This document shows, piece by piece, positions 1-64,000 of a stretch of DNA of 64,000 bases (positions are counted from its first letter, which is position 1; every line of letters starts with the position of its first letter). The stretch comes from an uncultured Verrucomicrobiae bacterium (GTDB lineage: Bacteria > Verrucomicrobiota > Verrucomicrobiia > Chthoniobacterales > Chthoniobacteraceae): the NCBI GenBank assembly GCA_963836755.1, contig CAWIKF010000002.1:1248001-1312000 (forward strand), in the 5' to 3' direction. The notes under the pieces were generated by a model. That model searched no databases. It was not told the origin of the DNA and was given only the letters and a program-made list of their open reading frames with translations. Both the position numbers and the translations under genes were made by a program.

Positions 1-68
1 TGAGATCGCGCGCGCTTTCGCGGTCTTTGGGCGTCCATCGCTCTCGTTTTGGATAAACACGATGTTCC

Positions 69-791
69 TCAGCGACCGTGCCGCTCAATTAAACGTTTAG
101 CGAGTTCAGCTACTTTCGCTGATCGCTTATCGATCACTTCTGCCAACGCGTGTTCCATGATTTCGAAGGCGTCCAAAAGATCATCTAGCTTAACTGTCCC
201 CTCATGGCCACCTGTGTTGCCGAGCCATTTGAGAGCCATAAGTTGATTACCTGTGACAACATCGTTTTTGGCAAATTCTTCAATCCGTTTATGAAGTGTC
301 ATTTCTTTGCCGTCTTCGCCGATTTTTTTAACCCCCAAATGATCCATCAGCCGCTCAAGTGCGACGCGAACGCGAGTAGCAGCGGCAGCCGCGTCGAGCC
401 AAAATAGCTGAAATCCCTCGCGTAATTTGTCGCTTACTTCTTCCGGACATTTTGGTGGAATTCGGAAGATGTCCGGCATAGGCCAAAGTATCCGCGCAGC
501 AAAATAATCACCCCAAGACATTCCGTCCTCGCCATATCCCGGTTCCACACCACCAGTTCCTGAAACGGCAACTTCCTTCTTACAGTGATTGCATTCGAGC
601 CATGCCGTAAATGAATAAGTGATCCATTCCGGATCCCAATCGTCGTCGGATCGACAGCGCTTTGACTCTAAGGTTTCTTTTTCAACAAGTGATTTCGGGA
701 CTATCTGAAGACTTCCTTTACGGCATGAAGGGCAAGGCCATGCCGGACAAGAGTGTGCGGTTAAAGTTTCTTTCCAAAGATTTCGATTCAT
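69..791 (-). CDS. DUF4145 (HEPN-like) domain protein
   Basis: 240-aa ORF; N-terminal CxxC; C-terminal RVALERLMD...LHKRIEEF...LKWLGNTGGH pattern typical of DUF4145. Confidence 0.7.
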   Translation of the reverse strand: MNRNLWKETLTAHSCPAWPCPSCRKGSLQIVPKSLVEKETLESKRCRSDDDWDPEWITYSFTAWLECNHCKKEVAVSGTGGVEPGYGEDGMSWGDYFAARILWPMPDIFRIPPKCPEEVSDKLREGFQLFWLDAAAAATRVRVALERLMDHLGVKKIGEDGKEMTLHKRIEEFAKNDVVTGNQLMALKWLGNTGGHEGTVKLDDLLDAFEIMEHALAEVIDKRSAKVAELAKRLIERHGR

Positions 792-1198
792 AAGAAGGAC
801 GAGGCGGTCGGGTCGCAGTGGAGATAGAGCGAGCCAGTCGGCTTGAGCACGCGATGCAGTTCCAACAGCCGGTTCGCCATCATCACCAGGTAAGCCGTCA
901 TGTCATTGCGCCCGAGGAACTCCACGAGCGACTTCATCATCTTCCCCACGTCCGTATTCGCCTGCGTCAGCACCTCGTCGTATTCGCGCTCCGTCACATC
1001 CTGCGTCCAATGCCATGTATCCTCAAACGCCTCGATCTGCGCCTGGCTCTCCACACCCTTCGGCGACTTGAAAAGCAGGTTGTAGTCGCGCTTCGAGTTA
1101 AACGGCGGATCGAGATAGATCAAGTCCACGCACTCATCCGGGAAGTTCTTCCGGTCGCGTAACACCGCCAGATTATCGCCGTAGTAGAGTTGATTCAT
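788..1198 (-). pseudogene. N-terminal fragment of an N4/N6 DNA methyltransferase
   Basis: NQLYYGDNL, VDLIYLDPPFNS and HRVLKPTGSLYLHCDPTAS motifs; stops after ~136 aa with no SAM-binding motif, overlapping the start of the DUF4145 gene. Confidence 0.8.
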
Positions 1199-1637
1199 GA
1201 TTTCGGTTCTTGAGGAGATAGCTTCATGGGGATGAAATCTCCAACCGGTCATCTGGTCTCGAGCAATGTCACAAAAGCATTGTTGCATCCCAACACAACG
1301 CCGGTTTGAGGGTGCCGCACGAAGGTAATATAGTTGTCGTCATCCACAGGGGTAATTTCTCCGGTAAAGTTTTCCTCGATTTCTCCGTGCGCTCGCACCT
1401 GTGCGCGAGCCGTCGGAGCGCCAGTGAGGTCTTCAACACTAATCATTCTTCAATTAAGTTGCACTTGGCGATGAGCAAAGCATTTATGCGGCATCCAACG
1501 GCTTGGACGACTGACTTGCTGACCAAAGTGCTCATCCGGTGCGATGTTATCCTTTGAGCGACGGTCCTCAATGAAATCGTGCAATTCTCTCTTGTCAGGT
1601 TGAGCAGCGTTTGACGGGAGGGGGTGTGGATTGTTTG

Positions 1638-1955
1638 GAAACGGCTTTTGGCAGGTTGGGGATGATGACATTCTTATTGGGGAACGGCTTCGCCATATCG
1701 GGATGGTGGCAGTCTTGTTCGCGAAAGGCTTTGGCTATATCGGGATGGTGGCAGTCTTGTTCGCGAAACGCTTTTGCTATATCGGGATGATGGCAGTCTT
1801 GTTCGCGGAGCGCTTTCGCCATATCGGGATGGTGGCAGTCTTGTTCGCGAAACGCTTTTGCTATATCGCGATGGCGGCAGTCTTATTCGCGAAACGCTTT
1901 CGCTATATCGCGATGGCGGCAGTCTTGTTCGCGAAACGCTTTCGCTATATCGCGA
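1638..1955. repeat. 42-bp tandem repeat, ~6.5 conserved copies plus one degenerate copy
   Basis: ATATCGGGATGGTGGCAGTCTTGTTCGCGAAA recurs with 42-bp period (e.g. 1695, 1737); TTCGCGAA palindrome in most units; no unique spacers. Confidence 0.9.
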
Positions 1956-2096
1956 AGAGGGTCCGCGGTGGCGGAAAACTCGATATCTTACCTTCTCGGC
2001 TCCTTTTTTCATTCGCTGGCCTTTGCTGGCATACCTTTAGCTATGTTTCCCCGCGCTGCCCAGTAAGGGCGGTTTTAAGAAAGGAGATTTAAAGAT

Positions 2097-2717
2097 ATGA
2101 TTAACAAAGTAGCAATTACATGGATCAATAAGTATGCGCAGGGACCTTTCGGCGACACTGTGACTATTATCCTAGAGAAGACGACGGGTAACCCGTCCTT
2201 TGCGAGCCTGGCCCCATTGGTGGCCACGACGCAGACGGCGTTTGATACCTATCAAACGGCCGCGGCGAAAGCCGCATCGGGAGATCGCGAAGCAATCGTG
2301 ATCCGCAACGAAAAGCGCGACGCCCTTGGTATGCTGCTCGTGCAGCTCGCCAATGGGATCAGCACGGCCGCCAATGGCAACATGGCGGTCCTGATCAGCA
2401 GCGGGTTCCCAGTGCAAAAGCAGCAGCGCACGCCGGTGGGGCCTTTGCCCACGCCGGACGCGCCGCTGGTAACACAGGGTCCGGTGAGCGGCACGCTCAT
2501 CGCCAGCGCGAAAGCAGTGAAAGGCGCATCCATCTATAACTGGAGTGTGGCGCTGGAAACCGCGCCCAATGAGGATGTGCAGGACGCACAAACGACCGCC
2601 GCGAGTGCGGAGTTCGACGGGTTAACGCCCGGCAAAGTCTACGTCATTTCGCTCAACGCAGTCGGCGCAGCCGGCGCGAGTAACTGGAGTGACTACGGCA
2701 GCCTAATGGCGATTTAA
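2097..2717 (+). CDS. Fibronectin type III domain protein
   Basis: 206-aa ORF, GGAG RBS; C-terminal GLTPGKVYVISLNAVGAAGASNWSD FN3 signature. Confidence 0.7.
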   Translation: MINKVAITWINKYAQGPFGDTVTIILEKTTGNPSFASLAPLVATTQTAFDTYQTAAAKAASGDREAIVIRNEKRDALGMLLVQLANGISTAANGNMAVLISSGFPVQKQQRTPVGPLPTPDAPLVTQGPVSGTLIASAKAVKGASIYNWSVALETAPNEDVQDAQTTAASAEFDGLTPGKVYVISLNAVGAAGASNWSDYGSLMAI

Positions 2718-2750
2718 GGAAAGCCTTTTCGTCTGATATATCGATCGAAG

Positions 2751-2782
2751 GCGGCGCGTTCAGCAATGGGCGCGCCGCTTTT
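2751..2782 (+). terminator. Rho-independent terminator
   Basis: GCGGCGCGTTCA-GCAA-TGGGCGCGCCGC hairpin followed by T-run. Confidence 0.7.
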
Positions 2783-2883
2783 GTTTTGACCCCTCCTTTA
2801 TCTGAGAAACTTCCGCCGCAGTGGATGAGTGTGTCACCCCCGACAGAGGAGACTGCCGCTTTATCCGCTCGTCTCTCTCCAAT

Positions 2884-3417
2884 TTATCCGTGAAAAATCC
2901 GATTGTCTCTTATGAAAGAGGCAGTTCGACTAACGTGGAATCTAAAATCCTTGCGAAATGAGTGGTAGTTGTTCAAAGCATTATGAATCACTTGAGTTTG
3001 TGTCTTAAGATGAATCTCATTCTCACGGCTGTGTATTCCAGAGAAAGCTAGATTTAATACCTTTCTGCTTGCCTGCCTTAAATTCTCAAAGGAGTCCATT
3101 AAGTCATTTGAAAAGTAGATGTCTATTACCATATTCATCTTATCTTCTATCGTATAGTAGTCGTCACTAGCTTTCATATGAGCGGGCTTCATTGCCTGCA
3201 TATTTTCAAATGTAAGAATGCCTTCAACTATTTGTTCCTGAAAATGAAAATAATTCGCAACCCAGCGTAATAACTCGGATTCAAGTAACATCAGTTCTTC
3301 CAGCTTGCGTAACCGATATTCTCTATCCGTCCGATGACTTGCCAGCACATGCGCCACAATAGCTGATGCGACGCTACCGAAGAATATTGCTAATAATGAC
3401 GATAACAGTGGTTGCAT
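2884..3417 (-). CDS. Hypothetical protein with N-terminal membrane anchor
   Basis: 177-aa AT-rich ORF with hydrophobic N-terminus. Confidence 0.55.
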   Translation of the reverse strand: MQPLLSSLLAIFFGSVASAIVAHVLASHRTDREYRLRKLEELMLLESELLRWVANYFHFQEQIVEGILTFENMQAMKPAHMKASDDYYTIEDKMNMVIDIYFSNDLMDSFENLRQASRKVLNLAFSGIHSRENEIHLKTQTQVIHNALNNYHSFRKDFRFHVSRTASFIRDNRIFHG

Positions 3418-3661
3418 GCGTTGTAGCTTCTTGCATACCTTTGTCGGTTTGCGATGTCCAATTCCTTTTGCGATGGTCTATAGCCTTGAATCCCTAGCTA
3501 TTTCGGACATCTGTTGGGTGCCTTCGAGCTTTGGCTAAAAGCTAGAGTAACAAGTATTGCTTGACGATGATGTGTCAGGCATTAATGAATAATCGCTATG
3601 AACTGTTGCGCCGTATCCTAAAAGGCGAAATTTACGAGATCTAGTGCGCCTCCCACAACAA

Positions 3662-4339
3662 ATGAAAACCTTTCCTCCTTTTACAACCTGCCTATGTGTA
3701 GCGCTGCTTTCGGCCTCGCCGGTTTATGCGGCGAAGCATCATAAGAGTCACAGCGCGCCACAACCTAGCGCGCTGCCATTACCATCGGCGTCGACCGCAG
3801 CACAGCCGCCTTCGGTTCAATTGTCGGTATTATTCCAGAACTCGCTGGATAAGGTGGTCGCTCCGCTCGACCAGAAGGTGGTGATGCCAAGGACTGAGGT
3901 AGCGTTGCTGCGGACGAATTTTGCGCAAAAGCTCGCGCTTGCGGAGCAAGGGCAAAAGGCACCGTATCAGGCTGGGATCGCGGTGTGCGATGCTTTCACG
4001 CAAGCGATGGATGAGCGGGAGAAAGCGCAACAGAACTATCAACAGGCTCAAGCCGTTCATGGTCCGGGCGATGTGGCCGATGTGCGGAAGAGCGCGCCGA
4101 AGCGCGGCCGCGGGAGTGGCAGCGCGGCGATTGCGGAGGCGCGCAAGGAGGGCCAGGAGGAAAATCGCGATACACAGGGAGCGAACCAGAAGGATGCATT
4201 TCTGAATGCGGGGCTGCTCAAATCGTAGTCGGATCGTGCGGCACAGTTGCGTCAAAACATTCAGCAGCTTTACACGCACGTGTTGGAGGCTGAGCAACAG
4301 GCTGCGCCTGCCGCATCTCCGGAAATCCCGGCGACCTAG
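3662..4339 (+). pseudogene. Secreted hypothetical protein with an internal stop
   Basis: Signal peptide; TAG at 4226-4228, but the frame continues (SDRAAQLRQNIQQLYT...) to TAG at 4339. Confidence 0.5.
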
Positions 4340-4397
4340 CTCATCGCGCGGCTGACTTTATATAAGGTAGAGGAAATGGCTTTGCCGGGAGCCATCA

Positions 4398-7010
4398 ATG
4401 AAACCTTTGAAATTCAAGCTTCTCTTCCTATCGTCGTTGTTCGCCGTTACTGTTCTCGGGGAGGTGCCGGACACGCGCGGGCCCGTGCAGAACGCCGGCA
4501 TGCATGTCGTGGCAGACGCGGAGGGCGTGCAGGCTCCCGGATATACATGGAAGGAGCCAGAGGCGTTGCCTTCATGGACGGCAAAGTGGATTGGGCGATC
4601 TGCGGCTACGAAATCAGTCGCCACTTGCCTCCGAAAGGTCGTGCAGCTCAAGGCCGCCCCCAGCAAGGTCACGGCCTGGATCACCGGAGACGATTATCTT
4701 CTCTGGGTAAATGGCCACGCAGCCGCGCGCGGTCCGGCGGACCCGGGGCGCGATTTCTTTAAAGGCGTTCCGAGTCGTCCTGCGAAAGCCGGGGAAGATT
4801 TCAAAGACGATGTCTACGTTCAGCGGTTGAGCAATCACCGGTTCTACGACGTGCGGGACCTCACCCCCCTTTTTCAAGTCGGTTCGAATTCGCTGGCGGT
4901 AGAGGTAGCCGGCGATGGCGGCTTCCAGCTCCAGGCTCGGGTCGAATACCCGGATGGTTCTACCGAGGTGATCGGAACTGACGAGACGTGGCGTGGCATT
5001 CCGTGCCCTTACCTACTGCCGGGTGCATTGTTTGCGCGCCAGCAGCAAAGCCATGACGCCAAACCTTTGGATAGGCCGATTGTTTTCTTCGATGCCGCGG
5101 CGGAACCTGTTGGCTGGCAGTCGGCCGACTTTGATGATCGGAAATGGCCCAGCTGCCGAGCGGGCGATCCACCCGCCGAGACGCTAATGATGAGCGAACT
5201 TCCGCCGGTTATGGAGACGTTCTATCCCGAGTTTGAGGTGAAACCGGTATCGGGCGACGTAACTATCCCGAGCGAGCCTCTGACGCCGGGACGTCCAATC
5301 GTAGTAAAGGGCGACGGCGAGTTCGCCGTCCATTTTAGTAGAGTGATGTCTGGACGATGCGGTATCGCCGTAGACGGATGCGCCGGTGCGGAGGTTGAGC
5401 TCATCTCCAACGAGACACAGGGGACAACCGCGCGGGCATATGGGCTGAAGCTGCGTGATGGATTTCAGTATTTCGAGAGCCGCGACTACTACGCGCTTGG
5501 CACCGTGCGCGTCGTGGTGCGTCATGCAAGTAAGCCCATCCAGATCCGCGAGGTCACCGCCGATTTTCTTTCCCAGCCGGTGGAGTATCGAGGGTCGTTC
5601 ACGTGCAGCGACCCAATTCTCAATACGCTTTGGAAAAGCGGTCGCTGGTCCACACAAATCTGCATGGTCACGCATCATCTCGATTCTCCGCAGCACCAGG
5701 AGCCGATCAGCGACTATGGCGACTACGTCGTTGAGGATCTGGTCAATTTCAACAGCATGGGCAGCAATACGTGGCTCGCTCGGCAAGATCTGCGGAAATG
5801 GGCGTGGGTGATGGAGAACGCGCACTATCACACCTTCCACACCAGCTACATGCTCTACTGGCTCCAGGCCCTGCTCAACTACTACGACTACACGGGGGAC
5901 CGCACCGTGATTGATGAAGTGGCACCGCAGGTTCATGCCATGCTCGATCAATTCACCACCTATGTCGGCAAGAACGGGATCATCTCGGAGTCACCCAATT
6001 ACATGTTCATGGATTGGGTGACCGTCTACGATGACAAAAATTCGAAGATTGCCTTCCTATGCCATCATCCGCCTGCCGTCATCGGGCAGGGCTACATGAC
6101 GGCGCTCTTTTATCGCGCCTTGGCCGATGGTATGCGGGTCGCTGAGCTGACCGGAAACCAATCGCGAGTCAAAAAGTATTCCAAACTGCACGATCAGGTT
6201 GCGGCGGCGTATCAGGCAGAGCTTTGGAATGAAACGCGCGGACAATATCGCGATGGAAAACCATTCGTCACCTCCGTCAAGCCGAACAAGTGGTTGCCGG
6301 CCGACGTGCAGATGGAGAGTTTTAGCGTGCAGAACAATGCCTTTGCCGTCCTCTACGACCTCGCCCCCGCCGTGCGGCAGCAGGCGATTCTGAGCGGCAT
6401 GCTGCACAATCCGCATTGGGATGTTACCCCATGGTTCATGCATTTCGTCTTCGATTCCCTGGCTCACGGCGGCCTCTTTGACTCAGAGGGCGGGTCGAAG
6501 ATGCACGACTATGTCGTTGTCCCCGAGACTCAGACGGTGCGGGAAGCGGGCCCGAATAAAGGCGACTATAGCCACGGCTGGATCGCATCGCCCACCTATC
6601 AGATGTCCAGCAAGATCCTGGGCATTACGCCGGCTTCCCCGGGCTTCGATACCATCAACATCCATCCGACGTTATGCGGCCTAGCCTTTGCCCGCGGGGC
6701 CGTGCCGAGCCGCCATGGCCTTATCGGCGTAGACTGGACGAGGCAGCGTGATGAATTGTCCATCAGGTTCGATGTCCCGCCGGGAACTCACGCCAACGTC
6801 AACCTTCCAACGGGCCACGCCCTAAATCCGCGGCTGCTTCTCGATGGCAAGCCGCTTGCGCAGCCTGGCTCACCAGCCGCTGGGGCGGGCGTTCACTCGC
6901 TGCAACGCAACGCCGCCTCGATCGTATTTCGGCTGGATCCGGGCCGCTATCATTTCACCGTGCTGGGCCTTTGCATTTCGTTTGGGCGGACGCCCGCTTG
7001 CAGCAATTGA
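4398..7010 (+). CDS. Alpha-L-rhamnosidase-like glycoside hydrolase (GH78)
   Basis: 870 aa, signal peptide; GSFTCSDPILNTLW, HLDSPQHQE, DYSHGW and GAVPSRHGLIGVDW motifs. Confidence 0.8.
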   Translation: MKPLKFKLLFLSSLFAVTVLGEVPDTRGPVQNAGMHVVADAEGVQAPGYTWKEPEALPSWTAKWIGRSAATKSVATCLRKVVQLKAAPSKVTAWITGDDYLLWVNGHAAARGPADPGRDFFKGVPSRPAKAGEDFKDDVYVQRLSNHRFYDVRDLTPLFQVGSNSLAVEVAGDGGFQLQARVEYPDGSTEVIGTDETWRGIPCPYLLPGALFARQQQSHDAKPLDRPIVFFDAAAEPVGWQSADFDDRKWPSCRAGDPPAETLMMSELPPVMETFYPEFEVKPVSGDVTIPSEPLTPGRPIVVKGDGEFAVHFSRVMSGRCGIAVDGCAGAEVELISNETQGTTARAYGLKLRDGFQYFESRDYYALGTVRVVVRHASKPIQIREVTADFLSQPVEYRGSFTCSDPILNTLWKSGRWSTQICMVTHHLDSPQHQEPISDYGDYVVEDLVNFNSMGSNTWLARQDLRKWAWVMENAHYHTFHTSYMLYWLQALLNYYDYTGDRTVIDEVAPQVHAMLDQFTTYVGKNGIISESPNYMFMDWVTVYDDKNSKIAFLCHHPPAVIGQGYMTALFYRALADGMRVAELTGNQSRVKKYSKLHDQVAAAYQAELWNETRGQYRDGKPFVTSVKPNKWLPADVQMESFSVQNNAFAVLYDLAPAVRQQAILSGMLHNPHWDVTPWFMHFVFDSLAHGGLFDSEGGSKMHDYVVVPETQTVREAGPNKGDYSHGWIASPTYQMSSKILGITPASPGFDTINIHPTLCGLAFARGAVPSRHGLIGVDWTRQRDELSIRFDVPPGTHANVNLPTGHALNPRLLLDGKPLAQPGSPAAGAGVHSLQRNAASIVFRLDPGRYHFTVLGLCISFGRTPACSN

Positions 7011-7249
7011 TGCGTGGGGAAAATAATCCGGCACACGCCGACTTTGCGGGCGGACCTCATCCCGTCAAAAGATCCACGCTTCAGGTGGCAAGCAAGGAGT
7101 ATGACCCCAAATGAATGGACGAAAATCAAGTCAGATATTGCCTCCATGCCTGCCGACTACGATCAACTGTTTGCTCCGCATGCCGCATCGTGGCAATCAA
7201 GCCGCCGAGGTTCGCCGCTACGAACTTCCCTGAGTCTTTTAAACGAAAC

Positions 7250-7720
7250 CTAGGCTTGCAACTTTCTCACCAAGTCCCTGACTTGATCGGCTCCAGCAAT
7301 CCTCCAGAAGATGACATCGGCATCATCGGTGGCCGCTGAGGAGAACTCTACGTTGCCGATCCCGAGCAGGCCCGAGAATCCCTGGCGCTTCACATTGATG
7401 CTGCGGATGTCTTGAACACGAATTTCGTTGGAGCTTTTTGAGACGATCCCAAATTCTACGATCACCCGATTGTTGGTGACCTGGTAACGGCGAGTGGCGC
7501 GGGCAACAGAAATCCAGAGAATGAGAACCAGAGCAATTGCCAGAGGCAGAAAATGAACCACCATATCCCATGGCTTCCAGTCCTTGAGATCGAGCCAGAA
7601 TGAAGCAACCGATGCTGCTATCAATAGGACCAGAAGGAACCATCTGCCTGCGTAAAACCAGTTTGACGGCAGGCCAGACCAGAGCAGCTCGTCAGTGCGG
7701 GGGGAGTCTTTGGTTTCCAT
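7250..7720 (-). CDS. Membrane protein with bacterial PH (bPH_2) domain
   Basis: Two TM segments, then RYQVTNNRVIVEFGIV...IRSINVK...GIGNVEFSSA. Confidence 0.75.
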   Translation of the reverse strand: METKDSPRTDELLWSGLPSNWFYAGRWFLLVLLIAASVASFWLDLKDWKPWDMVVHFLPLAIALVLILWISVARATRRYQVTNNRVIVEFGIVSKSSNEIRVQDIRSINVKRQGFSGLLGIGNVEFSSAATDDADVIFWRIAGADQVRDLVRKLQA

Positions 7721-7832
7721 GCGTATCTCTTACGTGAGTTGGAAATGACGCGGCGAGACATTTATCCTGATTCGCTTTAGCTGCGAGCAGGGGTTGGCGA
7801 AGATCTGGCACCGGAAACAGTTGTGGAATGGA

Positions 7833-8632
7833 TCAATGGCTGAGGTTCAGCTTTAGGATGCGCTCCACTTCGGCGATGGCTTGCGGGTTTTGATGCGCCC
7901 CGTGGCCCGAGGGGACGATGAGTTCGCTCTCGGCCGTTTCCATATGACTGCTCCAATACGGGACGACTCCATCAGTCATGACGGGTTTGGTTTTATCCTT
8001 GTGCCCGCCTTTGCCGCGGTCGCGGCAAATGACGTGGTGCGCAATGCCGGGCGTGACAGGGATTGTCTGGAGCGCGAGCACAAACGGATCATTCGGCGCG
8101 AGGGTGTCGATGCTGTTGGGCAGGCGTTTTAGTCGCATCTCGTGATGCGGAACTGATCGGCGGGAATGAATTCGTAGAGCACCGGGTCCTGCTGCCGATC
8201 GGCTCTTGGTTTGTGAGTGAGCACGAAATCACCGGCCGTCGAAGTTATGCGCAAAGGCCGCGACCACGGGTCAAATTTCGCCTGCTCAATCGTGCCGATG
8301 ACACGGGCAACGGCGAAGCTATAGGCATCGCGCGCAGAGACATTCGCGGGATTGTGAGCTAGCTGCTCCTGCGCGGTCTGGGCGACGGCGAGCAGTTTCC
8401 CGATTGCCGCCAGCGGCTCGCGCTTTTCTCGATGAATGGCATCGTCGATCTCCCATTCCGAACGCGCCAGCGCACCGATGGTCGAGCCGTGCGCGCGAAA
8501 ACGCGGATGCGCGGACGATACGCTCGCGTATGGCGCGCAATCGGTGACGACGAATACAGTCGCCAACGCAAGCACCGCGCAAAGGCGGCGACGCTTTTCG
8601 CGATGATGATCGCTCGAAGAAGCGGTGGCCAT
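7833..8632 (-). pseudogene. Alpha/beta-hydrolase remnant with internal deletion
   Basis: N-terminal piece (8129-8632) abuts, out of frame, a C-terminal piece with DGVVPYWSSH...SGHGAHQ; the catalytic middle is missing. Confidence 0.6.
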
Positions 8633-8672
8633 GGCTAGTGCAATTCCGTGGCGATCATGATTCGCGCAAATG

Positions 8673-9017
8673 TCAGCACGCCGATGAGGAGACGAGAACA
8701 GCCATCCAGGCGGCGACGTCGGGAGGTTCGCGGCGCAGCGTCGGAATGCCGGCGACGTTTCGAAAGCCCTCACTCTCCAGGTATCTCACCGCGATGTGAT
8801 ACTCCCACGTTGCGACCGCGGTGGTAAGGCTGCCGACACCGATCAAGACAAGCCCGAGAATGCGCGCGATCCGCGCACTTTCATGGTCGTGAGTTCCACG
8901 ACCGCCGAAGTGTTCTAAAAACTGCACAATGGCAAATCCGAAACCGATGAGTGAAGTCGCCGTTCGGACACTCGATCGAGTCGTTGCGCACGAATGTCGC
9001 GGAGTTAAAGCGCTCAT
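8673..9017 (-). pseudogene. DUF202/YidH-like membrane protein remnant
   Basis: RTATSLIGFGFAIVQF motif; no clean start. Confidence 0.5.
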
Positions 9018-9516
9018 TGGTGAACTCTTTCCATCGGCCGGTCACCCGTGGCTGGAAAAATTCCTGATCGTAATCAACGATCCCGCGAGTGGAGCGTTTC
9101 ATCATGCGATGGCGGACGAGCGGGTGCATGTCCTCTACTGCCACGACAAGGAGATCGGCATGTGTGGCTCATCCCAGAAATCGGAAAAGGCCCTTTGCAA
9201 TCGGAACAACTGACGATCATGCGAGAATTGGTCGATGCGAGCTTCAGCCGGACCAAGATGCAATCTGCGACAGACGGATGAAAAGCCGGCTAATTACCGC
9301 AATGGCAGCGGTGTGGGCCTAGCAGGTCGGCGGTTCAGCCGCGCAAGCTCCCAGGCAATGTTTGTATAGGTCATCGCCGTTCAGACTCATCTTTTTGCGA
9401 AAGCCCGGTCAGCGGTGCGGCTCGTTCCGATCACTTGGGGCAAGTCAAGACTGCTCCCGGAACATCGAGCGAACGCAATTGCAGCCGACCTCCAATGCAT
9501 GCTGCGATTCTCAGAA

Positions 9517-9588
9517 TGCGCGATGCAGGGTTCGAACCTGCGACTTCTTGCGTGTGAAGCAAGCGCTCTACCACTGAGCTAATCGCGC
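9517..9588 (-). tRNA. tRNA-Val (CAC)
   Basis: Reverse complement GCGCGATTAGCTCAGTGGTAGAGCGCTTGCTTCACACGCAAGAAGTCGCAGGTTCGAACCCTGCATCGCGCA folds as a cloverleaf; anticodon CAC; CCA not encoded. Confidence 0.95.
9551..9588 (+). repeat. Left att direct repeat (38 bp)
   Basis: CGTGTGAAGCAAGCGCTCTACCACTGAGCTAATCGCGC, identical to 52488-52525. Confidence 0.95.
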
Positions 9589-9595
9589 GAAATTA

Positions 9596-9624
9596 CTTAT
9601 AATAAGCGACTTGTCGGTTAACAA
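9596..9624 (-). promoter_or_regulatory. Putative element-supplied sigma70 promoter for the tRNA
   Basis: TTGTTA-N17-TATAAG ending 7 nt before the tRNA 5' end. Confidence 0.45.
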
Positions 9625-9643
9625 CTGTGATTAAAAAAGACTC

Positions 9644-9664
9644 TTGTAACCCATTTTTGTAACC
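9644..9664 (+). repeat. Putative integrase arm-type sites (left)
   Basis: TTGTAACCCATTTTTGTAACC; matches 52338-52358 with one mismatch. Confidence 0.7.
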
Positions 9665-9678
9665 TGTAGGTTGGGTGT

Positions 9679-10779
9679 GTGAAAACGTCAACGGGCGAGG
9701 TTGCAAAGCCGGAGTTCCAAAAAACTGATGTGCCATGTCTCTATCGGTACTCATCAAACGGCGTTTACTATGCCCTCGTCAAGATTGAGGGCAAACAGAA
9801 AAAACAATCCCTCGAAACCACGGACAAGCCTACGGCCAAGCGAAAGCTCGCTGATTTCAGGCGCAATCTCGGCATGGTGGACGCGTCACAGGGACGGATG
9901 ACTTTGCGTGAGCTCTGTAAACGCTATGTAGCCACGATCCAAAACCAAGCTACGACGACAATTTATCTTAAGGAGCATATCATCCAGCGGTTGTTGGCTG
10001 ATTTCGTCGAAGGGGCGGAATGTCAGGTGGCCAAAATTAAACCGTCCGCGCTGGAGGCGTGGCTTGCTCGATACGGCTTTGGCTATTCCTCGCATGCACA
10101 CTATGTGCAGGTGCTAAAAGCACTCTTTGCAATGGCCGTGACGGATAAGGTCGTTTTTGAATCGCCCGCTGCGGGGATTAAGAATAAGAAGGTCGTGAGG
10201 CCAATTCGCATCACCCCCACGTTCGATGAATTCCGCGCGATTATCGCGGATGTTCGTAAACAGGCATTGAATGCGGAGGCTCAAGACAGTGCGGATTTCT
10301 TGGAGTTCATGGGTCTGGTCGGCGTTGGTCAGGCCGAGGCGACGAGCGTTCAAAAGCAGCATGTTAATTTTGCGACTAAGCAAATCACATTTTTCCGCCA
10401 CAAAACGAAAACCCCCTATTACGTCCCCATTTTTCCCCAAGCGGAGGAATTGGTCAAAAAACTGATCAGACGGGATATGAAGCCCACTGACACGCTTTTT
10501 CCAGTGAACCTTGCCAAAAGTAAAAATGTGGATGCCCAGGGAAAAACGAGAGACGCCAAAAAGTCCCTTGCCGGCGCCTGTAAGCGTTTAGGGCTCCCCG
10601 CGTACAGCCAGCGTGCTTTGCGCCGAATGTTTATAACCAGATGCATCGAAAAAGGAATCGATGTTAAAGTCATTGCCCAGTGGCAAGGACACCAGGATGG
10701 CGGCAAGTTAATTTTGGGCACTTACAGCCATGTGCGCAATGTTCATTCTGATGAGATGGCCAAAAAACTGACGTTGTGA
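9679..10779 (+). CDS. Tyrosine recombinase/integrase
   Basis: 366 aa next to the att site; N-terminal arm-binding-like region; RALRR, WQGH and C-terminal TY motifs. Confidence 0.9.
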   Translation: MKTSTGEVAKPEFQKTDVPCLYRYSSNGVYYALVKIEGKQKKQSLETTDKPTAKRKLADFRRNLGMVDASQGRMTLRELCKRYVATIQNQATTTIYLKEHIIQRLLADFVEGAECQVAKIKPSALEAWLARYGFGYSSHAHYVQVLKALFAMAVTDKVVFESPAAGIKNKKVVRPIRITPTFDEFRAIIADVRKQALNAEAQDSADFLEFMGLVGVGQAEATSVQKQHVNFATKQITFFRHKTKTPYYVPIFPQAEELVKKLIRRDMKPTDTLFPVNLAKSKNVDAQGKTRDAKKSLAGACKRLGLPAYSQRALRRMFITRCIEKGIDVKVIAQWQGHQDGGKLILGTYSHVRNVHSDEMAKKLTL

Positions 10780-11594
10780 GCAAGCGTTCCGATCCAATAA
10801 AACCAGGTGGGCCAGCGACATCAAATCACGATGAACTGGAAAACATTGTAAAACGCTTCAACCAGTATTTCCAGCAGGACCGGGCGTGGCCACCTCCGAA
10901 ACAGCTCCGTCAACTTTTCGAACTAATTCCGCTATTATACATCGAGACGGGACGCAAGACCATTTCTCACGTCAGGTTTTGGAACATGGTAAAAGCGGTG
11001 GATAAGCGTTGGGAAGGACTGCACCTGTGCGAATCGATTATTGGCCTGGTGGAGAGGTTCGTCAACGTCATCGCCCCTGGCCCATGTGTGCCTGCAGCGG
11101 TAGCATTGATAACACGCGGAAAAAGCCCGGTGAGGCAGAAGAAAACCGATCCGTTCACACTGCCTGATCTGCTTGCGATGACGACCGTAACGAAAAGTTT
11201 TCTGGCAAAAGAGAACATTCGGCTGACAGATTTCGTAGGCGAGCTTGACAAGCACACGTCGGCCGATTTCAAGAGCTGGATCAACCGCGCGGCAGGCGCA
11301 TTAGGAACGCCCGAGGATATTGCCTGGCTAAAGTTTGAAAACGTGCACGCAACGGTACTGAAATGGCGCGTTGACAACGAAGCTGGCTTCAGCGCGTTCG
11401 TAAGCTGGGTTTATCATCTCCGAAACGACGACCTGACGGAACTGCTGAAGAAGGTTAGTTACCCATCGGGGTGGCTTCCCACCGTGGCTGACTTGAAAAA
11501 AGCCGAGGCCAAAGCAAAGCAACGAGCAAAAACCAAAAAATTTCGGGCGAAGTCGCCAAAATCGGTTACGGCCGTCACAGAGGCGGGTGGGTAA
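10776..11594 (+). CDS. Hypothetical protein coupled to the integrase
   Basis: 272-aa ORF overlapping the integrase stop (GTGA); basic C-terminus. Confidence 0.6.
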   Translation: MSKRSDPIKPGGPATSNHDELENIVKRFNQYFQQDRAWPPPKQLRQLFELIPLLYIETGRKTISHVRFWNMVKAVDKRWEGLHLCESIIGLVERFVNVIAPGPCVPAAVALITRGKSPVRQKKTDPFTLPDLLAMTTVTKSFLAKENIRLTDFVGELDKHTSADFKSWINRAAGALGTPEDIAWLKFENVHATVLKWRVDNEAGFSAFVSWVYHLRNDDLTELLKKVSYPSGWLPTVADLKKAEAKAKQRAKTKKFRAKSPKSVTAVTEAGG

Positions 11595-11675
11595 ACTCTC
11601 TAAATTCGGTTACAAGTATCTGTTTACCAACAATTTACGTTTTACGTAGGGCGTTTTTCGTGCGAGTTTGCTCGC

Positions 11676-13703
11676 GTGAAAAACGAGAACAAACAGAACC
11701 ACGCGCGCGCAACCGCCGCCGAGTGGCCTGACCAAAAAATTGCGGCAAAAGATACGCATCTTGCGAACGAAGATACCCAGAACAACTTCAAAGACCCCGT
11801 CCGGGACGTCCGGGAATTAGTCGGTGAGCAGGCAGTGCTCATCCCAATTCCAGTCGGCCAAAAAGGTCCAAAAATTCCGGATTGGCAAAAGATAACCCTA
11901 AAACAGAGCAAAGAGCCTGAGCATGAGCAACAGCTTCGCGCCGGGAATAACATCGGCGTGCTTCTCGGTAAGCCCTCAGGGGGGCTTTGCGCCATTGATA
12001 TCGACGACGACGAAGCTCTCGCACCATTTCTTGATTTAAATCCAGATTTAAAGGGCACGCTCCGCACCCATGGTGCACGTGGTGCCCAGATCTGGATGAA
12101 GATCGGCGGAGATTTTCCAGCCTTGGGAAAAATTAAAACAAAAGCAGGTTCCGAATGGGGTGAATGGCGCGCAGATGGCGGCCAATCGGTCATCTACGGC
12201 ACTCATCCGACAGGAGTTCAGTACCAGATCGTGCAGAAGGCGATCCCTCTGGTAAAGGAATTCGGGGCAATCAAATGGCCCGATGATCTCAACTTGCCTT
12301 GGGTGAAAACCGAATACGATCTCTTGGTCGAAGAAGAAGGTGAGCCATTTTTGGAGTCGGAGAACGGCACCATCAAGGCGCTTAACCACATGTTTTTTGT
12401 GGAGAAATACGTGCGTGAGCACGTCGTGCTCTACGATTCCGCGTTGAAGGAATTCTTCAGCTACGATCCAGCCGATGGATTGTGGAAACGAACCACCACG
12501 GAGTCTGCCAAAAAACAGATTTTAAATGACTTCAAGAAAGCTTCAAAGGAGTTCGGCGCGCGCCAGTTGCTGGCAAAGCGCAACGACTCCTTCGGCAACG
12601 CTCTGGTCAACCTCCTCAAGGCCCACTGTGAGCGTTTCGAGGCGTTCGGGGCCAAGCATTCCTATATTCACGTGAAAAACGGAATACTACAGTTGAACTC
12701 CACGCCTCCACGCATGGAAGAGTTCAGCCCCGAGTTTTACTCCAGGAACCTCTGTCCGTTCAATTATGAACCTGATGCGAAGTGCGAGCAATTTCTCAAC
12801 GAATTGCTCAAGCCTGCCCTTGGCGACGAGGATATTGATTTGCTCCAGCGTTGGGCCGGGTCCGTGCTCATCGGGCAAAATCCCGCCCAACGGATCTTGC
12901 TCGTCGTCGGCACCGCCGGAGGCGGCAAAAGTACCGTCATGAGTGTGATCGAATTGGTCATTGGGCTCAACAATGTGGCCCAGCTGCGCACCGAGCATTT
13001 GGCGGATCGTTTCGAATTGTTCCGATTCGACGGCAAAACTTTGCTCACGGGCAAGGACGTGGCTCCCACGTTCCTCATGCGCAAGGGTGCCCATGTGTTG
13101 AAGTCACTGGTGGGCGACGACGTGTTCGATGCTGAAAAGAAGGGTGCCAATGAACGCATCCAGCTTCGCGGCAATTATAACGTAGCGATCACATGTAATA
13201 CCCAGCTGAAGGTGTTGTTGGAAGGTGACGCCGGAGCCTGGAAGCGCCGACTTCTCATCCTCCACTATGAAAAACCAAAACCAAAAATCCCTATCGCTGA
13301 TTTTGCACACAAGCTCATTCGTGAAGAGGGGGCTGGCATTTTGACGTGGATGGTCGCTGGTGCCCAACGATACATGGAAGAGATTGAAAATCATGGCGGC
13401 CTACAATTAACCAAGCAGCAGCAGGCCCGCATCGATGCGTTGCTCTCGGAGAGCGACAGCATCCGCAGCTTCGTGGAATTTATGGTGGTTCCGGCTGAAG
13501 GCGAAACAGTCACTTCCAAGGAGTTGTTAAATGGATACGTCAACTACTGCACCTCTCACGAATGGGAAGGTTATCCCGAAAAAGAGGTCGAGCGTAAGCT
13601 TCCAACTCTTATGTACGAGATTCATAAGGTGAAGCAGAGCCACGACGTAAATCGACTTGGAACAGCTCATCGTGGCTACAAGGGCTTTACCCTCGCGAAA
13701 TAA
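11676..13703 (+). CDS. Bifunctional primase-polymerase fused to a D5/P4-type SF3 helicase
   Basis: NNIGVLLG...LCAIDID Prim-Pol motif; IHVKNGIL D5_N-like region; Walker A GTAGGGKST; AWKRRL. Confidence 0.9.
   Translation: MKNENKQNHARATAAEWPDQKIAAKDTHLANEDTQNNFKDPVRDVRELVGEQAVLIPIPVGQKGPKIPDWQKITLKQSKEPEHEQQLRAGNNIGVLLGKPSGGLCAIDIDDDEALAPFLDLNPDLKGTLRTHGARGAQIWMKIGGDFPALGKIKTKAGSEWGEWRADGGQSVIYGTHPTGVQYQIVQKAIPLVKEFGAIKWPDDLNLPWVKTEYDLLVEEEGEPFLESENGTIKALNHMFFVEKYVREHVVLYDSALKEFFSYDPADGLWKRTTTESAKKQILNDFKKASKEFGARQLLAKRNDSFGNALVNLLKAHCERFEAFGAKHSYIHVKNGILQLNSTPPRMEEFSPEFYSRNLCPFNYEPDAKCEQFLNELLKPALGDEDIDLLQRWAGSVLIGQNPAQRILLVVGTAGGGKSTVMSVIELVIGLNNVAQLRTEHLADRFELFRFDGKTLLTGKDVAPTFLMRKGAHVLKSLVGDDVFDAEKKGANERIQLRGNYNVAITCNTQLKVLLEGDAGAWKRRLLILHYEKPKPKIPIADFAHKLIREEGAGILTWMVAGAQRYMEEIENHGGLQLTKQQQARIDALLSESDSIRSFVEFMVVPAEGETVTSKELLNGYVNYCTSHEWEGYPEKEVERKLPTLMYEIHKVKQSHDVNRLGTAHRGYKGFTLAK
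11796..11819 (+). repeat. Right-arm half site of the CGGAC unit inside the primase 5' region
   Basis: CCCGTCCGGGACGTCCGGGAATTA, 23/24 identical to 51824-51847. Confidence 0.8.
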
Positions 13704-13970
13704 ATGTGTCTCGATCAGACCAAGTTAAACCACGTGAGACCACGTGGAGATGGAAGTTTCACTGCACAGTGTCCCGCTTGTCGGGGCGCTGGCGGTGATT
13801 CCAAGGGCATGCACCTCATTGTGTTCGCAAATGGGGCGTATGGGTGCGTGGCAGCCCCTGAAGACGCGGAACACAGCAAAGAAATTTTTAAACTGGTCGG
13901 ACTGAAGAGCAAGCGCGGTGCGCAAACTCTTCGGGCGCCAAAACCAATCAAAATAAATCGAGTTCAATAG
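13704..13970 (+). CDS. Small primase-associated zinc-finger protein
   Basis: AQCPAC...HL...YGC; starts directly after the primase stop. Confidence 0.7.
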   Translation: MCLDQTKLNHVRPRGDGSFTAQCPACRGAGGDSKGMHLIVFANGAYGCVAAPEDAEHSKEIFKLVGLKSKRGAQTLRAPKPIKINRVQ

Positions 13971-13985
13971 GGGAGGGGGATTATC

Positions 13986-14100
13986 CGGACGGCCCGGACG
14001 GGGTCATCGGACTCAATTTGAAAGTTGAGATGAGTTTTATATAGCCTTTCAAGGATTCAGAATTTTCAAATGACTTTAAATGTGCCGTCCGGTGCGTCCG
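13986..14100. repeat. CGGAC origin-like unit 1 (likely replication origin)
   Basis: CGGACGGCCCGGACG, AT-rich core, CGTCCGGTGCGTCCG; immediately downstream of the replication genes. Confidence 0.75.
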
Positions 14101-14374
14101 TAGCAGAGGGTAAATACTCGTAGAGTTTGCTATCGCCCCAATTTCATAAAATCCCAATGGAGGTCGGGTTTTATTCAAAAAATGCCTAAATTTCGCGCCC
14201 GGAGCGTTTTTATAAAACCTCTTTGCCTCTCTTGCTGGGCTAATTTGCCGATGATTACCACCGTGTGCGCTCCAACCTCGACAAACTGTGAATTCTTGGG
14301 ACAACCAGCCGTGCGGATGAATAAGCCTTTCTGCTGAGACAAACTGCACGTCTTGCGAGGATAGCCACCCATAA

Positions 14375-15454
14375 ATGTTCACCATTCAGCGCGACGCCCT
14401 TACATTTACCTTCCCGGAAATCGCCGGGCAGGTGCGCTCGCTTGTCGAGCGCAAGATTGAAGAATTCGCTTCTGCGCTCCCTCCTCGTTCCGAGCGAAAC
14501 AAGCTCATAGAGGAAATTGAATCCAACGAGCGATTCAGCAAACTAAGCCTTTCGCAAAGGGAACGCGCGAGCGCGATGTTGCGCACATGGACGCCTGAGG
14601 ACGTGGCAGCGGGTTTGCGGAGAACGATACTGGAACTCGGCGGCTTGAACACGGATGCGTTCACTGAGTTGACCGTCAAATTCCAGCGCACCATGCGAAT
14701 TCCAGACGGCGGCCAGACCTATTCCCTAGCGACGAATTTAGGCCAGCTTCCACTTCGCTCCGTGGATGCTTGTTCCAAGACCGCGCTGCCTTCGTGGATC
14801 AAGAAGGAGAGCGTTGTCCTGCCCTTGCACCGCAGCGAGGCACTCTGGCTTTGGTTCTCCTCGCGCTATCGCTTCGCGGTAAAAATCGGCGTCGGGAAGC
14901 TCGATGCGTTGACTGGCGAACCTTGGAACTCAACCCTGCACCGGCAACCGCAAAACTATCTCGTGGTTCCCGAGCCGTGGTGGAGTGAGAGCGATGAAGT
15001 CCTTTGGCACTATCTCGCGCTGCCGCTCGGCGTTGGCGACAGCGCGATTCGCTTGCAGGTCACTCCGATGTCCGCTGAATCCTATTATGACAACGAATTT
15101 TTGATCCGCACGCCGCGATCGATCCACGAGTTTTTCTCCAGCATTATCTTTGGAGGAATGATTCTCGCGCAGATGGAGCCGGGCCAACGCGAGCACGAGC
15201 GGTTCGAACTGGAATTCATGGAAGACAAGATACAGGCCGCGCTCTATCAATCCGTTCCTCAGAAAATTCCGGAGGACTCCTATGACTTCACGGCAAGGGG
15301 TCAAACGCAAAACGTCCACGGCATCGTTCACCCTTGCGATTCATCGGCTTGGAGACAAATCACCGGTACGAACCCGCCTCATCCGCCACTGACAGCCGAT
15401 GACTACCGGCAGGCAGGCATTCCGTGGGTTGAGAGCTACCGTGCAAGTGTGTGA
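14375..15454 (+). CDS. Hypothetical protein, possibly degenerate
   Basis: 359-aa ORF with a FQRTMRIPDG...SEALWLWF block recalled from an uncharacterised family. Confidence 0.55.
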   Translation: MFTIQRDALTFTFPEIAGQVRSLVERKIEEFASALPPRSERNKLIEEIESNERFSKLSLSQRERASAMLRTWTPEDVAAGLRRTILELGGLNTDAFTELTVKFQRTMRIPDGGQTYSLATNLGQLPLRSVDACSKTALPSWIKKESVVLPLHRSEALWLWFSSRYRFAVKIGVGKLDALTGEPWNSTLHRQPQNYLVVPEPWWSESDEVLWHYLALPLGVGDSAIRLQVTPMSAESYYDNEFLIRTPRSIHEFFSSIIFGGMILAQMEPGQREHERFELEFMEDKIQAALYQSVPQKIPEDSYDFTARGQTQNVHGIVHPCDSSAWRQITGTNPPHPPLTADDYRQAGIPWVESYRASV

Positions 15455-15601
15455 ATAGAATGATTCGAACGACGAATCGCGTGCGTAAACGAAATGAATC
15501 GGATTCAAACAGACGTCGCCGAGGAAATTGTTGCAAGATGAAGCTTGGACAAAGCATCTCCCTCAACACGACGTTTTCGTGCGCAAAAAAGTAAGGCATT
15601 T

Positions 15602-16462
15602 ATGATTACACAAAACTCACAGACGAGAGATTTAACGAGCATGGATAACATTGACGCCAATAAAATTCAGCCGATGCCCAAGGAGATTCATGAGCGACTA
15701 AACGAACATGGGGTCTATTTCAAAAAACGTGTGCTTCACGAACTGCGAAGCTATCAAGGTCTATCTATCGCGGGCGAGGAGGTCGGCGAATCATTCGGTA
15801 AAACCCGCGTGGCTGACATCCTCGCGTTCGACAAACGGAGCGACAGCCACACCCTCTACTTTGTAATTGAGTGCAAACGTGTCGCGAGTGAAAAGGTTTG
15901 GATTTTCTTTCGCGATATCGACAATACTTACAGAGCTTCTCGCGTGTCTAACATCGCCGGTCCATCAAGCGTCGTGCAAACTAGCGATCGGCTGCAGCTA
16001 GAACCTCCTGTATGCTCCGAAGGATATGAGTATCCAGTTGGCAGAAACAAAGTTGCCGACCAAGATCCCATTTTTCAGGCTGCAAGTCAGTTGTCAGGAG
16101 CTTTCTTAGGCTTTATAGCGCGGAGACAACGGATATGGCAACCCAACGCAGTAGAGCGTTTCGTCCCTCTTTTGGTGACGACGGCCAAATTATTCGCGGT
16201 AAATCAATCCGATCTTTCCAAGACGGATCTTCTATCTGGAAAGCTGAACTCAAGACCGCATTGCCTTGAGACTCCATTTGTTATTCTTAAACATCCTTTC
16301 CCGACACCGGAAGGCTTGGCCAAGGATTTTCGCGACGAGATCCAAGGAGAATCGTGGACTGCCATGCATCGCGAGACCATTTATGTCATAGGTGCCAGTG
16401 GCCTAAGAGAGTTCTTTGAGATTAGTCACCGCGATTTCCTTCACGACGCACGTAATGAATAG
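15602..16462 (+). CDS. Putative PD-(D/E)xK nuclease
   Basis: ADILAF...FVIECKR motif. Confidence 0.6.
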   Translation: MITQNSQTRDLTSMDNIDANKIQPMPKEIHERLNEHGVYFKKRVLHELRSYQGLSIAGEEVGESFGKTRVADILAFDKRSDSHTLYFVIECKRVASEKVWIFFRDIDNTYRASRVSNIAGPSSVVQTSDRLQLEPPVCSEGYEYPVGRNKVADQDPIFQAASQLSGAFLGFIARRQRIWQPNAVERFVPLLVTTAKLFAVNQSDLSKTDLLSGKLNSRPHCLETPFVILKHPFPTPEGLAKDFRDEIQGESWTAMHRETIYVIGASGLREFFEISHRDFLHDARNE

Positions 16463-16477
16463 ACTTCGATTGTTGCT

Positions 16478-17290
16478 ATGGAACCGGATCAAGAGCATTC
16501 TCTAGTTCTCAGACAGTCGCACGAGTTGATCGCGCTTGCATCTGCACCGAATCGTATCTTGTGCGAGATGGTAGCAAGTTCACTCGTGCTCGCAAAAGAG
16601 ACTGCCCCCCCTAATGTCGATCTCGACGCGCTTGTGCGTGAAGGAAAGCAAATCCAGGGAGGCAAAGGAATGACACCGGGAAATGTTCAGGCATTCAAGC
16701 TGTTTCACCAAGCTGCATGTGCCGGACACCCGGAGGCCCAGTTTCTTCTTTCCCAATACCATCTGTTCGAGATGGGGATTAAACTCGAAAAGGCTGAGTA
16801 TGAATACTGGTTGCAAAAATCTGCTGAGTCGGGCTTTGCACCAGCGCAAAACCGTTTTGGTTTTGAAACGAGCGCGCGAGACCATGTTGAAGCCGTTAAG
16901 TGGTATAGAATGGCTGCTGAACAGAATTATGCCAAAGGTCAACTCAATCTTGGTGACAGTTATCGTTATGGCTATGGAGTAGAGGAAGATTTGATCGAGG
17001 CTGTAAAGTGGTATCGAAAGGCAGCCGAACAGGGTAATGCTTGGTCACAATTCCTCTTGGGGGATTGCTATAAGGAAGGCGTAGGTGTTCCAAAAGATCA
17101 GGGTGAAGCCGTGAGGTGGTGGACAAAATCGGCGGAACAAGGTGAGGATAGGGCGCAAGCTGATCTTGGCGATTGTTATGCTTACGGTAACGGTGTGCCA
17201 CTAGACCTTGAGAAAGCTGTGAGTTGGTGGAGAAAGGCTGCGGAACAAGGAGCTAGTCAGGTTTATTACAAAGTCGGCAATTCATATTCT
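16478..17290 (+). pseudogene. SEL1-like repeat protein, 3'-truncated
   Basis: Repeated EAVKWYRKAAEQG; runs into unrelated GC-rich sequence at ~17290. Confidence 0.75.
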
Positions 17291-17303
17291 ATCGGCTGCG
17301 GCG

Positions 17304-17819
17304 ATGGCCGCGAAGAAGGCATTGACCGGCGAGGAAGAAGCCGAGCTGGCGGCGCTGTGGAAGCGGCTGGTGAAGCTGTATCATCCCGACCGTTTTGCGA
17401 ACGAGCCGGACAAGCTGGCGACCTACGGCAAGCTGACCGCCGCGATCAACCGGGCGAAGGACAGCGGCGACCTCGACACGTTGCGGCAGATTGCCAGCGA
17501 TCCGCACGGGTTCATTTTGCGGCAAGGCTGGGCGAGCCTCGATTTCCGCGACGAGGAGCAGGTGAGCCGGCTGCGGAAGCTGTGGGAGAGTTTGGAACTG
17601 GAAATCGTCATCGTGATCGAGGCGACGAGCCGGCTGCGCGAGAGCGCGGAGTTTGAATTGCACGCGCTGGTCGAGAAGAAGTCGGAGATGTTTGAAAGCG
17701 TGGTGGCGAAGCAGACCGAAAGACTGGACACAGAAATCGCGAAGCTGAGAGGCGAGGCGGCGGAACTGGCGAAGGAGATCGAGACGGTGGCCGGCCACCC
17801 AGCGGCGGACTTTCACTGA
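17304..17819 (+). pseudogene. J-domain (HPD) protein C-terminal fragment
   Basis: LWKRLVKLYHPDRF plus coiled coil; no RBS; abrupt GC shift at the 5' junction. Confidence 0.6.
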
Positions 17820-17954
17820 CCACTACACGCACTCATATCATTCTCGGCTGGTTTTTCACCACGCTCTGGTTCAGCGCGATTTCAGGACTGATGAAGGGAT
17901 GAATAGACTGGCGCCACTCCTGCTGGCCCGGAGATGGAGATATGGATTCGCCTG

Positions 17955-18075
17955 CGGACGCCCCGGACGCCTGTTTTTGAGTCTGGTTGAAAAGTGGATC
18001 TAGCATAGACTTCTTTGAATGTCACTGGACTCCCAAGGAGTTGAATATAGCCGTCCGCAGCGTCCGTAACGTCCG
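17955..18075. repeat. CGGAC origin-like unit 2
   Basis: CGGACGCCCCGGACG ... CGTCCGCAGCGTCCGTAACGTCCG (extra third repeat). Confidence 0.85.
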
Positions 18076-18220
18076 TGCACGGCCGATTGGAACGATCAAG
18101 CGATGGAGGAGGCGGCGATAGAATTTGTACTCAAGGTCGACAAAACAAAGAAGGACGACGTGTGGCGTCGTCCTATCTTTTGCTGCCCCTGAAATCATTA
18201 AGAGGGCAATTTTAGAAGTG

Positions 18221-18538
18221 TTAAGCTGCTTCTTTCAGCAAGTCGGTTACATTTCCCCAATCTTCGATTCGAACGACGAGGAAACGCTTTACATATCGAC
18301 AAAACCTGGGGGCAAGTTTAACCAGTTTGGCTGGTAACCGCATAATGGTCTCGAAGGAATGCTCGTTATCCTCGGTCGAATACATCGAGTGTTGAAGGTG
18401 CTTCTTCAACCCACAGGCTTCCAAAGCCTTTGGTAGCTCACGTTGATAAATGGAATTTCGCTGACTTTCATCAAGTCCTTCTCTTTCCATGAGCTTTGTA
18501 TCAAGATCAAAGCATATTGCATATTGTGGCATTTTCAT
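18221..18538 (-). CDS. vapD: VapD-like (Cas2-fold) endoribonuclease
   Basis: YAICFDLDT and LQHSMY motifs; GGAG RBS. Confidence 0.7.
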   Translation of the reverse strand: MKMPQYAICFDLDTKLMEREGLDESQRNSIYQRELPKALEACGLKKHLQHSMYSTEDNEHSFETIMRLPAKLVKLAPRFCRYVKRFLVVRIEDWGNVTDLLKEAA

Positions 18539-19096
18539 TAGGTCTCCTTTCTAACTCCCGATTAATATCGGGATCTTAGAAGACTATCAAAAATGACGTG
18601 CAACTACAAGCTTAAACTTCATAAGTCTTAAGGTTTTTTTACTCGCAGTAGGAAATGAAGTTTCCTATACTAAGAGTTACGTGCAATGGGTAGGCTTCTC
18701 ACAATAGCGAAAACCGAAATCGTCGGTGCGATTTTAACGGAAACTCAATGTACTATGTCACAGTTCCAAATCTGCCGAGCTTTCAAAGTACCGACATTCA
18801 ATGCGCAACACTCCGGAGCAAAAGGCAAAGCGATGGAAAAGTCGGGAGAAATTACCGTTGCGCAATTTTTATAAAGTTGCTTGAAGTTCCGCGAGCCCCG
18901 ATTAAGAAAATCCGGCCTCCCCGAGCCTCGGCGCCACCCATTATAGAATCGCGAAAAAGTCCCATACCTCCGCCGGAATTTAGCTTGACCACCGCGGCCG
19001 CATTCCATAACACCGCGGCATGACGGCGTGGAAACTACCAGGTGCGGCAACCAAAATACAACCAGAAACAGGCGAAACTTTTTTCGCCTTATATTA

Positions 19097-19123
19097 CGAA
19101 CTTTCGTCTAATTCTCGTTAGGT
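19097..19123 (+). other. attI-like site heading cassette array 1
   Basis: CGAACTTTCGTCTAATTCTCGTTAGGT; GTTAGGT is the complement of ACCTAAC in the next attC; no upstream attC hairpin. Confidence 0.5.
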
Positions 19124-19131
19124 CTTTCTCC

Positions 19132-19461
19132 ATGTCGCGCTTAGAGGACACCATGAACTTTCTTACAGATCAAGAGTGGGGCTGGTGCCCGTTTCTCTTC
19201 CTCCGGCCGCGCAAGGATCAGGACATAGACAACGCCGTCCTTCTAAAGATGGCGTGTTGCTTCGGTCCTGTCGCAGGCTTGGTTGCGTTGTTGCCCCTGT
19301 TCCTGTTTCGCCATGGCGTCACTGCTCGCGAAGTGATCTTGTGTCTCGTCGGCGCTTCGATTCTATTCTTTTTAGCCTACAAGTGGACCTTCGCTATCTT
19401 CTGGAATCGCCGCGCCGAGCGGCTTCGCTCATCGAACGCGCAGCCCGCCTCGGAGACCTAA
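19132..19461 (+). CDS. Cassette membrane protein
   Basis: Two TM segments; stop codon lies within the TAAC box of the attC. Confidence 0.7.
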   Translation: MSRLEDTMNFLTDQEWGWCPFLFLRPRKDQDIDNAVLLKMACCFGPVAGLVALLPLFLFRHGVTAREVILCLVGASILFFLAYKWTFAIFWNRRAERLRSSNAQPASET

Positions 19462-19580
19462 CCAGGCGATGCAGCGAACCGCTGGCCGCTCCGCGTTTTA
19501 GCTTGCGATGACTTCCACATTCAACCTGCAGCCACACGCGGCCTCGCCAGCGGTCGCTGATCTTGTGTCTCGTTAGGCGC

Positions 19581-20030
19581 ATGAGAACGCACCGCGTAAT
19601 TCACGGTTTGGCGATTCTGTCGCTCATAGTCGTCGCTGCCATGAGCGTCATCGGCAGCCTGCGTCAGTTTCCCGGAGCACCGCCCGAGATGAGATTCGCG
19701 CCACTCGTCGGCCTCGCTATTTGGTCGTTCCTGCTCTGGAAGATTTGGCGACGTCCTCGCAAATGGGGTCTCGGAGTCGGCATCTTCCTCTTTCTGATGA
19801 TCGCCTTCCAGAGCTACCTTTGGTGGCTTGGCGTCAACAATCCCAAGCTAGAGGCACAGATACCAGAAGCCAGCCGAAGCGTTGCCAACTTCATTCTGAT
19901 TTATGAGCTTCCGATCTTCGTTGCTGGTGTGTGCTGCATTTTGCTACGCTTTTCCAATCCACATGAGTCCTTTGACCACGCAGCGAAATGCGCCCGACCC
20001 TGCGATGCAGCTAACAGGCTCCGCCTGTAG
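19581..20030 (+). CDS. Cassette membrane protein
   Basis: About four TM segments; starts 3 nt after GTTAGGC. Confidence 0.65.
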   Translation: MRTHRVIHGLAILSLIVVAAMSVIGSLRQFPGAPPEMRFAPLVGLAIWSFLLWKIWRRPRKWGLGVGIFLFLMIAFQSYLWWLGVNNPKLEAQIPEASRSVANFILIYELPIFVAGVCCILLRFSNPHESFDHAAKCARPCDAANRLRL

Positions 20031-20059
20031 CTGATCTTGTTCTCGTTAGGGCCAAAACC

Positions 20060-20272
20060 ATGAAACCAAAAACGAAAGCAACAATATTACTGGCAATAGG
20101 ACTAGCTCTACAAAATGCAGGCATCATAACTGTTCCGCTGCATCTGTCGCAAAATGTGAAAACAGTTTTGATCTTGATAAGCATACCATTTTTTATATGG
20201 AGCATAGTGTTGTTTACCCGCAAGAAGCCCACGCCCGAGAACAAATCAATCCCACTAGAAATACCAAAATGA
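20060..20272 (+). CDS. Cassette small membrane protein
   Basis: 70 aa, two hydrophobic segments, bracketed by GTTAGGG and CCCTAAC. Confidence 0.6.
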   Translation: MKPKTKATILLAIGLALQNAGIITVPLHLSQNVKTVLILISIPFFIWSIVLFTRKKPTPENKSIPLEIPK

Positions 20273-20774
20273 AGCGATGTGATTTAAATAGCCCTAACCA
20301 AGCGATGCAGCTAACAGGCTCCGCCTGTAGCTGATCTTGTTCTCGTTAGACGAGTATGCGACGCGAAGACGAAAGTCACATTGTAGCCGATGGCCAGTCG
20401 CGCATCGTCGCTGGTTATGCTGCTCGGCTCCGCGCCCGTTTGCTTCGGCGCGCGGCTCCGCTACTTGAGCGTGGCAATCCCCTGCAGCGGATGGCGATTC
20501 GCTATCGGATGTCTCGTTTTGTTCGCGCTCAGATTCGCCGCCGGCGTCGAAAGTTGGCTCCGTTCGAAGCACTGTATGCATTGCCTAGTCAGTAGCCGCT
20601 TGTTTCGGGAGTTTCACGTGAGGCCACGCCAAACGTCTAACCATGCGATGGAGCCAACCACTGGCCGGCGTACGCGCAAGTTTTCCGTGAGTCCAACCCC
20701 ACATCCCGCCGCCACGCGCGCTCTCGCCAGTGGTGGCTGATCTTGTTCTCGTTAGGCTCCTTCCGCGCACTTCG

Positions 20775-21311
20775 ATGAAAGGCATTCAAGAACTCACCCT
20801 GAGAGTGTGCGTGACCGCCCTTTTCCTGTTTCCGGCGTTGTCTTTCGCTTATGCCCGCCCCAGACCAATCGCTGCTCGAATCATCAATATCCGTGGAGAG
20901 ACTCAACCCGAAGATGCAGTCGGCAATGTTGAGGTTACGCTCTCAAACCACCGCAAAGAGATATGGACTCGTAGCTGGCATTGCGAGCTTGCTAAAGTCT
21001 CCAAGACTAGGCTGGTAGGTTGGACTTACGCATCGGGCCAGCATACACGCGGCCCGTGGATGAACGATGAGTTGTGCATCGCGAACAGCAGGCACGACGT
21101 AACCCACTTTTCTGTTGATCGTGCGTTTATTGACCTTTGGGATTTTACCGATCACGATACTTGCGTCGTAATACGTTCACGGAACATTCATGGTCCTTCG
21201 TGGCTCGAGAAGTTTCGGATCGACACCGGCCAGTTCATCGATGAGTGTTCGGGCAGCAACTATCCTGAGAAGACCCCAGAATGGGCAAGACCATATCTCG
21301 ATGAACAATAG
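20775..21311 (+). CDS. Cassette secreted hypothetical protein
   Basis: Signal peptide; bracketed by GTTAGGCTCC and GGAGCCTAAC. Confidence 0.65.
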   Translation: MKGIQELTLRVCVTALFLFPALSFAYARPRPIAARIINIRGETQPEDAVGNVEVTLSNHRKEIWTRSWHCELAKVSKTRLVGWTYASGQHTRGPWMNDELCIANSRHDVTHFSVDRAFIDLWDFTDHDTCVVIRSRNIHGPSWLEKFRIDTGQFIDECSGSNYPEKTPEWARPYLDEQ

Positions 21312-21490
21312 CCAGGAGCCTAACCATGTGATGCAGCTAACAGACTCCACCTGTAGCTAATCTTTTTCTTGTTAGATGCAGAATACGAGTATGAACGAAG
21401 TTGCTAAACCACCGTCAGCGCACCGGTGCTGCTTTTGATTTACCGCGTTAATTCTTGACTTCGCACCGTCGTGATTTCAAAATCAACATT

Positions 21491-21850
21491 ATGAAACGCT
21501 CCCTCCTTACAACACTCGCTCTTCTTCCATGTTTTGCGTTAGCCGCGACAAGTCCCACCTCCATACCCCCTGATGTAGCTCATGAGCTTTCGGTGATGAC
21601 GACCAAGCTGAAGCTGAGTGAGAGTCAGCAAGACAGGATCAGGCCGATACTTGTGGCGGAATTTAACAAGAAGCAAGCGATAGAGAACAGCACGCTCAGC
21701 GACAGGCAGAAACATGATCAGGTTGGGTCGAATCACAGGGCGGCGTTGCAAAAGATTAAGGCATTGTTTACGCCCGAACAACTGGCGCTGATAGAAGAGG
21801 ATCAGAATCATCCATCTACAAGTTCGACAAGGCCGAAATCGAGAGATTAG
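21491..21850 (+). CDS. Secreted helical protein (Spy/LTXXQ-like)
   Basis: Signal peptide; LKLSESQQ and FTPEQ motifs. Confidence 0.55.
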   Translation: MKRSLLTTLALLPCFALAATSPTSIPPDVAHELSVMTTKLKLSESQQDRIRPILVAEFNKKQAIENSTLSDRQKHDQVGSNHRAALQKIKALFTPEQLALIEEDQNHPSTSSTRPKSRD

Positions 21851-22098
21851 TTAATGAAAACAAAACATATTGGGTGAGTTGTTGCGGCTGCCTATTGCGC
21901 TACGCGGCGGATGCGCTTGCATTCTATCATGTTTTCCAGAGCCAATCGACTGATCAATCATACCGGTTTATTCTTTCAAGGATTTGTCCTTTGCCTCAGT
22001 TTCCTGTCGCAATGCAATCGCTGCTAGTTGGGCTAAGTCTAGCGATAGGAGGCAGAGACTTTAGGGGAGGAGAGGGGCGATTGTCGCCGCTTTAAACA

Positions 22099-22211
22099 CG
22101 GACGCCACGTACACCATTTAGAGACTCACTTTGGGGATATCGAACGATGACGCGCTGCTCTTTCCTCTCAGAATCCTGAATTGAGTGCAACACTGCCGTC
22201 CGCAGCGTCCG
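22099..22211. repeat. CGGAC origin-like unit 3
   Basis: CGGACGCCACGTACA ... CGTCCGCAGCGTCCG. Confidence 0.8.
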
Positions 22212-22534
22212 CGATTACCTTTCCTAGGGCATTGTCCTTGTGCTGGCACTTCTCGCGGGCGTGCTCGGCTCTTGGTCTTTCCAGAGTATTCGTCCCTTCG
22301 ACTTTTACCACGAAGCCGATGGTGGTATGCCGGGATGGGAGCCCGTTATGATGTATTCTAAAACTACGATCCAGTGTTGTATCATTGCACTTGTTTCGGT
22401 ATTCGGCAGCGCACTTGCGTGCTACTTTATTACTCGACATGCTGAACCCCGCACAACGGACTAACCATGCTATGCAAGTAAATCGATCCCGCCTGTAGCT
22501 GAGCTTGTATCTCCTTAGGCTGTTGCACTATACC

Positions 22535-22954
22535 ATGAAACCTATTTTTCTCTTCAGCCTGCTCCCACTCATTTGCGCTGCCGCGTTGCCGCAGCAGGAC
22601 TTTATTGGTTCACGCATCACTGAGTTTGAACGTGTCTCTTACGATTTCCAACTTACGAAAACGGCTCTGCAGAAAGCACCTGTATGGAGCCCGGAAGCTC
22701 CATTTCCTCCGCTATCGCCTAGGAAAGCGCAGGAGATCGCTACGGCGCAGCTCCAAGAGTTGCTTCCCGATCAGCATCGGTGGATGCGCATTTCTAGGAT
22801 CACGCTGGAGGAGCTTGACGGTTCGCATTGGATTTACCTAGTGACATTTGATTATGTTCCGCCGACTCCGTATTCAGGACCAGCTCGGTTGTTCACGATT
22901 CCAGTTTATCTCGACGGTTTCATCATAACACCGCACATTCGCAAGCAAACATAA
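22535..22954 (+). CDS. Cassette secreted hypothetical protein
   Basis: Signal peptide; lies between two attC sites. Confidence 0.65.
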   Translation: MKPIFLFSLLPLICAAALPQQDFIGSRITEFERVSYDFQLTKTALQKAPVWSPEAPFPPLSPRKAQEIATAQLQELLPDQHRWMRISRITLEELDGSHWIYLVTFDYVPPTPYSGPARLFTIPVYLDGFIITPHIRKQT

Positions 22955-23035
22955 TGAGGCTAACCATGCGATGCAGCTAAGAGGCTCCGCCTGTAGCTGC
23001 ATCTTGTTCTCGTTAGCTACCCTGCACATCCAACC

Positions 23036-23353
23036 ATGAAATTCAGCCTATTCTTACCATTTGCAGCGGTCACACTCCTATGCGCCGGCTGTAACCATTC
23101 GGATCGCGACGATGATGTGTTGTTTATTGGCTACCGTTATGCCAAAGACAGCCATGCCTACGTTTCTGCCAACGCAACGAAATATATGGGCGATGGTTAT
23201 GCCACGTCGCTGAACGCCAGTCCCCATGTGAGGATTTGGGGTTCCATGTGCAGCCTGACTTGGGTCGAAACCGAGAGTGACGGGAGCAAAAGGACAAAAC
23301 ATGTCAGCTTCCCTGTATCGAACATCGACGAGATTGTTTGGAAGGGCGACTAG
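23036..23353 (+). CDS. Cassette lipoprotein
   Basis: Lipobox-like CAGC; lies between attC sites. Confidence 0.6.
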   Translation: MKFSLFLPFAAVTLLCAGCNHSDRDDDVLFIGYRYAKDSHAYVSANATKYMGDGYATSLNASPHVRIWGSMCSLTWVETESDGSKRTKHVSFPVSNIDEIVWKGD

Positions 23354-23479
23354 TTCGCTCGGCCGTATCACCCAGCCTAAAAGGCGCTCCAGCGAACCGA
23401 GGCTGGCGATGGGCTTTTTCTTGTATTCCAAGTCTTCTCGCGCCAGCCTCTGTCGCTGAGCTTGAGTCCGTTAGGCTCC

Positions 23480-23839
23480 ATGCGCTTTTTCATCGCCATT
23501 ATAGGTTTGTTTGTTTTGTGCGGTTGCCACAGTCAAATGGCATCCGAACCACAGCGAGAGGCTGGCGCACCGTTTGGCGATATGTGGCGTCCAGATGACA
23601 GTCGGTTCACGCAGCGTGAGCACGAGATTGTCGCTTCCGCTCGTAGTTATCTCGACAAGCAACAGAAGAAGCCAGTCGATGGATATTACAAACTTGAGCA
23701 CACAAAAGATCGCTACGAGGTCTTTGTTATGTTTGCCGCTGGCCGCGAGCATGGCCGCCCGTTATTTTATCCCGGCGGTCATTGCACTGTGTTGCTCCGA
23801 GAAGATGGGAGTGTGATTCGTGTATTACCTGGAGCCTAA
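23480..23839 (+). CDS. Cassette lipoprotein
   Basis: Lipobox LCGC; stop codon in the attC TAAC box. Confidence 0.65.
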   Translation: MRFFIAIIGLFVLCGCHSQMASEPQREAGAPFGDMWRPDDSRFTQREHEIVASARSYLDKQQKKPVDGYYKLEHTKDRYEVFVMFAAGREHGRPLFYPGGHCTVLLREDGSVIRVLPGA

Positions 23840-23982
23840 CAAGTCGCTGAAGCCAACCGCAGTTGGTACTTGCAGTTCCGCTGTCGCGGTTCACGTTAGG
23901 TGTTGCCGGCCGCTCACCAATCGACAACAACCGAAGCAAACTAGCTGATCTTCAGCAGATGCGTCTCGACAATCGCACTTCC

Positions 23983-24284
23983 ATGAAAGGTCTATCTATC
24001 GTAATCCTCCTCGCTGCTCTGACCTCGGCGCTGTTTGCCCGAAACATACAGTGGCGAACGAAAGATAAGCCACCTGTTTCCATCATTGCGGCAGTGGAGG
24101 CCGCGACCAAGGAATTGGACAAAGGAGGTGCTGATTTTTACTGCCTGGGAGTAGCATCGGAAGGAACTTCTCAGAATGCGACTGGCTGCTTACATTCTCG
24201 AACGCTGCTGGTGAGGTCCGCTGGGTTTCCGTCGGTAGCGACGGTAAGATTAGAGTCAGCAAGGAAGCATTTGAATATGATTGA
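23983..24284 (+). pseudogene. Frameshifted small secreted protein
   Basis: MKGLSIVILL...FYCLG continues in another frame as CDWLLTFSNAAGEVRWVSV. Confidence 0.4.
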
Positions 24285-24425
24285 CACCCAATCCCACCTC
24301 TCCCGCGAACAGCGGCTCAGAGTCAGGTCTTTCCTGTTTGGAATCCTTGACCTGGCCTGCCTCTGTCGCTGGACTTCGGTCGGTGATGCGGCATTCGGAC
24401 CCTCCAAACAAATCTGATCCCGCCG

Positions 24426-25091
24426 ATGAAGACTACGCTCAGCGTGGCGTTATTACTTTTAGTCTGCACCGGAATTGGGCAGGCGAAACTGATCGAATCC
24501 TATCGGATGGATTCGCTGGTCTTGTTCTCTGATGTCATCGTTTATTGCGACGAGGAGGATGTGAAAAGAAAGGAGATCCCGCACGAGATCACCGATTCGC
24601 GAGGTCTGGTAAAATGGACCGATACGATCACCATCACGCGATGCAAGGTGCTGCAGAGTTTTAAGGGCGATCTTGCGCCAGGTGCGGAAATCACGGTCGA
24701 ATATTACAACGTATTCTGCCGCTACTTATTCGAGAACGGGCCATACACGGTGCTGAATGCTGCGAGAGAAGTCGTTTCCGTGCATAAGGCCGAGTATTTT
24801 CCTCCGGGAAAAGTTTTGCTGTTTCTACGCAAGGATTCCGCAGCAGGTTATGGAGTCGTGGATTCAAAATTGGTGCAGGATGGAAAGGTTTACCGCTACG
24901 TCCAGATGATGAATCCCGGCCCGCTTAATCTCTGCCGGCAAGGGCCTGAGAATTTCAAGCTAGCGAAAGGCAAGCCTTACGGCGAAGAGGAACTTCTCAG
25001 GGACATGACGCTGGCCCTGAAGAAATCCGTCATGCTCAAAAGGCCGGTCCCTGAAAGCATTGATGAAACGATGAAGGCTGCGGCAGAATGA
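24426..25091 (+). CDS. Secreted hypothetical protein
   Basis: 221 aa with signal peptide. Confidence 0.6.
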   Translation: MKTTLSVALLLLVCTGIGQAKLIESYRMDSLVLFSDVIVYCDEEDVKRKEIPHEITDSRGLVKWTDTITITRCKVLQSFKGDLAPGAEITVEYYNVFCRYLFENGPYTVLNAAREVVSVHKAEYFPPGKVLLFLRKDSAAGYGVVDSKLVQDGKVYRYVQMMNPGPLNLCRQGPENFKLAKGKPYGEEELLRDMTLALKKSVMLKRPVPESIDETMKAAAE

Positions 25092-25711
25092 GCAAGCTGA
25101 TGCAGCAAACGGCGGCGGCCCTTTTGGTTCTTCTGGCCTTTTCATCCCGACCAAGTCTGGGTGCGGAGCTCAAACTTTTCCGAGTGCGCGATAAGCCAAT
25201 GATTTCGCCAGACAATCGGCTTGGTCTTGCTACAGAATATTCAGACGGAGACGAACCCGCCGGTGACGGGCTTTGGCTGGTTCGTCTGCCTTCGATGACG
25301 CCCATCGGCAAGCCCGTTAAAACTGGGCCGTTCTTGGGGAATCGGGGAGATGCGGTGTGGAACCTGCGCGCTCACCGTGTGGCAGTCAGCGCAGGTGGTC
25401 TTCCCCAACGGGAGACCAAGGTCTTTGAGTATTCCGCTGACTCATTTCGCGCTCTCGCTCCTCTGCCGGACATGCGACAACTCGTTTCACGATATTTCTC
25501 AGGGGTAACTCGATTCGGCTATAAATTCTACGTTGATGTCAAACGCTGGCAGGACAAGAACACGCTCGAAGTGACCGTAGATGCAGACGCGACCTTCAAG
25601 GGAGGAAGCAGCGACTGGATTAGCCTCAGAGTAGTCGTGAAGCTCAATAAGGAGAAACAATGGCGAATTGTTTCTGTGATTGATCTTGCGAGTCGAGCCA
25701 GCCATGACTAA
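25088..25711 (+). CDS. Secreted hypothetical protein
   Basis: 207 aa, ATGA-coupled to the upstream gene; stop in GACTAAC. Confidence 0.6.
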   Translation: MSKLMQQTAAALLVLLAFSSRPSLGAELKLFRVRDKPMISPDNRLGLATEYSDGDEPAGDGLWLVRLPSMTPIGKPVKTGPFLGNRGDAVWNLRAHRVAVSAGGLPQRETKVFEYSADSFRALAPLPDMRQLVSRYFSGVTRFGYKFYVDVKRWQDKNTLEVTVDADATFKGGSSDWISLRVVVKLNKEKQWRIVSVIDLASRASHD

Positions 25712-25817
25712 CATGGTGCCCGCGCGTCACTCCGCACACTCGGGACCCGGCGATGCAGCTAACATCTTCCCCCGATAGCTGATCTTGTTCTCGTTAAGTC
25801 ACCACTACCACACCATT

Positions 25818-26834
25818 GTGCGAGCCCAAATCTTTTTCTTCTTTACTATTCTATCACTCCGGCTGCAGGCCACTCCCATACAAGACAGGCTGTCGTTGAA
25901 AACCGTTTCTGGGCAGTATGAAGCAGTGGAAGGGGTCGACGGCTATGACGCCACAGAATTTCCTACACTTCGGCTCAAAGCGTTGGATGCTGGTGACGAG
26001 CCTTTCTTCAGCCGGGTGGAAATTAGTTTTACTTGCTACTGGATTAGCCACAAGGACGCTATTCGCTTTCAAGGCGCGGGAGTTGGTTCAATTGACGAAA
26101 ATGGCGTTCTGAACTTCGCATTTGTTGATGAGGATGGGCGCCACGGAACTGGAAAGTGGCGCCGTCAGGGAACCCAATATGAACTTTCGTTGGTATGTTC
26201 AGAACACATCGAAGGATCGCAACACGAAGACATGAAGATGTTATTTGTTTACGGCGAGCCACACTTGTATTCCAAGACAAATAATGATGCGCTGCAGCGA
26301 ACGTCGTCGGCGCCTCGTGGCAAAGCTTTGACTGCCGAGCCAACGGCGAAGAAGCGGAACCGAACACCACCAGCGGGAGGCGACGTTAGCAGGCTAATTT
26401 CGCTTATCGGCAAAGATAAACGAAGAAAGGAGGTGCAGGAGTTCTTAGATGGCTTCGGCTCAACTCCAGAAGTTGACAAATTCAAGGGAGATACAAGGCC
26501 AGATGGAAGCAAAGGTTCTCCATGTGAGTATTACAGTTACAAAGATAAGGGGATTTCGATCAGAATTGCCGGGGGAGTGATTACGTCTATTTTCTTATAT
26601 TACGAAGGTGCGGATGGATTCCATCAGTATCACGGGCTGTTGCCCTATGGCCTTCGTTTCATGATGAACCGAAAAGAAATTGAAAATAAGATCGGTATAG
26701 CTTCCGATTACCTAGGGACCGAATTGAATGTTTTCGCAAGTTATCCAAAGAAGAAGATGTATCTTACATACGACTCGCCGTCGAAGACGGACATGAGCGC
26801 CCACCTTTACGAGATATGCTTGGCTGACGAATGA
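25818..26834 (+). CDS. Cassette hypothetical protein, probably a two-part fusion
   Basis: ORF between an attC and a half attC; an internal NNDALQRT stretch resembles a translated attC remnant. Confidence 0.5.
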   Translation: MRAQIFFFFTILSLRLQATPIQDRLSLKTVSGQYEAVEGVDGYDATEFPTLRLKALDAGDEPFFSRVEISFTCYWISHKDAIRFQGAGVGSIDENGVLNFAFVDEDGRHGTGKWRRQGTQYELSLVCSEHIEGSQHEDMKMLFVYGEPHLYSKTNNDALQRTSSAPRGKALTAEPTAKKRNRTPPAGGDVSRLISLIGKDKRRKEVQEFLDGFGSTPEVDKFKGDTRPDGSKGSPCEYYSYKDKGISIRIAGGVITSIFLYYEGADGFHQYHGLLPYGLRFMMNRKEIENKIGIASDYLGTELNVFASYPKKKMYLTYDSPSKTDMSAHLYEICLADE

Positions 26835-26975
26835 CCCCTTGCCATTGCTCCGCTACGATTTAGATGACCGCCATGACATTTCGCACCTCGTCGTCTAACC
26901 CTGCGATGCAGCTAAATGGCTCGGTGCGTCACGCCATGCCAAAAAGATGATTAACCGAGTGCTAAAAGGAGAGCC

Positions 26976-27089
26976 CGGACGCCACGGACGCCATTTAGCA
27001 ACTTACTTTGGAATGTTGAACTGGCGATCCGGCTGCTCTCTCCGCTCACACTTCTAAAAGGAGTGCAAAATTGCCGTCCGTAGCGTCCG
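26976..27089. repeat. CGGAC origin-like unit 4
   Basis: CGGACGCCACGGACG ... CGTCCGTAGCGTCCG. Confidence 0.85.
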
Positions 27090-27692
27090 TAGAGTGAAGT
27101 AAGTCGATGAAATTTCGGCATTCTCAAAAGTTCCTTTCGGGTTGTGTTCTCTCAGCTCATCCTTCAGCTCAAGCGTGGGGAGGATCCGTGCGCAGAGTAT
27201 TCCAACCGCATGAAGGACGAACTTGACGAACCCTTTGCACTTCATGAACACTCCTATCCTGGGTTGCTCACGCTGAAGGGCTACATCACCTTGTTCTCCA
27301 TTGGCGCTCACGCTTCCGTGCGGCGCGTGAAGGTTGAATCTGCCGTTCAACGCGCCAAGGAACTAAGCATCGATTACAAGTGTGCTCCTCCGGATTTGTA
27401 TCCCGAGCGAGGCGGATTCTCCTACATCGCGAATCACGGCTGATGTTTGCGAGCATGCTAGTATCGCTCCCTGAGCGAGAGCTGATAGGAACATGCATGT
27501 GTCGTGTCTACTCGAACTGCTCTCGGCTGAGTCTAATGAGACGGTGGCGAAATCTCGGGTTATTAGAAGACTGGCACGCGGAGCTCTGGCCAGAAGACTA
27601 ACAAAGGTTTAATTTTGCGGTTTGGCGCACCATCCCAGGCTAAGCCAGCTCACCAAAGCAACGTTCTCTCGAAATCAGTAGCGGTATTCAAA

Positions 27693-28622
27693 ATGAAGCT
27701 TCTTAAATCTGATAACCATTACTTCGCCTACCATTCCGAAGAAATCATGGGATACAAGTATGCTCCCAAAAAGAGCGAGGACTTTCGTTTTCTCACAGAC
27801 AAGCCACTTAGCTTTGTTGAAAAGGTAAGGAAGGGTATTGTCTGGGTTATTTGCGGTTCTGAGAATTCTTCCGGAGGTAAGTCGTATTATCTTCGAGCTG
27901 CTTTTCGTGCCACACGGATTGAGGAATACGAGTATGACTCTGAAGCATTCAATGGTGACTTTGAACCTTCTCTCTGCATTCTGGGTCGTGAAGGTGTTCT
28001 CCTTAGGCCAATAAAACTCAATGGGATTAAATGGTTTGAAGATTATTACGTAGCGAAACGAAGATATAGTCTTGGCATTCACGAGATAATGTCGAATCCC
28101 ATTGTTGATTCTTTGTTCGACCTTGTGAGATCTCACCCCGGTTTCGAGATGTTGGGGATACAAACCGACGTCCCGTCCAAGTTATTGCAATCAATGAAAC
28201 TGCACGACTTGACGCGATTTGTCGAAGCACAGCAGGATGTTTATGAATCCGCACTGTCTGAACTAAAGCGAGGCAGCAAGGAATCCCACTGGATGTGGTT
28301 CATATTTCCGCAGATCGGTGGGCTTGGCCACAGCACAATGGCAAAGAAATATGCCATCAAGTCACGGCAGGAGGCTGAAACTTATCTTCTACATCCAGTG
28401 CTCGGGCCGCGACTCGTTAAATGCTCAAGGGCTCTTCTACAAATCCAGAACAAGTCTGCCTCAGAAATCATGGGTTCTCCGGACGACTTAAAGCTCAGGT
28501 CGAGCATGACACTATTTGCCCGCGTCTCTGAAGCGAATTCAGTGTTTCATCAGGTGATCGACAAATATTTCCAAGGTCGAGCTGACCAACGTACCATTGA
28601 GATCCTCAATGCCGGCTTGTGA
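27693..28622 (+). CDS. Unknown N-terminal domain fused to DUF1810
   Basis: C-terminal DLTRFVEAQ...SHWMWFIFPQIGGLGHS...KLRSSMTLF. Confidence 0.7.
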   Translation: MKLLKSDNHYFAYHSEEIMGYKYAPKKSEDFRFLTDKPLSFVEKVRKGIVWVICGSENSSGGKSYYLRAAFRATRIEEYEYDSEAFNGDFEPSLCILGREGVLLRPIKLNGIKWFEDYYVAKRRYSLGIHEIMSNPIVDSLFDLVRSHPGFEMLGIQTDVPSKLLQSMKLHDLTRFVEAQQDVYESALSELKRGSKESHWMWFIFPQIGGLGHSTMAKKYAIKSRQEAETYLLHPVLGPRLVKCSRALLQIQNKSASEIMGSPDDLKLRSSMTLFARVSEANSVFHQVIDKYFQGRADQRTIEILNAGL

Positions 28623-28960
28623 TGGCTGCGCGATCACGCGAGCCTTTGTCCTCAGCTCTTAGCTATAGCTGATCCATGAATCGCGAACAATGTGCCCGAT
28701 TCTCTTGGCCTCGAAGTCCACACGAATAGCCACGCCTATCAGCTTCTCCCAGCATGGCACATCCAGTTCATTCAAGATTGTAAAAACCTCCGGTGGTGCA
28801 AATCTGGCAATCAGCAATCTGTCCTGGGAGTGTCGAATATAGAGCGCAGCTTCTCCCTTGCACTTTTCGTTGTAGCCCAGCCGGGTGGAAATAATCGTCG
28901 CCGTGTCCATTTTCGTGATGGTAACTTAACCTGCTGCCGAACCAATCCAGAGTGGAAGAA

Positions 28961-29365
28961 TCAAGCATTTGGCGCTGGATTCCCAGTCGATCGGCTAGCA
29001 GCCCAGCGCGCTTTCATTGATGCAGCCAATCTTGCTCGACCTTCAGGAGTCAATTGGCGCTTCTTTCTTGATGTCGCGGTTGCTTTAGAAGCAGGAGACT
29101 GCGATGACTTTCCTTTCGCTTTTGCGGGCGTCGCTTTTCTAACCCGCGCCCATCTAGCTTTTTGAGCAGCACGCATCTTTTCAATGGATGCAGTTGAGAA
29201 TGTCCGCTTACCACCCCGCTTTGGCTTCACCGTTACTTCAACGACCGATTCGCCCTTGAAAATTTCGCCCAACCTGTTTTGGAGATATTCAATCTGCTTC
29301 CTGATATTAAGGGCTTCTTCGATGGTATGGATGGGATGATCCCAGAATGAACTTGAGTTAGGCAT
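28961..29365 (-). CDS. Basic nucleoid-associated-like protein
   Basis: N-terminal coiled coil; Lys/Ala-rich; duplicated (Q/M)KARWA motif. Confidence 0.65.
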   Translation of the reverse strand: MPNSSSFWDHPIHTIEEALNIRKQIEYLQNRLGEIFKGESVVEVTVKPKRGGKRTFSTASIEKMRAAQKARWARVRKATPAKAKGKSSQSPASKATATSRKKRQLTPEGRARLAASMKARWAASRSTGNPAPNA

Positions 29366-29767
29366 GGCTGTTGATATAAGGGCATGCTACGAAACCGTCA
29401 ATGGCTAACGAAACCAATCAGGAGCAAATACTGACGAGCAGATGCGGCTGCGTGACAAAAGCCTTCATTTTAGGATAAAAGTCGATTGCGCAGATTGTAC
29501 TCTTGAAAACAACCTCTCCCGGATTAGACTCAATAAATGCGCATTATATTACGCATTACTTTGCCAATGGCCTAACTGTTTGATCCTCGACACGTTGTCC
29601 GCAGATTTGGGGAGTCTTGAGCTTGGAGGGAGGGAATTTAGGGAGAGTGAGAGCGGCGGAATTTATGGAGGCAAAGTTAAGCAGGGACGAAAGAGTTCCG
29701 GACGGTTTGAAAAATAACTCATTGCAAACTCCCATGACCGGGCAGAAAATTGCAATTCACCCCCACC

Positions 29768-32452
29768 ATGAATTTAAGTCCGCTCGGGAGAGCTCGATTC
29801 AGGGCGATCTCGAAAACAAAAAGTTTGTTACTTTGCCTGGCGCTTTTCGCACTGGCATCGAGCCCGGCATTTTCGCAGACGGCTTATTTCGTGGATGGCT
29901 GGCATGGCGGCATCTGGGGACATTATCCGCCGTGGGTCACGCAGTTCCTCGTGGATAAGTTAAACCAGAATCCGGATTGGAAAATCAATCTGGAGATCGA
30001 GCCGGAGAGCTGGGACTGGATAGAGGCGAATACCCCGGAGGCTTACAAGGAATTTCAGGCGCTCTTCGCGGATCAATCTGCCAAGGGCCGGATTGAGTAT
30101 ATCAACCCCGACTTCGCGCAAAGTTACCTGTGGAATGTCACCGGCGAAAGCATCATCCGCCAGTTCGAATACGGCATGCGAAAAGTCCGGCAGCATTTTC
30201 CCAATGCGAATCTCACCGTTTATTCTTCCGAGGAACCGCTCTTTACCAGCGCGCTGCCGGGTATTTTGAAATCCTTTGGTTTTAAGTATGCGGTTTTGAA
30301 AAATCCCAACACTTGCTGGGGCGGCTACACACGCGCTTTCGGCGGTGAGCTAGTCAATTGGATCGGGCCGGATGGGACCAAAATAACCACCGTGCCGCGG
30401 TATGCGGTTGAGTCGTTAAACATGAGCACGACATGGAAAACGATGGCATCGGATAATGCGCCAGCTTACATCGAGGCGGCATTGCAGGATGGGATCACTC
30501 ATCCAGTCGGGATGTGTTTGCAGGATGCCGGATGGAAAAGCGGCCCGCGATTGGGGAAGGGAGCTTATCAGCCGAGCGAGTATGTCACCTGGCGGGATTA
30601 TTTTGAAAACCATGCGAGCAAAGCTTCAGCGGAAGATTGGAAATTCAGCCAGGAAGACGTGTTGGTCAGTCTCGTCTGGGGATCGCAAGTGCTTCAGAAA
30701 ATAGCGCGGGAGGTGAGGGCGGCGGAAAATAAAATGGTCATGTCAGAAAAGCTAACGGGGATGGCCGCGAGCTATCGGGAATTTTCTTGGCCACAATCTA
30801 CTTTCGATGGTGCGTGGAGAACCTTGTTGCTGTCAGAACATCATGATTGCTGGATTACGCCCTACAACCGAAACGGAGCACTGGACCATTTGACGGCAGG
30901 GCCAACTTTTCTGACTCCGGCCAGCGTCGGTGCAACCAACAATACTTGGGCGGACAAAGTCGCCTTGTGGACGGATAACACCAGACAAACGAGCGACACG
31001 ATTACTCAGCAAGCTTTGTCGGCGCTCTCTTCTGGAACCAGAGATGACAGAACTTTTATCCGCGTGTTCAACACTCTGGGAGTTGAGCGGAACGAACTGA
31101 CGAGCGCCGCTTTGCCTGCTGTTTGGGACAAGAACCGGCTCCGCGTTTTGGATGGCGACAATCGGGAAGTTCCATCGCAAATTATTTCCCGTTCCGAATC
31201 AAACGAAGTGCTCTTCGCCGCGGACGTTCCTTCAATGGGCTACAACACTTATCGCTTGGAAAAAGTTCCCGCAGCGCCTTCGAAAGGTGCGCACGCTTCA
31301 ATTCAGCCGGATGGCACTTACAAGCTTGAAACCGATTTATATACTTTGGCGCTTGATCCCGCCCATGGCGGGACGATTACCAGCCTCCAGGCTAAAAAAT
31401 TAGATCATAAAGAATTTGTGGATGGCGCAAGTGCCCGGAGGTTCTCAGAAATGCGCGGCTACTTTTTTGATGAAGGAAAATATCGTTCCAGCGCAGATCA
31501 GCCCGCGAAGCTGACGATTTTGGAAAATGGCCCGTTGCGGTTGCGGGTGCGAATGGAAGGCCTGATCGGCATCCATCCCTTCACGCAGACCATCACGCTC
31601 GCTCAAGGCCAGGCGAGAATTGATTTCAACCTCAAGATCGACTGGCAGGAAAGTCCCGGCATCGGCGACGGTTACGCCCAGACTGCCTGGAAGCGAGAGG
31701 AAGATCGCAAAGCTTTTTACAACAACCGCGAGAAGCTGCTCGCGTTATTCCCGCTGAATTTGAAGGCCCAGAAAATCTATAAGAATGCCCCATTCGATGT
31801 CACCGAAAGCAAATTGAGCGACACGTTTTTCACCAACTGGAGTGGCATCAAGAATGACATCTTTCTCAACTGGGTGGACGCGACCGATGGTGCAAACCAA
31901 TATGGGCTGGCGTTATTGACCGACCACACCACGAGCTATGCCCACGGGGCGGATTTTCCGCTGGGACTGACTGTGCAATATTCGGGAATTGGATTATGGG
32001 GGAAAAACCATCGCATCATAGGTCCCACGGAGTTGAACTACGCTCTGGTGCCGCACGCCGGGAAATGGGATCAAGCGCGCATTTGGTCGGCGAGTGACCG
32101 CTGGAACGAGCCATTGGTCACACGTGTCATGAATTCAGGTTCCCCAGCCGGCGCTACCCGAAAATCTTTGGTGAGCGTTTCTGGAAGCGGCTATGAAATC
32201 TCGGCATTATACAAAGACGGAAAGGATTTGCTGGTCCGCTTTTTCAATGCTGAAGGCGATGCCGCGCCGAGACACATCACCTTCGACGGTCATGCGGATA
32301 TCATTGAAGCCGTTGGGCTGGATGGAAGTAAAATTGCGGAGCTGCCGCAGCTGAAGCAGGACGGGAAAAACACAGTCAGTCTTTCCCTGGCCAGATTAGG
32401 CGTGCAAACTATTCGGCTTAGCAACTTCAGTGCTTCTACATCGCGTGACTGA
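29768..32452 (+). CDS. GH38 alpha-mannosidase-like glycoside hydrolase
   Basis: GESIIRQF, WIGPDGT, LLSEHHD and VPSMGYNTY motifs; signal peptide. Confidence 0.75.
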   Translation: MNLSPLGRARFRAISKTKSLLLCLALFALASSPAFSQTAYFVDGWHGGIWGHYPPWVTQFLVDKLNQNPDWKINLEIEPESWDWIEANTPEAYKEFQALFADQSAKGRIEYINPDFAQSYLWNVTGESIIRQFEYGMRKVRQHFPNANLTVYSSEEPLFTSALPGILKSFGFKYAVLKNPNTCWGGYTRAFGGELVNWIGPDGTKITTVPRYAVESLNMSTTWKTMASDNAPAYIEAALQDGITHPVGMCLQDAGWKSGPRLGKGAYQPSEYVTWRDYFENHASKASAEDWKFSQEDVLVSLVWGSQVLQKIAREVRAAENKMVMSEKLTGMAASYREFSWPQSTFDGAWRTLLLSEHHDCWITPYNRNGALDHLTAGPTFLTPASVGATNNTWADKVALWTDNTRQTSDTITQQALSALSSGTRDDRTFIRVFNTLGVERNELTSAALPAVWDKNRLRVLDGDNREVPSQIISRSESNEVLFAADVPSMGYNTYRLEKVPAAPSKGAHASIQPDGTYKLETDLYTLALDPAHGGTITSLQAKKLDHKEFVDGASARRFSEMRGYFFDEGKYRSSADQPAKLTILENGPLRLRVRMEGLIGIHPFTQTITLAQGQARIDFNLKIDWQESPGIGDGYAQTAWKREEDRKAFYNNREKLLALFPLNLKAQKIYKNAPFDVTESKLSDTFFTNWSGIKNDIFLNWVDATDGANQYGLALLTDHTTSYAHGADFPLGLTVQYSGIGLWGKNHRIIGPTELNYALVPHAGKWDQARIWSASDRWNEPLVTRVMNSGSPAGATRKSLVSVSGSGYEISALYKDGKDLLVRFFNAEGDAAPRHITFDGHADIIEAVGLDGSKIAELPQLKQDGKNTVSLSLARLGVQTIRLSNFSASTSRD

Positions 32453-32605
32453 AGCGCCCAGCAATCCACCCTACCATGAAGATGAAGCCATCCTCCGAGT
32501 CCCGATTAATCCTGACCGCCGCCTCGTTACTCCTCGCCAGCATCCTTGGCCACGCTCTGCCATTGCAGCTGATCTTTGCTTGTTAGGCCTCTTCGCCGCA
32601 AATAG

Positions 32606-33193
32606 ATGAACGATCACTACTACTACTCTAACGACGGCAAAGCTGGCGAGGGCACGTTTTCGCTAGACGAGCTCCGTTCACTCATTAGGGACGGAGTAGT
32701 CGCACCTGAAGCCTCAGTGCGCATCAGCGGCTCCTTGAAGCCATGGCAGCCTCTTTCAAGTTTTCCAGAACTTCGGGACGACCCTCTAATTGTTGCCGAC
32801 GATGATCTTCCGGTAATCACCATTGACGGCACCGAAGCAAAAGAAGCTGTCGCGGAAGTTGCACGCGCAATGAAAGCTAAAGAGAGATTCAAGATCGTCA
32901 CTTCAGACAGAGATTTCGACCCGCTCGGTTATGACCCGCATTCAGCCCATATTTGGATTGGAGCAGCGGGCGGCGGAGTGCTCATGACAATCGGCGCTGG
33001 CACGCTTGTTCTCGCCTTCCTCGATCCGGAACCGACGTCCAAGCTCACGGCATTGATAGCCGGTGGTGTCGTGATGACCTTGGCGGGCGGCGGGCTCATC
33101 GTTACCATTTTGGTCACTCGGTCTCGCTACACGTCCGCCATGCGCTTCGATCACAAGACAAAGAAGTATGAGTGGGTATTATCGCCTCACTAA
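32606..33193 (+). CDS. GYF_2/DUF4339-like membrane protein
   Basis: YYYS...GTFSLDELRSLIRDG...WQPLSSFPEL plus TM helices. Confidence 0.65.
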   Translation: MNDHYYYSNDGKAGEGTFSLDELRSLIRDGVVAPEASVRISGSLKPWQPLSSFPELRDDPLIVADDDLPVITIDGTEAKEAVAEVARAMKAKERFKIVTSDRDFDPLGYDPHSAHIWIGAAGGGVLMTIGAGTLVLAFLDPEPTSKLTALIAGGVVMTLAGGGLIVTILVTRSRYTSAMRFDHKTKKYEWVLSPH

Positions 33194-33292
33194 GTTCAAC
33201 TTGGTCTTTAGCTGATCTTGTTCTCGTTAGGCCTAAGAATCGACCCTATATTGGTTGCCATTATTAAAGAACAAACTGCGGTTCCTGCCACA

Positions 33293-34522
33293 ATGACCGA
33301 TCTAAATCCATTCGATCCGCCTCTGCGTCGAATTAAAAGTGTGATAACGGAACTTACCGCGAAAAAAGACGCGGTTTTCGGCGAATTACAATGGTTCGAT
33401 GCAAACGACAATGCGGAGCTTACCAACCAGTTGCAGGCCAGCCGCCGTCAAGCAGAAGCTCTTAGGCACAAATACCAAGAACTCGAAACGCTGATTGCCT
33501 TGTGTCAACGTAATCACGCAGGCACTCGAACTAAGATTCGGACCTTGTTCAATCCCAAAAACTGGCTGGCCTCCGATCAGGTTCAGCTTCGTCTCACGCT
33601 AAAGGGCCTCACTAGCGCGCAGCATACGCTCGAAGCTGAGAAAAAGAATCTTTCAGACCAAATTAAAAGTATGGATCGCGATGTTCAGACAGCCGACACT
33701 ACACTCAAACGGTATTCTGCATTTGATTCGGAACGGCGCAGGGAAGAAATGCGGTCCATTGACAACGAACTTGGGTCACAACTTGCGAAGGCCAAAATTA
33801 TCGAGAAACGCAAGACTGAGGTGGATCACGCCCTAAAGCCTGTTGTTGACCAAATGCAACAATATACCGAGCACAAGCAAAGAGCTGAGAGCATTAGATC
33901 GCGCGCCACAACTCTTGAACATAAACTTTCCAATGCCGGCAACTCATATCAACGTGCTATGGTGCACAAGCAGTGCGCGGCGGAATTCAATGTTCCCAGT
34001 CCAGGCAAGGTTATCGCGCAGAGCGAGCAAGAAATCCACCGCATCGATCGTGACATTGAGAAGGTGTTGAAACGAGCCCAGGAGATTGCGCAGAGAGCCT
34101 CACGCACAATTCATACGATAGTGGTAGATGGGAATAATTTATGCTACGAAAACAGCAGATTCATAGGTCTAGCAGCACTGGACGCACTCATCCCCCTTTT
34201 GCAACTCAACTATTCGGTCATCACGGTATTCGATGCTGCCATCCGGAGGATGTTAAGGGCAGACGACAAGACAATTGTCAGTCGTTTTGGAAATCAGGTT
34301 AAGATGCATATTGTGTTGACCGGCGGCAGGGCAGACGAAACTATATTGGATATCGCGGGAACCGACAAGCACACCTATATTCTTAGTAATGACAGGTTTG
34401 GTGAATATAACGATAAGTCCGCGATCAGAGACCAGCGAATCGTTCGACATGAGATCGTCAATGGGCGCATATTAATCTATGCCTTAGGTATCGACGCTGA
34501 GTATAAACACACGCGGCCCTGA
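33293..34522 (+). CDS. Coiled-coil protein with C-terminal NYN/PIN-like RNase domain
   Basis: IVVDGNN, VFDA, ADETIL and LSNDRF acidic motifs. Confidence 0.75.
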   Translation: MTDLNPFDPPLRRIKSVITELTAKKDAVFGELQWFDANDNAELTNQLQASRRQAEALRHKYQELETLIALCQRNHAGTRTKIRTLFNPKNWLASDQVQLRLTLKGLTSAQHTLEAEKKNLSDQIKSMDRDVQTADTTLKRYSAFDSERRREEMRSIDNELGSQLAKAKIIEKRKTEVDHALKPVVDQMQQYTEHKQRAESIRSRATTLEHKLSNAGNSYQRAMVHKQCAAEFNVPSPGKVIAQSEQEIHRIDRDIEKVLKRAQEIAQRASRTIHTIVVDGNNLCYENSRFIGLAALDALIPLLQLNYSVITVFDAAIRRMLRADDKTIVSRFGNQVKMHIVLTGGRADETILDIAGTDKHTYILSNDRFGEYNDKSAIRDQRIVRHEIVNGRILIYALGIDAEYKHTRP

Positions 34523-34601
34523 CCATGCGATGCAGCGAACGACTCCGCCTGTAGCTGATCTCGTTCTCGTTAGGCGTAGCGTGCTCGTTGCAAACCGAAC
34601 T

Positions 34602-35021
34602 ATGAAAGTTGATCCTGATGACCTGAAACGGTGGGGGCATGACGATCTCACCAAGATTATTGACCAGCACGTTTCGACGATGCCCGACCGTCCAAAGGTT
34701 GTCGTCACAATCATTGTCAACGGACGCGATTTTGACGAGGCCAACGCCCAAGCACTGAAGCCTTTGGCTCCCCACTACTTTAATACGCAGCCGGTACTTT
34801 GGCTTGGAGCCGCATTCCGTATTATCTACCTTGGGTTTGACGCCGCCGAGTCCGATGCGTTTCTCCAGTTTTGGGCGATTGCAGCAACGATGCCCCGCCT
34901 TGATGAGATGGCGCTCTACATCGACGGCAAAGCAGAGTTTAGGATTGATCGCCTAATTCACGGGCCTCCTCCTCCCGGTTCGGATTTATACGAGGAGCCA
35001 GTCCGACCTTATGAGCCATGA
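34602..35021 (+). CDS. Cassette hypothetical protein
   Basis: ORF between attC sites. Confidence 0.55.
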   Translation: MKVDPDDLKRWGHDDLTKIIDQHVSTMPDRPKVVVTIIVNGRDFDEANAQALKPLAPHYFNTQPVLWLGAAFRIIYLGFDAAESDAFLQFWAIAATMPRLDEMALYIDGKAEFRIDRLIHGPPPPGSDLYEEPVRPYEP

Positions 35022-35187
35022 ACGTAAGTTCCGTGACTTTTCTGCTATCAGCCAACGCTCCTAACGATGCGCTGCAGCGAACTGCTCCGCCGCCTTCGCC
35101 CGCGCAGCCAGCGCGCCAGCCTCCGCAGTCGCTGAGCTTGGGGTCGTTAGGCCCCTCCGCATCACTTCGATTTCCTCATTGCCACCC

Positions 35188-35679
35188 ATGAAGCAAGAGA
35201 ACCGGTTCGTAGCGCACTTATTCCACTTTCTGGCTCCATTCGTGGACATGGAGCAGGATCTTTTCATCTGCGTGGACGGAGCCGCTGCTGCGCGCCACTC
35301 GGGAGCCGAGGGCGCTCGCCTCCTCGACTCCGACTTACCCGACTTGTGGCTCACGTTTTGTGGTCACACGACACCAACGGGAATTGAAGCGAAGGTCATC
35401 GAAAAGAATTCGATCAGTATTCGCCAAGCCCAGTTGAAGGCATGGTGCAGCGCCGGAACCGGTGCGTATCAGCCGACATTCTGGGTGGCCACGAACCGAG
35501 GATTGACCGAGTTCTTCTGTTGGCACCACGCTGCTTTACGGTCGCGTTTGGATTCATCCGCGAGCACCGTCCCTAACGTCTCTCTTTCCCTGTCTGCTTT
35601 TCCGCCCGCACACCGCTCCTCGAACATTGCAGAGCTTGCACTCTACATACTTACCCAACACCGAACAGCCGGGGCCTAA
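35188..35679 (+). CDS. Cassette PD-(D/E)xK-like protein
   Basis: LPDLWL...GIEAK; bracketed by GTTAGGCCCC and GGGGCCTAAC. Confidence 0.55.
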   Translation: MKQENRFVAHLFHFLAPFVDMEQDLFICVDGAAAARHSGAEGARLLDSDLPDLWLTFCGHTTPTGIEAKVIEKNSISIRQAQLKAWCSAGTGAYQPTFWVATNRGLTEFFCWHHAALRSRLDSSASTVPNVSLSLSAFPPAHRSSNIAELALYILTQHRTAGA

Positions 35680-35706
35680 CCATGCGCTGCACCTGAAAAG
35701 GAGCCC

Positions 35707-35818
35707 CGGACGCCACGGACGCCAATTTTAGAGTCCCTCTGGGATTATAGCCGTTAGAGTCACATTCCTTTTCCCTCCAACTTTAGAATAACTTCAATAT
35801 CCCCGTCCGCAGCGTCCG
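35707..35818. repeat. CGGAC origin-like unit 5
   Basis: CGGACGCCACGGACG ... CGTCCGCAGCGTCCG. Confidence 0.85.
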
Positions 35819-35854
35819 TAGAGCGTGTGGCTTGTTGTTCATAAGCTGACCCCT

Positions 35855-35894
35855 CCCTGAAATTCGCTCATTTCAGGGGGTATAATACCCTGAA
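35855..35894 (+). promoter_or_regulatory. Promoter/operator of the DNA-processing operon
   Basis: CCCTGAAAT-N6-ATTTCAGGG palindrome, TATAAT at 35881-35886, third CCCTGAA after it. Confidence 0.55.
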
Positions 35895-35958
35895 TCCGAT
35901 CATCCATCCGTCAGCCCGCGCTGATTTCGGCTGGTTGATCAATAAAAGGAGGTAATCC

Positions 35959-36162
35959 ATGGCGAAAGCCACGCATTACTCTCCGCGCATCTCTCGCTTT
36001 CTGGTCTCCGTCCTCTATCACGAGGCGAAACGCCGCCAGATCCCGATGACCCAGCTCACTGATGAGCTGCTCCGGCAGCAACTTGAAAGTTCTGAGAGTT
36101 GGAATCAGGCGCAGGAGTGCAGGATCGCGGAGAGTCCACCATCACATCCCTCAGATTCCTGA
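35959..36162 (+). CDS. Small putative DNA-binding (RHH-like) protein
   Basis: AAGGAGG RBS; LYHEAKRRQIPMTQLTDELL. Confidence 0.6.
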   Translation: MAKATHYSPRISRFLVSVLYHEAKRRQIPMTQLTDELLRQQLESSESWNQAQECRIAESPPSHPSDS

Positions 36163-36254
36163 GGGGTTCATCAAACCACCGCACAATGACCGGCTCTTTG
36201 TAGCCGGTTTTTTTGTGCCCACATCACAACAACACAGAAAGGAAAAACAATCCC

Positions 36255-36740
36255 ATGGCAGTATTATTGCAAATCACCTACTCAAAGAAGCTGGGTCTTC
36301 CCAACTTCAGCAGTCACAGTTGCTCGGTCAGCGTGCAGGTTGAAATCGCTGACGTATCACAGGTGGCCGAACAAAACGAGCGGCTCTACCAAGTGCTTCA
36401 GGCATCGGTCGACAAGGAAATCCAGGCGGTCGGTTATCTTCCCGACGCAACCAAATACGGAATGAACGGTCAGCAAACCAATGGCAATGGTCATCACAGG
36501 CAGAACGACGGCGCCGGCGTTAGTGAAAAGCAGCTCGATCTCATCAACAAGATCGTGCGTGAGAACAACGCCAACAAAAGCGAGGTCGAAAACCTCGCAG
36601 TTGAAATGTTTGGTGGTGGCGTTCGCACGCTCAACCGGATGCAGGCTAGTAACTTCATTGACGCGCTCTTTGAGAAATACCCGCGCAATGGCAACGGACA
36701 GCGGAGCAAATATCCGCGACAACCGGCGAGGGCATCATGA
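36255..36740 (+). CDS. Hypothetical protein
   Basis: AAGGA RBS; YSKKLGLPNFSSHS N-terminus; SEKQL...ASNFIDAL C-terminus. Confidence 0.65.
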   Translation: MAVLLQITYSKKLGLPNFSSHSCSVSVQVEIADVSQVAEQNERLYQVLQASVDKEIQAVGYLPDATKYGMNGQQTNGNGHHRQNDGAGVSEKQLDLINKIVRENNANKSEVENLAVEMFGGGVRTLNRMQASNFIDALFEKYPRNGNGQRSKYPRQPARAS

Positions 36741-37570
36741 ACGCGCTCGAGGAACCCAAAGCTGACACTGTTCAACCCGGTGCAGCAACGCCACGGAGCA
36801 TCGATGAGCTGACAAGCACGGTGTCAGCGTCACGGCTCGTATCATTCCACCAGTGTCGGCTGAAGTTCTACTTCCGCTACGTGCTGGGCCTTTTCAGGCT
36901 CAAGTCCGCGTCGTTGCACGTCGGGAGCAGCGATCACGCGGTGCTCAAATACTGGAACAACGCACGGTGGAGAGGCGAGCAGCCAACGCTCAAGCAGTTC
37001 CACGACGTTTACGTCCAGTATTGGGCCGCTGAACAACAGCAACATCCAGTGGACTGGACTAGTGAAAACCAGGAGGAAGAAAAGAAGACTGGATGGCGCT
37101 GCCTGGAAACGTATTTCCGGGAATGCCCGATCAAACCGGATGAAAAACCGGAAGCCGTGGAAGTCTCCGTGGAAGCAGATCTATTCGAGCACGGGTTGCC
37201 CAAGCTCGTCGGCATCATTGACCTGGTTCGTCCCGGAGGAAGGATCGTTGATTTCAAGACCAGCGGGAAAACACCCGATCCACTCACGGTCGCCCATCTC
37301 AACGACACACAGCTCTCCAGCTACGGGGTGCTCTATCGCCATGCCACCGGCAAAAAGGAGTCTGGCTTAGAACTGCATCACCTGGTTAAAACCAAAAATC
37401 CCAAGCTGGTGGTAACGGAACTGCCACCTGTCAACAAGGTGCAGGAAAATCGGCTCTATCACGTCATGGAATCCTACGTGGATGGGGTTCAGAAAACGGA
37501 TTGGGTGCCAAGCCCCTCGTTCTTGTGCGGCTCGTGTGAATTCTTTAGCGAGTGTCGCGCCTGGAACTGA
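36737..37570 (+). CDS. RecB/AddB/Cas4-like PD-(D/E)xK exonuclease
   Basis: GIIDLV...IVDFKT, QLSSYG; one N-terminal Cys plus CxxC-x5-C (Fe-S staple pattern). Confidence 0.85.
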   Translation: MNALEEPKADTVQPGAATPRSIDELTSTVSASRLVSFHQCRLKFYFRYVLGLFRLKSASLHVGSSDHAVLKYWNNARWRGEQPTLKQFHDVYVQYWAAEQQQHPVDWTSENQEEEKKTGWRCLETYFRECPIKPDEKPEAVEVSVEADLFEHGLPKLVGIIDLVRPGGRIVDFKTSGKTPDPLTVAHLNDTQLSSYGVLYRHATGKKESGLELHHLVKTKNPKLVVTELPPVNKVQENRLYHVMESYVDGVQKTDWVPSPSFLCGSCEFFSECRAWN

Positions 37571-37663
37571 GGCTACAAAGAAACATCAAACAAAGAGAGG
37601 TCAGCTTTCACCGAAACGGTGCGAGCTGGCCTCTTTGTATTTTAAACGAAAGGAGCTAAAGCA

Positions 37664-37912
37664 ATGAAGCAAATCATTCTCATCGTGCTCACGTTCATCG
37701 TGATCACTTCAAGGAGTCATGCTTTGTTCGGGAGAATCGCTGCGGAAAAGCAACGCAGAATCGAAACTGAACAAAAGCTGGTTCAACAACAGGCTGTCAC
37801 CGCTCAGTGGCAGACTGCTTCGTTTGTTCTCGGGGTGGGCTGCGTCGTCACATTGTTGGCTGGCGCCGCCATTGGAAGCAAAGGGAGGCGCAATGCGAAA
37901 GCAAATGAATGA
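37664..37912 (+). CDS. Small membrane protein
   Basis: AAGGAG RBS; two hydrophobic segments. Confidence 0.6.
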   Translation: MKQIILIVLTFIVITSRSHALFGRIAAEKQRRIETEQKLVQQQAVTAQWQTASFVLGVGCVVTLLAGAAIGSKGRRNAKANE

Positions 37913-38306
37913 CGGCAAGTTTCGACTCAAGGAACTCTTCAAATCGCCGTGGAATCCGAAACCAGTGGAGCCACCCACGGTTGACCCCAACTTGCAGGAA
38001 CTCGATCCATTGACGCGGTCTGCGGAATCGATCCGCTATTCAATCCTGAGCCTCGAGTTCTGGATCTCGCCGAAAGGACAGGTGCGGGAATGGCTCAGGA
38101 GCAACGCACGGCTGGCGATTCTGCTGGCCATTCCATCGTTTCTGGTCCTGCCGATCATTACCTTTGTCCTATGGCAATTGGTCGCGTGGCTCGTCGCCCT
38201 GACTTCAATCGCGGGGAAGCTCATCATCTTCCCGATTCTGGCCCTGCTCGCAGTAGTCATGATCACCGTCACGGTCAACATCTTCAAATTCCTGTTCAGA
38301 AGTTAA
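37905..38306 (+). CDS. Membrane protein
   Basis: Overlaps the upstream stop; long hydrophobic C-terminus. Confidence 0.6.
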   Translation: MNDGKFRLKELFKSPWNPKPVEPPTVDPNLQELDPLTRSAESIRYSILSLEFWISPKGQVREWLRSNARLAILLAIPSFLVLPIITFVLWQLVAWLVALTSIAGKLIIFPILALLAVVMITVTVNIFKFLFRS

Positions 38307-38328
38307 CCAAAGAAAGGAGGCAGATCTT

Positions 38329-39396
38329 ATGGAGCAAACAACTCTCTACTATCGCCACGGCTCCTCTGACAAAGTCTATCAGGCGAGTATTCAACAGCAG
38401 AATGGCGGCTACGTCGTCAACTTCGCTTACGGCCGACGTGGGACAACCATGCAAACCGGAACCAAAACGCAATCTCCAGTCAACCTGGAGAGCGCACGGA
38501 CTATCTACGACAAACTCATCAAGGAGAAGACGGCCAAGGGCTACACGGTTGGTGAAGATGGCGTCCCGTTTCAGCACAGTGAGAAAGCGAACGAGGTCAG
38601 CGGCATCAGTTGTCAGCTCCTCAATCCCGTCGATGAAACCGAGGCAGCAGCACTCATCCAAAATCCTGCGTTTGCCATGCAGGAAAAGTTCGACGGCCGT
38701 CGGCTGCTCATTCGTAAAACGATCGCAGGCATCGAGGGCATCAACCGCAAAGGTTTGATCGTCTCACTGCCGTGTCCACTGGTGGAGGACGCAGAAGCAT
38801 TGTCAGGGAGCTTCATCATGGACGGAGAATCCGTCGGTGAGCACTTCATGGCATTTGACCTGTTATTGATCGATCACAAGGACATCCGCAGTTGGATGTT
38901 CCGTGACCGCTGCCTGGCACTGATGAACCTGATCGCGACGGGGCTCCCAAAGGGCGTCCGGTTTGTCGAGACCGCATTTGATGCAGTATCAAAGCTGGAC
39001 CTGGTGGAACGGCTAAAGCACTCAAACAAGGAGGGCGTGGTGTTTAAAAGAACCGCTGCTCCTTACACGGCAGGCCGACCCGCATCAGGTGGAGACCAGT
39101 TCAAGTGCAAGTTCTACGAAACCGCCTCATTCATTGTTTCCAAGATCAACGGCAAGCGCAGCGTCGAGTTGAAGTTGCGCAACCAAAAAAGACTGGTCTC
39201 GGCTGGCAATGTGACAATTCCGCCCAATCAGAGGATCCCCGAAGTCGGGGCGATTGTTGAATGTCGTTACCTCTACGCATTCAAGGAATCCGGCTCTATC
39301 TATCAGCCAGTATATCTCGGCGAGCGCGACGATATTAATCCAGCGGACTGTTCAGTTACTCAGCTCAAGTTCAAGGCGGAGGTGAGCCCATGCTGA
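38329..39396 (+). CDS. WGR-domain ATP-dependent DNA ligase-like protein
   Basis: SDKVY...YGRRG...EKTAKGY WGR domain; EKFDGRR, MDGE, AFDLL and EGVVFK ligase motifs; C-terminal OB-like region. Confidence 0.85.
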   Translation: MEQTTLYYRHGSSDKVYQASIQQQNGGYVVNFAYGRRGTTMQTGTKTQSPVNLESARTIYDKLIKEKTAKGYTVGEDGVPFQHSEKANEVSGISCQLLNPVDETEAAALIQNPAFAMQEKFDGRRLLIRKTIAGIEGINRKGLIVSLPCPLVEDAEALSGSFIMDGESVGEHFMAFDLLLIDHKDIRSWMFRDRCLALMNLIATGLPKGVRFVETAFDAVSKLDLVERLKHSNKEGVVFKRTAAPYTAGRPASGGDQFKCKFYETASFIVSKINGKRSVELKLRNQKRLVSAGNVTIPPNQRIPEVGAIVECRYLYAFKESGSIYQPVYLGERDDINPADCSVTQLKFKAEVSPC

Positions 39397-39563
39397 TCAA
39401 TAAAAAGGCGGTCAAGGATTTCGCGTTGAGCATGGCCAAGACCCGCTCCCACAAGTTTACGAGAGTGGGTGGCGGGTTCTTTGTGAAATGCGAGGCAAAC
39501 TTGAAAAGCTTCATCCGCGAGCATGTCCAGCGTCTCCCTTCCAAGGGGAAGACGATCAACTAA
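39390..39563 (+). CDS. 57-aa basic protein, putative minimal histone fold (absent from ORF track)
   Basis: GGAGGT RBS; MLINKKAVKDFALSMAKTRSHKFTRVGGGFFVKCEANLKSFIREHVQRLPSKGKTIN. Confidence 0.55.
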   Translation: MLINKKAVKDFALSMAKTRSHKFTRVGGGFFVKCEANLKSFIREHVQRLPSKGKTIN

Positions 39564-39610
39564 AAACAAGCCTGTGAAAAATCTTTCATAGGCAAAACCA
39601 ACAACAAAGA

Positions 39611-39647
39611 GAGAGCCCGTATGCCAGCAATGGTGTGCGGGCTTTTT
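39611..39647 (+). terminator. Terminator-like hairpin
   Basis: AGCCCGTATGCCA-GCAA-TGGTGTGCGGGCT followed by TTTT. Confidence 0.55.
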
Positions 39648-39676
39648 CATTCCAAAAAGAAAGGAGCCACACGCTC

Positions 39677-41173
39677 ATGAGTAACATCAATCTACCTGTC
39701 GCCGAGCTGAAACCAGCTCTCATTGGTCTCGGCAAAATCATCGCGAAGCGAACCACTCTGCCTGTGCTCGGCATGATCAAACTGGAGCGCACCAAGGACG
39801 GCTGGATCACATTGACTGGCACCGATCTCGAAACATTTGTCTCCGTGCGACTGGAACAACCTGCCGAAGGTGAGCCGGTTTCGATTTTGGTGGCACACGA
39901 GGATCTAAACCGCATTACCAAACGCTGCCAGAAGGAAGAGACCATCTCAGTCGAGAAGGCAAAGGTTGACAAGGCCCTCGTGAAATACCCGATCGGAAGT
40001 CAAACCGCTGAGGAACATGTCGAATCACTCGCAACGGAGGAATATCCGCCGATGCCGAGAATTAAAAGCGAACCAGTGCCACTTAGCAACGACATCCGCT
40101 CCTCGCTGCTCGATGCCTTTGAGTGCGCGAGCATTGACTCGACACGCATCATCCTCAATGGCGCTTACATCGATGTGTCGAAACCATCCTGCCATCAAAT
40201 CGTCGGAACCGACGGCCGCCATCTGTTTGCCTCCAACTCGTTTCGCCTGCCATTGGCAGAATCCCTCATCATCCCAAGCCACAAGTTTTTGGGGTGGAAG
40301 GAATTCAATAGCGACGGCGAATGGCAACTGCGAGTCCAGAAACCTGAGAACAAAAACGATCGCGGCTTGTTGCAGATCAGCAGCCGGCGCTGGCGCTTCA
40401 TCATCCATCAGATCGAAGGGATGTATCCCAACTGGCGTCAGGTGATTCCATCTCCTGACCAGTTCAACACCACGGTCGAGTTCGAAGCAGCAGCGGCCAA
40501 AGACCTGGTGCAGACGATTAGTCAACTGCCTTCGACCGACAAAATCAATCATCGCCTCGGGATTGAAGTCATTGGCCGAAAAGTCAGCTTCATCGGCCGC
40601 ACCGATGAAAAGCCAGTAAAAGTTGAAGTGATGGAAGCCGTCGCAAAGGGCAAGGATGTCATCATCTACCTCAACCGTGACTTCCTCACCAAAGCATTGA
40701 GCTTCGGTCTCTGCAGGATGCAGATCATCGATGGTCTCTCGCCGGCACGCTTCTCAGATGATGCTGGCAGAGAAATGATCGTCATGCCAATTCGCCCTGA
40801 TGGTCCGGCACAGACACCTGTCACCGCATCAAAGACCTCGGCAACACCAGCTCCAGAGCCCAACGGAAAAGGCGAAGCCGCACCCGTTCACTCTGAAGCT
40901 TCCACCTCAACAGAAAGGAGCAACATGCCAAAAGCAACAGCAGCTACAAATGGCAACGGCCACACCAACGGTCACGCCGCCGAAACCAAAGCTTCGGTTG
41001 AAACTGCCTTGGAGAAAATCGAGACGATCAGAGGTTCGTACCGTGAAGCGATTCAAGGTTTGAACGCTTTGAGCGATATTCTCAAGCAAGTGCAGCGTGA
41101 CCAGAAGACGAGCCAGAGGGAGGTTCAATCGGTTCGCTCGACATTGGAAAAACTACAGACCGTGCGCATCTAG
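39677..41173 (+). CDS. DNA polymerase III beta-clamp homolog with C-terminal extension
   Basis: TTLPVL, GTDLE, TRIILNG, GTDGRHL, YPNWRQVIP and IVMPIR; then a low-complexity linker and coiled coil. Confidence 0.85.
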   Translation: MSNINLPVAELKPALIGLGKIIAKRTTLPVLGMIKLERTKDGWITLTGTDLETFVSVRLEQPAEGEPVSILVAHEDLNRITKRCQKEETISVEKAKVDKALVKYPIGSQTAEEHVESLATEEYPPMPRIKSEPVPLSNDIRSSLLDAFECASIDSTRIILNGAYIDVSKPSCHQIVGTDGRHLFASNSFRLPLAESLIIPSHKFLGWKEFNSDGEWQLRVQKPENKNDRGLLQISSRRWRFIIHQIEGMYPNWRQVIPSPDQFNTTVEFEAAAAKDLVQTISQLPSTDKINHRLGIEVIGRKVSFIGRTDEKPVKVEVMEAVAKGKDVIIYLNRDFLTKALSFGLCRMQIIDGLSPARFSDDAGREMIVMPIRPDGPAQTPVTASKTSATPAPEPNGKGEAAPVHSEASTSTERSNMPKATAATNGNGHTNGHAAETKASVETALEKIETIRGSYREAIQGLNALSDILKQVQRDQKTSQREVQSVRSTLEKLQTVRI

Positions 41174-41490
41174 GATGATGCAGTGCAGTGCAATCCTTAA
41201 GGATGATCGCACTACTGCACTAGATCATTGTCATCGGTGCAGAGGTGCAAACAGTGCAATTGCACCGTTGCACTAGAACTTCAATTTCAGGCGATGAATG
41301 GGACGCAATTCTTCGTCGCTTGAAGTCATCGCAATCCTAAATGGGACGTGGGTTGTGAATACCGGAGGGGTTGGAGCCGAGCGTTACGCAGTGCTCCAGC
41401 CCCTCTCAATCTTTTGTCAATGCCTGGCTGCAAAAGCAAAAGGCCAGGCTCGTTCTCAGCAAGTAAACAACAAACCGAAAGGAGCCAATT

Positions 41491-42276
41491 ATGGTTCAAT
41501 TACTCGATCAACCGGTGGTGCCACGCAAGCACCCCAATCTCATCCTCCACTGTGGAGCCAACAAAGTGGAGCGGCGCGACGTGGAGAAGGTGCCAACGCC
41601 AAGGGCAACCTCCACATGGACACCAATCCCACACACGCAGCTCATCGCGCGGGTGGAGAAAACACTCGCTGCCAATCATCTCACTATCGGCACCTTCGCC
41701 CACAGCCTCAGTCACGACGGCGCGCGCTACTTTGGTCTCATGGAGATCCAGAATGGCGACAGCAACGAAGACTACGCATGGGTGCTCGGCTTACGAAACT
41801 CACACGACAAAACATTCCCAGCCGGCCTTGTTGCTGGGTCCTCTGTGTTCGTTTGTGACAACTTGAGTTTCAGCGGTGAAGTCAAACTCAGCCGCAAACA
41901 CACGACCTACATCGTTCGCGATTTGCCACAGCTCGTGGAGCGTGGCATCGGCCGCATGCTGGAGAAGTGGCACGATCAGCATGTTCGCTTTGACGCATAT
42001 AAAACCAAGCGCATCAATGAAACCTCAGTGCATGATCTGATCATCCGCGCCACGGATGTTGGCGTGTGCTCGAATCGGCTCATTCCTTCGGTGCTTCATC
42101 AATGGCGTGAACCGCAGTATGAGCAATTCCAGGCGAGAAACGTTTGGTCGCTATTCAATGCTTTTACCGCTGCTCTCAAGGAGCAAAGCCTCGCTGAACT
42201 CCCAAAGAGAACGGAAGCATTGCATGGGCTGCTTGATACTCATGTGGGGCTGGCGAAGAAGTTCAGCACGAGCTGA
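41491..42276 (+). CDS. DUF932/DUF945-like protein
   Basis: PIPH, LRNSHD, FVCDNL and WSLFNAFT motifs; AAGGAG RBS. Confidence 0.8.
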   Translation: MVQLLDQPVVPRKHPNLILHCGANKVERRDVEKVPTPRATSTWTPIPHTQLIARVEKTLAANHLTIGTFAHSLSHDGARYFGLMEIQNGDSNEDYAWVLGLRNSHDKTFPAGLVAGSSVFVCDNLSFSGEVKLSRKHTTYIVRDLPQLVERGIGRMLEKWHDQHVRFDAYKTKRINETSVHDLIIRATDVGVCSNRLIPSVLHQWREPQYEQFQARNVWSLFNAFTAALKEQSLAELPKRTEALHGLLDTHVGLAKKFSTS

Positions 42277-42413
42277 TTTTGATTCGAAGGGGAGAGTTCA
42301 GACTTCGTCTGGACTCTTTTCTTTAGCTAGGCGGTCTGGGTGATCATGAGTCGTTCATCGAGGATTAAGTTGACTCATCGAGATCTGCCGGGATAATGAG
42401 CGTTCCCTTCCCT

Positions 42414-42557
42414 TGCTGCTCGATGAAAATCACCGAAGACGTCCGCAAATACGCCGCCGAGCAAGGCCTCCCCGAAGATGAAGCTTTGCAAAAAGGACTC
42501 GCCGAAAAGTCTGCCGAGTTCGTGGAAAAAGGCGCGGAGGTTTACGCCAAGGCATAA
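42414..42557 (+). pseudogene. thiC: 3'-terminal fragment of thiC
   Basis: [46 protein letters not shown] resembles the ThiC C-terminus. Confidence 0.8.
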
Positions 42558-42588
42558 TTACAACAAAAACCTAATCACTCACTTCACA

Positions 42589-43731
42589 ATGGCTCATCGA
42601 GAAAAGCTATCACCCGCCGAGATTGAGAAACGTTATGACTCTGGGCAGAACCGTCTGACACAAGAGCGGAGCGACTTTCTGCTTCCTCAAATCATTGACT
42701 TTGTTCAGCAGAAAAAATGGCTCAATCTTAGGCCGGAATATCAGCGCCGACTGGTGTGGGATCGTAAAAAGAAGTCTTTATTCATCGAGTCCCTATTGAT
42801 GAACATCCCAGTGCCACCTGTATTTTTGTATGAGACCGATTTAAGTCGGTATGAGGTCATGGATGGACAGCAACGACTAAATACCATTTTGGAATTTTAT
42901 GGTAACCAACTGAAGTTAACTGGCCTCGACACTTGGTCGCCACTCAACGGGCTAACCTATTTAAAATGCCCACCTCGGATAAAGAGTGGGCTGGACCGAC
43001 GGCGCATTTCGGCAAATGTGCTTCTTGCAGAGAGCGCATCGACGCCCGCGGAGGTCAACTTCATCAGACGAACCGTTTTTGAACGCCTAAATACAGGCGG
43101 ACAGCAACTGAACGCTCAAGAACTTCGGAATTCCCTATACTCGGGACCCTTCAATGATCTGATCATTGAACTGGCTGGAAATCGCTTGTTTGATCAAATT
43201 TGGGAAATCCCGCCCTATGAAGATCATTATCGAAAAGAGGAAGGCTATATAAGCCCCGAACTCGCTGAGAATAAGCTGTTCAAACGGATGACTGATTGCG
43301 AAATCGTCCTCCGCTTTTTTACATTTCGAAATAGTTCTTCGATCAAGGGATCGGTTAGGTCAATGCTGGATAGCTGCATGGATGAGAAACGTGAAGCTGA
43401 CAAGTCGCAGATCGACGAATTGAGAACAGCTTTCACGGAAAGCCTTGAGACGGCGCACAAAATCTTCGGCGCACGCACATTTCAAGTTCGTGACCCGAAG
43501 GGTAGCTGGAAGCTTTCCCAGCCACTGTTTGACGCAGTAATGGTCGCTACAAACATTCTAATAGCGAAAAAGGACAGCTTGATTCTGAATCGCAGTAAGC
43601 TCTCGAAAGATTTGCATGATGTCCTCGCTGTGCCCGAGACCTATGACATTGTGGTGGGTAAGCCCAATACGGCTATTGCAATCCGTCAGCGGCTTTCAAT
43701 CGTTGGTGATATTTTCAAAAAGCATTCTTAA
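42589..43731 (+). CDS. DUF262 (GmrS-like) protein
   Basis: PEYQRRLVW, DGQQRL and FERLNTGG motifs. Confidence 0.9.
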   Translation: MAHREKLSPAEIEKRYDSGQNRLTQERSDFLLPQIIDFVQQKKWLNLRPEYQRRLVWDRKKKSLFIESLLMNIPVPPVFLYETDLSRYEVMDGQQRLNTILEFYGNQLKLTGLDTWSPLNGLTYLKCPPRIKSGLDRRRISANVLLAESASTPAEVNFIRRTVFERLNTGGQQLNAQELRNSLYSGPFNDLIIELAGNRLFDQIWEIPPYEDHYRKEEGYISPELAENKLFKRMTDCEIVLRFFTFRNSSSIKGSVRSMLDSCMDEKREADKSQIDELRTAFTESLETAHKIFGARTFQVRDPKGSWKLSQPLFDAVMVATNILIAKKDSLILNRSKLSKDLHDVLAVPETYDIVVGKPNTAIAIRQRLSIVGDIFKKHS

Positions 43732-44513
43732 TGGCTGCAGCGTTTGCAGACGCTGGGCTTAAAGAGTTTGGCTTGGCTTTAGACGAACTGGCTGAGGACC
43801 TAGAGTTCTTGCGTTTGTCTTCGAGGCTTCGCCCACGCTTGGGAGCCTTGCTAAATTGGCAGGCTGTCGATGGCGATGCAGCCCAACTCGCAAAGGGTTT
43901 CATGAACCTCAAAACGGTAGAGCTTTCTCCGCTTTACCGAGGAATGATCGCAGTTCTTTCCGGAACCTTCGAGCAATTGGTTAGGCGGGTGGTTCAAGAA
44001 GCGGTGCTACAGATCAACAATGATGTAGATGTCTTCGATAAACTGCCGGACGGGATCAAAGTTCATAATTTATTCTTCAGTGGTCGCGCACTTTGTGCAG
44101 TTCGCGAACCTCCTGATCACGTAACGATCGATCATTACTTGCTCGTCCGTTCGTTGGCAACTTGCACACCCGGAGCGCAGAAATTCGTATTAAACGCCGA
44201 TGCTTTCGCCATGTTCATCACCAATCTTACTCCCTCACACCTTGGGGACATCTGTCACTCGATTGGTGTTTCGTTGAATTGGGACTACTTTGGAAAAGTA
44301 AACGCTTTTGAAAAACTGTTCGGATCGAAGGGAGCACGCTCATTGGGGAAGATGGTTTCCGATCGACTTGCGGATATAGTCAAATTGAGAAATCGCATAG
44401 CTCATACCGGCGCCGGCGGGGTTACGGTATCGGAGGAGGACGTCGCGTCACATATCGCGTTCCTAAGAATCCTTGGGCTAAGCTTTTCCGCTTTTATCGA
44501 GGCCGAACTCTAG
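43731..44513 (+). CDS. HEPN-family putative RNase
   Basis: RNRIAH (Rx4H) motif; coupled to the DUF262 gene. Confidence 0.75.
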   Translation: MAAAFADAGLKEFGLALDELAEDLEFLRLSSRLRPRLGALLNWQAVDGDAAQLAKGFMNLKTVELSPLYRGMIAVLSGTFEQLVRRVVQEAVLQINNDVDVFDKLPDGIKVHNLFFSGRALCAVREPPDHVTIDHYLLVRSLATCTPGAQKFVLNADAFAMFITNLTPSHLGDICHSIGVSLNWDYFGKVNAFEKLFGSKGARSLGKMVSDRLADIVKLRNRIAHTGAGGVTVSEEDVASHIAFLRILGLSFSAFIEAEL

Positions 44514-44516
44514 CAC

Positions 44517-44621
44517 GTGAACACCCCATTCATCCACCCCGCCGTCCGCATCGGGCATGTGCATTTGAAGGTGGCGGATTTGGAGTTGGCGATTAGGTTT
44601 TATCGGGATCCTGAACCATAA
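44517..44621 (+). pseudogene. 5' fragment of a VOC/glyoxalase gene
   Basis: IHPAVRIGHVHLKVADLELAIRFY, then stop. Confidence 0.65.
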
Positions 44622-44655
44622 CGCTAGCCCTACTTCTGGATTTCCGCAGCCGCTC

Positions 44656-47600
44656 ATGCCTTCCCCAAAACAAACGATCCACACCATTCTCGACCAATTT
44701 CGCGAGGAAACCACCTCCAATCGCGAACTTGGTGACCGTTTCGAGCGTCTGATCTGCCGCTACCTCGAACTCGACCCGATGTATGTAGATCGCTTCTCCA
44801 GCGTATGGATGTGGAATGAGTTCCCAAAAAAAGGAAACGTCGGAGATGTGGGCATAGATATCGTGGCGGAGGAACGCGCGACCGGAGAATACTGTGCCAT
44901 CCAGTGCAAGTTCTACTGCCTGATCACACGCTCTCGAAGGGCGAATTGGATTCCTACTTCACTGCATTGGGAAATCCCCTGTTCACCAATGGCATGATTG
45001 TCTCCACGACGGATCAATGGGGATCGAATGCGGAGCACGCGGCGGCTCATCAAACAAAACAAGTTTCTCGGCTGCGCGTCCAAGACCTCGACGAAAGTCC
45101 GGTGGACTGGGCGAAGTTCGATCTCAAGCGCCCGACAGACCTCGGTCTCCGCGCCCGTAAAAAGCCAAGGCCACATCAAGACGAAGCGATTAAGGATGTG
45201 CTCGCGGGCCTTGTCATTGCCGACCGTGGCAAACTCATTATGGCTTGCGGCACGGGCAAGACGTTCACGTCACTTTGCATCGCGAAAAACTCGCGCCGAA
45301 AGGCCATATCCTTTTTCTCGTGCCGTCGCTCTCCCTGCTGTCACAGAGCTTGCGCGAATGGACTGCGGAATCCACTCGCCCGCTCCACAGCCTTGCCGTG
45401 TGCTCAGATGCGAATATTGGCAAGAAACATACAAAGACCGATGACGATAGCGCGGACATCACCACGATAGACCTGGCGTTTCCTGCTACGACCTCCGCAA
45501 AGCAGATCGTCCGTCAGTATGAGGCAGTGCAGAGCATGGCGGAGAAAAAGAAGACCCCTCCCCAGATGACAGCGGTCTTCTCCACCTATCAATCTATCGC
45601 CGCTGTTTCCGAGGCCCAAAAGGCAGGGCTACCGGACTTCGATCTCATCATCTGCGACGAAGCGCACCGCACCACGGGCGTCACGATTAGCGGCGAGGAC
45701 GAGAGCCATTTCGTGAAAGTCCACGATGCCGCCTATATTCGTGGAAAGAAGCGTCTCTACATGACGGCCACGCCGCGCATCTATGGCGATCAAGCCAAAT
45801 TGAAGGCGCAGGAAGCGGATGCCAAACTCTGCGACATGGACGATGAGGCGATGTTTGGCCAGCAACTCCACCGTCTCGGCTTCGGCGAAGCCGTCGGTAA
45901 AGAACTGCTTTCCGACTACAAGGTGCTCGTCCTCGCCGTGGACTCGGGCTACGTCTCCAAGGCGTTCCTCACCGGCGCGACGAAAGAGATACCGCTTGAG
46001 GATGCCGCCAAGATTACCGGTTGCTGGAATGGCCTCGCCAAACATCTCGACAAAGCGGCCTCTGCCGAGGGTGGCGACACCGCTGTAGATTTGCATGGCG
46101 ATAACGCGCCCATGCGCCGTGCTGTAGCCTTTTCCCGCTCCATTAAAGACTCGAAAGCCTTCACACAGCAATTTGCCCAGATCATCGACGCCTATCGCGC
46201 CTTGCACCCGGAAAAAGATAACATCCTCCGTTGTGAGCTGGATCATGTGGACGGCACCTTTGGTGCGCTCGCACGCAATGCCCGTCTGGACTGGCTCAAA
46301 GCCGACGCCGGGGAGAATACTTGTCGTATCCTTTCAAATGCCCGCTGCCTTTCTGAAGGTGTAGATGTTCCCGCGCTGGATGCGGTGCTCTTCCTCAATC
46401 CACGTAACTCTGTCATTGATGTCGTCCAGTCCGTTGGGCGCGTCATGCGTCGGGCCGAGGGAAAAAAATACGGTTACATCCTTCTTCCTATTGTTATCCC
46501 GCCGGATGTTACGCCTGAAGAGGCGCTGAAGGACAACGAACGCTACAAAGTCGTTTGGCAAGTCCTCCAAGCACTCCGCGCCCATGACGACCGCTTCAAT
46601 GCCACCGTCAACCAGATCGAGCTAAATAAAAAACGGCCCGCCAACATCCAGGTCATCGGCGTCGGCGACCCGCTGCCGAGCCTCGAAACCCACGGCGACA
46701 GCAAACCCAAAACACAGGAGACGCAGGGCACTTTTGTCTTTCCCCACTTGGAAGATTGGAAAGATGCCATCTATGCCAAGATCGTTCTTAAATGCGGAGA
46801 TCGCCGTTATTGGGAAAGCTGGGCCAAGGATGTCGCTATCATCGCCGAGCGCCACGCCACCCGCATACGGGCATTGCTCGAAAGCGGCGAGCCTCGCCAC
46901 AAATCCGCCTTTGCCGATTTCCTCGCGGGTCTTCGCCAAAATCTCAATCCTAGCATCTCTTCCGATGACGCCATTGAAATGCTTTCCCAGCACCTGATCA
47001 CGCGCCCGGTCTTCGACGCGCTTTTTGCGAACTACGAATTTACAAAGCACAACCCCGTCTCCCTGGCCATGCAGACCATGCTTGATACCTTGCATGATCA
47101 AGACTTGGAGACGGAGGTCGGGAAGCTGGAGAAATTCTATGACAGCGTCCGCGCCCGTGCTTCAAAGATAGATAACGCCGAGGCCAGACAGCGCATCGTC
47201 ATAGAACTCTATGACAAGTTCTTTAGCACCGCTTTCCCAAAAGTGAAGGAGCGCCTCGGCATCGTCTATACCCCGGTCGAGGTCGTGGACTTCATCATCC
47301 ACAGCGTCAGCGACGCCCTCCAGAGCGAGTTCGGTTCTGCGCTCGGGGACAAGGATGTCCACATCATAGACCCCTTCACCGGCACCGGCACCTTCATCGT
47401 CCGCCTTCTGCAAAGCGGCCTCATCCCCGCCGCCGACCTCCTGCGCAAATACCAGCACGAGCTGCACGCCAACGAAATCATCCTCCTCGCCTACTACATC
47501 GCCGCTATCAATATCGAGGAGACCTTCCACGGCCTCATGCGCGAGCGCGCTGCGAAGTATCCCGGCAAAAAGCCTGCCGACGCCACCAAGGCGGACAGCT

Positions 47601-49582
47601 ACATCCCCTTCGAGGGCATCGTCCTCACCGACACCTTCCAGCTCTCGGAGACAAAGGGAGAGATGGAGGAAAAAATGTTCCCCGAGAACAACCGCCGCGT
47701 GAAGCGCCAACGGCAAAGCCCCATCCGTGTCGTCACCGGCAACCCGCCCTACTCAGCCCAGCAAGAAAGCGAGAGCGACAACAACAAGAATCTTGCCTAC
47801 CCGAGCTTGGACGCTCGCATTGCCGCGACCTACGCCGAACGCTCCAATTCCAAACTGGCGAAGAACAACTACGACTCCTATATTCGCGCTCTCCGTTGGG
47901 CCAGCGACCGCATCGAGGCAAAAGGCATCGTCGCCTTCGTAACGAGTAGTTCCTTCATCTCGAAGAACAACATGGACGGCATCCGTGCCAGCTTGGTTGA
48001 TGAGTTCAGCGCCATTTACATCTTCAATCTTCGAGGTGACGCGCGGACGCAGGGCGAACAGCGACGCATGGAAAAGGGTAACGTGTTTGGCGGAGGGAGC
48101 CGCTCTGGGATCGCCATATCGCTCCTCATCAAGAACCCCGAGAAGGTAGGGAAATGCGAACTCTACTACCACGACATCGGCGACTATCTCAGCCAAGAGG
48201 AGAAGCTCGCTCTCATCCGCAACACCCAAAGCGTCAACGGTATTCACCGAGAGAAAAAGTGGTTGCGCATCCAGCCCAACGCGAGCCATGACTGGCTCAA
48301 TCAGCGAGACCCGATTTTCAGCACATTCTTACCGCTTGGCGATAAAGACGATAAAAGCACGAAAACCGTGTTTTCTACTTACTCGCTCGGTGTAGTGACC
48401 AACCGCGACACTTGGGCCTACAACACGTCGCGGGCAGCGGTTGAAGCAAACATCCAACGACTGATAGAAGCCTACAACTCAGAGCGTGCGCGTTACCGTG
48501 ATGCTTGCATCGGCAAAGGCAAAGACGAGATACCAGAAATCGAGAGCATCATCGATTCGGATCTAAAACGTATTAGCTGGACCAGGGCGCTTAAGGCGGA
48601 CGCCAAGCGCGGTAAACCCTTGGAGTTTGAAAGCCAATCGCTCACCACGAGCATGTATCGCCCGTTCGTGAAGCAATGGCTTTATTTCAACCGCCGCCTC
48701 AATGAGATGGTTTACCAGATGCCGAAACTCTTCCCCTCTGCGGCACACAGCAATATCGTCTTATCCGCGATGGGAAGCGGCGCAACGAAGGACTTCTCGG
48801 TTCTCGCGACGAGCACCTTGCCCGACCTCGAAATGATTGCGAAAGGCCAGTGCTTCTCACTTTACGTCTATGAGAAGGACGCGCCGCAAGAGGGTGAACT
48901 TATCGGCAAGCAGCAGGAGGGCGAGCTGGTGGACGGCTACCGGCGGAGGAGCGCCATCACGGATGCGATCCTCGCGGATTTCCGCAAGGCGTATGAGGCG
49001 AAGGTCACGAAGGAGGACATCTTTTACTACGTGTATGGCGTGCTGCATTCGCCGGAGTATCGGGCGCGCTTTGCCAGCGACCTGAAGAAGATGCTGCCGC
49101 GCATCCCCTACACCCGGGAGGTGGCGGACTTCTGGAAGTTCAGCAAGTCAGGCCGCGACCTCGCCGAGTGGCATTTGAATTACGAAACCGTCGAGCCGTG
49201 GCCGATCCAGGAACATTCCAACTCTTTGTCACTCGACCCCGCAAAAGACTACCTCGTGCAGCCGAAGATGAACTTTGGCCGCAAGGACAAGCAGGTGGAC
49301 AAGACGGCCATCATCTACAACAACCGCCTCACCCTCACCGGCATCCCGCTTTCCGCCTACGACTACGTGGTGAACGGCAAGCCCGCCATCGAGTGGATCA
49401 TGGAGCGTTACCAAGTGACCGTGGACAAGGACAGCGGCATCCGCAACGACCCGAACGATTGGGCGCGCGAACACCAACAGCCGCGCTACATCGTCGATTT
49501 ACTTAAGCGGTTGGTGCGGGTGAGCATGGAGACGATGAAGATCGTGAATGACTTGCCAGCGATCAACGAGCGAATTAAATGA
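44656..49582 (+). pseudogene. Type ISP restriction-modification enzyme (LlaGI/LlaBIII-like) with two frameshifts
   Basis: IDIV...AIQCK nuclease; ACGTGKT and DEAH helicase; DPFTGTGTF and NPPY methyltransferase; frame breaks near 44916 and 45285. Confidence 0.85.
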
Positions 49583-49720
49583 GTAAAGGTTATCTTCCCA
49601 GTAAGCGCAATGGTTGGAGCGGCGGCGTGTGCCAATTTCAATCGCGCCTCCAGAATCTGCCCCTCCGCCAGTCCATCCTCCAAAAAGCCTTCGGCAGCGC
49701 CTAAGAATTCCGGAAATCTA

Positions 49721-50152
49721 ATGAAATCAACTCCAGCAACTCACGCACTTGAAAAACTTGCCCGTTCCTACAGCGAGCGACATCTGGCTGTGAACGCAGA
49801 GTATCAACGGGGAGCCGCTTGGAACGTCCGCCAGCAAAGAGCTCTTATAGATTCGATTCTTCGTGGATTTGTTTTACCGATCTTCTATGTCCACGTAGTC
49901 AAAACGCCAAACCTTTTCACTGGTTTCGAAACGGTAACCGCTTGGCTTGTAGATGGTCAACAGCGGCTAAACGCAATCACTGAGTATATGCGTGGACGCT
50001 TCGCCCTAAATGATCCCAGTCTTGGAACGACAGGTTTAGCAATGGCCTACGAGCGGCTAAATCCGCCCCGATGGGCGGGCAAGCGTTTCGAGGACCTTGA
50101 AGAGTTGACATTATTGTTGTTCCTGAAAATGACCGACAGCCAGGGTGTGTAA
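49721..50152 (+). pseudogene. Truncated DUF262 protein
   Basis: EYQRG and DGQQRL motifs; ends early in an HsdM-like ELTLLLFLKM peptide. Confidence 0.65.
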
Positions 50153-50180
50153 AACTTTTTCTACCCTGACATCGTAAGTT

Positions 50181-50498
50181 ATGTGGCTCGCAACCAAACA
50201 CTGCTTTTACTCCATCGCCCATAAGCAAGCACCTGACGACGGAAAGCCAGCAGTTTACCATGTTCGTGCTCGTGTTCGCGGAGATTTGGAGAATCTGCTT
50301 AAAGCCACAGGGATGCTCCAAGAGATCCAGGAATGGCCGAAAGCTGATTACCGCTATCGGATTATCGTGAGCCAGCAGGAGGCGTTTGAGATCATGAACC
50401 ACCTAGCTGAGAGTTTGGATTACTCCAATTTCAAATCCAAATCGCCGCCACGGACGATCAAGGTGGGAAGCTCCACGCTTACCACGAAATCTGGGTAA
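50181..50498 (+). CDS. Hypothetical protein, probable C-terminal frameshift
   Basis: MWL...FYSI...VRAR...DYRYR...LDYSNFK. Confidence 0.55.
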   Translation: MWLATKHCFYSIAHKQAPDDGKPAVYHVRARVRGDLENLLKATGMLQEIQEWPKADYRYRIIVSQQEAFEIMNHLAESLDYSNFKSKSPPRTIKVGSSTLTTKSG

Positions 50499-50562
50499 TG
50501 GATAAACTGCAAATGCGGTGAAGGACAACCAACAACCCGAATTATTAACAACCTATTTGAGT

Positions 50563-51342
50563 TTATTCGATGCTGCGGATAAATCGCTTCAGATGGAATG
50601 CGGCAAGTGAAACGTCTGAATGAGGTATCGAAGAAGTTCGTCCTTTGAGTGCGGCTGCAATGTTTTTCGGGTTAAGAACCCACGCATCGCCCGACTTGGC
50701 TTTCTGCTCTACATACCATCCCGGATAAACCACGATAGGCCACACAGGAAAGTCCTTTCCGGTCGATGCCTTTAAAGTTTCCTTGATGAAGCGAGCATTG
50801 GCTTTTGCCTGGTCAATCGGATTAGGTTCCACCACTCGATCGTGAATCATAATCTCCTTGCCGTCGAAATAAACCCTCTCCTCCTGACCTCCCGACTTCG
50901 ATCTCGTTTTGGTTTCAACGACGTAAACTCCAGTAGCTCCAATCAGTACATGATCAATGTTGAAGTTTCCTCCAACGATATCATGCAAAACCTCATAGCC
51001 TTGTTTCCGCAACTCATCCAGATGCTCACCAATAATTCGCTCGCCATCTCTGCCTAACAGTAAATCTTGGCGTTCTTGCCACATTCTCCGGATTTTAGGA
51101 AAACAAAAACTGCAGACTGCTATCGCAATGAAGGTATAGGGGATTGGATGCGGGTTGTCCTTGCTATACCAACGCAACCACTCCGCCGCCATATTCCAGA
51201 GAATGAACAGGCAAAGTAGGCAAAGGCCCATAAGGTCCAACGAACGGCCGTAAAGTTCCGCTGTCAACGATTGCCCAGGGGCTCGTAAAGGCTTTTCCTT
51301 AAGCGGGGATCGAATCGCTGGCTTATTTCCGATATCCATCAC
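50563..51342 (-). CDS. NERD-domain nuclease with TM anchor
   Basis: GRDGE, NIDHVLIG, VVETK and PIDQA motifs. Confidence 0.8.
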   Translation of the reverse strand: MMDIGNKPAIRSPLKEKPLRAPGQSLTAELYGRSLDLMGLCLLCLFILWNMAAEWLRWYSKDNPHPIPYTFIAIAVCSFCFPKIRRMWQERQDLLLGRDGERIIGEHLDELRKQGYEVLHDIVGGNFNIDHVLIGATGVYVVETKTRSKSGGQEERVYFDGKEIMIHDRVVEPNPIDQAKANARFIKETLKASTGKDFPVWPIVVYPGWYVEQKAKSGDAWVLNPKNIAAALKGRTSSIPHSDVSLAAFHLKRFIRSIE

Positions 51343-51383
51343 TGTGCACGTTTAGCAACCGCGCAATCCTGTTTCCGTCCTAC

Positions 51384-51800
51384 TCACCTTCCCGCATAAG
51401 ATTCTGAATGCGACAGGTGCTTGTTCCAATTTGCTGTGTACTTCGCAATCAGGTCCGGCACGTTTTTCATGATGAGCAGGTTTTCAGCGTTACTATGCTC
51501 CGCCGCCTTGGTGAAATTAAACGAGCCAGTGATCAGCGTCTCCCCATCAATGATCATGATCTTGTTATGAGCTATGGCATGCTTGCCGTCAAGCCAGGTC
51601 GGGATTTTGGCATGAGCGACAAAATCAGCCGCAGCCGAATATTTGCCTGTTGTGTTGTCCTTTTTGTCCAGGATCACCTTCACATCGACCCCTCGCTTGT
51701 GGGCATCTACCAGAGCCTTGGCAATCTCGTCACTGGTGAAGGAATATGCTTGAACCAGCACCGTCTTCTTCGCCGCGTTTAGCTCGCGCACGATCGCATC
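51384..51800 (-). pseudogene. PLD-family (Nuc-like) nuclease, 5'-truncated
   Basis: AYSFT, HNKIMIID and TGSFNFT motifs; N-terminus replaced by the CGGAC half site. Confidence 0.75.
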
Positions 51801-51802
51801 TG

Positions 51803-51847
51803 TTTCTAAGGTAGTGAGTTTTACCCGTCCGGGCCGTCCGGGAATTA
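51803..51847. repeat. Terminal right-arm half site of the CGGAC unit
   Basis: CCCGTCCGGGCCGTCCGG (51824-51841) is the exact reverse complement of 13985-14002. Confidence 0.85.
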
Positions 51848-51885
51848 AATACGGGCCTGCCCTGTGACAGGCAGACCCGCCGGTG

Positions 51886-52074
51886 CTATCGCTGCACCGT
51901 ATTTTTCGCCAAGAACCGCTTCAGCTCGTCCACGGAGATGACGATGTGACGAAACGCGCGGCAGACCGCGATCTCCCCACTATCGATTTTTCTCCGCACA
52001 CTGCTTTCGCTGATACTCAGCATTTGCGCCGCCTGCTTTAATTTCACAGACAGCTTCCCCTCGGTATTTTGCAC
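51886..52074 (-). CDS. Excisionase-like HTH protein
   Basis: KQAAQMLSISESSVRRKIDSGEI; next to the right att site. Confidence 0.75.
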   Translation of the reverse strand: MQNTEGKLSVKLKQAAQMLSISESSVRRKIDSGEIAVCRAFRHIVISVDELKRFLAKNTVQR

Positions 52075-52337
52075 TGTTTTTACAATTGCTTGTGCAGCAG
52101 TTGTAACTATCGGTTTCTTATTCGGCCCAGCATCTCTGCTGACGCCTTTTTACCTGCGCCGTTTCCGGCTAATATTTCAGCACGTAGTATCTTGTCCTGT
52201 CACTACTGCCGGAAAATCGATTTTCATGGATTTTCAAGCGTCGGGACAATCCACCGCAACATCCAGTCACGCAAGCGCAAGAATGGCCATTGATTGGAGA
52301 GGCGAGAAAGATTGCCGCGAAAGCAAAACGTCCTCCT

Positions 52338-52358
52338 TTGTAACCCACTTTTGTAACC
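52338..52358 (+). repeat. Putative integrase arm-type sites (right)
   Basis: TTGTAACCCACTTTTGTAACC. Confidence 0.7.
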
Positions 52359-52487
52359 CGACGATGCTAAAATGACGATATTCCTGACAACGTGAGAAAT
52401 TTGTGAATCGTCCGCAAACCCTGATGCATACTAGGTTTGAGCGGATGGGATAACATGTGAGGATGTGGGGAAAAACTGAAAATTCTC

Positions 52488-52525
52488 CGTGTGAAGCAAG
52501 CGCTCTACCACTGAGCTAATCGCGC
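52488..52525 (+). repeat. Right att direct repeat (5' half of tRNA-Val)
   Basis: Identical to 9551-9588. Confidence 0.95.
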
Positions 52526-52724
52526 CAAAAGTTTTGACTTACCAACTGCGTATGATTCTGTCGCTTCATTTGCAATCACATTGGGCGATTGCTTTGGAAT
52601 ATTTGTTTGCTTGCTCATCCGTTTCCGTGACACCATTCGACGGTCGAGAAAACTCGATATCCAGAATCAAACTTTAAAGGCATTCCTATTCGACGCAACA
52701 GTTTTCGACCATTCGTCCCCGTCT

Positions 52725-53618
52725 ATGCGTAACCTCCTTCCTTTAATCGCCTCTTGTGGAGTCGTGCTGTCCACCTTCTCTGCAGTTTACGCCGCCGATA
52801 ATCCCGCGCGGTCCACATGGTGCCGTTTCGTGCCTGAGCGGATGGACGATTTCGCTTGGGAGAACGATCTGATTGCTTTTCGCGCGTATGGCCCCGGCAT
52901 CAAAGCCAGCCCGGACGGCGTGGAAAATAGTGGTATCGACTGCTGGCCGAAGCGCGTCACCTATCCGATCGTCGACAAATGGTATCGCCAGGAACATGAC
53001 GATAAGATTAGTTATCATCAGGACCACGGAGAGGGCTACGACAACTACAGCACAGGGAAGTCGCGTGGCTGCGGCGGCACAGCCATCTGGCTTTACGGCG
53101 CGATGCAACTATCCGGGCCTTACAAGACATGGAAGATTATTTCAAGAGAAGCGGCAAAGTCGGTCTTTGAGTTGACCTACAACTATGACATCGATGGGAG
53201 GAAAGTTCAGGAAGTAAAAACGATCTCAATAGAGCTAGGAAAGCGGCTTTTTGAATCGCAGTCTACCTTTACGGAAGATGGCAAGCCCGCGGACCTCGAC
53301 GTAGCCGTTGGCATCACGACGCACGATCAAAAGGGGAAGTGCACCTTTGACAAAAAAGAAGGCTGGATGTCCGTCTGGGAAATCATCGACAAGTTTGGCT
53401 TCGGAACGGGAGTTGTAATGAAGCCGAGCCGCATTAAGGAGATGCGTGAAATCAAAAGCGATGTGCATGATGAAAGCCATGCCATCTTGATCGTCCATAC
53501 CGATGTGAAGGGCAGTGAGACCCATTACGCCGGTTATGGTTGGGAGAAGGCGGGAGTCATCACGACTCAGGAAAAGTGGAATAGCTATCTCAGTGACTTT
53601 GCAGCGTCGTTGAAGTAA
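52725..53618 (+). CDS. DUF4861-like secreted protein
   Basis: RFVPERMDDFAWENDLIAFRAYGP; located in a pectin locus. Confidence 0.75.
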   Translation: MRNLLPLIASCGVVLSTFSAVYAADNPARSTWCRFVPERMDDFAWENDLIAFRAYGPGIKASPDGVENSGIDCWPKRVTYPIVDKWYRQEHDDKISYHQDHGEGYDNYSTGKSRGCGGTAIWLYGAMQLSGPYKTWKIISREAAKSVFELTYNYDIDGRKVQEVKTISIELGKRLFESQSTFTEDGKPADLDVAVGITTHDQKGKCTFDKKEGWMSVWEIIDKFGFGTGVVMKPSRIKEMREIKSDVHDESHAILIVHTDVKGSETHYAGYGWEKAGVITTQEKWNSYLSDFAASLK

Positions 53619-54454
53619 TGGACATGGAACTGCGGCACGCCGTCGGGAAACGCGAATACGAACGGATGACCACGTCCGAACTACGCGCTGCTTTCTTGCT
53701 GAAATCGCTGTTTAAAGACGGAGAAATACGAACCAGCTATTGGGAGACGGACCGCGCCGTAATTGGCGGGGTAGTTCCCAAAGCTAAGCCGTTGCATCTA
53801 GAGACTACCAAACAGCTGGCCTCTGAGTTTTTTAGCGAGCGAAGAGAGCTCGGTGTGCTGAACCTCGGCGGGTCGGGAAAGATCAAAGTTGACGGAACGT
53901 CCTACGATATGGGGGCGCTTGATTGTCTGTATGTCGCACGTGGCAGCCGCGAAGTCATCTTTAGCAGCGATGATCCTGCTAATCGTGCGCGGTATTTTTT
54001 GATGAGCTATCCAGCGCACGCAATCTTTCCGACGACGTTGGCGCGCCACGCGGATGCGAACAAGCTTGAGCTTGGAAGCGACGAGACTGCGAACAAGCGA
54101 ACCATCTTCCAATACATCCACGAAACCGGCATCAAGAGCTGTCAGCTGGTAATGGGCTTTACGCGTCTCGAGTCCGGCAGCGTCTGGAATACGATGCCGC
54201 CGCATACTCACTCGCGGCGTTCGGAAGTGTATCTCTACTTCGATGTTGCAGATGATGCCGCAGTCTCGCACTTCATGGGACCTCCCGAAGAATCGCGGCA
54301 TTTGTTCGTGCATAATGAACAGGCGGTCTTATCGCCGATCTGGTCCATTCATGCTGGTTGCGGAACACGCGCATATTCCTTTGTCTGGGCGATGGGAGGG
54401 GAGAACCAACTTTTTTCCGACATGGACGGTATTGCGGTGCCAGAGCTAAGATAG
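53618..54454 (+). CDS. kduI: 5-dehydro-4-deoxy-D-glucuronate isomerase
   Basis: RRELG, WNTMPPHTHSRRSEVY and WAMGGEN motifs. Confidence 0.95.
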   Translation: MDMELRHAVGKREYERMTTSELRAAFLLKSLFKDGEIRTSYWETDRAVIGGVVPKAKPLHLETTKQLASEFFSERRELGVLNLGGSGKIKVDGTSYDMGALDCLYVARGSREVIFSSDDPANRARYFLMSYPAHAIFPTTLARHADANKLELGSDETANKRTIFQYIHETGIKSCQLVMGFTRLESGSVWNTMPPHTHSRRSEVYLYFDVADDAAVSHFMGPPEESRHLFVHNEQAVLSPIWSIHAGCGTRAYSFVWAMGGENQLFSDMDGIAVPELR

Positions 54455-54457
54455 CCG

Positions 54458-55225
54458 ATGGTTCTTGACCGATTTCGATTGGAGGAAAAGACAGCCTTGG
54501 TCACTGGCTGCAAACGCGGCATTGGCATGGCAATGGCAGTCGCCCTTGCGGAAGCGGGCGCTGACATCATAGGTGTAAGTGCTTCGCTCGAACTACAGGG
54601 GAGCGAATTGGAAAAAAAGGTCCTGAATGCCGGGCGTAAGTTCAAGGCTTATACCTGTGACTTCTCACAGCGATCAGCGCTTCTCAGCTTCATCGAACAA
54701 GTAAAAGTCGAGAACCCGCGCATCGACATCCTGGTCAATAACGCCGGAACCATTCTTCGGCAGCCGGCCGCTGAACATTCCGACGAATATTGGGACCAAG
54801 TGATGGAAGTAAACTTGAGCGCCCAATTCATTCTTAGCCGCGAGCTAGGCCGGGAAATGGTTGCGCGCGGTTCCGGTAAGATCATCTTCACTGCTTCGCT
54901 GCTCACCTTCCAAGGCGGGATCAATGTTCCAGGCTATGCTGCAAGCAAAGGCGGCATCGGACAGCTTACGATGGCTTTGTCAAACGAGTGGGCGGGCAAA
55001 GGTGTCTGTGTCAATGCCATAGCTCCTGGCTACATTGCCACTGACAACACGCAAGCTCTGCGCGATGATCCGGAGCGCAGCCAGCAAATTCTCGCGCGCA
55101 TTCCTGCCGGACGTTGGGGGCACCCGGAAGATTTCGCCGGGCCGGTGGTTTTCCTTGCGAGCGCAGCGTCCGACTACATGAGCGGACACATCATGGTTGT
55201 GGATGGCGGATGGATGGGGCGTTGA
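54458..55225 (+). CDS. kduD: 2-deoxy-D-gluconate 3-dehydrogenase (SDR)
   Basis: TGCKRGIG, NNAG and YAASK motifs; follows kduI. Confidence 0.88.
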   Translation: MVLDRFRLEEKTALVTGCKRGIGMAMAVALAEAGADIIGVSASLELQGSELEKKVLNAGRKFKAYTCDFSQRSALLSFIEQVKVENPRIDILVNNAGTILRQPAAEHSDEYWDQVMEVNLSAQFILSRELGREMVARGSGKIIFTASLLTFQGGINVPGYAASKGGIGQLTMALSNEWAGKGVCVNAIAPGYIATDNTQALRDDPERSQQILARIPAGRWGHPEDFAGPVVFLASAASDYMSGHIMVVDGGWMGR

Positions 55226-57587
55226 GTAGTTGAGAAACTTCACTGCCGGCGAGCAGGAAACATCCCAATCCGTAGTCTTCAAAGTTCGGCTTGCTGTCAA
55301 AAGTGACCGGCTGTCCATCCTTTGGTTCTTTGCCCGTTCCCTGCATGTAGGCAAGCCTGCCATCGTGTTGCAGGCCGTCATTCATCATGCCGTTCCAAGC
55401 CTTCGCGACTATTGGAATGAAGCGATCGTGATCAAGGAGGCCGTGATTGATTCCATAGGCCATGCCGTAGGTGAAAAGCGCGGTGCCGGTCAGTTCTTTG
55501 CCGCCAAAGTGCGTGGGGTCGTTGAGGCTTACATTCCAGAAACCGTCGGCGCGCTGGAGCGGTGCAAGTGCTTCGCACATTTTCACAAGAATCTTCTCAT
55601 ATTCCGCGCGATGAGGCTTGTTTGCGGGAAGTATCTGAAGGACGCGAGCCATGGCAGCAACTACCCAGCCGTTGCCGCGACTCCAATAACAATCCTTTCC
55701 GTTTGGTTCTTTGTAGGGAGGTAGAAAACTTTTGTCACGCCACCAAAGGCCAACAGTCGGATTGTAAAGGCCATGTCCGCCTTCCTGGTCACGGGTGAAT
55801 TCATACATCGCGTGCATCCGCTCGAGATAGCGATCATCGCCAGTGATTACTCCAAGCTTTGCAAATACCGGCATCGCCATCTGCAAGGCATCTATCCATG
55901 ACCAGTCATTGACTTTATCTGTCGCAAGCATCCCGTCGATTGACTCTTTGATCTGCTGCAATTGCTCCGGCTTCTTGTCGATCGCATAAAGTGCGAGATA
56001 GGTCTGTCCGCAGCATTGGTTGTCCGCATTTCGAGTGTTGGATCCACCCGACAACATCCAGTGATGACTCTCGCCCCATCGCTCCGCGTAATCGAGATAG
56101 CGCTGCTCGGGATGCACCTTGTTCAATGCCATCAGGCCTTCGTAGTAAACCGCCCGCGTCCAAACCGTGCTTGGTCTCGACTGGTCTGGCTTGCCGGGAA
56201 TGGGAATACCTTGTCCGGGATCAGGCCATTGCTTCATGAAGTAGTCATTGGCCAGCACCAGCGCCGCCATGACGTCCGTCTTCTTCGGCATAAGTTCTGA
56301 ACTCGGGAGATCGGCAGCGTCGAGGACCTTGCCGTTAATCTTCACATTCTTCAGCGTGAGTCCTTCCACGTTTTTGATCCGAACCGCAGGCTTCTGCAGC
56401 TGCGCATCGATGTCTTGAAGTGTGATGTTGCGCAACGTGCTTTCGGGCGGCCCAGCGATGATGCCAAAGCCGATCGTCGATCCCGAGATACTCGAGAGCG
56501 TGATATTCTCCACCAACTGCTTTGGCGGTGCGTTGCCCTTCAAGTCAAAATACTGCGTCCACGGCTCGATGCTGATCAAGTTCCCGTGATCGTGGAGTGT
56601 GATATTCCTGACGTGGATGTCCTCATAATGCTGCGGTGTATCGGGCCGCAGTTTTAGACGAAGCACAACATTGCTTCCATTGTTCGTCGGTCCTTCGATC
56701 CGGCAGTTCTCCATCACCACATCGCGCACCTGACAAGCTTCGCTGCCGAGCGTGAGCACGCCATGCCCGAGGCCAAACGTGCAATCGGAAATGCGGATGC
56801 GCTCCACGGGCGGACTTTCGGTATCCTGATCCGCCAGCGGTCCCTTCGTTCCTTTCAAGGCGATGTCGTCGTCATCCACTGAGATATGGCAGCCGCGGAT
56901 CGTCACATCCTGACAGCTATCCACATCGATCCCATCGGTGCTCGGCGACCCCGGCGGCGTCTGGATGTCCACCTTTTCCACCGTCACATTTTGGCAGCGG
57001 TAAAGGTGCAGGTTCCAGAACCCGGAGTCACGCAGCGAGATGCCCTGGATGAGAACATTTCGCGAGTCGGAAATGAAAAGATTGCGCGGCCGATCCACAT
57101 CGAGGTTCTTTGTTTTCCTGTCCGCGTGCAGGCGGCTCCAGAATGCTTCCCAAAAAGGTTTGCCGCCGCCTTGCACCGTGCCGTTGCCGGTGATTCGCAC
57201 GCCATCGCAATGGTCGGCATTCAACAGCGCCGGCCGCCAGACTTGCGTGTGACCTTCGATCCGCGTCGGCCTCGACGGATAGTCCTCGATGTGTGTCGAT
57301 CCCAGCAACACTCCCTTCTTTTCCAAGTGCAGGTTGACGCCCGGCTTTAAAAAAATTGCCCCAGTCAAAAATCGTCCCGCAGGAACGACTACAGTTCCGC
57401 CGCCTTGCGCGGAAAGTTGATCGATCGCCTTTTGAATCGCGACCGTGTTCAGCGTCGTCCCATCTCCCACCGCGCCGGTCGCGAGAATGGATAGCTCGTT
57501 TGCGCCAGCGGCCGATGATTGCGCGCTCGCGAAAATGGGGCCGAGCAAAAGTGAAAACAGCAGCACGCCGGGAATCGAATGAATCAC
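55191..57587 (-). CDS. GH28 polygalacturonase fused to a GH105/GH88 hydrolase
   Basis: STDGID, DDD and GHG GH28 motifs; C-terminal WIDALQM and WSRGNGW. Confidence 0.85.
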   Translation of the reverse strand: MIHSIPGVLLFSLLLGPIFASAQSSAAGANELSILATGAVGDGTTLNTVAIQKAIDQLSAQGGGTVVVPAGRFLTGAIFLKPGVNLHLEKKGVLLGSTHIEDYPSRPTRIEGHTQVWRPALLNADHCDGVRITGNGTVQGGGKPFWEAFWSRLHADRKTKNLDVDRPRNLFISDSRNVLIQGISLRDSGFWNLHLYRCQNVTVEKVDIQTPPGSPSTDGIDVDSCQDVTIRGCHISVDDDDIALKGTKGPLADQDTESPPVERIRISDCTFGLGHGVLTLGSEACQVRDVVMENCRIEGPTNNGSNVVLRLKLRPDTPQHYEDIHVRNITLHDHGNLISIEPWTQYFDLKGNAPPKQLVENITLSSISGSTIGFGIIAGPPESTLRNITLQDIDAQLQKPAVRIKNVEGLTLKNVKINGKVLDAADLPSSELMPKKTDVMAALVLANDYFMKQWPDPGQGIPIPGKPDQSRPSTVWTRAVYYEGLMALNKVHPEQRYLDYAERWGESHHWMLSGGSNTRNADNQCCGQTYLALYAIDKKPEQLQQIKESIDGMLATDKVNDWSWIDALQMAMPVFAKLGVITGDDRYLERMHAMYEFTRDQEGGHGLYNPTVGLWWRDKSFLPPYKEPNGKDCYWSRGNGWVVAAMARVLQILPANKPHRAEYEKILVKMCEALAPLQRADGFWNVSLNDPTHFGGKELTGTALFTYGMAYGINHGLLDHDRFIPIVAKAWNGMMNDGLQHDGRLAYMQGTGKEPKDGQPVTFDSKPNFEDYGLGCFLLAGSEVSQLLNAPSIRHPQP

Positions 57588-57648
57588 AAATTTTGCAACT
57601 GAGGGCAGGGGAGTTTGAGTTGGATGACCGAAACGACGGACGGATTTT

Positions 57649-60379
57649 TTAATGACTCGCAGTCGCTGCCGTCAAGCTCACCGGCCCGAGCAAACCGCAA
57701 TCGGTGAGCGGCCAGTTCGCGGCATCGAAAGGCTTGTATTTGATGTTCACGATGTTGATGTCGTAAAAAGTTTTCCACGGCACGCCGCGACGATCCACAT
57801 CGCGGATGCGATTCGCGGCGACGCTTGTGACTTCCACTTCGAGCTTGTTGCCGGTGGGCTTCAGATTTCCCACAGCCACGCGGAATGGCGGCGTGAAGAG
57901 CGTGCCGTAATCTTTGCCATTCACGCGCACGCGCGCGCTCTGCCGCACATCGCCGAGGTCGAGAAAGTAATGCGCACCCGCCGCAGCAGGCGCGTCAAAC
58001 GTTGTTTCATATTTCGCAGTCCCGGCAAAAGCCTGCGTGCTCGGGTCCGGAAAAGTTGTCCACGATGCGAGCTTTGTCCGCTTCAAAATCCGCAGGCAGC
58101 TTCGGCCCGCCATCGATGAATTTCACCATCCACGGCCCGTTGATCGCCACCGGCTCGCCATTCGCCTGCCAATAATTCCATGCAGGCCCGTCCACCTTTT
58201 CCGCGGTCAGCGCGCGGAGGATCACCGAGCCGCCTGCGACCAATTGCAGATGAATTTTTCCATTCGCATTCATCGCGGCCACGCCGGATTTGCCGGTCAT
58301 CGGATCGAGCACGACGCTCGACTTTGCCGGGCGCGCGAGCGTGATCCAGCTGTCGAAATCCTTCCCGCCTTGATTTGCGATGAAGTAATTCCAGCCGCCG
58401 TCAAAGCTGCGCCGGACAAAGGAAAGTCCGCTTTGCGTCAAAGTCTCCAGCTTCACACCCACTTGCCTCACTTGCGTTCCGCCTCCAAACAAGACCTCGC
58501 CGCTCCCGAACCTCTTTGCACGGCCACCTGTCATCGACTCCACCGCGCCCGTCGAAACAGACTCAGCCAACTTTTTAAATTCCGCGCGCCGCTTCTCCAG
58601 ATCCTTCTCGCCCGGCACATCGGACGGCAAATCTTTTACAAAAATCACCGTCGCGCCTTTCTCCGCCAGCGCGAGCAATTGCCGAAAAGTTTCCAGCGGA
58701 ATGTATTGGCACGGCGGCACGACGACCGTCTTATATTTCCCGCCGGGCACCGCGATTTTTCCATGCTCGACCTTCGCCGTCATCAACTGCGCGTCCGACA
58801 CGTAGTCAAAGGCGTAGCCGAGCTTCCACAGTTCCGCCGCCGTGTCGCCGATCGGCTGGCTCGTGAACCAATCGCGCGCGCCGATGCTGTAATGCGGCAG
58901 CATCGTTTTCCCCGGCTTCATCCAGTAATCCGCGATCGGCCAGTAGAGCAGCACGTCGTTATCCGGCTGACCCGATTGCAGGATCGCCTGGCAGCGCGCG
59001 ATGTATTCGTCGAGCGCGGGCGCGTCGTGCCAGATGGAATTGCGCGGGTTCATCTCCGCGGAGGCGTAGAAATGCCAGCCGGGCCAGCCCGCCTCATCCG
59101 GCGAGTAGCAGCAGCCGTGGTAAAAAATGTGATTGATGCCCGAGAGAAACATGTCGTCCGCGAGATATTTCAGCTCCGCGAGCGTCTCCGTGAAATGTTC
59201 CGCGAGCCACGTGCCGGTCTCCGCGGAGGTGAGGGGATGGCCAGCCACGTGCGACGCGGAGGAGGCAAACTTTGAGACCAGCTTGTTGTGATCGTCGTGA
59301 AACATTTCCGTCTCGGGAATGTCCGCATCCGCGTAAAGGTCGAGCAGATTGCCGGGCGAGCCGTGCGCTTGGTTGCGCGTCAGAAATCCGTGCGCGTGCG
59401 CCCAATCAATCCACTCCGGCTGCGATTCCCGCGCCATCACTTCCGAAACCGTCTGCCGGTAATCGCATTTCACGCGCGCGGAAAGCTCGTCCTCGCCGCT
59501 GCCGAAAAGCGCCGGCAGTTCATCCTGCAATTTGTAGCCGCGCAGCTTTTCAAATTGCGCAAATAAATCCGGCGCCCAGTTCGAGCTGTATTCGTAGGAA
59601 TCCTGATAGACCGCGCGCGGCTTTGGCCCATCGTAATTTTTGAAAGCCGCGTCAAACCATTGCAGCCAATCGCTTACGGCTTTCGGGTAAAGCGGATTCA
59701 GCATCCAACCTTCGCCGCCGGGCGCCGGCCGTTTCACACGCTGGCCGGAAGGCCCTTGAGAAATTGCATAGACCGTCCACGCTTTCGACGCGCCCGCTGG
59801 CTCGGCTCCATTTCCCGGCGGTGAAAATGAAACGTCGCCGTCCGCGCTGATGGAATCTGTCAGCTCGGTTGCCTTTCCATCCGGCCCATAAGCCACCAGC
59901 GCCTGGATTGATGCGCGGTCGAACTTTTCCTTCCACCGTTCACCCGCGCTCAAGCTGAAAGTTTTCACGACCACTTTTGCATTCGCGTCCGCGTCGGTCA
60001 CAGTCGGCCCGCCGAAACACCAGCCGGTGCCGAGCGTCATGTCCACGCCCATGCCGAGCCGATGCGCCTCGCTCACGGCCCAGCCCATCATTTCCATCCA
60101 TTGCGGCGAAAGATAGGGGATGAACTTTGATTCGAACCCCTTCGCGCCGTAGATCGGGATGATGTGAATGCCGCCGAGCCCGCCCGCGTGATAGCGCTCC
60201 AGCTCACGCGTCAGGTTCGCCTTGTCCACTGCGCTCCCCATCCACCAGTTAAACGCCCACGGCCGCGTCTGTGCCGTGATCGGCGGCCATGAAAGCGCCT
60301 CCGCTGCGCGAGCCAAAGTGCCCGCGCCGGCAAAAGCAGCGAGCGCTGCGCCGAAGATCGCGAGTTTTCTGGAGTTCAT
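57649..60379 (-). pseudogene. GH106 alpha-L-rhamnosidase-like gene with one frameshift
   Basis: WWMG, DSYE, QAHG and FYHG motifs; C-terminus continues in the 57649-58113 frame (break near 58075). Confidence 0.8.
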
Positions 60380-60401
60380 TGGTTACGGATATTGGGGTCG
60401 A

Positions 60402-60758
60402 TCATTCTAGTCCGCGGCTGGAAATTTGAATAGGATTTCCCTCTGGGTCTCTGGCGTTGGCAAAGGCAAAGCCGTCAACCTCATGAACCTTGCCGAACTT
60501 CAGGCCGTTGGTTGCGAACCTTCGCTTGGCGCGATGGACGTCGACGACTGCGAAAACAATCTTCGCGGGCGAACGACCACGCTCGCGGGAAGTTGTTGTT
60601 GCGCGATGCAAGGCAAGGTTGCAACCACCGGCGGATAACTCCAGCCAACCCTCTTCAAAGCTATCCAGCGGGGCGAGGCCGAAATGACGTTGATAGAAGG
60701 CGGCAACACCAGGAACGTCTCTCACGAAAAGGATAATGCGACTAATGGGAATAGTCAT
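60402..60758 (-). CDS. VOC/glyoxalase family protein
   Basis: LFVRDV...FYQRHFG...RDPEGNPIQI. Confidence 0.8.
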   Translation of the reverse strand: MTIPISRIILFVRDVPGVAAFYQRHFGLAPLDSFEEGWLELSAGGCNLALHRATTTSRERGRSPAKIVFAVVDVHRAKRRFATNGLKFGKVHEVDGFAFANARDPEGNPIQISSRGLE

Positions 60759-60829
60759 CGAATGCTTTGGCTCATGGTTCGTCGCCGCACGTTGTCGACC
60801 AAGCTATAAGGCGCTCGCGCTGCCGGTCT

Positions 60830-61123
60830 TCACGTGTAGGGAATCCAAAATCTACGTGACTCGACAAGCTCAACCTCACCGCTAAACAGAATCGGAGCTG
60901 GCAGCTTTGCGTAAAAGACGAGACCTCGGTAGGGAGTCAGATATTGGTGAACCGTGCGGAATATGCCCGTGGTCGTATGGACTACCAGCGGTCTCTCGCC
61001 GCGCGAAACAATCTCCATGAACGAACGAGGGTCCACAAGCACGATGGTTCCATACGCCTTCAGTGCGTTGATCACGGTTGCTTGTGCTGCTGCCGCGCCG
61101 GGTGTTGTTGCTCCGTAGCTCAT
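60830..61123 (-). CDS. Cassette hypothetical protein
   Basis: 97-aa ORF starting just after the attC at 61144. Confidence 0.55.
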   Translation of the reverse strand: MSYGATTPGAAAAQATVINALKAYGTIVLVDPRSFMEIVSRGERPLVVHTTTGIFRTVHQYLTPYRGLVFYAKLPAPILFSGEVELVESRRFWIPYT

Positions 61124-61159
61124 AGAGTTGCAATGATTTCAGAGTCGAACGCCGAAAAG

Positions 61160-61567
61160 CTAGGCATTCGGGCCATTCGCCGTTGGCTCCAGCGCCTTGT
61201 CAGGCCGTTCGCGCAACAATCGACGCAAGGCGGGAATGGAGACAGCCGCAAAAACGAGAGCTATGACAAGCTCGTAGATAGGATTGTCCCATTGAGTGAG
61301 CTCAGACGAGCCATGAGTTTTCACCGGCATGCCGGGAAATGACGCCGTCTTGTCGCCGGTGTCCGTGCTGACCAGCAACGCGACGATCTGCCCTGGACCG
61401 GCGGGAAATTGAATGGTGTAAACGCCACCCGCCATCGACGTAGAGATGCCGCCACCGGACTTCGCGAATGGAAGGAAAAGCAGCACCAGCGGAACGATGA
61501 AACTGATGAACCAATAGCCGACAGTGAGCCAGAGAAATGCAAGAGCGACTCGGGCGGCGCGGTTCAT
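61160..61567 (-). CDS. Cassette membrane protein
   Basis: Two TM segments; reads into the attC. Confidence 0.5.
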   Translation of the reverse strand: MNRAARVALAFLWLTVGYWFISFIVPLVLLFLPFAKSGGGISTSMAGGVYTIQFPAGPGQIVALLVSTDTGDKTASFPGMPVKTHGSSELTQWDNPIYELVIALVFAAVSIPALRRLLRERPDKALEPTANGPNA

Positions 61568-61624
61568 TGACTCAGCGGTCTCATCCGTTCGTGCTTAGCT
61601 GCATCGCATGGTCAGACCTTGCGG

Positions 61625-61993
61625 TTATTTCTGAAGAGATTGGTTGAAGGAGAGTCGGTTGCCGAATGGGTCGGTGACTTCCATGATCTTTGCGCTCCAC
61701 GCTGTGTCCTCAATGCATGGGTTCATGTTGGGATTCGGGCGGGTGGAAAGCTCGCGGTGAAAGGCCTCAATGTCATCGAGATGAATAAAGGCCTTCGCGC
61801 CCGGACAGGCATCGCCGTAATGTTCCGTGAGATGCAAGATCGCAGAGTCGCGGGAGACTTGGACATATCGCGGCGTGGTAGGTGTGAACCGGTGTTCCCA
61901 ATCGATGCGGAAGCCCAGCCAGTCGACATAAAAAGACCTTGCAAGATCGTAGTCAAAGATGCGGAAGATCGGGATGGGTGCTTCGAGCTTCAT
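61625..61993 (-). CDS. Glyoxalase superfamily protein
   Basis: FYVDWLGFRIDWEHRF, LHLTEHYGD and DPFGNRL motifs. Confidence 0.85.
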   Translation of the reverse strand: MKLEAPIPIFRIFDYDLARSFYVDWLGFRIDWEHRFTPTTPRYVQVSRDSAILHLTEHYGDACPGAKAFIHLDDIEAFHRELSTRPNPNMNPCIEDTAWSAKIMEVTDPFGNRLSFNQSLQK

Positions 61994-62077
61994 TGGATGG
62001 CATCTCCGATGTGCGAGAGCATAGGTCTAAGGGAACAAGATCAGCTACAGGCGGAGGCAGTTAGCTCCATCGCGTGG

Positions 62078-62482
62078 TCAGGCATTTCGCAGGGGATTGA
62101 TGCGGGTAAGGAACTGAGCCCTGTGGGTGAGGCAATAGACCAAGATAATGATGCCCACGACAGTGCCGACGGGGAAGCCACAAAGTAAGATCCCGCCATA
62201 GATGACGAGAAACCAAAAGAACCACTCTGCGCGGTAGCAACAACTGAACAATGCGATGCAAAGTAATACGAGGCCCATAAGGCCGAGCGCGAGACCAGCC
62301 GCAGTAGCACAAAGCACCACACCTATGTTCGCGCCAAGGTGCTGTGGCTCTGCGATGCCGCCGCTTCCAAGCGTCCTGAATGCCCCCATCATGCCGATCA
62401 AAGTTCCGAGAAGTCCAACCACAGGCCCAAGCTGGAGAAGTGCGCCTGTCACGGCGAGGGTCTTTCCGCTGGAGGATTCCAT
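62078..62482 (-). CDS. MotA/TolQ/ExbB-like small membrane protein (cassette)
   Basis: GLLGTLIGMMGAF...ATAAGL; stop in the attC box. Confidence 0.6.
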   Translation of the reverse strand: MESSSGKTLAVTGALLQLGPVVGLLGTLIGMMGAFRTLGSGGIAEPQHLGANIGVVLCATAAGLALGLMGLVLLCIALFSCCYRAEWFFWFLVIYGGILLCGFPVGTVVGIIILVYCLTHRAQFLTRINPLRNA

Positions 62483-62716
62483 ATCGTTCGATTTAGTTGC
62501 GGTTGGAAACGCCTAACATCCTATTGGATCGACGTTCGGGTATCGCGTCAAAGTATGCGTCGGCGTAAGCGGGAGAATGGCGGGCGGGTTTGCCCTGTCA
62601 ATGAGAAAGGGCGCTGCGTGAAAGGGTATCGAGACTGTAGGAAGGCCTCCGGCCTCTCCAGACAACGATAGACGAACGGAAATAGCACCCGGCACCGGGT
62701 CATCTACGCCTCCAGC

Positions 62717-62748
62717 AAAAACGCCGTCCCCTTGCGAGGACGGCGTTT
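62717..62748 (-). terminator. Terminator of the glutamine synthetase gene
   Basis: AAACGCCGTCC...GGACGGCGTTT hairpin with T-run on the minus strand. Confidence 0.7.
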
Positions 62749-62772
62749 GGTGGAGTGTTGCTGTGCGCTGGC

Positions 62773-63795
62773 TTACGGCTTCGGCACGGTCGCGATGGTC
62801 TGCAAAATGCGGCTCGCGATTTTGTAGGGGTCGCCTTGTGAGTTCGGCCGCCGGTCTTCGAGGTAACCTTTGTAGCCGGCGTTCACGAAGCTGTGCGGGA
62901 CGCGGACGGAGGCGCCGCGGTTGGCGATGCCGTAGTTGAATTTATCGATCGACTGCGTCTCGTGCAGGCCGGTGAGGCGCATGTGGTTATCGGGGCCGTA
63001 GACGGCGATGTGTTCGTTTTTGTATTTGTCGAACGCGGCCATCAGCGCCTCGAAGTAAGGTTTGCCGCCGGTTTCGCGCATGTATTCGGTGGAAAAGTTC
63101 GTGTGCATGCCGGAGCCGTTCCAATCGACTTCCATGCCGAGCGGTTTGCAATGCCAGTTCACGTCCACGGAGTATTTTTCGCACAGGCGCATGAGGAGGT
63201 AGCGGCCCATCCACATCTGGTCGGCAGCGGTTTTGGAGCCTTTGCCGAAGATCTGGAATTCCCACTGGCCTTTGGCGACTTCCGCGTTGATGCCTTCGTG
63301 GTTGATGCCGGCGGCGAGACAGAGGTCGAGGTGCGTGTCCACGATCTCGCGGGCGATGTCGCCGACGGATTCGTAGCCGACGCCGGTGTAGTATTTGCCC
63401 TGCGGCGCAGGGAAGCCGCCGCCACTCGGGAAGCCGAGCGGGACGCCGTCTTGATAGAGGAAATATTCCTGCTCAAAGCCGAACCATGCGCCGGGGTCGT
63501 CGAGGATGGTGGCACGGGCGTTGGTCGGGTGCGGCGAGCCGTCGGGCAGCATGACCTCGCACATGACGAGTGCGGCATCGGTTTTGGTGGCGTCGGGATA
63601 GACGGCGACCGGCTTGAGCATGCAATCGGAGCTGTGGCCTTCGGCCTGCCGGGTGGAGCTGCCGTCGAAGCCCCACATCGGGAGATCTTCGAGGTCGGGG
63701 AATTTTTTAAATTCCTTGACTTGGGTTTTGCCGCGGAGGTTGGCGACGGGCTCGTAGCCGTCGAGCCAGATGTATTCGAGTTTGTATTTTGCCAT
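62773..63795 (-). CDS. glnII: Glutamine synthetase type II
   Basis: 340 aa; [26 protein letters not shown] and YLEDRRP motifs. Confidence 0.92.
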
Positions 63796-64000
63796 GATGG
63801 TTTTGAATTAAGCGTGTTTGGATTAAAAGGGCTCGACGCGTCAGCGGCCGAGCCTGCGACACGCTTAGCAGCCGCTATGCTAGCGACAAGAAAAAAGCGC
63901 CTTTACTCTACAAATTCGCGCCGCAAGCGCCGTTCGCGGTGCTGCCGGTGGATGAAGTCAGACAGCACGGTGGATTTTGTGCGCAAAAAGATGCAGCGCC

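Follow-up and report, generated by a model that had tools for sequence, protein, structure and literature searches.

The CGGACG units of a mobile island integrated at tRNA-Val are probably iteron-type origin modules of the island's own PrimPol/SF3 helicase, with the extra copies serving as cognate sites of the same protein and as handles for cargo. The kind of origin is familiar; its multi-copy layout is unusual. The window, a stretch of 64,000 nucleotides from an uncultured Verrucomicrobiae bacterium, contains the whole island at 9,551–52,529 (~43 kb; Table 1). The right boundary, placed at 51,847 by the first-pass annotation, is corrected to 52,529 by the att direct repeat (9551–9592 and 52488–52529), a 42-nt sequence that is the 5′ half of tRNA-Val. 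GC content is uniform among the modules (0.51–0.53), with overall values of 0.53 for the window and 0.58 for the genome. Genes for phage interference or packaging were not seen in the island. The gene set of its conserved backbone recurs in relatives, following a unit in locus L024 and flanked by units in G053. True attC-type sites lie among the CGGACG units, and the integron integrase IntI is located elsewhere in the genome, outside the island.

Table 1 Features of the island and its boundaries (positions in the window).
Feature	Position	Strand	Basis or remark
tRNA-Val (9517–9588) and left att copy (9551–9592)	9517–9592	-	ARAGORN, Rfam, direct-repeat search
Tyrosine integrase	9679–10779	+	Pfam Phage_integrase; PHROG integrase
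272-aa ORF, no family match in Pfam or PHROG	10776–11594	+	
PrimPol/D5_N/DUF5906 (SF3) primase-helicase with C-terminal winged-helix domain; candidate initiator	11676–13703	+	Pfam, PDB, model; start codon tentative
Right-arm-type half-site CGTCCG-GGA-CGTCCG	11796–11819	+	In primase N-terminal coding region; left copy of 24-nt direct repeat
Unit 1	13986–14100	+	286 bp past helicase stop; probable primary origin
Unit 2	17955–18075	+	Three CGTCCG hexamers on right side
attC array, integron-type (GCCTAAC...GTTAGGC), short cassette ORFs, without integrase	19453–35694	+	Inside island
Unit 3	22099–22211	+	Left arm degenerate; inside integron-type cassette between attC 21308–21381 and 22458–22520
Unit 4	26976–27089	+	Preceded by attC left half (26894–26960)
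Unit 5	35707–35818	+	attC left half (35671–35694) before; PDDEXK-ligase-clamp-DUF932 backbone after
Conserved backbone: PD-(D/E)XK nuclease, WGR-ATP-dependent ligase, beta-clamp-like protein, DUF932	36737–42276	+	Pfam, PHROGs
Defence-type cargo: GmrSD, HEPN, Mrr, Type ISP restriction-modification enzyme, NERD, truncated PLD nuclease	42478–51791	+	Pfam; PLD duplicate
Right-arm-type half-site	51824–51847	+	Right copy of 24-nt direct repeat; abuts PLD gene truncation
HTH_17 (excisionase/AlpA-type) small protein	51886–52074	-	
Right att copy (partial tRNA-Val)	52488–52529	+	Direct-repeat search

All five units lie where they were first annotated, apart from the extent of unit 2, which a third CGTCCG carries to 18075. 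Each is 112–115 bp long with inverted ends of ~35 nt and places two CGGACG hexamers on either side at a 9-bp period, the two sides facing each other. Inward of each hexamer pair stands a TTT..RASTC motif, bordering a centre of lower GC (0.34, 0.41, 0.48, 0.46 and 0.40 in units 1 to 5), the drop being clear in unit 1 and modest in units 3 and 4. The shared polarity first proposed is real, with left spacers GCC/CCC/CCA/CCA/CCA and right spacers (reverse complement) CAC/CTG/CTG/CTA/CTG, as is the inner inverted motif, which is conserved in relatives too. The centres had been called unrelated; they are indeed unalignable except between units 3 and 4, which are 77% identical over their whole length, with identity ending exactly at the outer hexamers. 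In units 1, 2, 4 and 5 all 24 hexamer bases are intact although the centres cannot be aligned, while the degenerate left arm of unit 3, CGGACGCCACGTACA, has two mismatches. Every unit is followed, beyond 250–500 bp of non-coding DNA, by a plus-strand gene block. The homology of the truncated PLD gene stops at 51803, beside the right-hand half-site.

The units are essentially confined to the island, in numbers far beyond chance. Within the window, CGGACG-N3-CGGACG with at most one mismatch occurs 12 times against 0.49 expected, a count reached in 0 of 100 shuffles. Across the whole genome (3.18 Mb) the full-unit pattern has four occurrences, all within the island, which also holds 12 of the 15 exact half-sites; the 15 arm-profile matches comprise the 12 in the island, two in a sixth, degenerate copy at C2:390,774–390,883 that has lost one hexamer, and one weak match (E 0.27). 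The claim that such units occur only inside the att boundaries is thus true of the five full units and fails for the sixth, which falls within an 83% copy (C2:390,684–390,961) of the block around unit 4 (26895–27195). That this pattern stems from a common parasitic repeat of the MITE type, bounded by terminal inverted repeats, is most improbable. The length and inverted ends of the units would suit such a repeat, as would the sharp outer boundaries of the related units 3, 4 and the sixth copy, but the genome scan with a profile, a check first suggested, shows that they are not dispersed: 12 of the 15 arm-profile matches sit inside the island, no target-site duplication is visible flanking the five units, and a transposase is absent. 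The hexamers, moreover, are conserved across five phyla and always accompany the same helicase family.

That association emerges from a search of 185,579 species genomes with the exact unit pattern, from which 84 loci were fetched. A helicase homologue is present in 25 of the 84 (36–54% identity over residues 380–675), and in 24 of these 25, or 25 of 26 counting the window, a unit lies 29–583 bp (median 290) past the 3′ end of the helicase gene. The 26 helicase-bearing loci span five phyla: Verrucomicrobiota, Lentisphaerota, Kiritimatiellota, Planctomycetota and Chlamydiota. Helicase and C-terminal domain are conserved among these relatives, and the N-terminal primase domain varies (PrimPol, Toprim, BT4734-like_N). 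For the other 59 loci no helicase was found within the fetched flanks; many of these, GC-rich actinobacterial records that lack the inner motif, probably match by chance. Hexamer number varies, from one in the C2:390k copy to three in unit 2; an Akkermansia locus has an AT-rich core between four tandem left arms and two right arms, the A. muciniphila layout is 1+3-4, and in one array both arms are jointly altered to GGGACG/CGTCCC. Several units per element are also found in G053, G114, G031, G032, L033, L066 and L134.

The candidate initiator is the sole helicase match in the genome. Its helicase core matches the SaPI PriRep structure entry 7OLA_A (phmmer, E 1e-7), and its C-terminal domain is predicted (model pLDDT 83) to fold as a winged helix similar to the origin-binding domain of phage P4. 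The last ~85 residues of the model match the P4 domain (1KA8_A; Z 7.9, rmsd 2.5, 78 residues aligned), the C-terminus of AsfvPrimPol (Z 8.5) and the RFX winged helix (DBD; Z 7.9–8.0), with Foldseek returning weak E-values for the domain (best 4e-3).

Unit 1 is very probably the origin of the island because it combines a SaPI-like layout with the 25/26 position after the helicase and a winged-helix C-terminal domain in the encoded protein, and comparison thus lends good support to the origin-like, helicase-loading role first suggested for the units. The C-terminal domain would recognise the CGGACG hexamers and helicase hexamers would be loaded to both sides of the lower-GC centre, in the manner of SaPI Rep and the P4 alpha origin-binding domain, with unit 1, close to the 3′ end of the helicase gene, as the primary origin. 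Units 2–5 look selected rather than decayed because their hexamers are intact despite unrelated centres. Together with the two half-sites they would represent additional cognate sites of the same helicase, kept by selection in one polarity and most likely acting as auxiliary origins or as initiator-binding sites for looping or titration. Several observations weigh against this model: units 2–5 are not beside rep; the SaPI account has one origin, right after rep, where the island has five units; GC is lowered little in the centres of units 3 and 4; 59 of the 84 loci show no helicase in their fetched flanks; the arm layout of the relative L056, in which arms enclose 1.2–1.3 kb of gene cargo and short spacers of 104–122 bp separate outward-facing arms, is not predicted by a simple origin; and a primase clade at 41% identity has the C-terminal domain in common without a CGGACG unit downstream.

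Units 2–5 could instead be passive scars, the leftover and now functionless origins of small replicons or tandem relatives whose backbones were deleted. A single polarity is expected of origin-to-origin cointegrates, the left arm of unit 3 is degenerate and the sixth copy is short of one hexamer, and the G031 locus has an integrase, units and toxin-antitoxin cassettes with its primase on another contig. Yet four of the five units retain every hexamer base and the inner motif around centres diverged beyond alignment, a genome search found no rep gene or rep remnant beside units 2–5, and GC does not differ among the modules, so we regard decay as distinctly unlikely. Regulation offers another role, with the units as operator or insulator sites where binding of the initiator, or of a different island-encoded DNA-binding protein, controls the cargo operon downstream. 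The gene block that follows each unit and the half-site at the 5′ end of the primase gene would fit, and dispersed operators of a global regulator occur on plasmids, KorA/KorB of IncP-1 providing the precedent. This is very unlikely, however, given that promoter-like sites in and around unit 1 are not enriched (1 found versus 0.7 expected), that no repressor candidate shows conservation along with the units, and that their conserved place is 3′ of the helicase gene and not 5′ of a regulated gene.

Beyond replication, the units of the origin model may serve as homology handles where cargo blocks are swapped or accreted, since they are the sole sequence conserved between unrelated cargo blocks and between related elements. 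The first-pass annotation went further, proposing that units mark the joins between cargo modules. In its favour, multi-unit relatives bracket variable cargo with their units and some homology breakpoints fall in or beside units, which is circumstantial evidence for the predicted synteny breaks; on the other side, no dedicated recombinase accompanies the units and no unit-to-unit joint was seen in the sole sequencing run that holds the island. Nor is a dedicated, undescribed accretion system borne out, much of the cargo of modules 2–4 being ordinary integron cassettes with attC sites, a known route of accretion.

In a related reading, a dedicated cassette system recombines site-specifically at the arms, as at attC sites or Acinetobacter pdif modules, with cargo moving as circles and the helicase position secondary. 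Several features of the relatives are consistent with it: their arms, alternating in orientation, flank small toxin-antitoxin cassettes; in genus g10 two genomes share a segment X, and a toxin-antitoxin cassette with its units lies on one side of it in the first and on the other side in the second; in another pair homology ends right past the second hexamer of a left arm; the backbone block of G053 is inverted between two units; and MAG contigs often end close to units. The exact limits of the identity between units 3 and 4 point the same way. Against this stand the lack of a recombinase family specific to the units, the integrases serving chromosomal att sites (tRNA-Val in the window), and the direct hexamers of 9-bp period, which are not the core layout of a tyrosine or serine recombinase. 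The centres have no folded structure, joints at units are missing from the one run with the island, and the 25/26 link to the helicase is left unexplained. Taken together, this reading is unlikely. Membership of the two known site families was considered and rejected, for attC because the GTTRRRY core is absent and the arms are CGGACG, and for pdif/Xer modules because the arms are direct hexamer repeats with an inner motif and contain no 11-6-11 inverted core. In pdif, 28-bp XerC-6-XerD sites surround modules in alternating orientation, and the likeness is limited to that alternation of arms.

In a bolder version of the origin model, origin units would double as a cargo-turnover engine, an 'origin-cassette' system spread across PVC phyla. 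The segment between two same-polarity units would loop out as a circle with one complete origin, be copied by the primase-helicase acting in trans and re-enter another unit, and foreign DNA could be captured at the melted centre with the help of an NHEJ-like toolkit (AEP prim-pol, WGR-ATP-dependent ligase, PD-(D/E)XK nuclease and clamp-like protein). We consider this unlikely; if true, it would explain both the unit loci without rep, as hitchhikers, and the centres that hold 1.2 kb of gene cargo.

The plainer origin model supplies a concrete, testable origin, with CGGACG-N3-CGGACG arms, and an initiator for a family of primase-helicase integrative elements that is widespread in Verrucomicrobiota (including Akkermansia), Lentisphaerota, Kiritimatiellota, Planctomycetota and Chlamydiota. 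A non-exhaustive search of the literature on elements of this type brought up no account of the sites. A multi-copy layout of one polarity, bracketing defence genes, toxin-antitoxin cassettes and an integron array, is absent from the available part of the SaPI origin description (PMC9371898). Should the extra copies fire or recombine, they would reveal a way for a minimal replicon to cope with large cargo or to exchange blocks. A functional origin/initiator pair could also provide a basis for building vectors in these phyla, where genetic work is difficult.

Compared with known systems, the units resemble integron attC sites in being imperfect inverted repeats of one polarity that separate gene blocks and whose ends are conserved around a variable centre, but they lack the RYYYAAC/GTTRRRY cores, their centres are unfolded, they travel with the helicase and not with IntI, and they separate blocks of 4–16 kb. 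Phage P4 alpha shares with the island protein a primase-helicase architecture with a C-terminal origin-binding winged helix. On the P4 replicon, too, initiator-binding repeats form more than a single cluster, with ori and crr ~4.5 kb apart; P4 differs in having octamer repeats in two regions instead of five inverted-arm units, and a primase domain of another type. In the Sulfolobus plasmid pRN1, as far as the excerpted account goes (PMC4234260), an inverted-repeat element of ~100 nt just downstream of the prim/pol-SF3 helicase gene (orf904) is required for replication and functional when moved. The island has the same kind of protein and an inverted-repeat element in the same place, whereas pRN1 has one copy, and in the island units only the arms pair, the five centres folding no better than shuffles (z -0.5 to +0.8). 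A close parallel is the SaPI/PICI origin, which, in the available part of PMC9371898, consists of 6–12 penta- or hexanucleotide iterons immediately 3′ of rep, at least two per side in opposite directions about an AT-rich centre, recognised by the C-terminal winged helix of Rep. The island likewise has at least two opposed hexanucleotide iterons per side of a lower-GC centre, directly 3′ of the gene for an SF3-type initiator with a C-terminal winged helix, and it too is tRNA-integrated with an integrase and an excisionase-type HTH protein; the position downstream of rep is that of unit 1 and not of units 2–5. Where the same SaPI description gives a single origin per element directly after rep, the island has five full units and two half-sites. 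It differs further in its mere two hexamers per side and extra inner TTT..RASTC motif, in its hosts among Verrucomicrobiota and other PVC phyla, and in its 43 kb with integron cassettes and defence cargo.

The five units, whose coordinates are verified in the sequence, are best read by analogy as iteron origins of the SaPI/P4 type, belonging to a family of primase-helicase replicons that is widespread in PVC phyla. While this kind of origin is already known, its variant here, with several copies in one polarity bracketing cargo, is new. The half-site pattern CGGACG-N3-CGGACG occurs 12 times on the two strands of the window against 0.49 expected, a number reached in none of 100 shuffles. The full-unit pattern has four matches in the whole 3.18-Mb genome (58% GC), all within the island, as are 12 of the 15 exact half-sites (one arm alone), and the bare hexamers occur ~1,500 times each across the genome. 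A profile of the ~50-nt arm gives 15 genome matches: 12 in the island, two at one further copy and one weak. As such, the first-pass annotation's claim that the units are confined to the att boundaries holds for the exact full pattern and fails for a sixth copy on host-genome contig C2, which has lost one left hexamer and shares 83% identity with unit 4 and its flanks. The common polarity proposed for the units is borne out by the spacers, which read GCC/CCC/CCA/CCA/CCA on the left and, as reverse complement, CAC/CTG/CTG/CTA/CTG on the right. The arms are generally common to all five units, with the left arm of unit 3 degenerate, and arms in the host genome hold one to three hexamers. The inner TTT..RASTC motif is conserved in each arm as sequence, rather than as base pairs. 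The centres, described earlier as unrelated, are not so in units 3 and 4, which are 77% identical throughout, with identity stopping exactly at the outer hexamers.

Features of the island in gene order, followed by related sites elsewhere (C2, host-genome contig; L056 and L066, loci of relatives)
Feature	Coordinates	Remarks
Island	9,551-52,529	Ends are a 42-nt direct repeat of the tRNA-Val 5′ half
tRNA-Val 5′ half duplicated by the island	9517-9592 / 52488-52529	Intact gene has the integrase on its 5′ side
Tyrosine integrase and 272-aa ORF		First in gene order; ORF without family match
PrimPol/D5_N/DUF5906 primase-helicase	11676-13703 (+)	Second
Half-site	11796-11819	Right-arm hexamer pair, within the primase N-terminal coding region
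Unit 1	13986-14100	Third in gene order: units interleaved with cargo
Unit 2	17955-18075	Third hexamer present
attC-type repeats	19453-35694	GCCTAAC...GTTAGGC, between short ORFs
Unit 3	22099-22211
Truncated attC left half and AAAAGGAG..CC before unit 4	26894-26975
Unit 4	26976-27089
Truncated attC left half and AAAAGGAG..CC before unit 5	35671-35706
Unit 5	35707-35818
PD-(D/E)XK nuclease, WGR-ligase, clamp-like protein, DUF932		Fourth
GmrSD, HEPN, Mrr, Type ISP restriction-modification, NERD, PLD		Fifth; defence genes
Defence island in the last module	42478-45444, 45245-49582	Type ISP enzyme (1445 aa) beside GmrSD, HEPN (RiboL-PSP) and Mrr-type genes
PLD-nuclease gene	51384-51803
Half-site	51824-51847	Right-arm hexamer pair, island right end
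HTH_17 excisionase-type gene		Last
Sixth copy	C2:390,774-390,883
Truncated attC left half and AAAAGGAG..CC before sixth copy	C2:390,884-390,964
Full copy of the PLD gene	C2:401,148-401,567
Integron integrase	C2:765,056-766,015	474 bits, cut-off 265
Tandem 150-bp units	L066 5950-6440
Arms enclosing cargo	L056 4752-7690	G030, contig C158

Other readings of the units were weighed against these data. A dispersed MITE is rejected, as the units are confined (in exact form) to the island and have neither target-site duplication nor transposase. A folded single-strand site, either attC-like or a Frpo-like promoter hairpin, would suit the whole units, whose folding surpasses that of shuffles (z −0.04 to −5.1); this better folding is due to the arms alone, and the centres by themselves fold no better than shuffles (z −0.5 to +0.8 for the five window units and −2.9 to +1.1 for 11 units of relatives), so that this reading is also rejected. 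A promoter scan around unit 1 finds no enrichment (1 site against 0.7 expected), and tRNA is the sole match in an Rfam scan, placing the units in no known RNA family. Minus-strand ORFs run across units 1, 3 and 4, appear non-genic by eye, and do not sustain a coding explanation.

The origin reading is consistent with the position of the unit next to the helicase gene in relatives. Of 151 genomes from the bacterial family to which the window belongs, 10 contain the exact pattern (reversed control, 0); allowing two mismatches and judging matches by the inner motif gives ~17 of 151, a number counted by eye since the reversed control also fires. These units sit in elements carrying the same genes as the island, following the primase-helicase in genomes G031 (contig C50), G053 and G114 and preceding the PDDEXK-ligase-clamp block in G100. 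In a wider scan of one genome per species (185,579 species), at least 118 exact-pattern stretches were found and 84 loci analysed. Among the matches listed, labels include Verrucomicrobiota (Akkermansia among them), Lentisphaerota, Kiritimatiellota, Planctomycetota and Chlamydiota, as well as GC-rich actinobacteria, where the inner motif is absent and the matches are probably due to chance. When the helicase half of the island's primase-helicase was used as tblastn query, 25 of the 84 loci gave a homologue, and 24 of those are labelled as PVC phyla. In 24 of these 25 loci, or 25 of 26 including the window, the helicase gene is followed by the unit at a distance of 29-583 bp (median 290) from its 3′ end, the sole exception being L111. 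The N-terminal primase domain varies among these loci (PrimPol, Toprim or BT4734-like_N), and conservation extends over the DUF5906 helicase and the ~100 C-terminal residues. Scanning metagenomes with the primase yielded no closer relatives. Neither a CGGACG unit nor analogous iterons were found downstream in a primase clade at 41% identity (loci L049-L054, in G128, G133, G126 and contig C1 of G012). Its members have a small zinc-ribbon-like ORF downstream, and their C-terminal domain carries NSVQR instead of HDI(K/R)R.

The sites behave like iterons, in that the number of hexamers and arms varies and one variant has both arms changed jointly. In one Akkermansia locus an AT-rich core separates four tandem left arms from two right arms; in A. 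muciniphila a single left arm is accompanied by three to four right ones. The joint change, to GGGACG/CGTCCC, is in one copy of the tandem units of L066, which adjoin a PrimPol-helicase gene.

In the island itself, unit 1 lies 286 bp past the helicase gene, has a centre of 34% GC and is the obvious predicted primary origin. No rep gene or remnant was found upstream of units 2-5. In four of the five units the inner motif and every one of the 24 hexamer bases are retained despite centres that cannot be aligned, a pattern that argues for selection on the arms and against decay. Elements of relatives as a rule carry several units (three in G053; two plus arms in G114; at least two each in G031, G032, L033, L066 and L134), and these bracket the variable cargo that lies between the genes for replication and the PDDEXK-ligase block.

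A second repeat family in the island, unrelated to the units, consists of genuine integron-type attC sites. Clusters of these are numerous across the genome, outside the island too, and the integron integrase gene is located elsewhere on C2. Unit 3 is inside one integron-type cassette. The sixth copy has a recurring junction in common with units 4 and 5, in which a truncated attC left half is followed by AAAAGGAG..CC and then the unit; a search for the matching right halves found none. For some of the cargo there is thus a known accretion route in which the units play no part. Module GC is uniform (0.51-0.53), so the modules are not separable by composition. Integration that duplicates the 5′ half of a tRNA, as at this tRNA-Val, is rarer than insertion at the 3′ half. 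A full copy of the PLD-nuclease gene, 98.8% identical, lies ~860 kb away on C2, where a second integrase gene is ~17 kb distant; in the window copy ~50 N-terminal codons are missing, and homology ends ~20 bp from the right-end half-site, which adjoins the truncation point. That half-site and the one in the primase gene, 40 kb apart, form a 24-nt direct repeat (23/24 identical) with no homology past the 24 nt.

A dedicated accretion mechanism acting at the units is possible. In one of its two readings the first-pass annotation had the units mark joins between cargo modules, and in close relatives some breaks do fall in or beside units, although the G031/G040 break is 45-150 bp outside one. Homology between G029 and G033 stops within the distal half of the unit, and that between contigs C194 of G040 and C26 of G031 stops right after the second left hexamer. 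In G053 the PDDEXK-ligase block is inverted between two units, and G031 and G032 have a segment in common that is flanked by a toxin-antitoxin cassette with its units, on one side in one genome and on the other side in the other. A 5.4-kb locus of G031 holds an integrase, units and toxin-antitoxin cassettes without a primase, which that genome encodes on another contig; the ends of this locus showed neither a tRNA nor an att repeat. The topology of the compact units is reversed in L056, where arms enclose 1.2-1.3-kb cargo (a 442-aa ORF and a toxin-antitoxin pair) and outward-facing arms are set apart by spacers of 104-122 bp. The sole run containing the island (a low-depth soil run with short contigs) yields no unit-to-unit joints, its listed joints being at attC repeats with sides of 22-28 letters, and no RNA runs containing the island are listed.

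Comparison with characterized replicons helps to place the units. In the portion of the SaPI literature considered here, origins have 6-12 penta- or hexanucleotide iterons directly downstream of the rep ORF, at least two per side in opposite directions around an AT-rich centre, and these are recognised by the C-terminal winged helix of a self-loading helicase that is sometimes fused to a primase (PMC9371898). The units fit every sequence-level point of that portion of the origin description. The window primase-helicase matches structure entry 7OLA_A (E 1e-7), and its final 156 residues give a model (pLDDT 83) that ends in a winged helix. This is matched best by the AsfvPrimPol C-terminus (Z 8.5), the DNA-binding domain of RFX (Z 7.9-8.0) and the phage P4 origin-binding domain (1KA8_A; Z 7.9 and rmsd 2.5 over 78 residues); all three have middling Z values, yet top the list and span the domain. 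Similarly, pRN1 is described, in the part of the source drawn on, as having a ~100-nt inverted-repeat origin just 3′ of its prim/pol-SF3 helicase gene (PMC4234260).

Follow-up and report, generated by a model that had tools for sequence, protein, structure and literature searches.

Gene content of the tRNA-Val island

The window analysed in this work (the whole stretch of DNA, 64,000 nucleotides in length) contains an island of ~42.9 kb (43 kb), which is integrated at a gene for tRNA-Val(CAC) (9517..9588, minus strand; detected by ARAGORN and by an Rfam scan, where it is the sole match) and is bounded by 38-bp direct attachment (att) repeats. As seen by sequence comparison, the left repeat (9551-9588) is the 5' 38 bp of the tRNA-Val gene and the right repeat (52488..52525, minus strand) is an exact copy of this part. 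The left end of the island carries, all on the plus strand, a tyrosine integrase of 366 aa (9679..10779; PF00589, phrog_1), an ORF of 272 aa without a known family (10776..11594; no Pfam or PHROG match), a primase-helicase of 675 aa (11676..13703) and an 88-aa Cys-rich, zinc-finger-like (ZnF) protein (13704..13970; no Pfam match), which according to tblastn matches is kept behind the primase in related elements and which, based on its CxxC motif, may bind zinc. An equivalence of the 272-aa ORF with the ORF following xis in the related element of genome G800 was considered, but it was dropped as the two show no similarity. At the other end, a xis-like HTH_17 protein of 62 aa (51886..52074, minus strand, directed into the island; PF12728, phrog_66) is followed by a G+C-rich, terminator-like hairpin (51853..51880, minus strand; read by eye), and a similar hairpin is present after xis in G800. 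An integrase, direct att repeats and xis are all present in this island. No relaxase, coupling protein or type IV secretion genes (viz. traits of ICEs and IMEs) were detected in a Pfam scan of 60 ORFs, and genes for packaging or for capsid hijacking (small terminase, capsid size factors) were likewise not found in Pfam (60 ORFs) or in PHROGs (19 proteins), several of the ORFs behind this latter result being without any assigned family.

The primase-helicase, which was identified by means of Pfam, a PDB profile, a structure model and Foldseek, has the Pfam domains Prim-Pol, D5_N and DUF5906 and an SF3 helicase. The only PDB sequence match of its profile is the SaPI5 PriRep (PriRep5; 7OLA, E 1.1e-18), the 7OLA alignment extending to residue 762, and Foldseek matched the model of the protein to 7ola_B (E 1.2e-10). 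A C-terminal winged helix is predicted at about residues 595-673, where the model has the order helix-strand-helix-helix-strand-strand with pLDDT of about 84-94. Beyond the ZnF gene, cargo module A (14375..17819, plus strand; Pfam, comparison) encodes 359-aa, 305-aa, Sel1-repeat and 171-aa ORFs and is partly common to G800, where it is likewise followed by one of the repeat units described below. The core module (35959..42276, plus strand; Pfam) consists of a small ORF, a 175-aa ORF, a PD-(D/E)XK nuclease, a 195-aa ORF, a WGR-ligase, a clamp-like protein and DUF932, and in six other genomes its first two large genes lie close to the primase. It is followed by cargo of a restriction/defence type (42478..51342; Pfam), viz. 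GmrSD_N, HEPN, Type ISP R-M, a GmrSD fragment and NERD, and by a PLD-family nuclease gene (51384..51803, minus strand; Pfam, comparison), which lacks its first 50 codons and is 98.8% identical over 420 bp to an intact gene elsewhere in the same genome (G000:C2:400998-401567).

Mirror-repeat units and unpaired arms

The island contains five mirror-repeat units of ~115 bp (U1-U5, their left and right arms being denoted L and R) and two unpaired arms. The core shared by the arms in the window, CGGACG-N3-CGGACG, accounts for 12 bases of an 18-mer and is perfect in 11 of the 12 window arms, the exception being U3L, which has 2 mismatches. U1 (13986..14100; motif search), with two such arms pointing inward, starts 286 bp past the last codon of the primase; its core of 85 bp is 66% A+T (vs 48% for the island), with 2+2 CGGACG hexamers, and it is likely the origin of the element. 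U2 (17955-18066, or 17955..18075 with one extra hexamer on the right; motif search) is followed by U3 (22099..22211; motif search and comparison), a whole-unit homologue (77%) of U4. U4 itself (26976-27089) lies together with an attC-like 5' half and a flank at 26895..27195 (comparison), and this region is 83% identical over 302 bp to a segment of a second island (G000:C2:390684-390961). U5 (35707-35818; 35676..35818 with a shortened attC-like half; comparison) has the core module's leader about 30 bp away, the stretch between U1 and U5 being about 21.7 kb. All five units are oriented as direct repeats and are 57-77% alike among themselves. Outside the island only one unit occurs in 3.18 Mb, in a tRNA-Leu island of this genome without a primase. 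U3, U4 and this tRNA-Leu island unit are homologous in both halves (73-83% overall, shuffle z 8-16), their halves being co-inherited, and U3 and U4 are not hybrids. A 5'-truncated cassette gene at the right edge of U3 was also considered, and it was dropped since an intact protein of 74 aa could arise from a GTG start. Contigs from three sequencing runs of one study, covering 9000-28999, contained no joint at the units, the depth of only about 1-5 making this uninformative.

Within the units, the left and right arms agree at 14, 14, 12, 15 and 13 of 18 positions (U1 to U5), and the arms facing each other across adjacent modules agree at 15 (U1R/U2L), 13 (U2R/U3L), 14 (U3R/U4L) and 15 (U4R/U5L). 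The arms cluster by side, and U1R groups with the right arms of the cargo units (15-16/18), whereas U1L is only 14/18 to U1R and forms one sequence class with the two unpaired arms. One of these is the xis-side arm, which is located 45 bp past the stop of the xis-like gene with the hairpin in between. The 18-mer of U1L, CCGGACGGCCCGGACGGG, is present at 13985-14002 (plus strand) and, with 0 mismatches, at 51824-51841 (minus strand; motif search), where no partner arm accompanies it. This inverted match, reported in a first-pass annotation, is real, and it is the only 18/18 match of U1L. A search with up to 3 mismatches gave three matches vs a shuffle mean of 0.05 (3 were reached in 0 of 100 shuffles), a null that is too lenient because 12 of the 18 bases are the common arm core; when arms are paired between different related elements, 18/18 identity is seen in 1.1% of the 1,732 pairs. 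Past these bases, 12 of 22 ungapped positions agree between U1L and the xis-side arm (shuffle z about 0), a value not clearly better than those for U5R (13/22) and U1R (10/22). The xis-side arm lacks a partner because the breakpoint of the truncated PLD gene, which lies 22 bp inside the arm, cuts its inner side, and this suggests that the arm is truncated.

The other unpaired arm, on which the first-pass annotation is silent, lies in the 5' coding region of the primase gene (11796..11813, minus strand; motif search), where it encodes VRDVR. It matches the 18-mer at 17/18 and has no partner within 75-200 bp. Over 24 bases, it is identical to the xis-side arm at 23 positions, as a direct repeat, vs 20/24 for U1L and the xis-side arm. 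The motif V-R-x-V-R occurs at this position in 12 of 120 homologues (this primase counted). In related elements true lone arms are common, both in the primase 5' region (at the equivalent position in L133 and L170) and in the helicase 5' region (L130, L133). The count of lone arms obtained with the scoring threshold is too high, as degenerate partners were seen in 4 of 8 re-checked loci, with L184 outside this recheck.

In PMC9371898, the SaPI ori is described as an AT region flanked on either side by at least two iterons, which are oppositely directed, and it lies immediately downstream of rep. The island resembles SaPI/PICI elements in its primase fused to an SF3 helicase (cf. PriRep5, 7OLA), for which a C-terminal winged helix is predicted, in its hexanucleotide iterons, two per side of an A+T-rich core, opposed and downstream of the gene (as in PMC9371898), and in its tyrosine integrase with att repeats. 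It differs from them in its size (43 kb vs a compact ~15-kb element), in the ZnF gene between rep and ori, in its five units and two lone arms where SaPIs have a single ori, in its Prim-Pol (AEP) primase domain, in the lack of packaging genes among the scanned proteins and in its host, which is Verrucomicrobiota-like by the names of homologues. By this analogy, the element would work like a SaPI PriRep/ori replicon: the winged helix of the primase would bind pairs of CGGACG, a hexamer would be loaded on each side of a unit, and the A+T-rich core would melt. The units are likely origins of replication. In the P4 satellite, the alpha protein acts with ori1 and crr, the latter consisting of direct repeats, and P4-like satellites share the core genes psu, delta and sid. 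The island is like P4 in having a P4-family primase-helicase (by the names of its homologues) and in that its iterons are spread over several places, one of them inside the primase gene. In contrast to P4, none of the 19 island proteins scanned against PHROGs matched psu, delta, sid or other capsid-redirection genes, and its units are complete inverted origin-like sites rather than a direct-repeat crr.

Arrangement of units in related elements

The related elements have the layout primase, ZnF, intact imperfect unit(s) and core module, and units occur at a fixed place behind D5-type primases across phyla. In 30 of 58 scored loci (34 once degenerate partners were re-checked), a complete unit lies no more than 1.7 kb from the primase, and 19 are without a CGGACG unit, the scoring matrix having been trained partly on these loci, which include the near-duplicates L147, L153, L180 and L197. 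The left and right arms of the intact units agree at 12-18 of 18 positions and are perfect in only 2 of 30; in L130, L167 and L195, which are among the closer relatives, the unit lies 286-289 bp past the primase and, like U1, has arms of 12-14/18. These results speak against the perfect-armed ancestral unit envisaged in the first-pass annotation. A better match of arms across modules than within units, as its model would entail, is not borne out either: in the island, the values given above for the two kinds of pairs differ by less than 1 base, the arms cluster by side, and the halves of U3, U4 and the tRNA-Leu island unit are co-inherited. In the relatives, arm identity averages 15.4 within a unit vs 14.6 between elements (8 viral loci, which had tandem arrays or were chosen by pattern alone, being left out of the identity statistics).

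All of the relatives are distant (primase identity at most 55% in the loci compared, and above 58% in no relative found), and none of those found is a direct ancestor or an empty form of the island. A minimal relative, with ZnF, one unit and xis, was not found: primase and xis searches of viral contigs were empty, integrase searches gave short contigs only, and a primase match was also lacking in the same-genus genomes G001 and G002. Five relatives, of 20-50 kb, are bounded by att repeats. In three of these (G547, 22 kb; G572, 33 kb; G258, 48 kb) a single intact unit is present, the cargo lying outside this unit and a distal arm being absent. In G806 (50 kb), a complete unit is located about 360 bp away from the distal att; G641 is without a CGGACG unit. 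In G731 and G572, a single unit occupies both the post-ZnF and the pre-core-module position. In G731, G572 and G115, homologues of the core genes 36213-42276 lie downstream of an intact unit, due to which the empty ~5 kb ancestor postulated in the first-pass annotation is not indicated. The closest xis (69%) is found in G800, where the end of the element also matches in its order (att, GGTTAC repeats, xis, hairpin). G800 has a complete unit after ZnF together with a separate, partnerless arm of the same sense 1.8 kb downstream of xis, and this is the arrangement, here in a non-minimal relative, which the first-pass annotation named as one that would refute its model. No arm lies directly after its xis hairpin. 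One unit of G800 is split by 5.5 kb of cargo; its module A lies between an L arm and an R arm, which have CAACTCCGGCTGG in common.

Evolutionary history and significance of the units

We consider it reasonably probable that the tRNA-Val island carries five likely iteron origins read by its primase, that U1 is likely an ordinary intact origin, and that the xis-side arm is a cut, unpaired iteron pair and not likely the lost half of U1. In this history, the starting point would be a backbone of int, orf, primase, ZnF, unit, core module and xis. Unit-bearing cargo of about 21.6 kb would have entered it between ZnF and the core module, and restriction cargo of about 9 kb behind the core module. The junctions at or in units are likely explained by recombination of similar, repeatedly opened sites, and the likeness of U1L, the primase arm and the xis-side arm by their being the backbone's own high-affinity sites, maintained by selection or gene conversion. 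Counting against this explanation are the cargo type of U1R, the fact that the sole 18/18 partner of U1L is the xis-side arm, the somewhat greater likeness of arms within the units of relatives, and the split unit of G800. In the first-pass annotation, U1L and the xis-side arm form one split ancestral unit holding all 38 kb. The perfect inverted match, the cargo-type U1R, the junction inside the xis-side half unit and the existence of a split unit in G800 are in accordance with it. However, it makes the core module a cargo inside an origin, contrary to G731, G572 and G115, the last left arm must still have been lost separately, the two arms have no distinguishing similarity past 18 bp, the primase arm is closer to the xis-side arm than U1L is, and no minimal relative was found in the above searches; hence we regard it as very improbable, although the origin-like nature of the units and the common class of U1L and the xis-side arm stand. 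An unlikely, but not negligible, possibility is that the xis-side arm represents a single site which is functional, or the remnant of such a site, viz. an operator or a crr-like auxiliary site used with U1, and it may have descended from the lone arm at the start of a second helicase gene, as seen in G800 and G806. Its near identity to the conserved lone arm of the primase gene and the corresponding end of G800 with its same-sense arm accord with a single site, whereas the gene breakpoint inside the arm points to truncation, the xis hairpin of G800 is not directly followed by an arm, and three of the bounded relatives lack a distal arm.

A further reading, which we hold to be less probable than not and which refines the preferred explanation without excluding it, is that the ancestral unit consisted of U1L and U5R, and that unit-bearing circles crossed over in the spacer, making U1 and U5 reciprocal hybrids around the 21.7 kb. 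One unit fills both positions in G731 and G572, where the island has U1 in the first and U5 in the second; U4L and U5L are identical (18/18, the second perfect 18-bp pair in the window) and share an attC-derived flank; the five units are all direct repeats; and the CAACTCCGGCTGG arms of G800 flank module A where L167, L160 and L133 keep an intact second unit. The right half of U5 is unlike U3R, its inner part best matching the primase arm (15/22, z 3.6-4.6, drawn from 91 pairwise comparisons) and then U1L (13/22). However, U5R has a core of the cargo type (17/18 to U2R), neither U3 nor U4 is a hybrid, and whole units joined at their outer edges would fit just as well. The suggestion that internal units are hybrids does not apply in general, but U5 may be one. 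If an ancestral unit was split here, U1L and U5R are better candidates than U1L and the xis-side arm. Cargo has accumulated between U1 and U5, possibly by way of crossovers within origins. It is also very improbable that the units are gene-less MITE-like mobile inverted repeats or integrase recombination sites and not origins: the U3-U4 homology does end at the outer arm edges and one copy lies in an island without a primase, but the fixed position behind D5-type primases, the single copy outside the island in 3.18 Mb and the fact that no target duplications were noticed in passing argue against it.

Integron cassettes, pdif modules and IS26 translocatable units form tandem modules bounded by direct-repeat sites. 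The island is similar in that its cargo blocks are parted by similar sites in one orientation, but these sites are origin-like, 57-77% alike and without a candidate recombinase. As a more speculative view, which we hold to be rather unlikely, the origin of these Verrucomicrobiota islands may serve as a docking site, where origin-bearing cargo (including host integron-cassette arrays fused to an origin) is added by crossover in the origin core; the island would then be a direct-repeat origin array, with U1 and U5 holding the ancestral halves and G800 representing an independent split. If this is true, each block would be a gene-less mini-replicon that can be copied in trans by the primase of the island. 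No published description of such a mode of gene acquisition was found in open-access full text. The iteron CGGACG-N3-CGGACG can now be defined for a widespread group of Prim-Pol/D5 islands, whose primase gene holds a conserved lone site, and several of these islands have two to five or more origin-like units at the boundaries of their cargo. If these units are capture sites or mini-replicons, they would enable such islands to acquire genes without a dedicated recombinase.

Repeat units and lone arms of the tRNA-Val island

The island (42.9 kb) lies between two 38-bp copies of the tRNA-Val(CAC) 5' part (9551-9588 and 52488-52525). Its backbone comprises, in order, genes for a tyrosine integrase, an ORF product of 272 aa, a Prim-Pol/D5_N/SF3 primase-helicase and a small Cys-rich protein (ZnF), with an HTH_17 xis-like gene at the far end pointing inward. 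The names of homologues suggest that the host belongs to Verrucomicrobiota. The window contains five complete units, viz. U1 (13986-14100), U2 (17955-18066), U3 (22099-22211), U4 (26976-27089) and U5 (35707-35818), each made of two inward-pointing CGGACG-N3-CGGACG arms (left, L; right, R) and 112-115 bp long; the U1 core is 66% A+T versus 48% for the island. The 18-bp inverted match reported in the first-pass annotation is present, as the U1L sequence at 13985-14002 (+) recurs exactly in the xis-side arm at 51824-51841 (-). A further copy, with one mismatch, lies in the primase gene (11796-11813, -), and three such matches were reached in 0 of 100 shuffles. A partner was sought in the window for both of these lone arms and none was found. 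Because 12 of the 18 positions are the shared CGGACG-N3-CGGACG core, the informative part of the match is 6 bases; identity of 18/18 occurs in 1.1% of arm pairs between different elements (n = 1,732 pairs), and U4L and U5L form a second such pair inside the window. The xis-side arm agrees with the primase arm, as a direct repeat, in 23/24 positions versus 20/24 with U1L, and inward of the 18-mer nothing distinguishes its match to U1L (12/22 ungapped, z ~0).

The sequence 51384-51803 is 98.8% identical to codons 51-to-stop of an intact PLD-family nuclease gene in a tRNA-Leu island of the same genome, and the match stops 22 bp inside the xis-side arm. A deletion or illegitimate join there removed the start of the PLD gene, and would also have taken a partner arm, had one stood about 90 bp further inward. 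As this junction is required under every model, the absence of a partner does not point to U1L as the missing arm. The second island, at tRNA-Leu(TAG) (G000:C2:368.5-419.7 kb; L240-L242), has an att-like repeat near 368534 and an integrase, lacks a primase, and carries the intact PLD gene, a U4-like unit minus one hexamer and a 2.5-kb copy, 76% identical, of the window's rhamnosidase gene (4449-6971).

Units and core genes in related elements

From 65 distinct primase loci, 7 were left out as too short and 58 were scored for a unit within 1.7 kb of the primase. A complete unit was found in 30, only unpaired arms at threshold in 9 and neither in 19; of the unpaired-arm loci, 8 were re-checked and 4 of these have degenerate partners. 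The L/R identity over 18 bp was 12, 13 and 14 in three loci each, 15 in ten, 16 in five, 17 in four and 18 in two, where kin loci are not independent and the scoring matrix was trained on part of the same loci. Arms are thus perfect in just 2 of the 30 complete units, which speaks against the perfect-armed ancestral unit proposed earlier. Further, in the relatives L130, L167 and L195 (primase identity 50-55%), the unit lies 286-289 bp past the primase (286 here) and its arms agree in 14, 13 and 12 of 18 positions, respectively (U1, 14/18); U1 is therefore a unit of the ordinary kind in the orthologous position. A reverse lone arm in the primase 5' region is also present in L133 and L170, and V-R-x-V-R occupies this place in 12 of 120 primase homologues; lone arms are part of the normal layout of the family. 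In the closer relatives L130, L133, L160, L167 and L258, a palindrome GGTGG-N8-CCACC lies directly outside some arms; the same search found none beside an arm in the window. In two genomes, L130 (5229-9444) and L133 (5408-9027), the region upstream of the primase holds a second D5 helicase gene together with a ParB-like and a radical-SAM gene; a lone arm stands on either side of them, the two arms facing inward at a distance of 2.3-2.6 kb.

The postulated empty ancestor was not found (the top primase homologue is 58% identical), and at least 6 kb of the supposed cargo is family core. The 175-aa and PD-(D/E)XK genes, which head the block 36213-42276, have counterparts close to the primase in six further genomes. 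Four of these carry them in the same orientation: a single intact unit precedes them in G731 and G572 (at a gap of 1.8 and 2.5 kb, respectively), two units in G115 and several arms in G734. In G533 and G806, they are inverted. Since core genes stand behind intact units in relatives, these 6 kb or more normally lie outside the origin. Att repeats delimit five of the relatives. G547, G572 and G258 each contain a single intact unit and lack a distal arm; in G806 there are numerous arms, and one complete unit stands about 360 bp from the distal att; G641 lacks CGGACG motif units.

The closest xis is that of G800 (69%), where the element also ends in the same order (tRNA 5' half, GGTTAC repeats, xis, hairpin). 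A complete unit follows ZnF in this element, and an arm without a partner stands, in xis sense, 1.8 kb downstream of xis. This layout loosely contradicts a single origin split between ZnF and xis, although the element is not minimal and the arm does not adjoin xis. Its first unit is whole; its second tandem unit, which is intact in L167, L160 and L133, is divided, with 5.5 kb and a homologue of the cargo at 14375-17819 between the left arm and a matching right arm. Hence, cargo can enter inside a unit in this island family.

Split units and cargo

The arms group by side: the right arms of the five units agree in 15-17 of 18 positions, the cargo left arms in 14-18, and U1L and the two lone arms in 17-18 among themselves. 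Adjacent arms paired across modules (13-15/18) hardly exceed pairs within units (12-15/18), so this comparison lends little to the suggestion that internal units are hybrids. U3, U4 and the unit of the Leu island share homology in their left as well as their right halves (z 8-16; 73-83% overall) and therefore moved whole; the suggestion fails for U3 and U4, and the mixed halves of U5 and the cargo-type U1R count in its favor. That U1R is of cargo type would fit either of two splits. One, around 38 kb with U1L and the xis-side arm as halves, was the main claim of the first-pass annotation; we consider it improbable. Such an opening would also destroy the two-sided layout conserved in SaPI origins, unless this layout was restored immediately through a hybrid unit. 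The other, in which the ancestral unit was U1L-U5R, now 21.7 kb apart, is a plausible though tentative possibility for the window: U5L equals U4L and has U4's attC-derived flank in common, the inner part of U5R resembles the primase arm (15/22), and the positions of U1 (post-ZnF) and U5 (pre-core) are both filled by one unit in G731 and G572. The 38-kb claim is thus not upheld, and its weaker form, cargo entry inside a unit, is partly borne out by the split unit of G800.

The cassette arrays between U2 and U5 (19456-35700) contain about 15 repeats, which we take to be attC-like from the attC consensus; the genome holds numerous clusters of similar repeats, and on the reverse strand attC-like repeats also belong to a small cassette array outside the island (61160-62500). 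No integron integrase was found in the window. Non-coding leaders at 18884-19125 and 29434-29666 have copies (C2:1471432, C1:703479, C2:1340708 and C2:1340844) at the head of cassette arrays, and may be promoter/attI leaders. The left flank of U5 (35676-35706) resembles the attC-half flank of U4 (26895-26975), with about 50 bp apparently deleted between two short similar stretches. At 16478-17819, a Sel1-repeat ORF and a 171-aa ORF overlap in different frames, and the conservation of the latter in G800 (68%) suggests a frameshift or fusion. A Type ISP restriction-modification gene (44656-49582) is apparently split, its Mrr-like nuclease part being a short ORF ahead of a 1445-aa ORF. Outside the island, 1639-2016 is a 42-bp coding tandem repeat of about 9 copies.

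Likeness to SaPI replication origins

No packaging, P4 core or conjugation genes were found among the proteins scanned, and due to this the island is not classed as a PICI, P4 satellite or ICE. For its units, ori1/crr of satellite phage P4 is another comparison system; searches of open-access literature returned no description of these units or of islands with several origins. The sole PDB sequence match of the primase profile is SaPI5 PriRep, and the C-terminal end of the predicted primase model has a winged-helix-like arrangement. As far as PMC9371898 describes it, the SaPI ori lies immediately downstream of rep, has at least two short iterons in opposite directions on either side of an AT-rich region and is bound by a C-terminal winged helix; U1 agrees with the layout described there. 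From this layout and homology, we infer that the units are probable origins, and the island would work like a SaPI PriRep/ori replicon.
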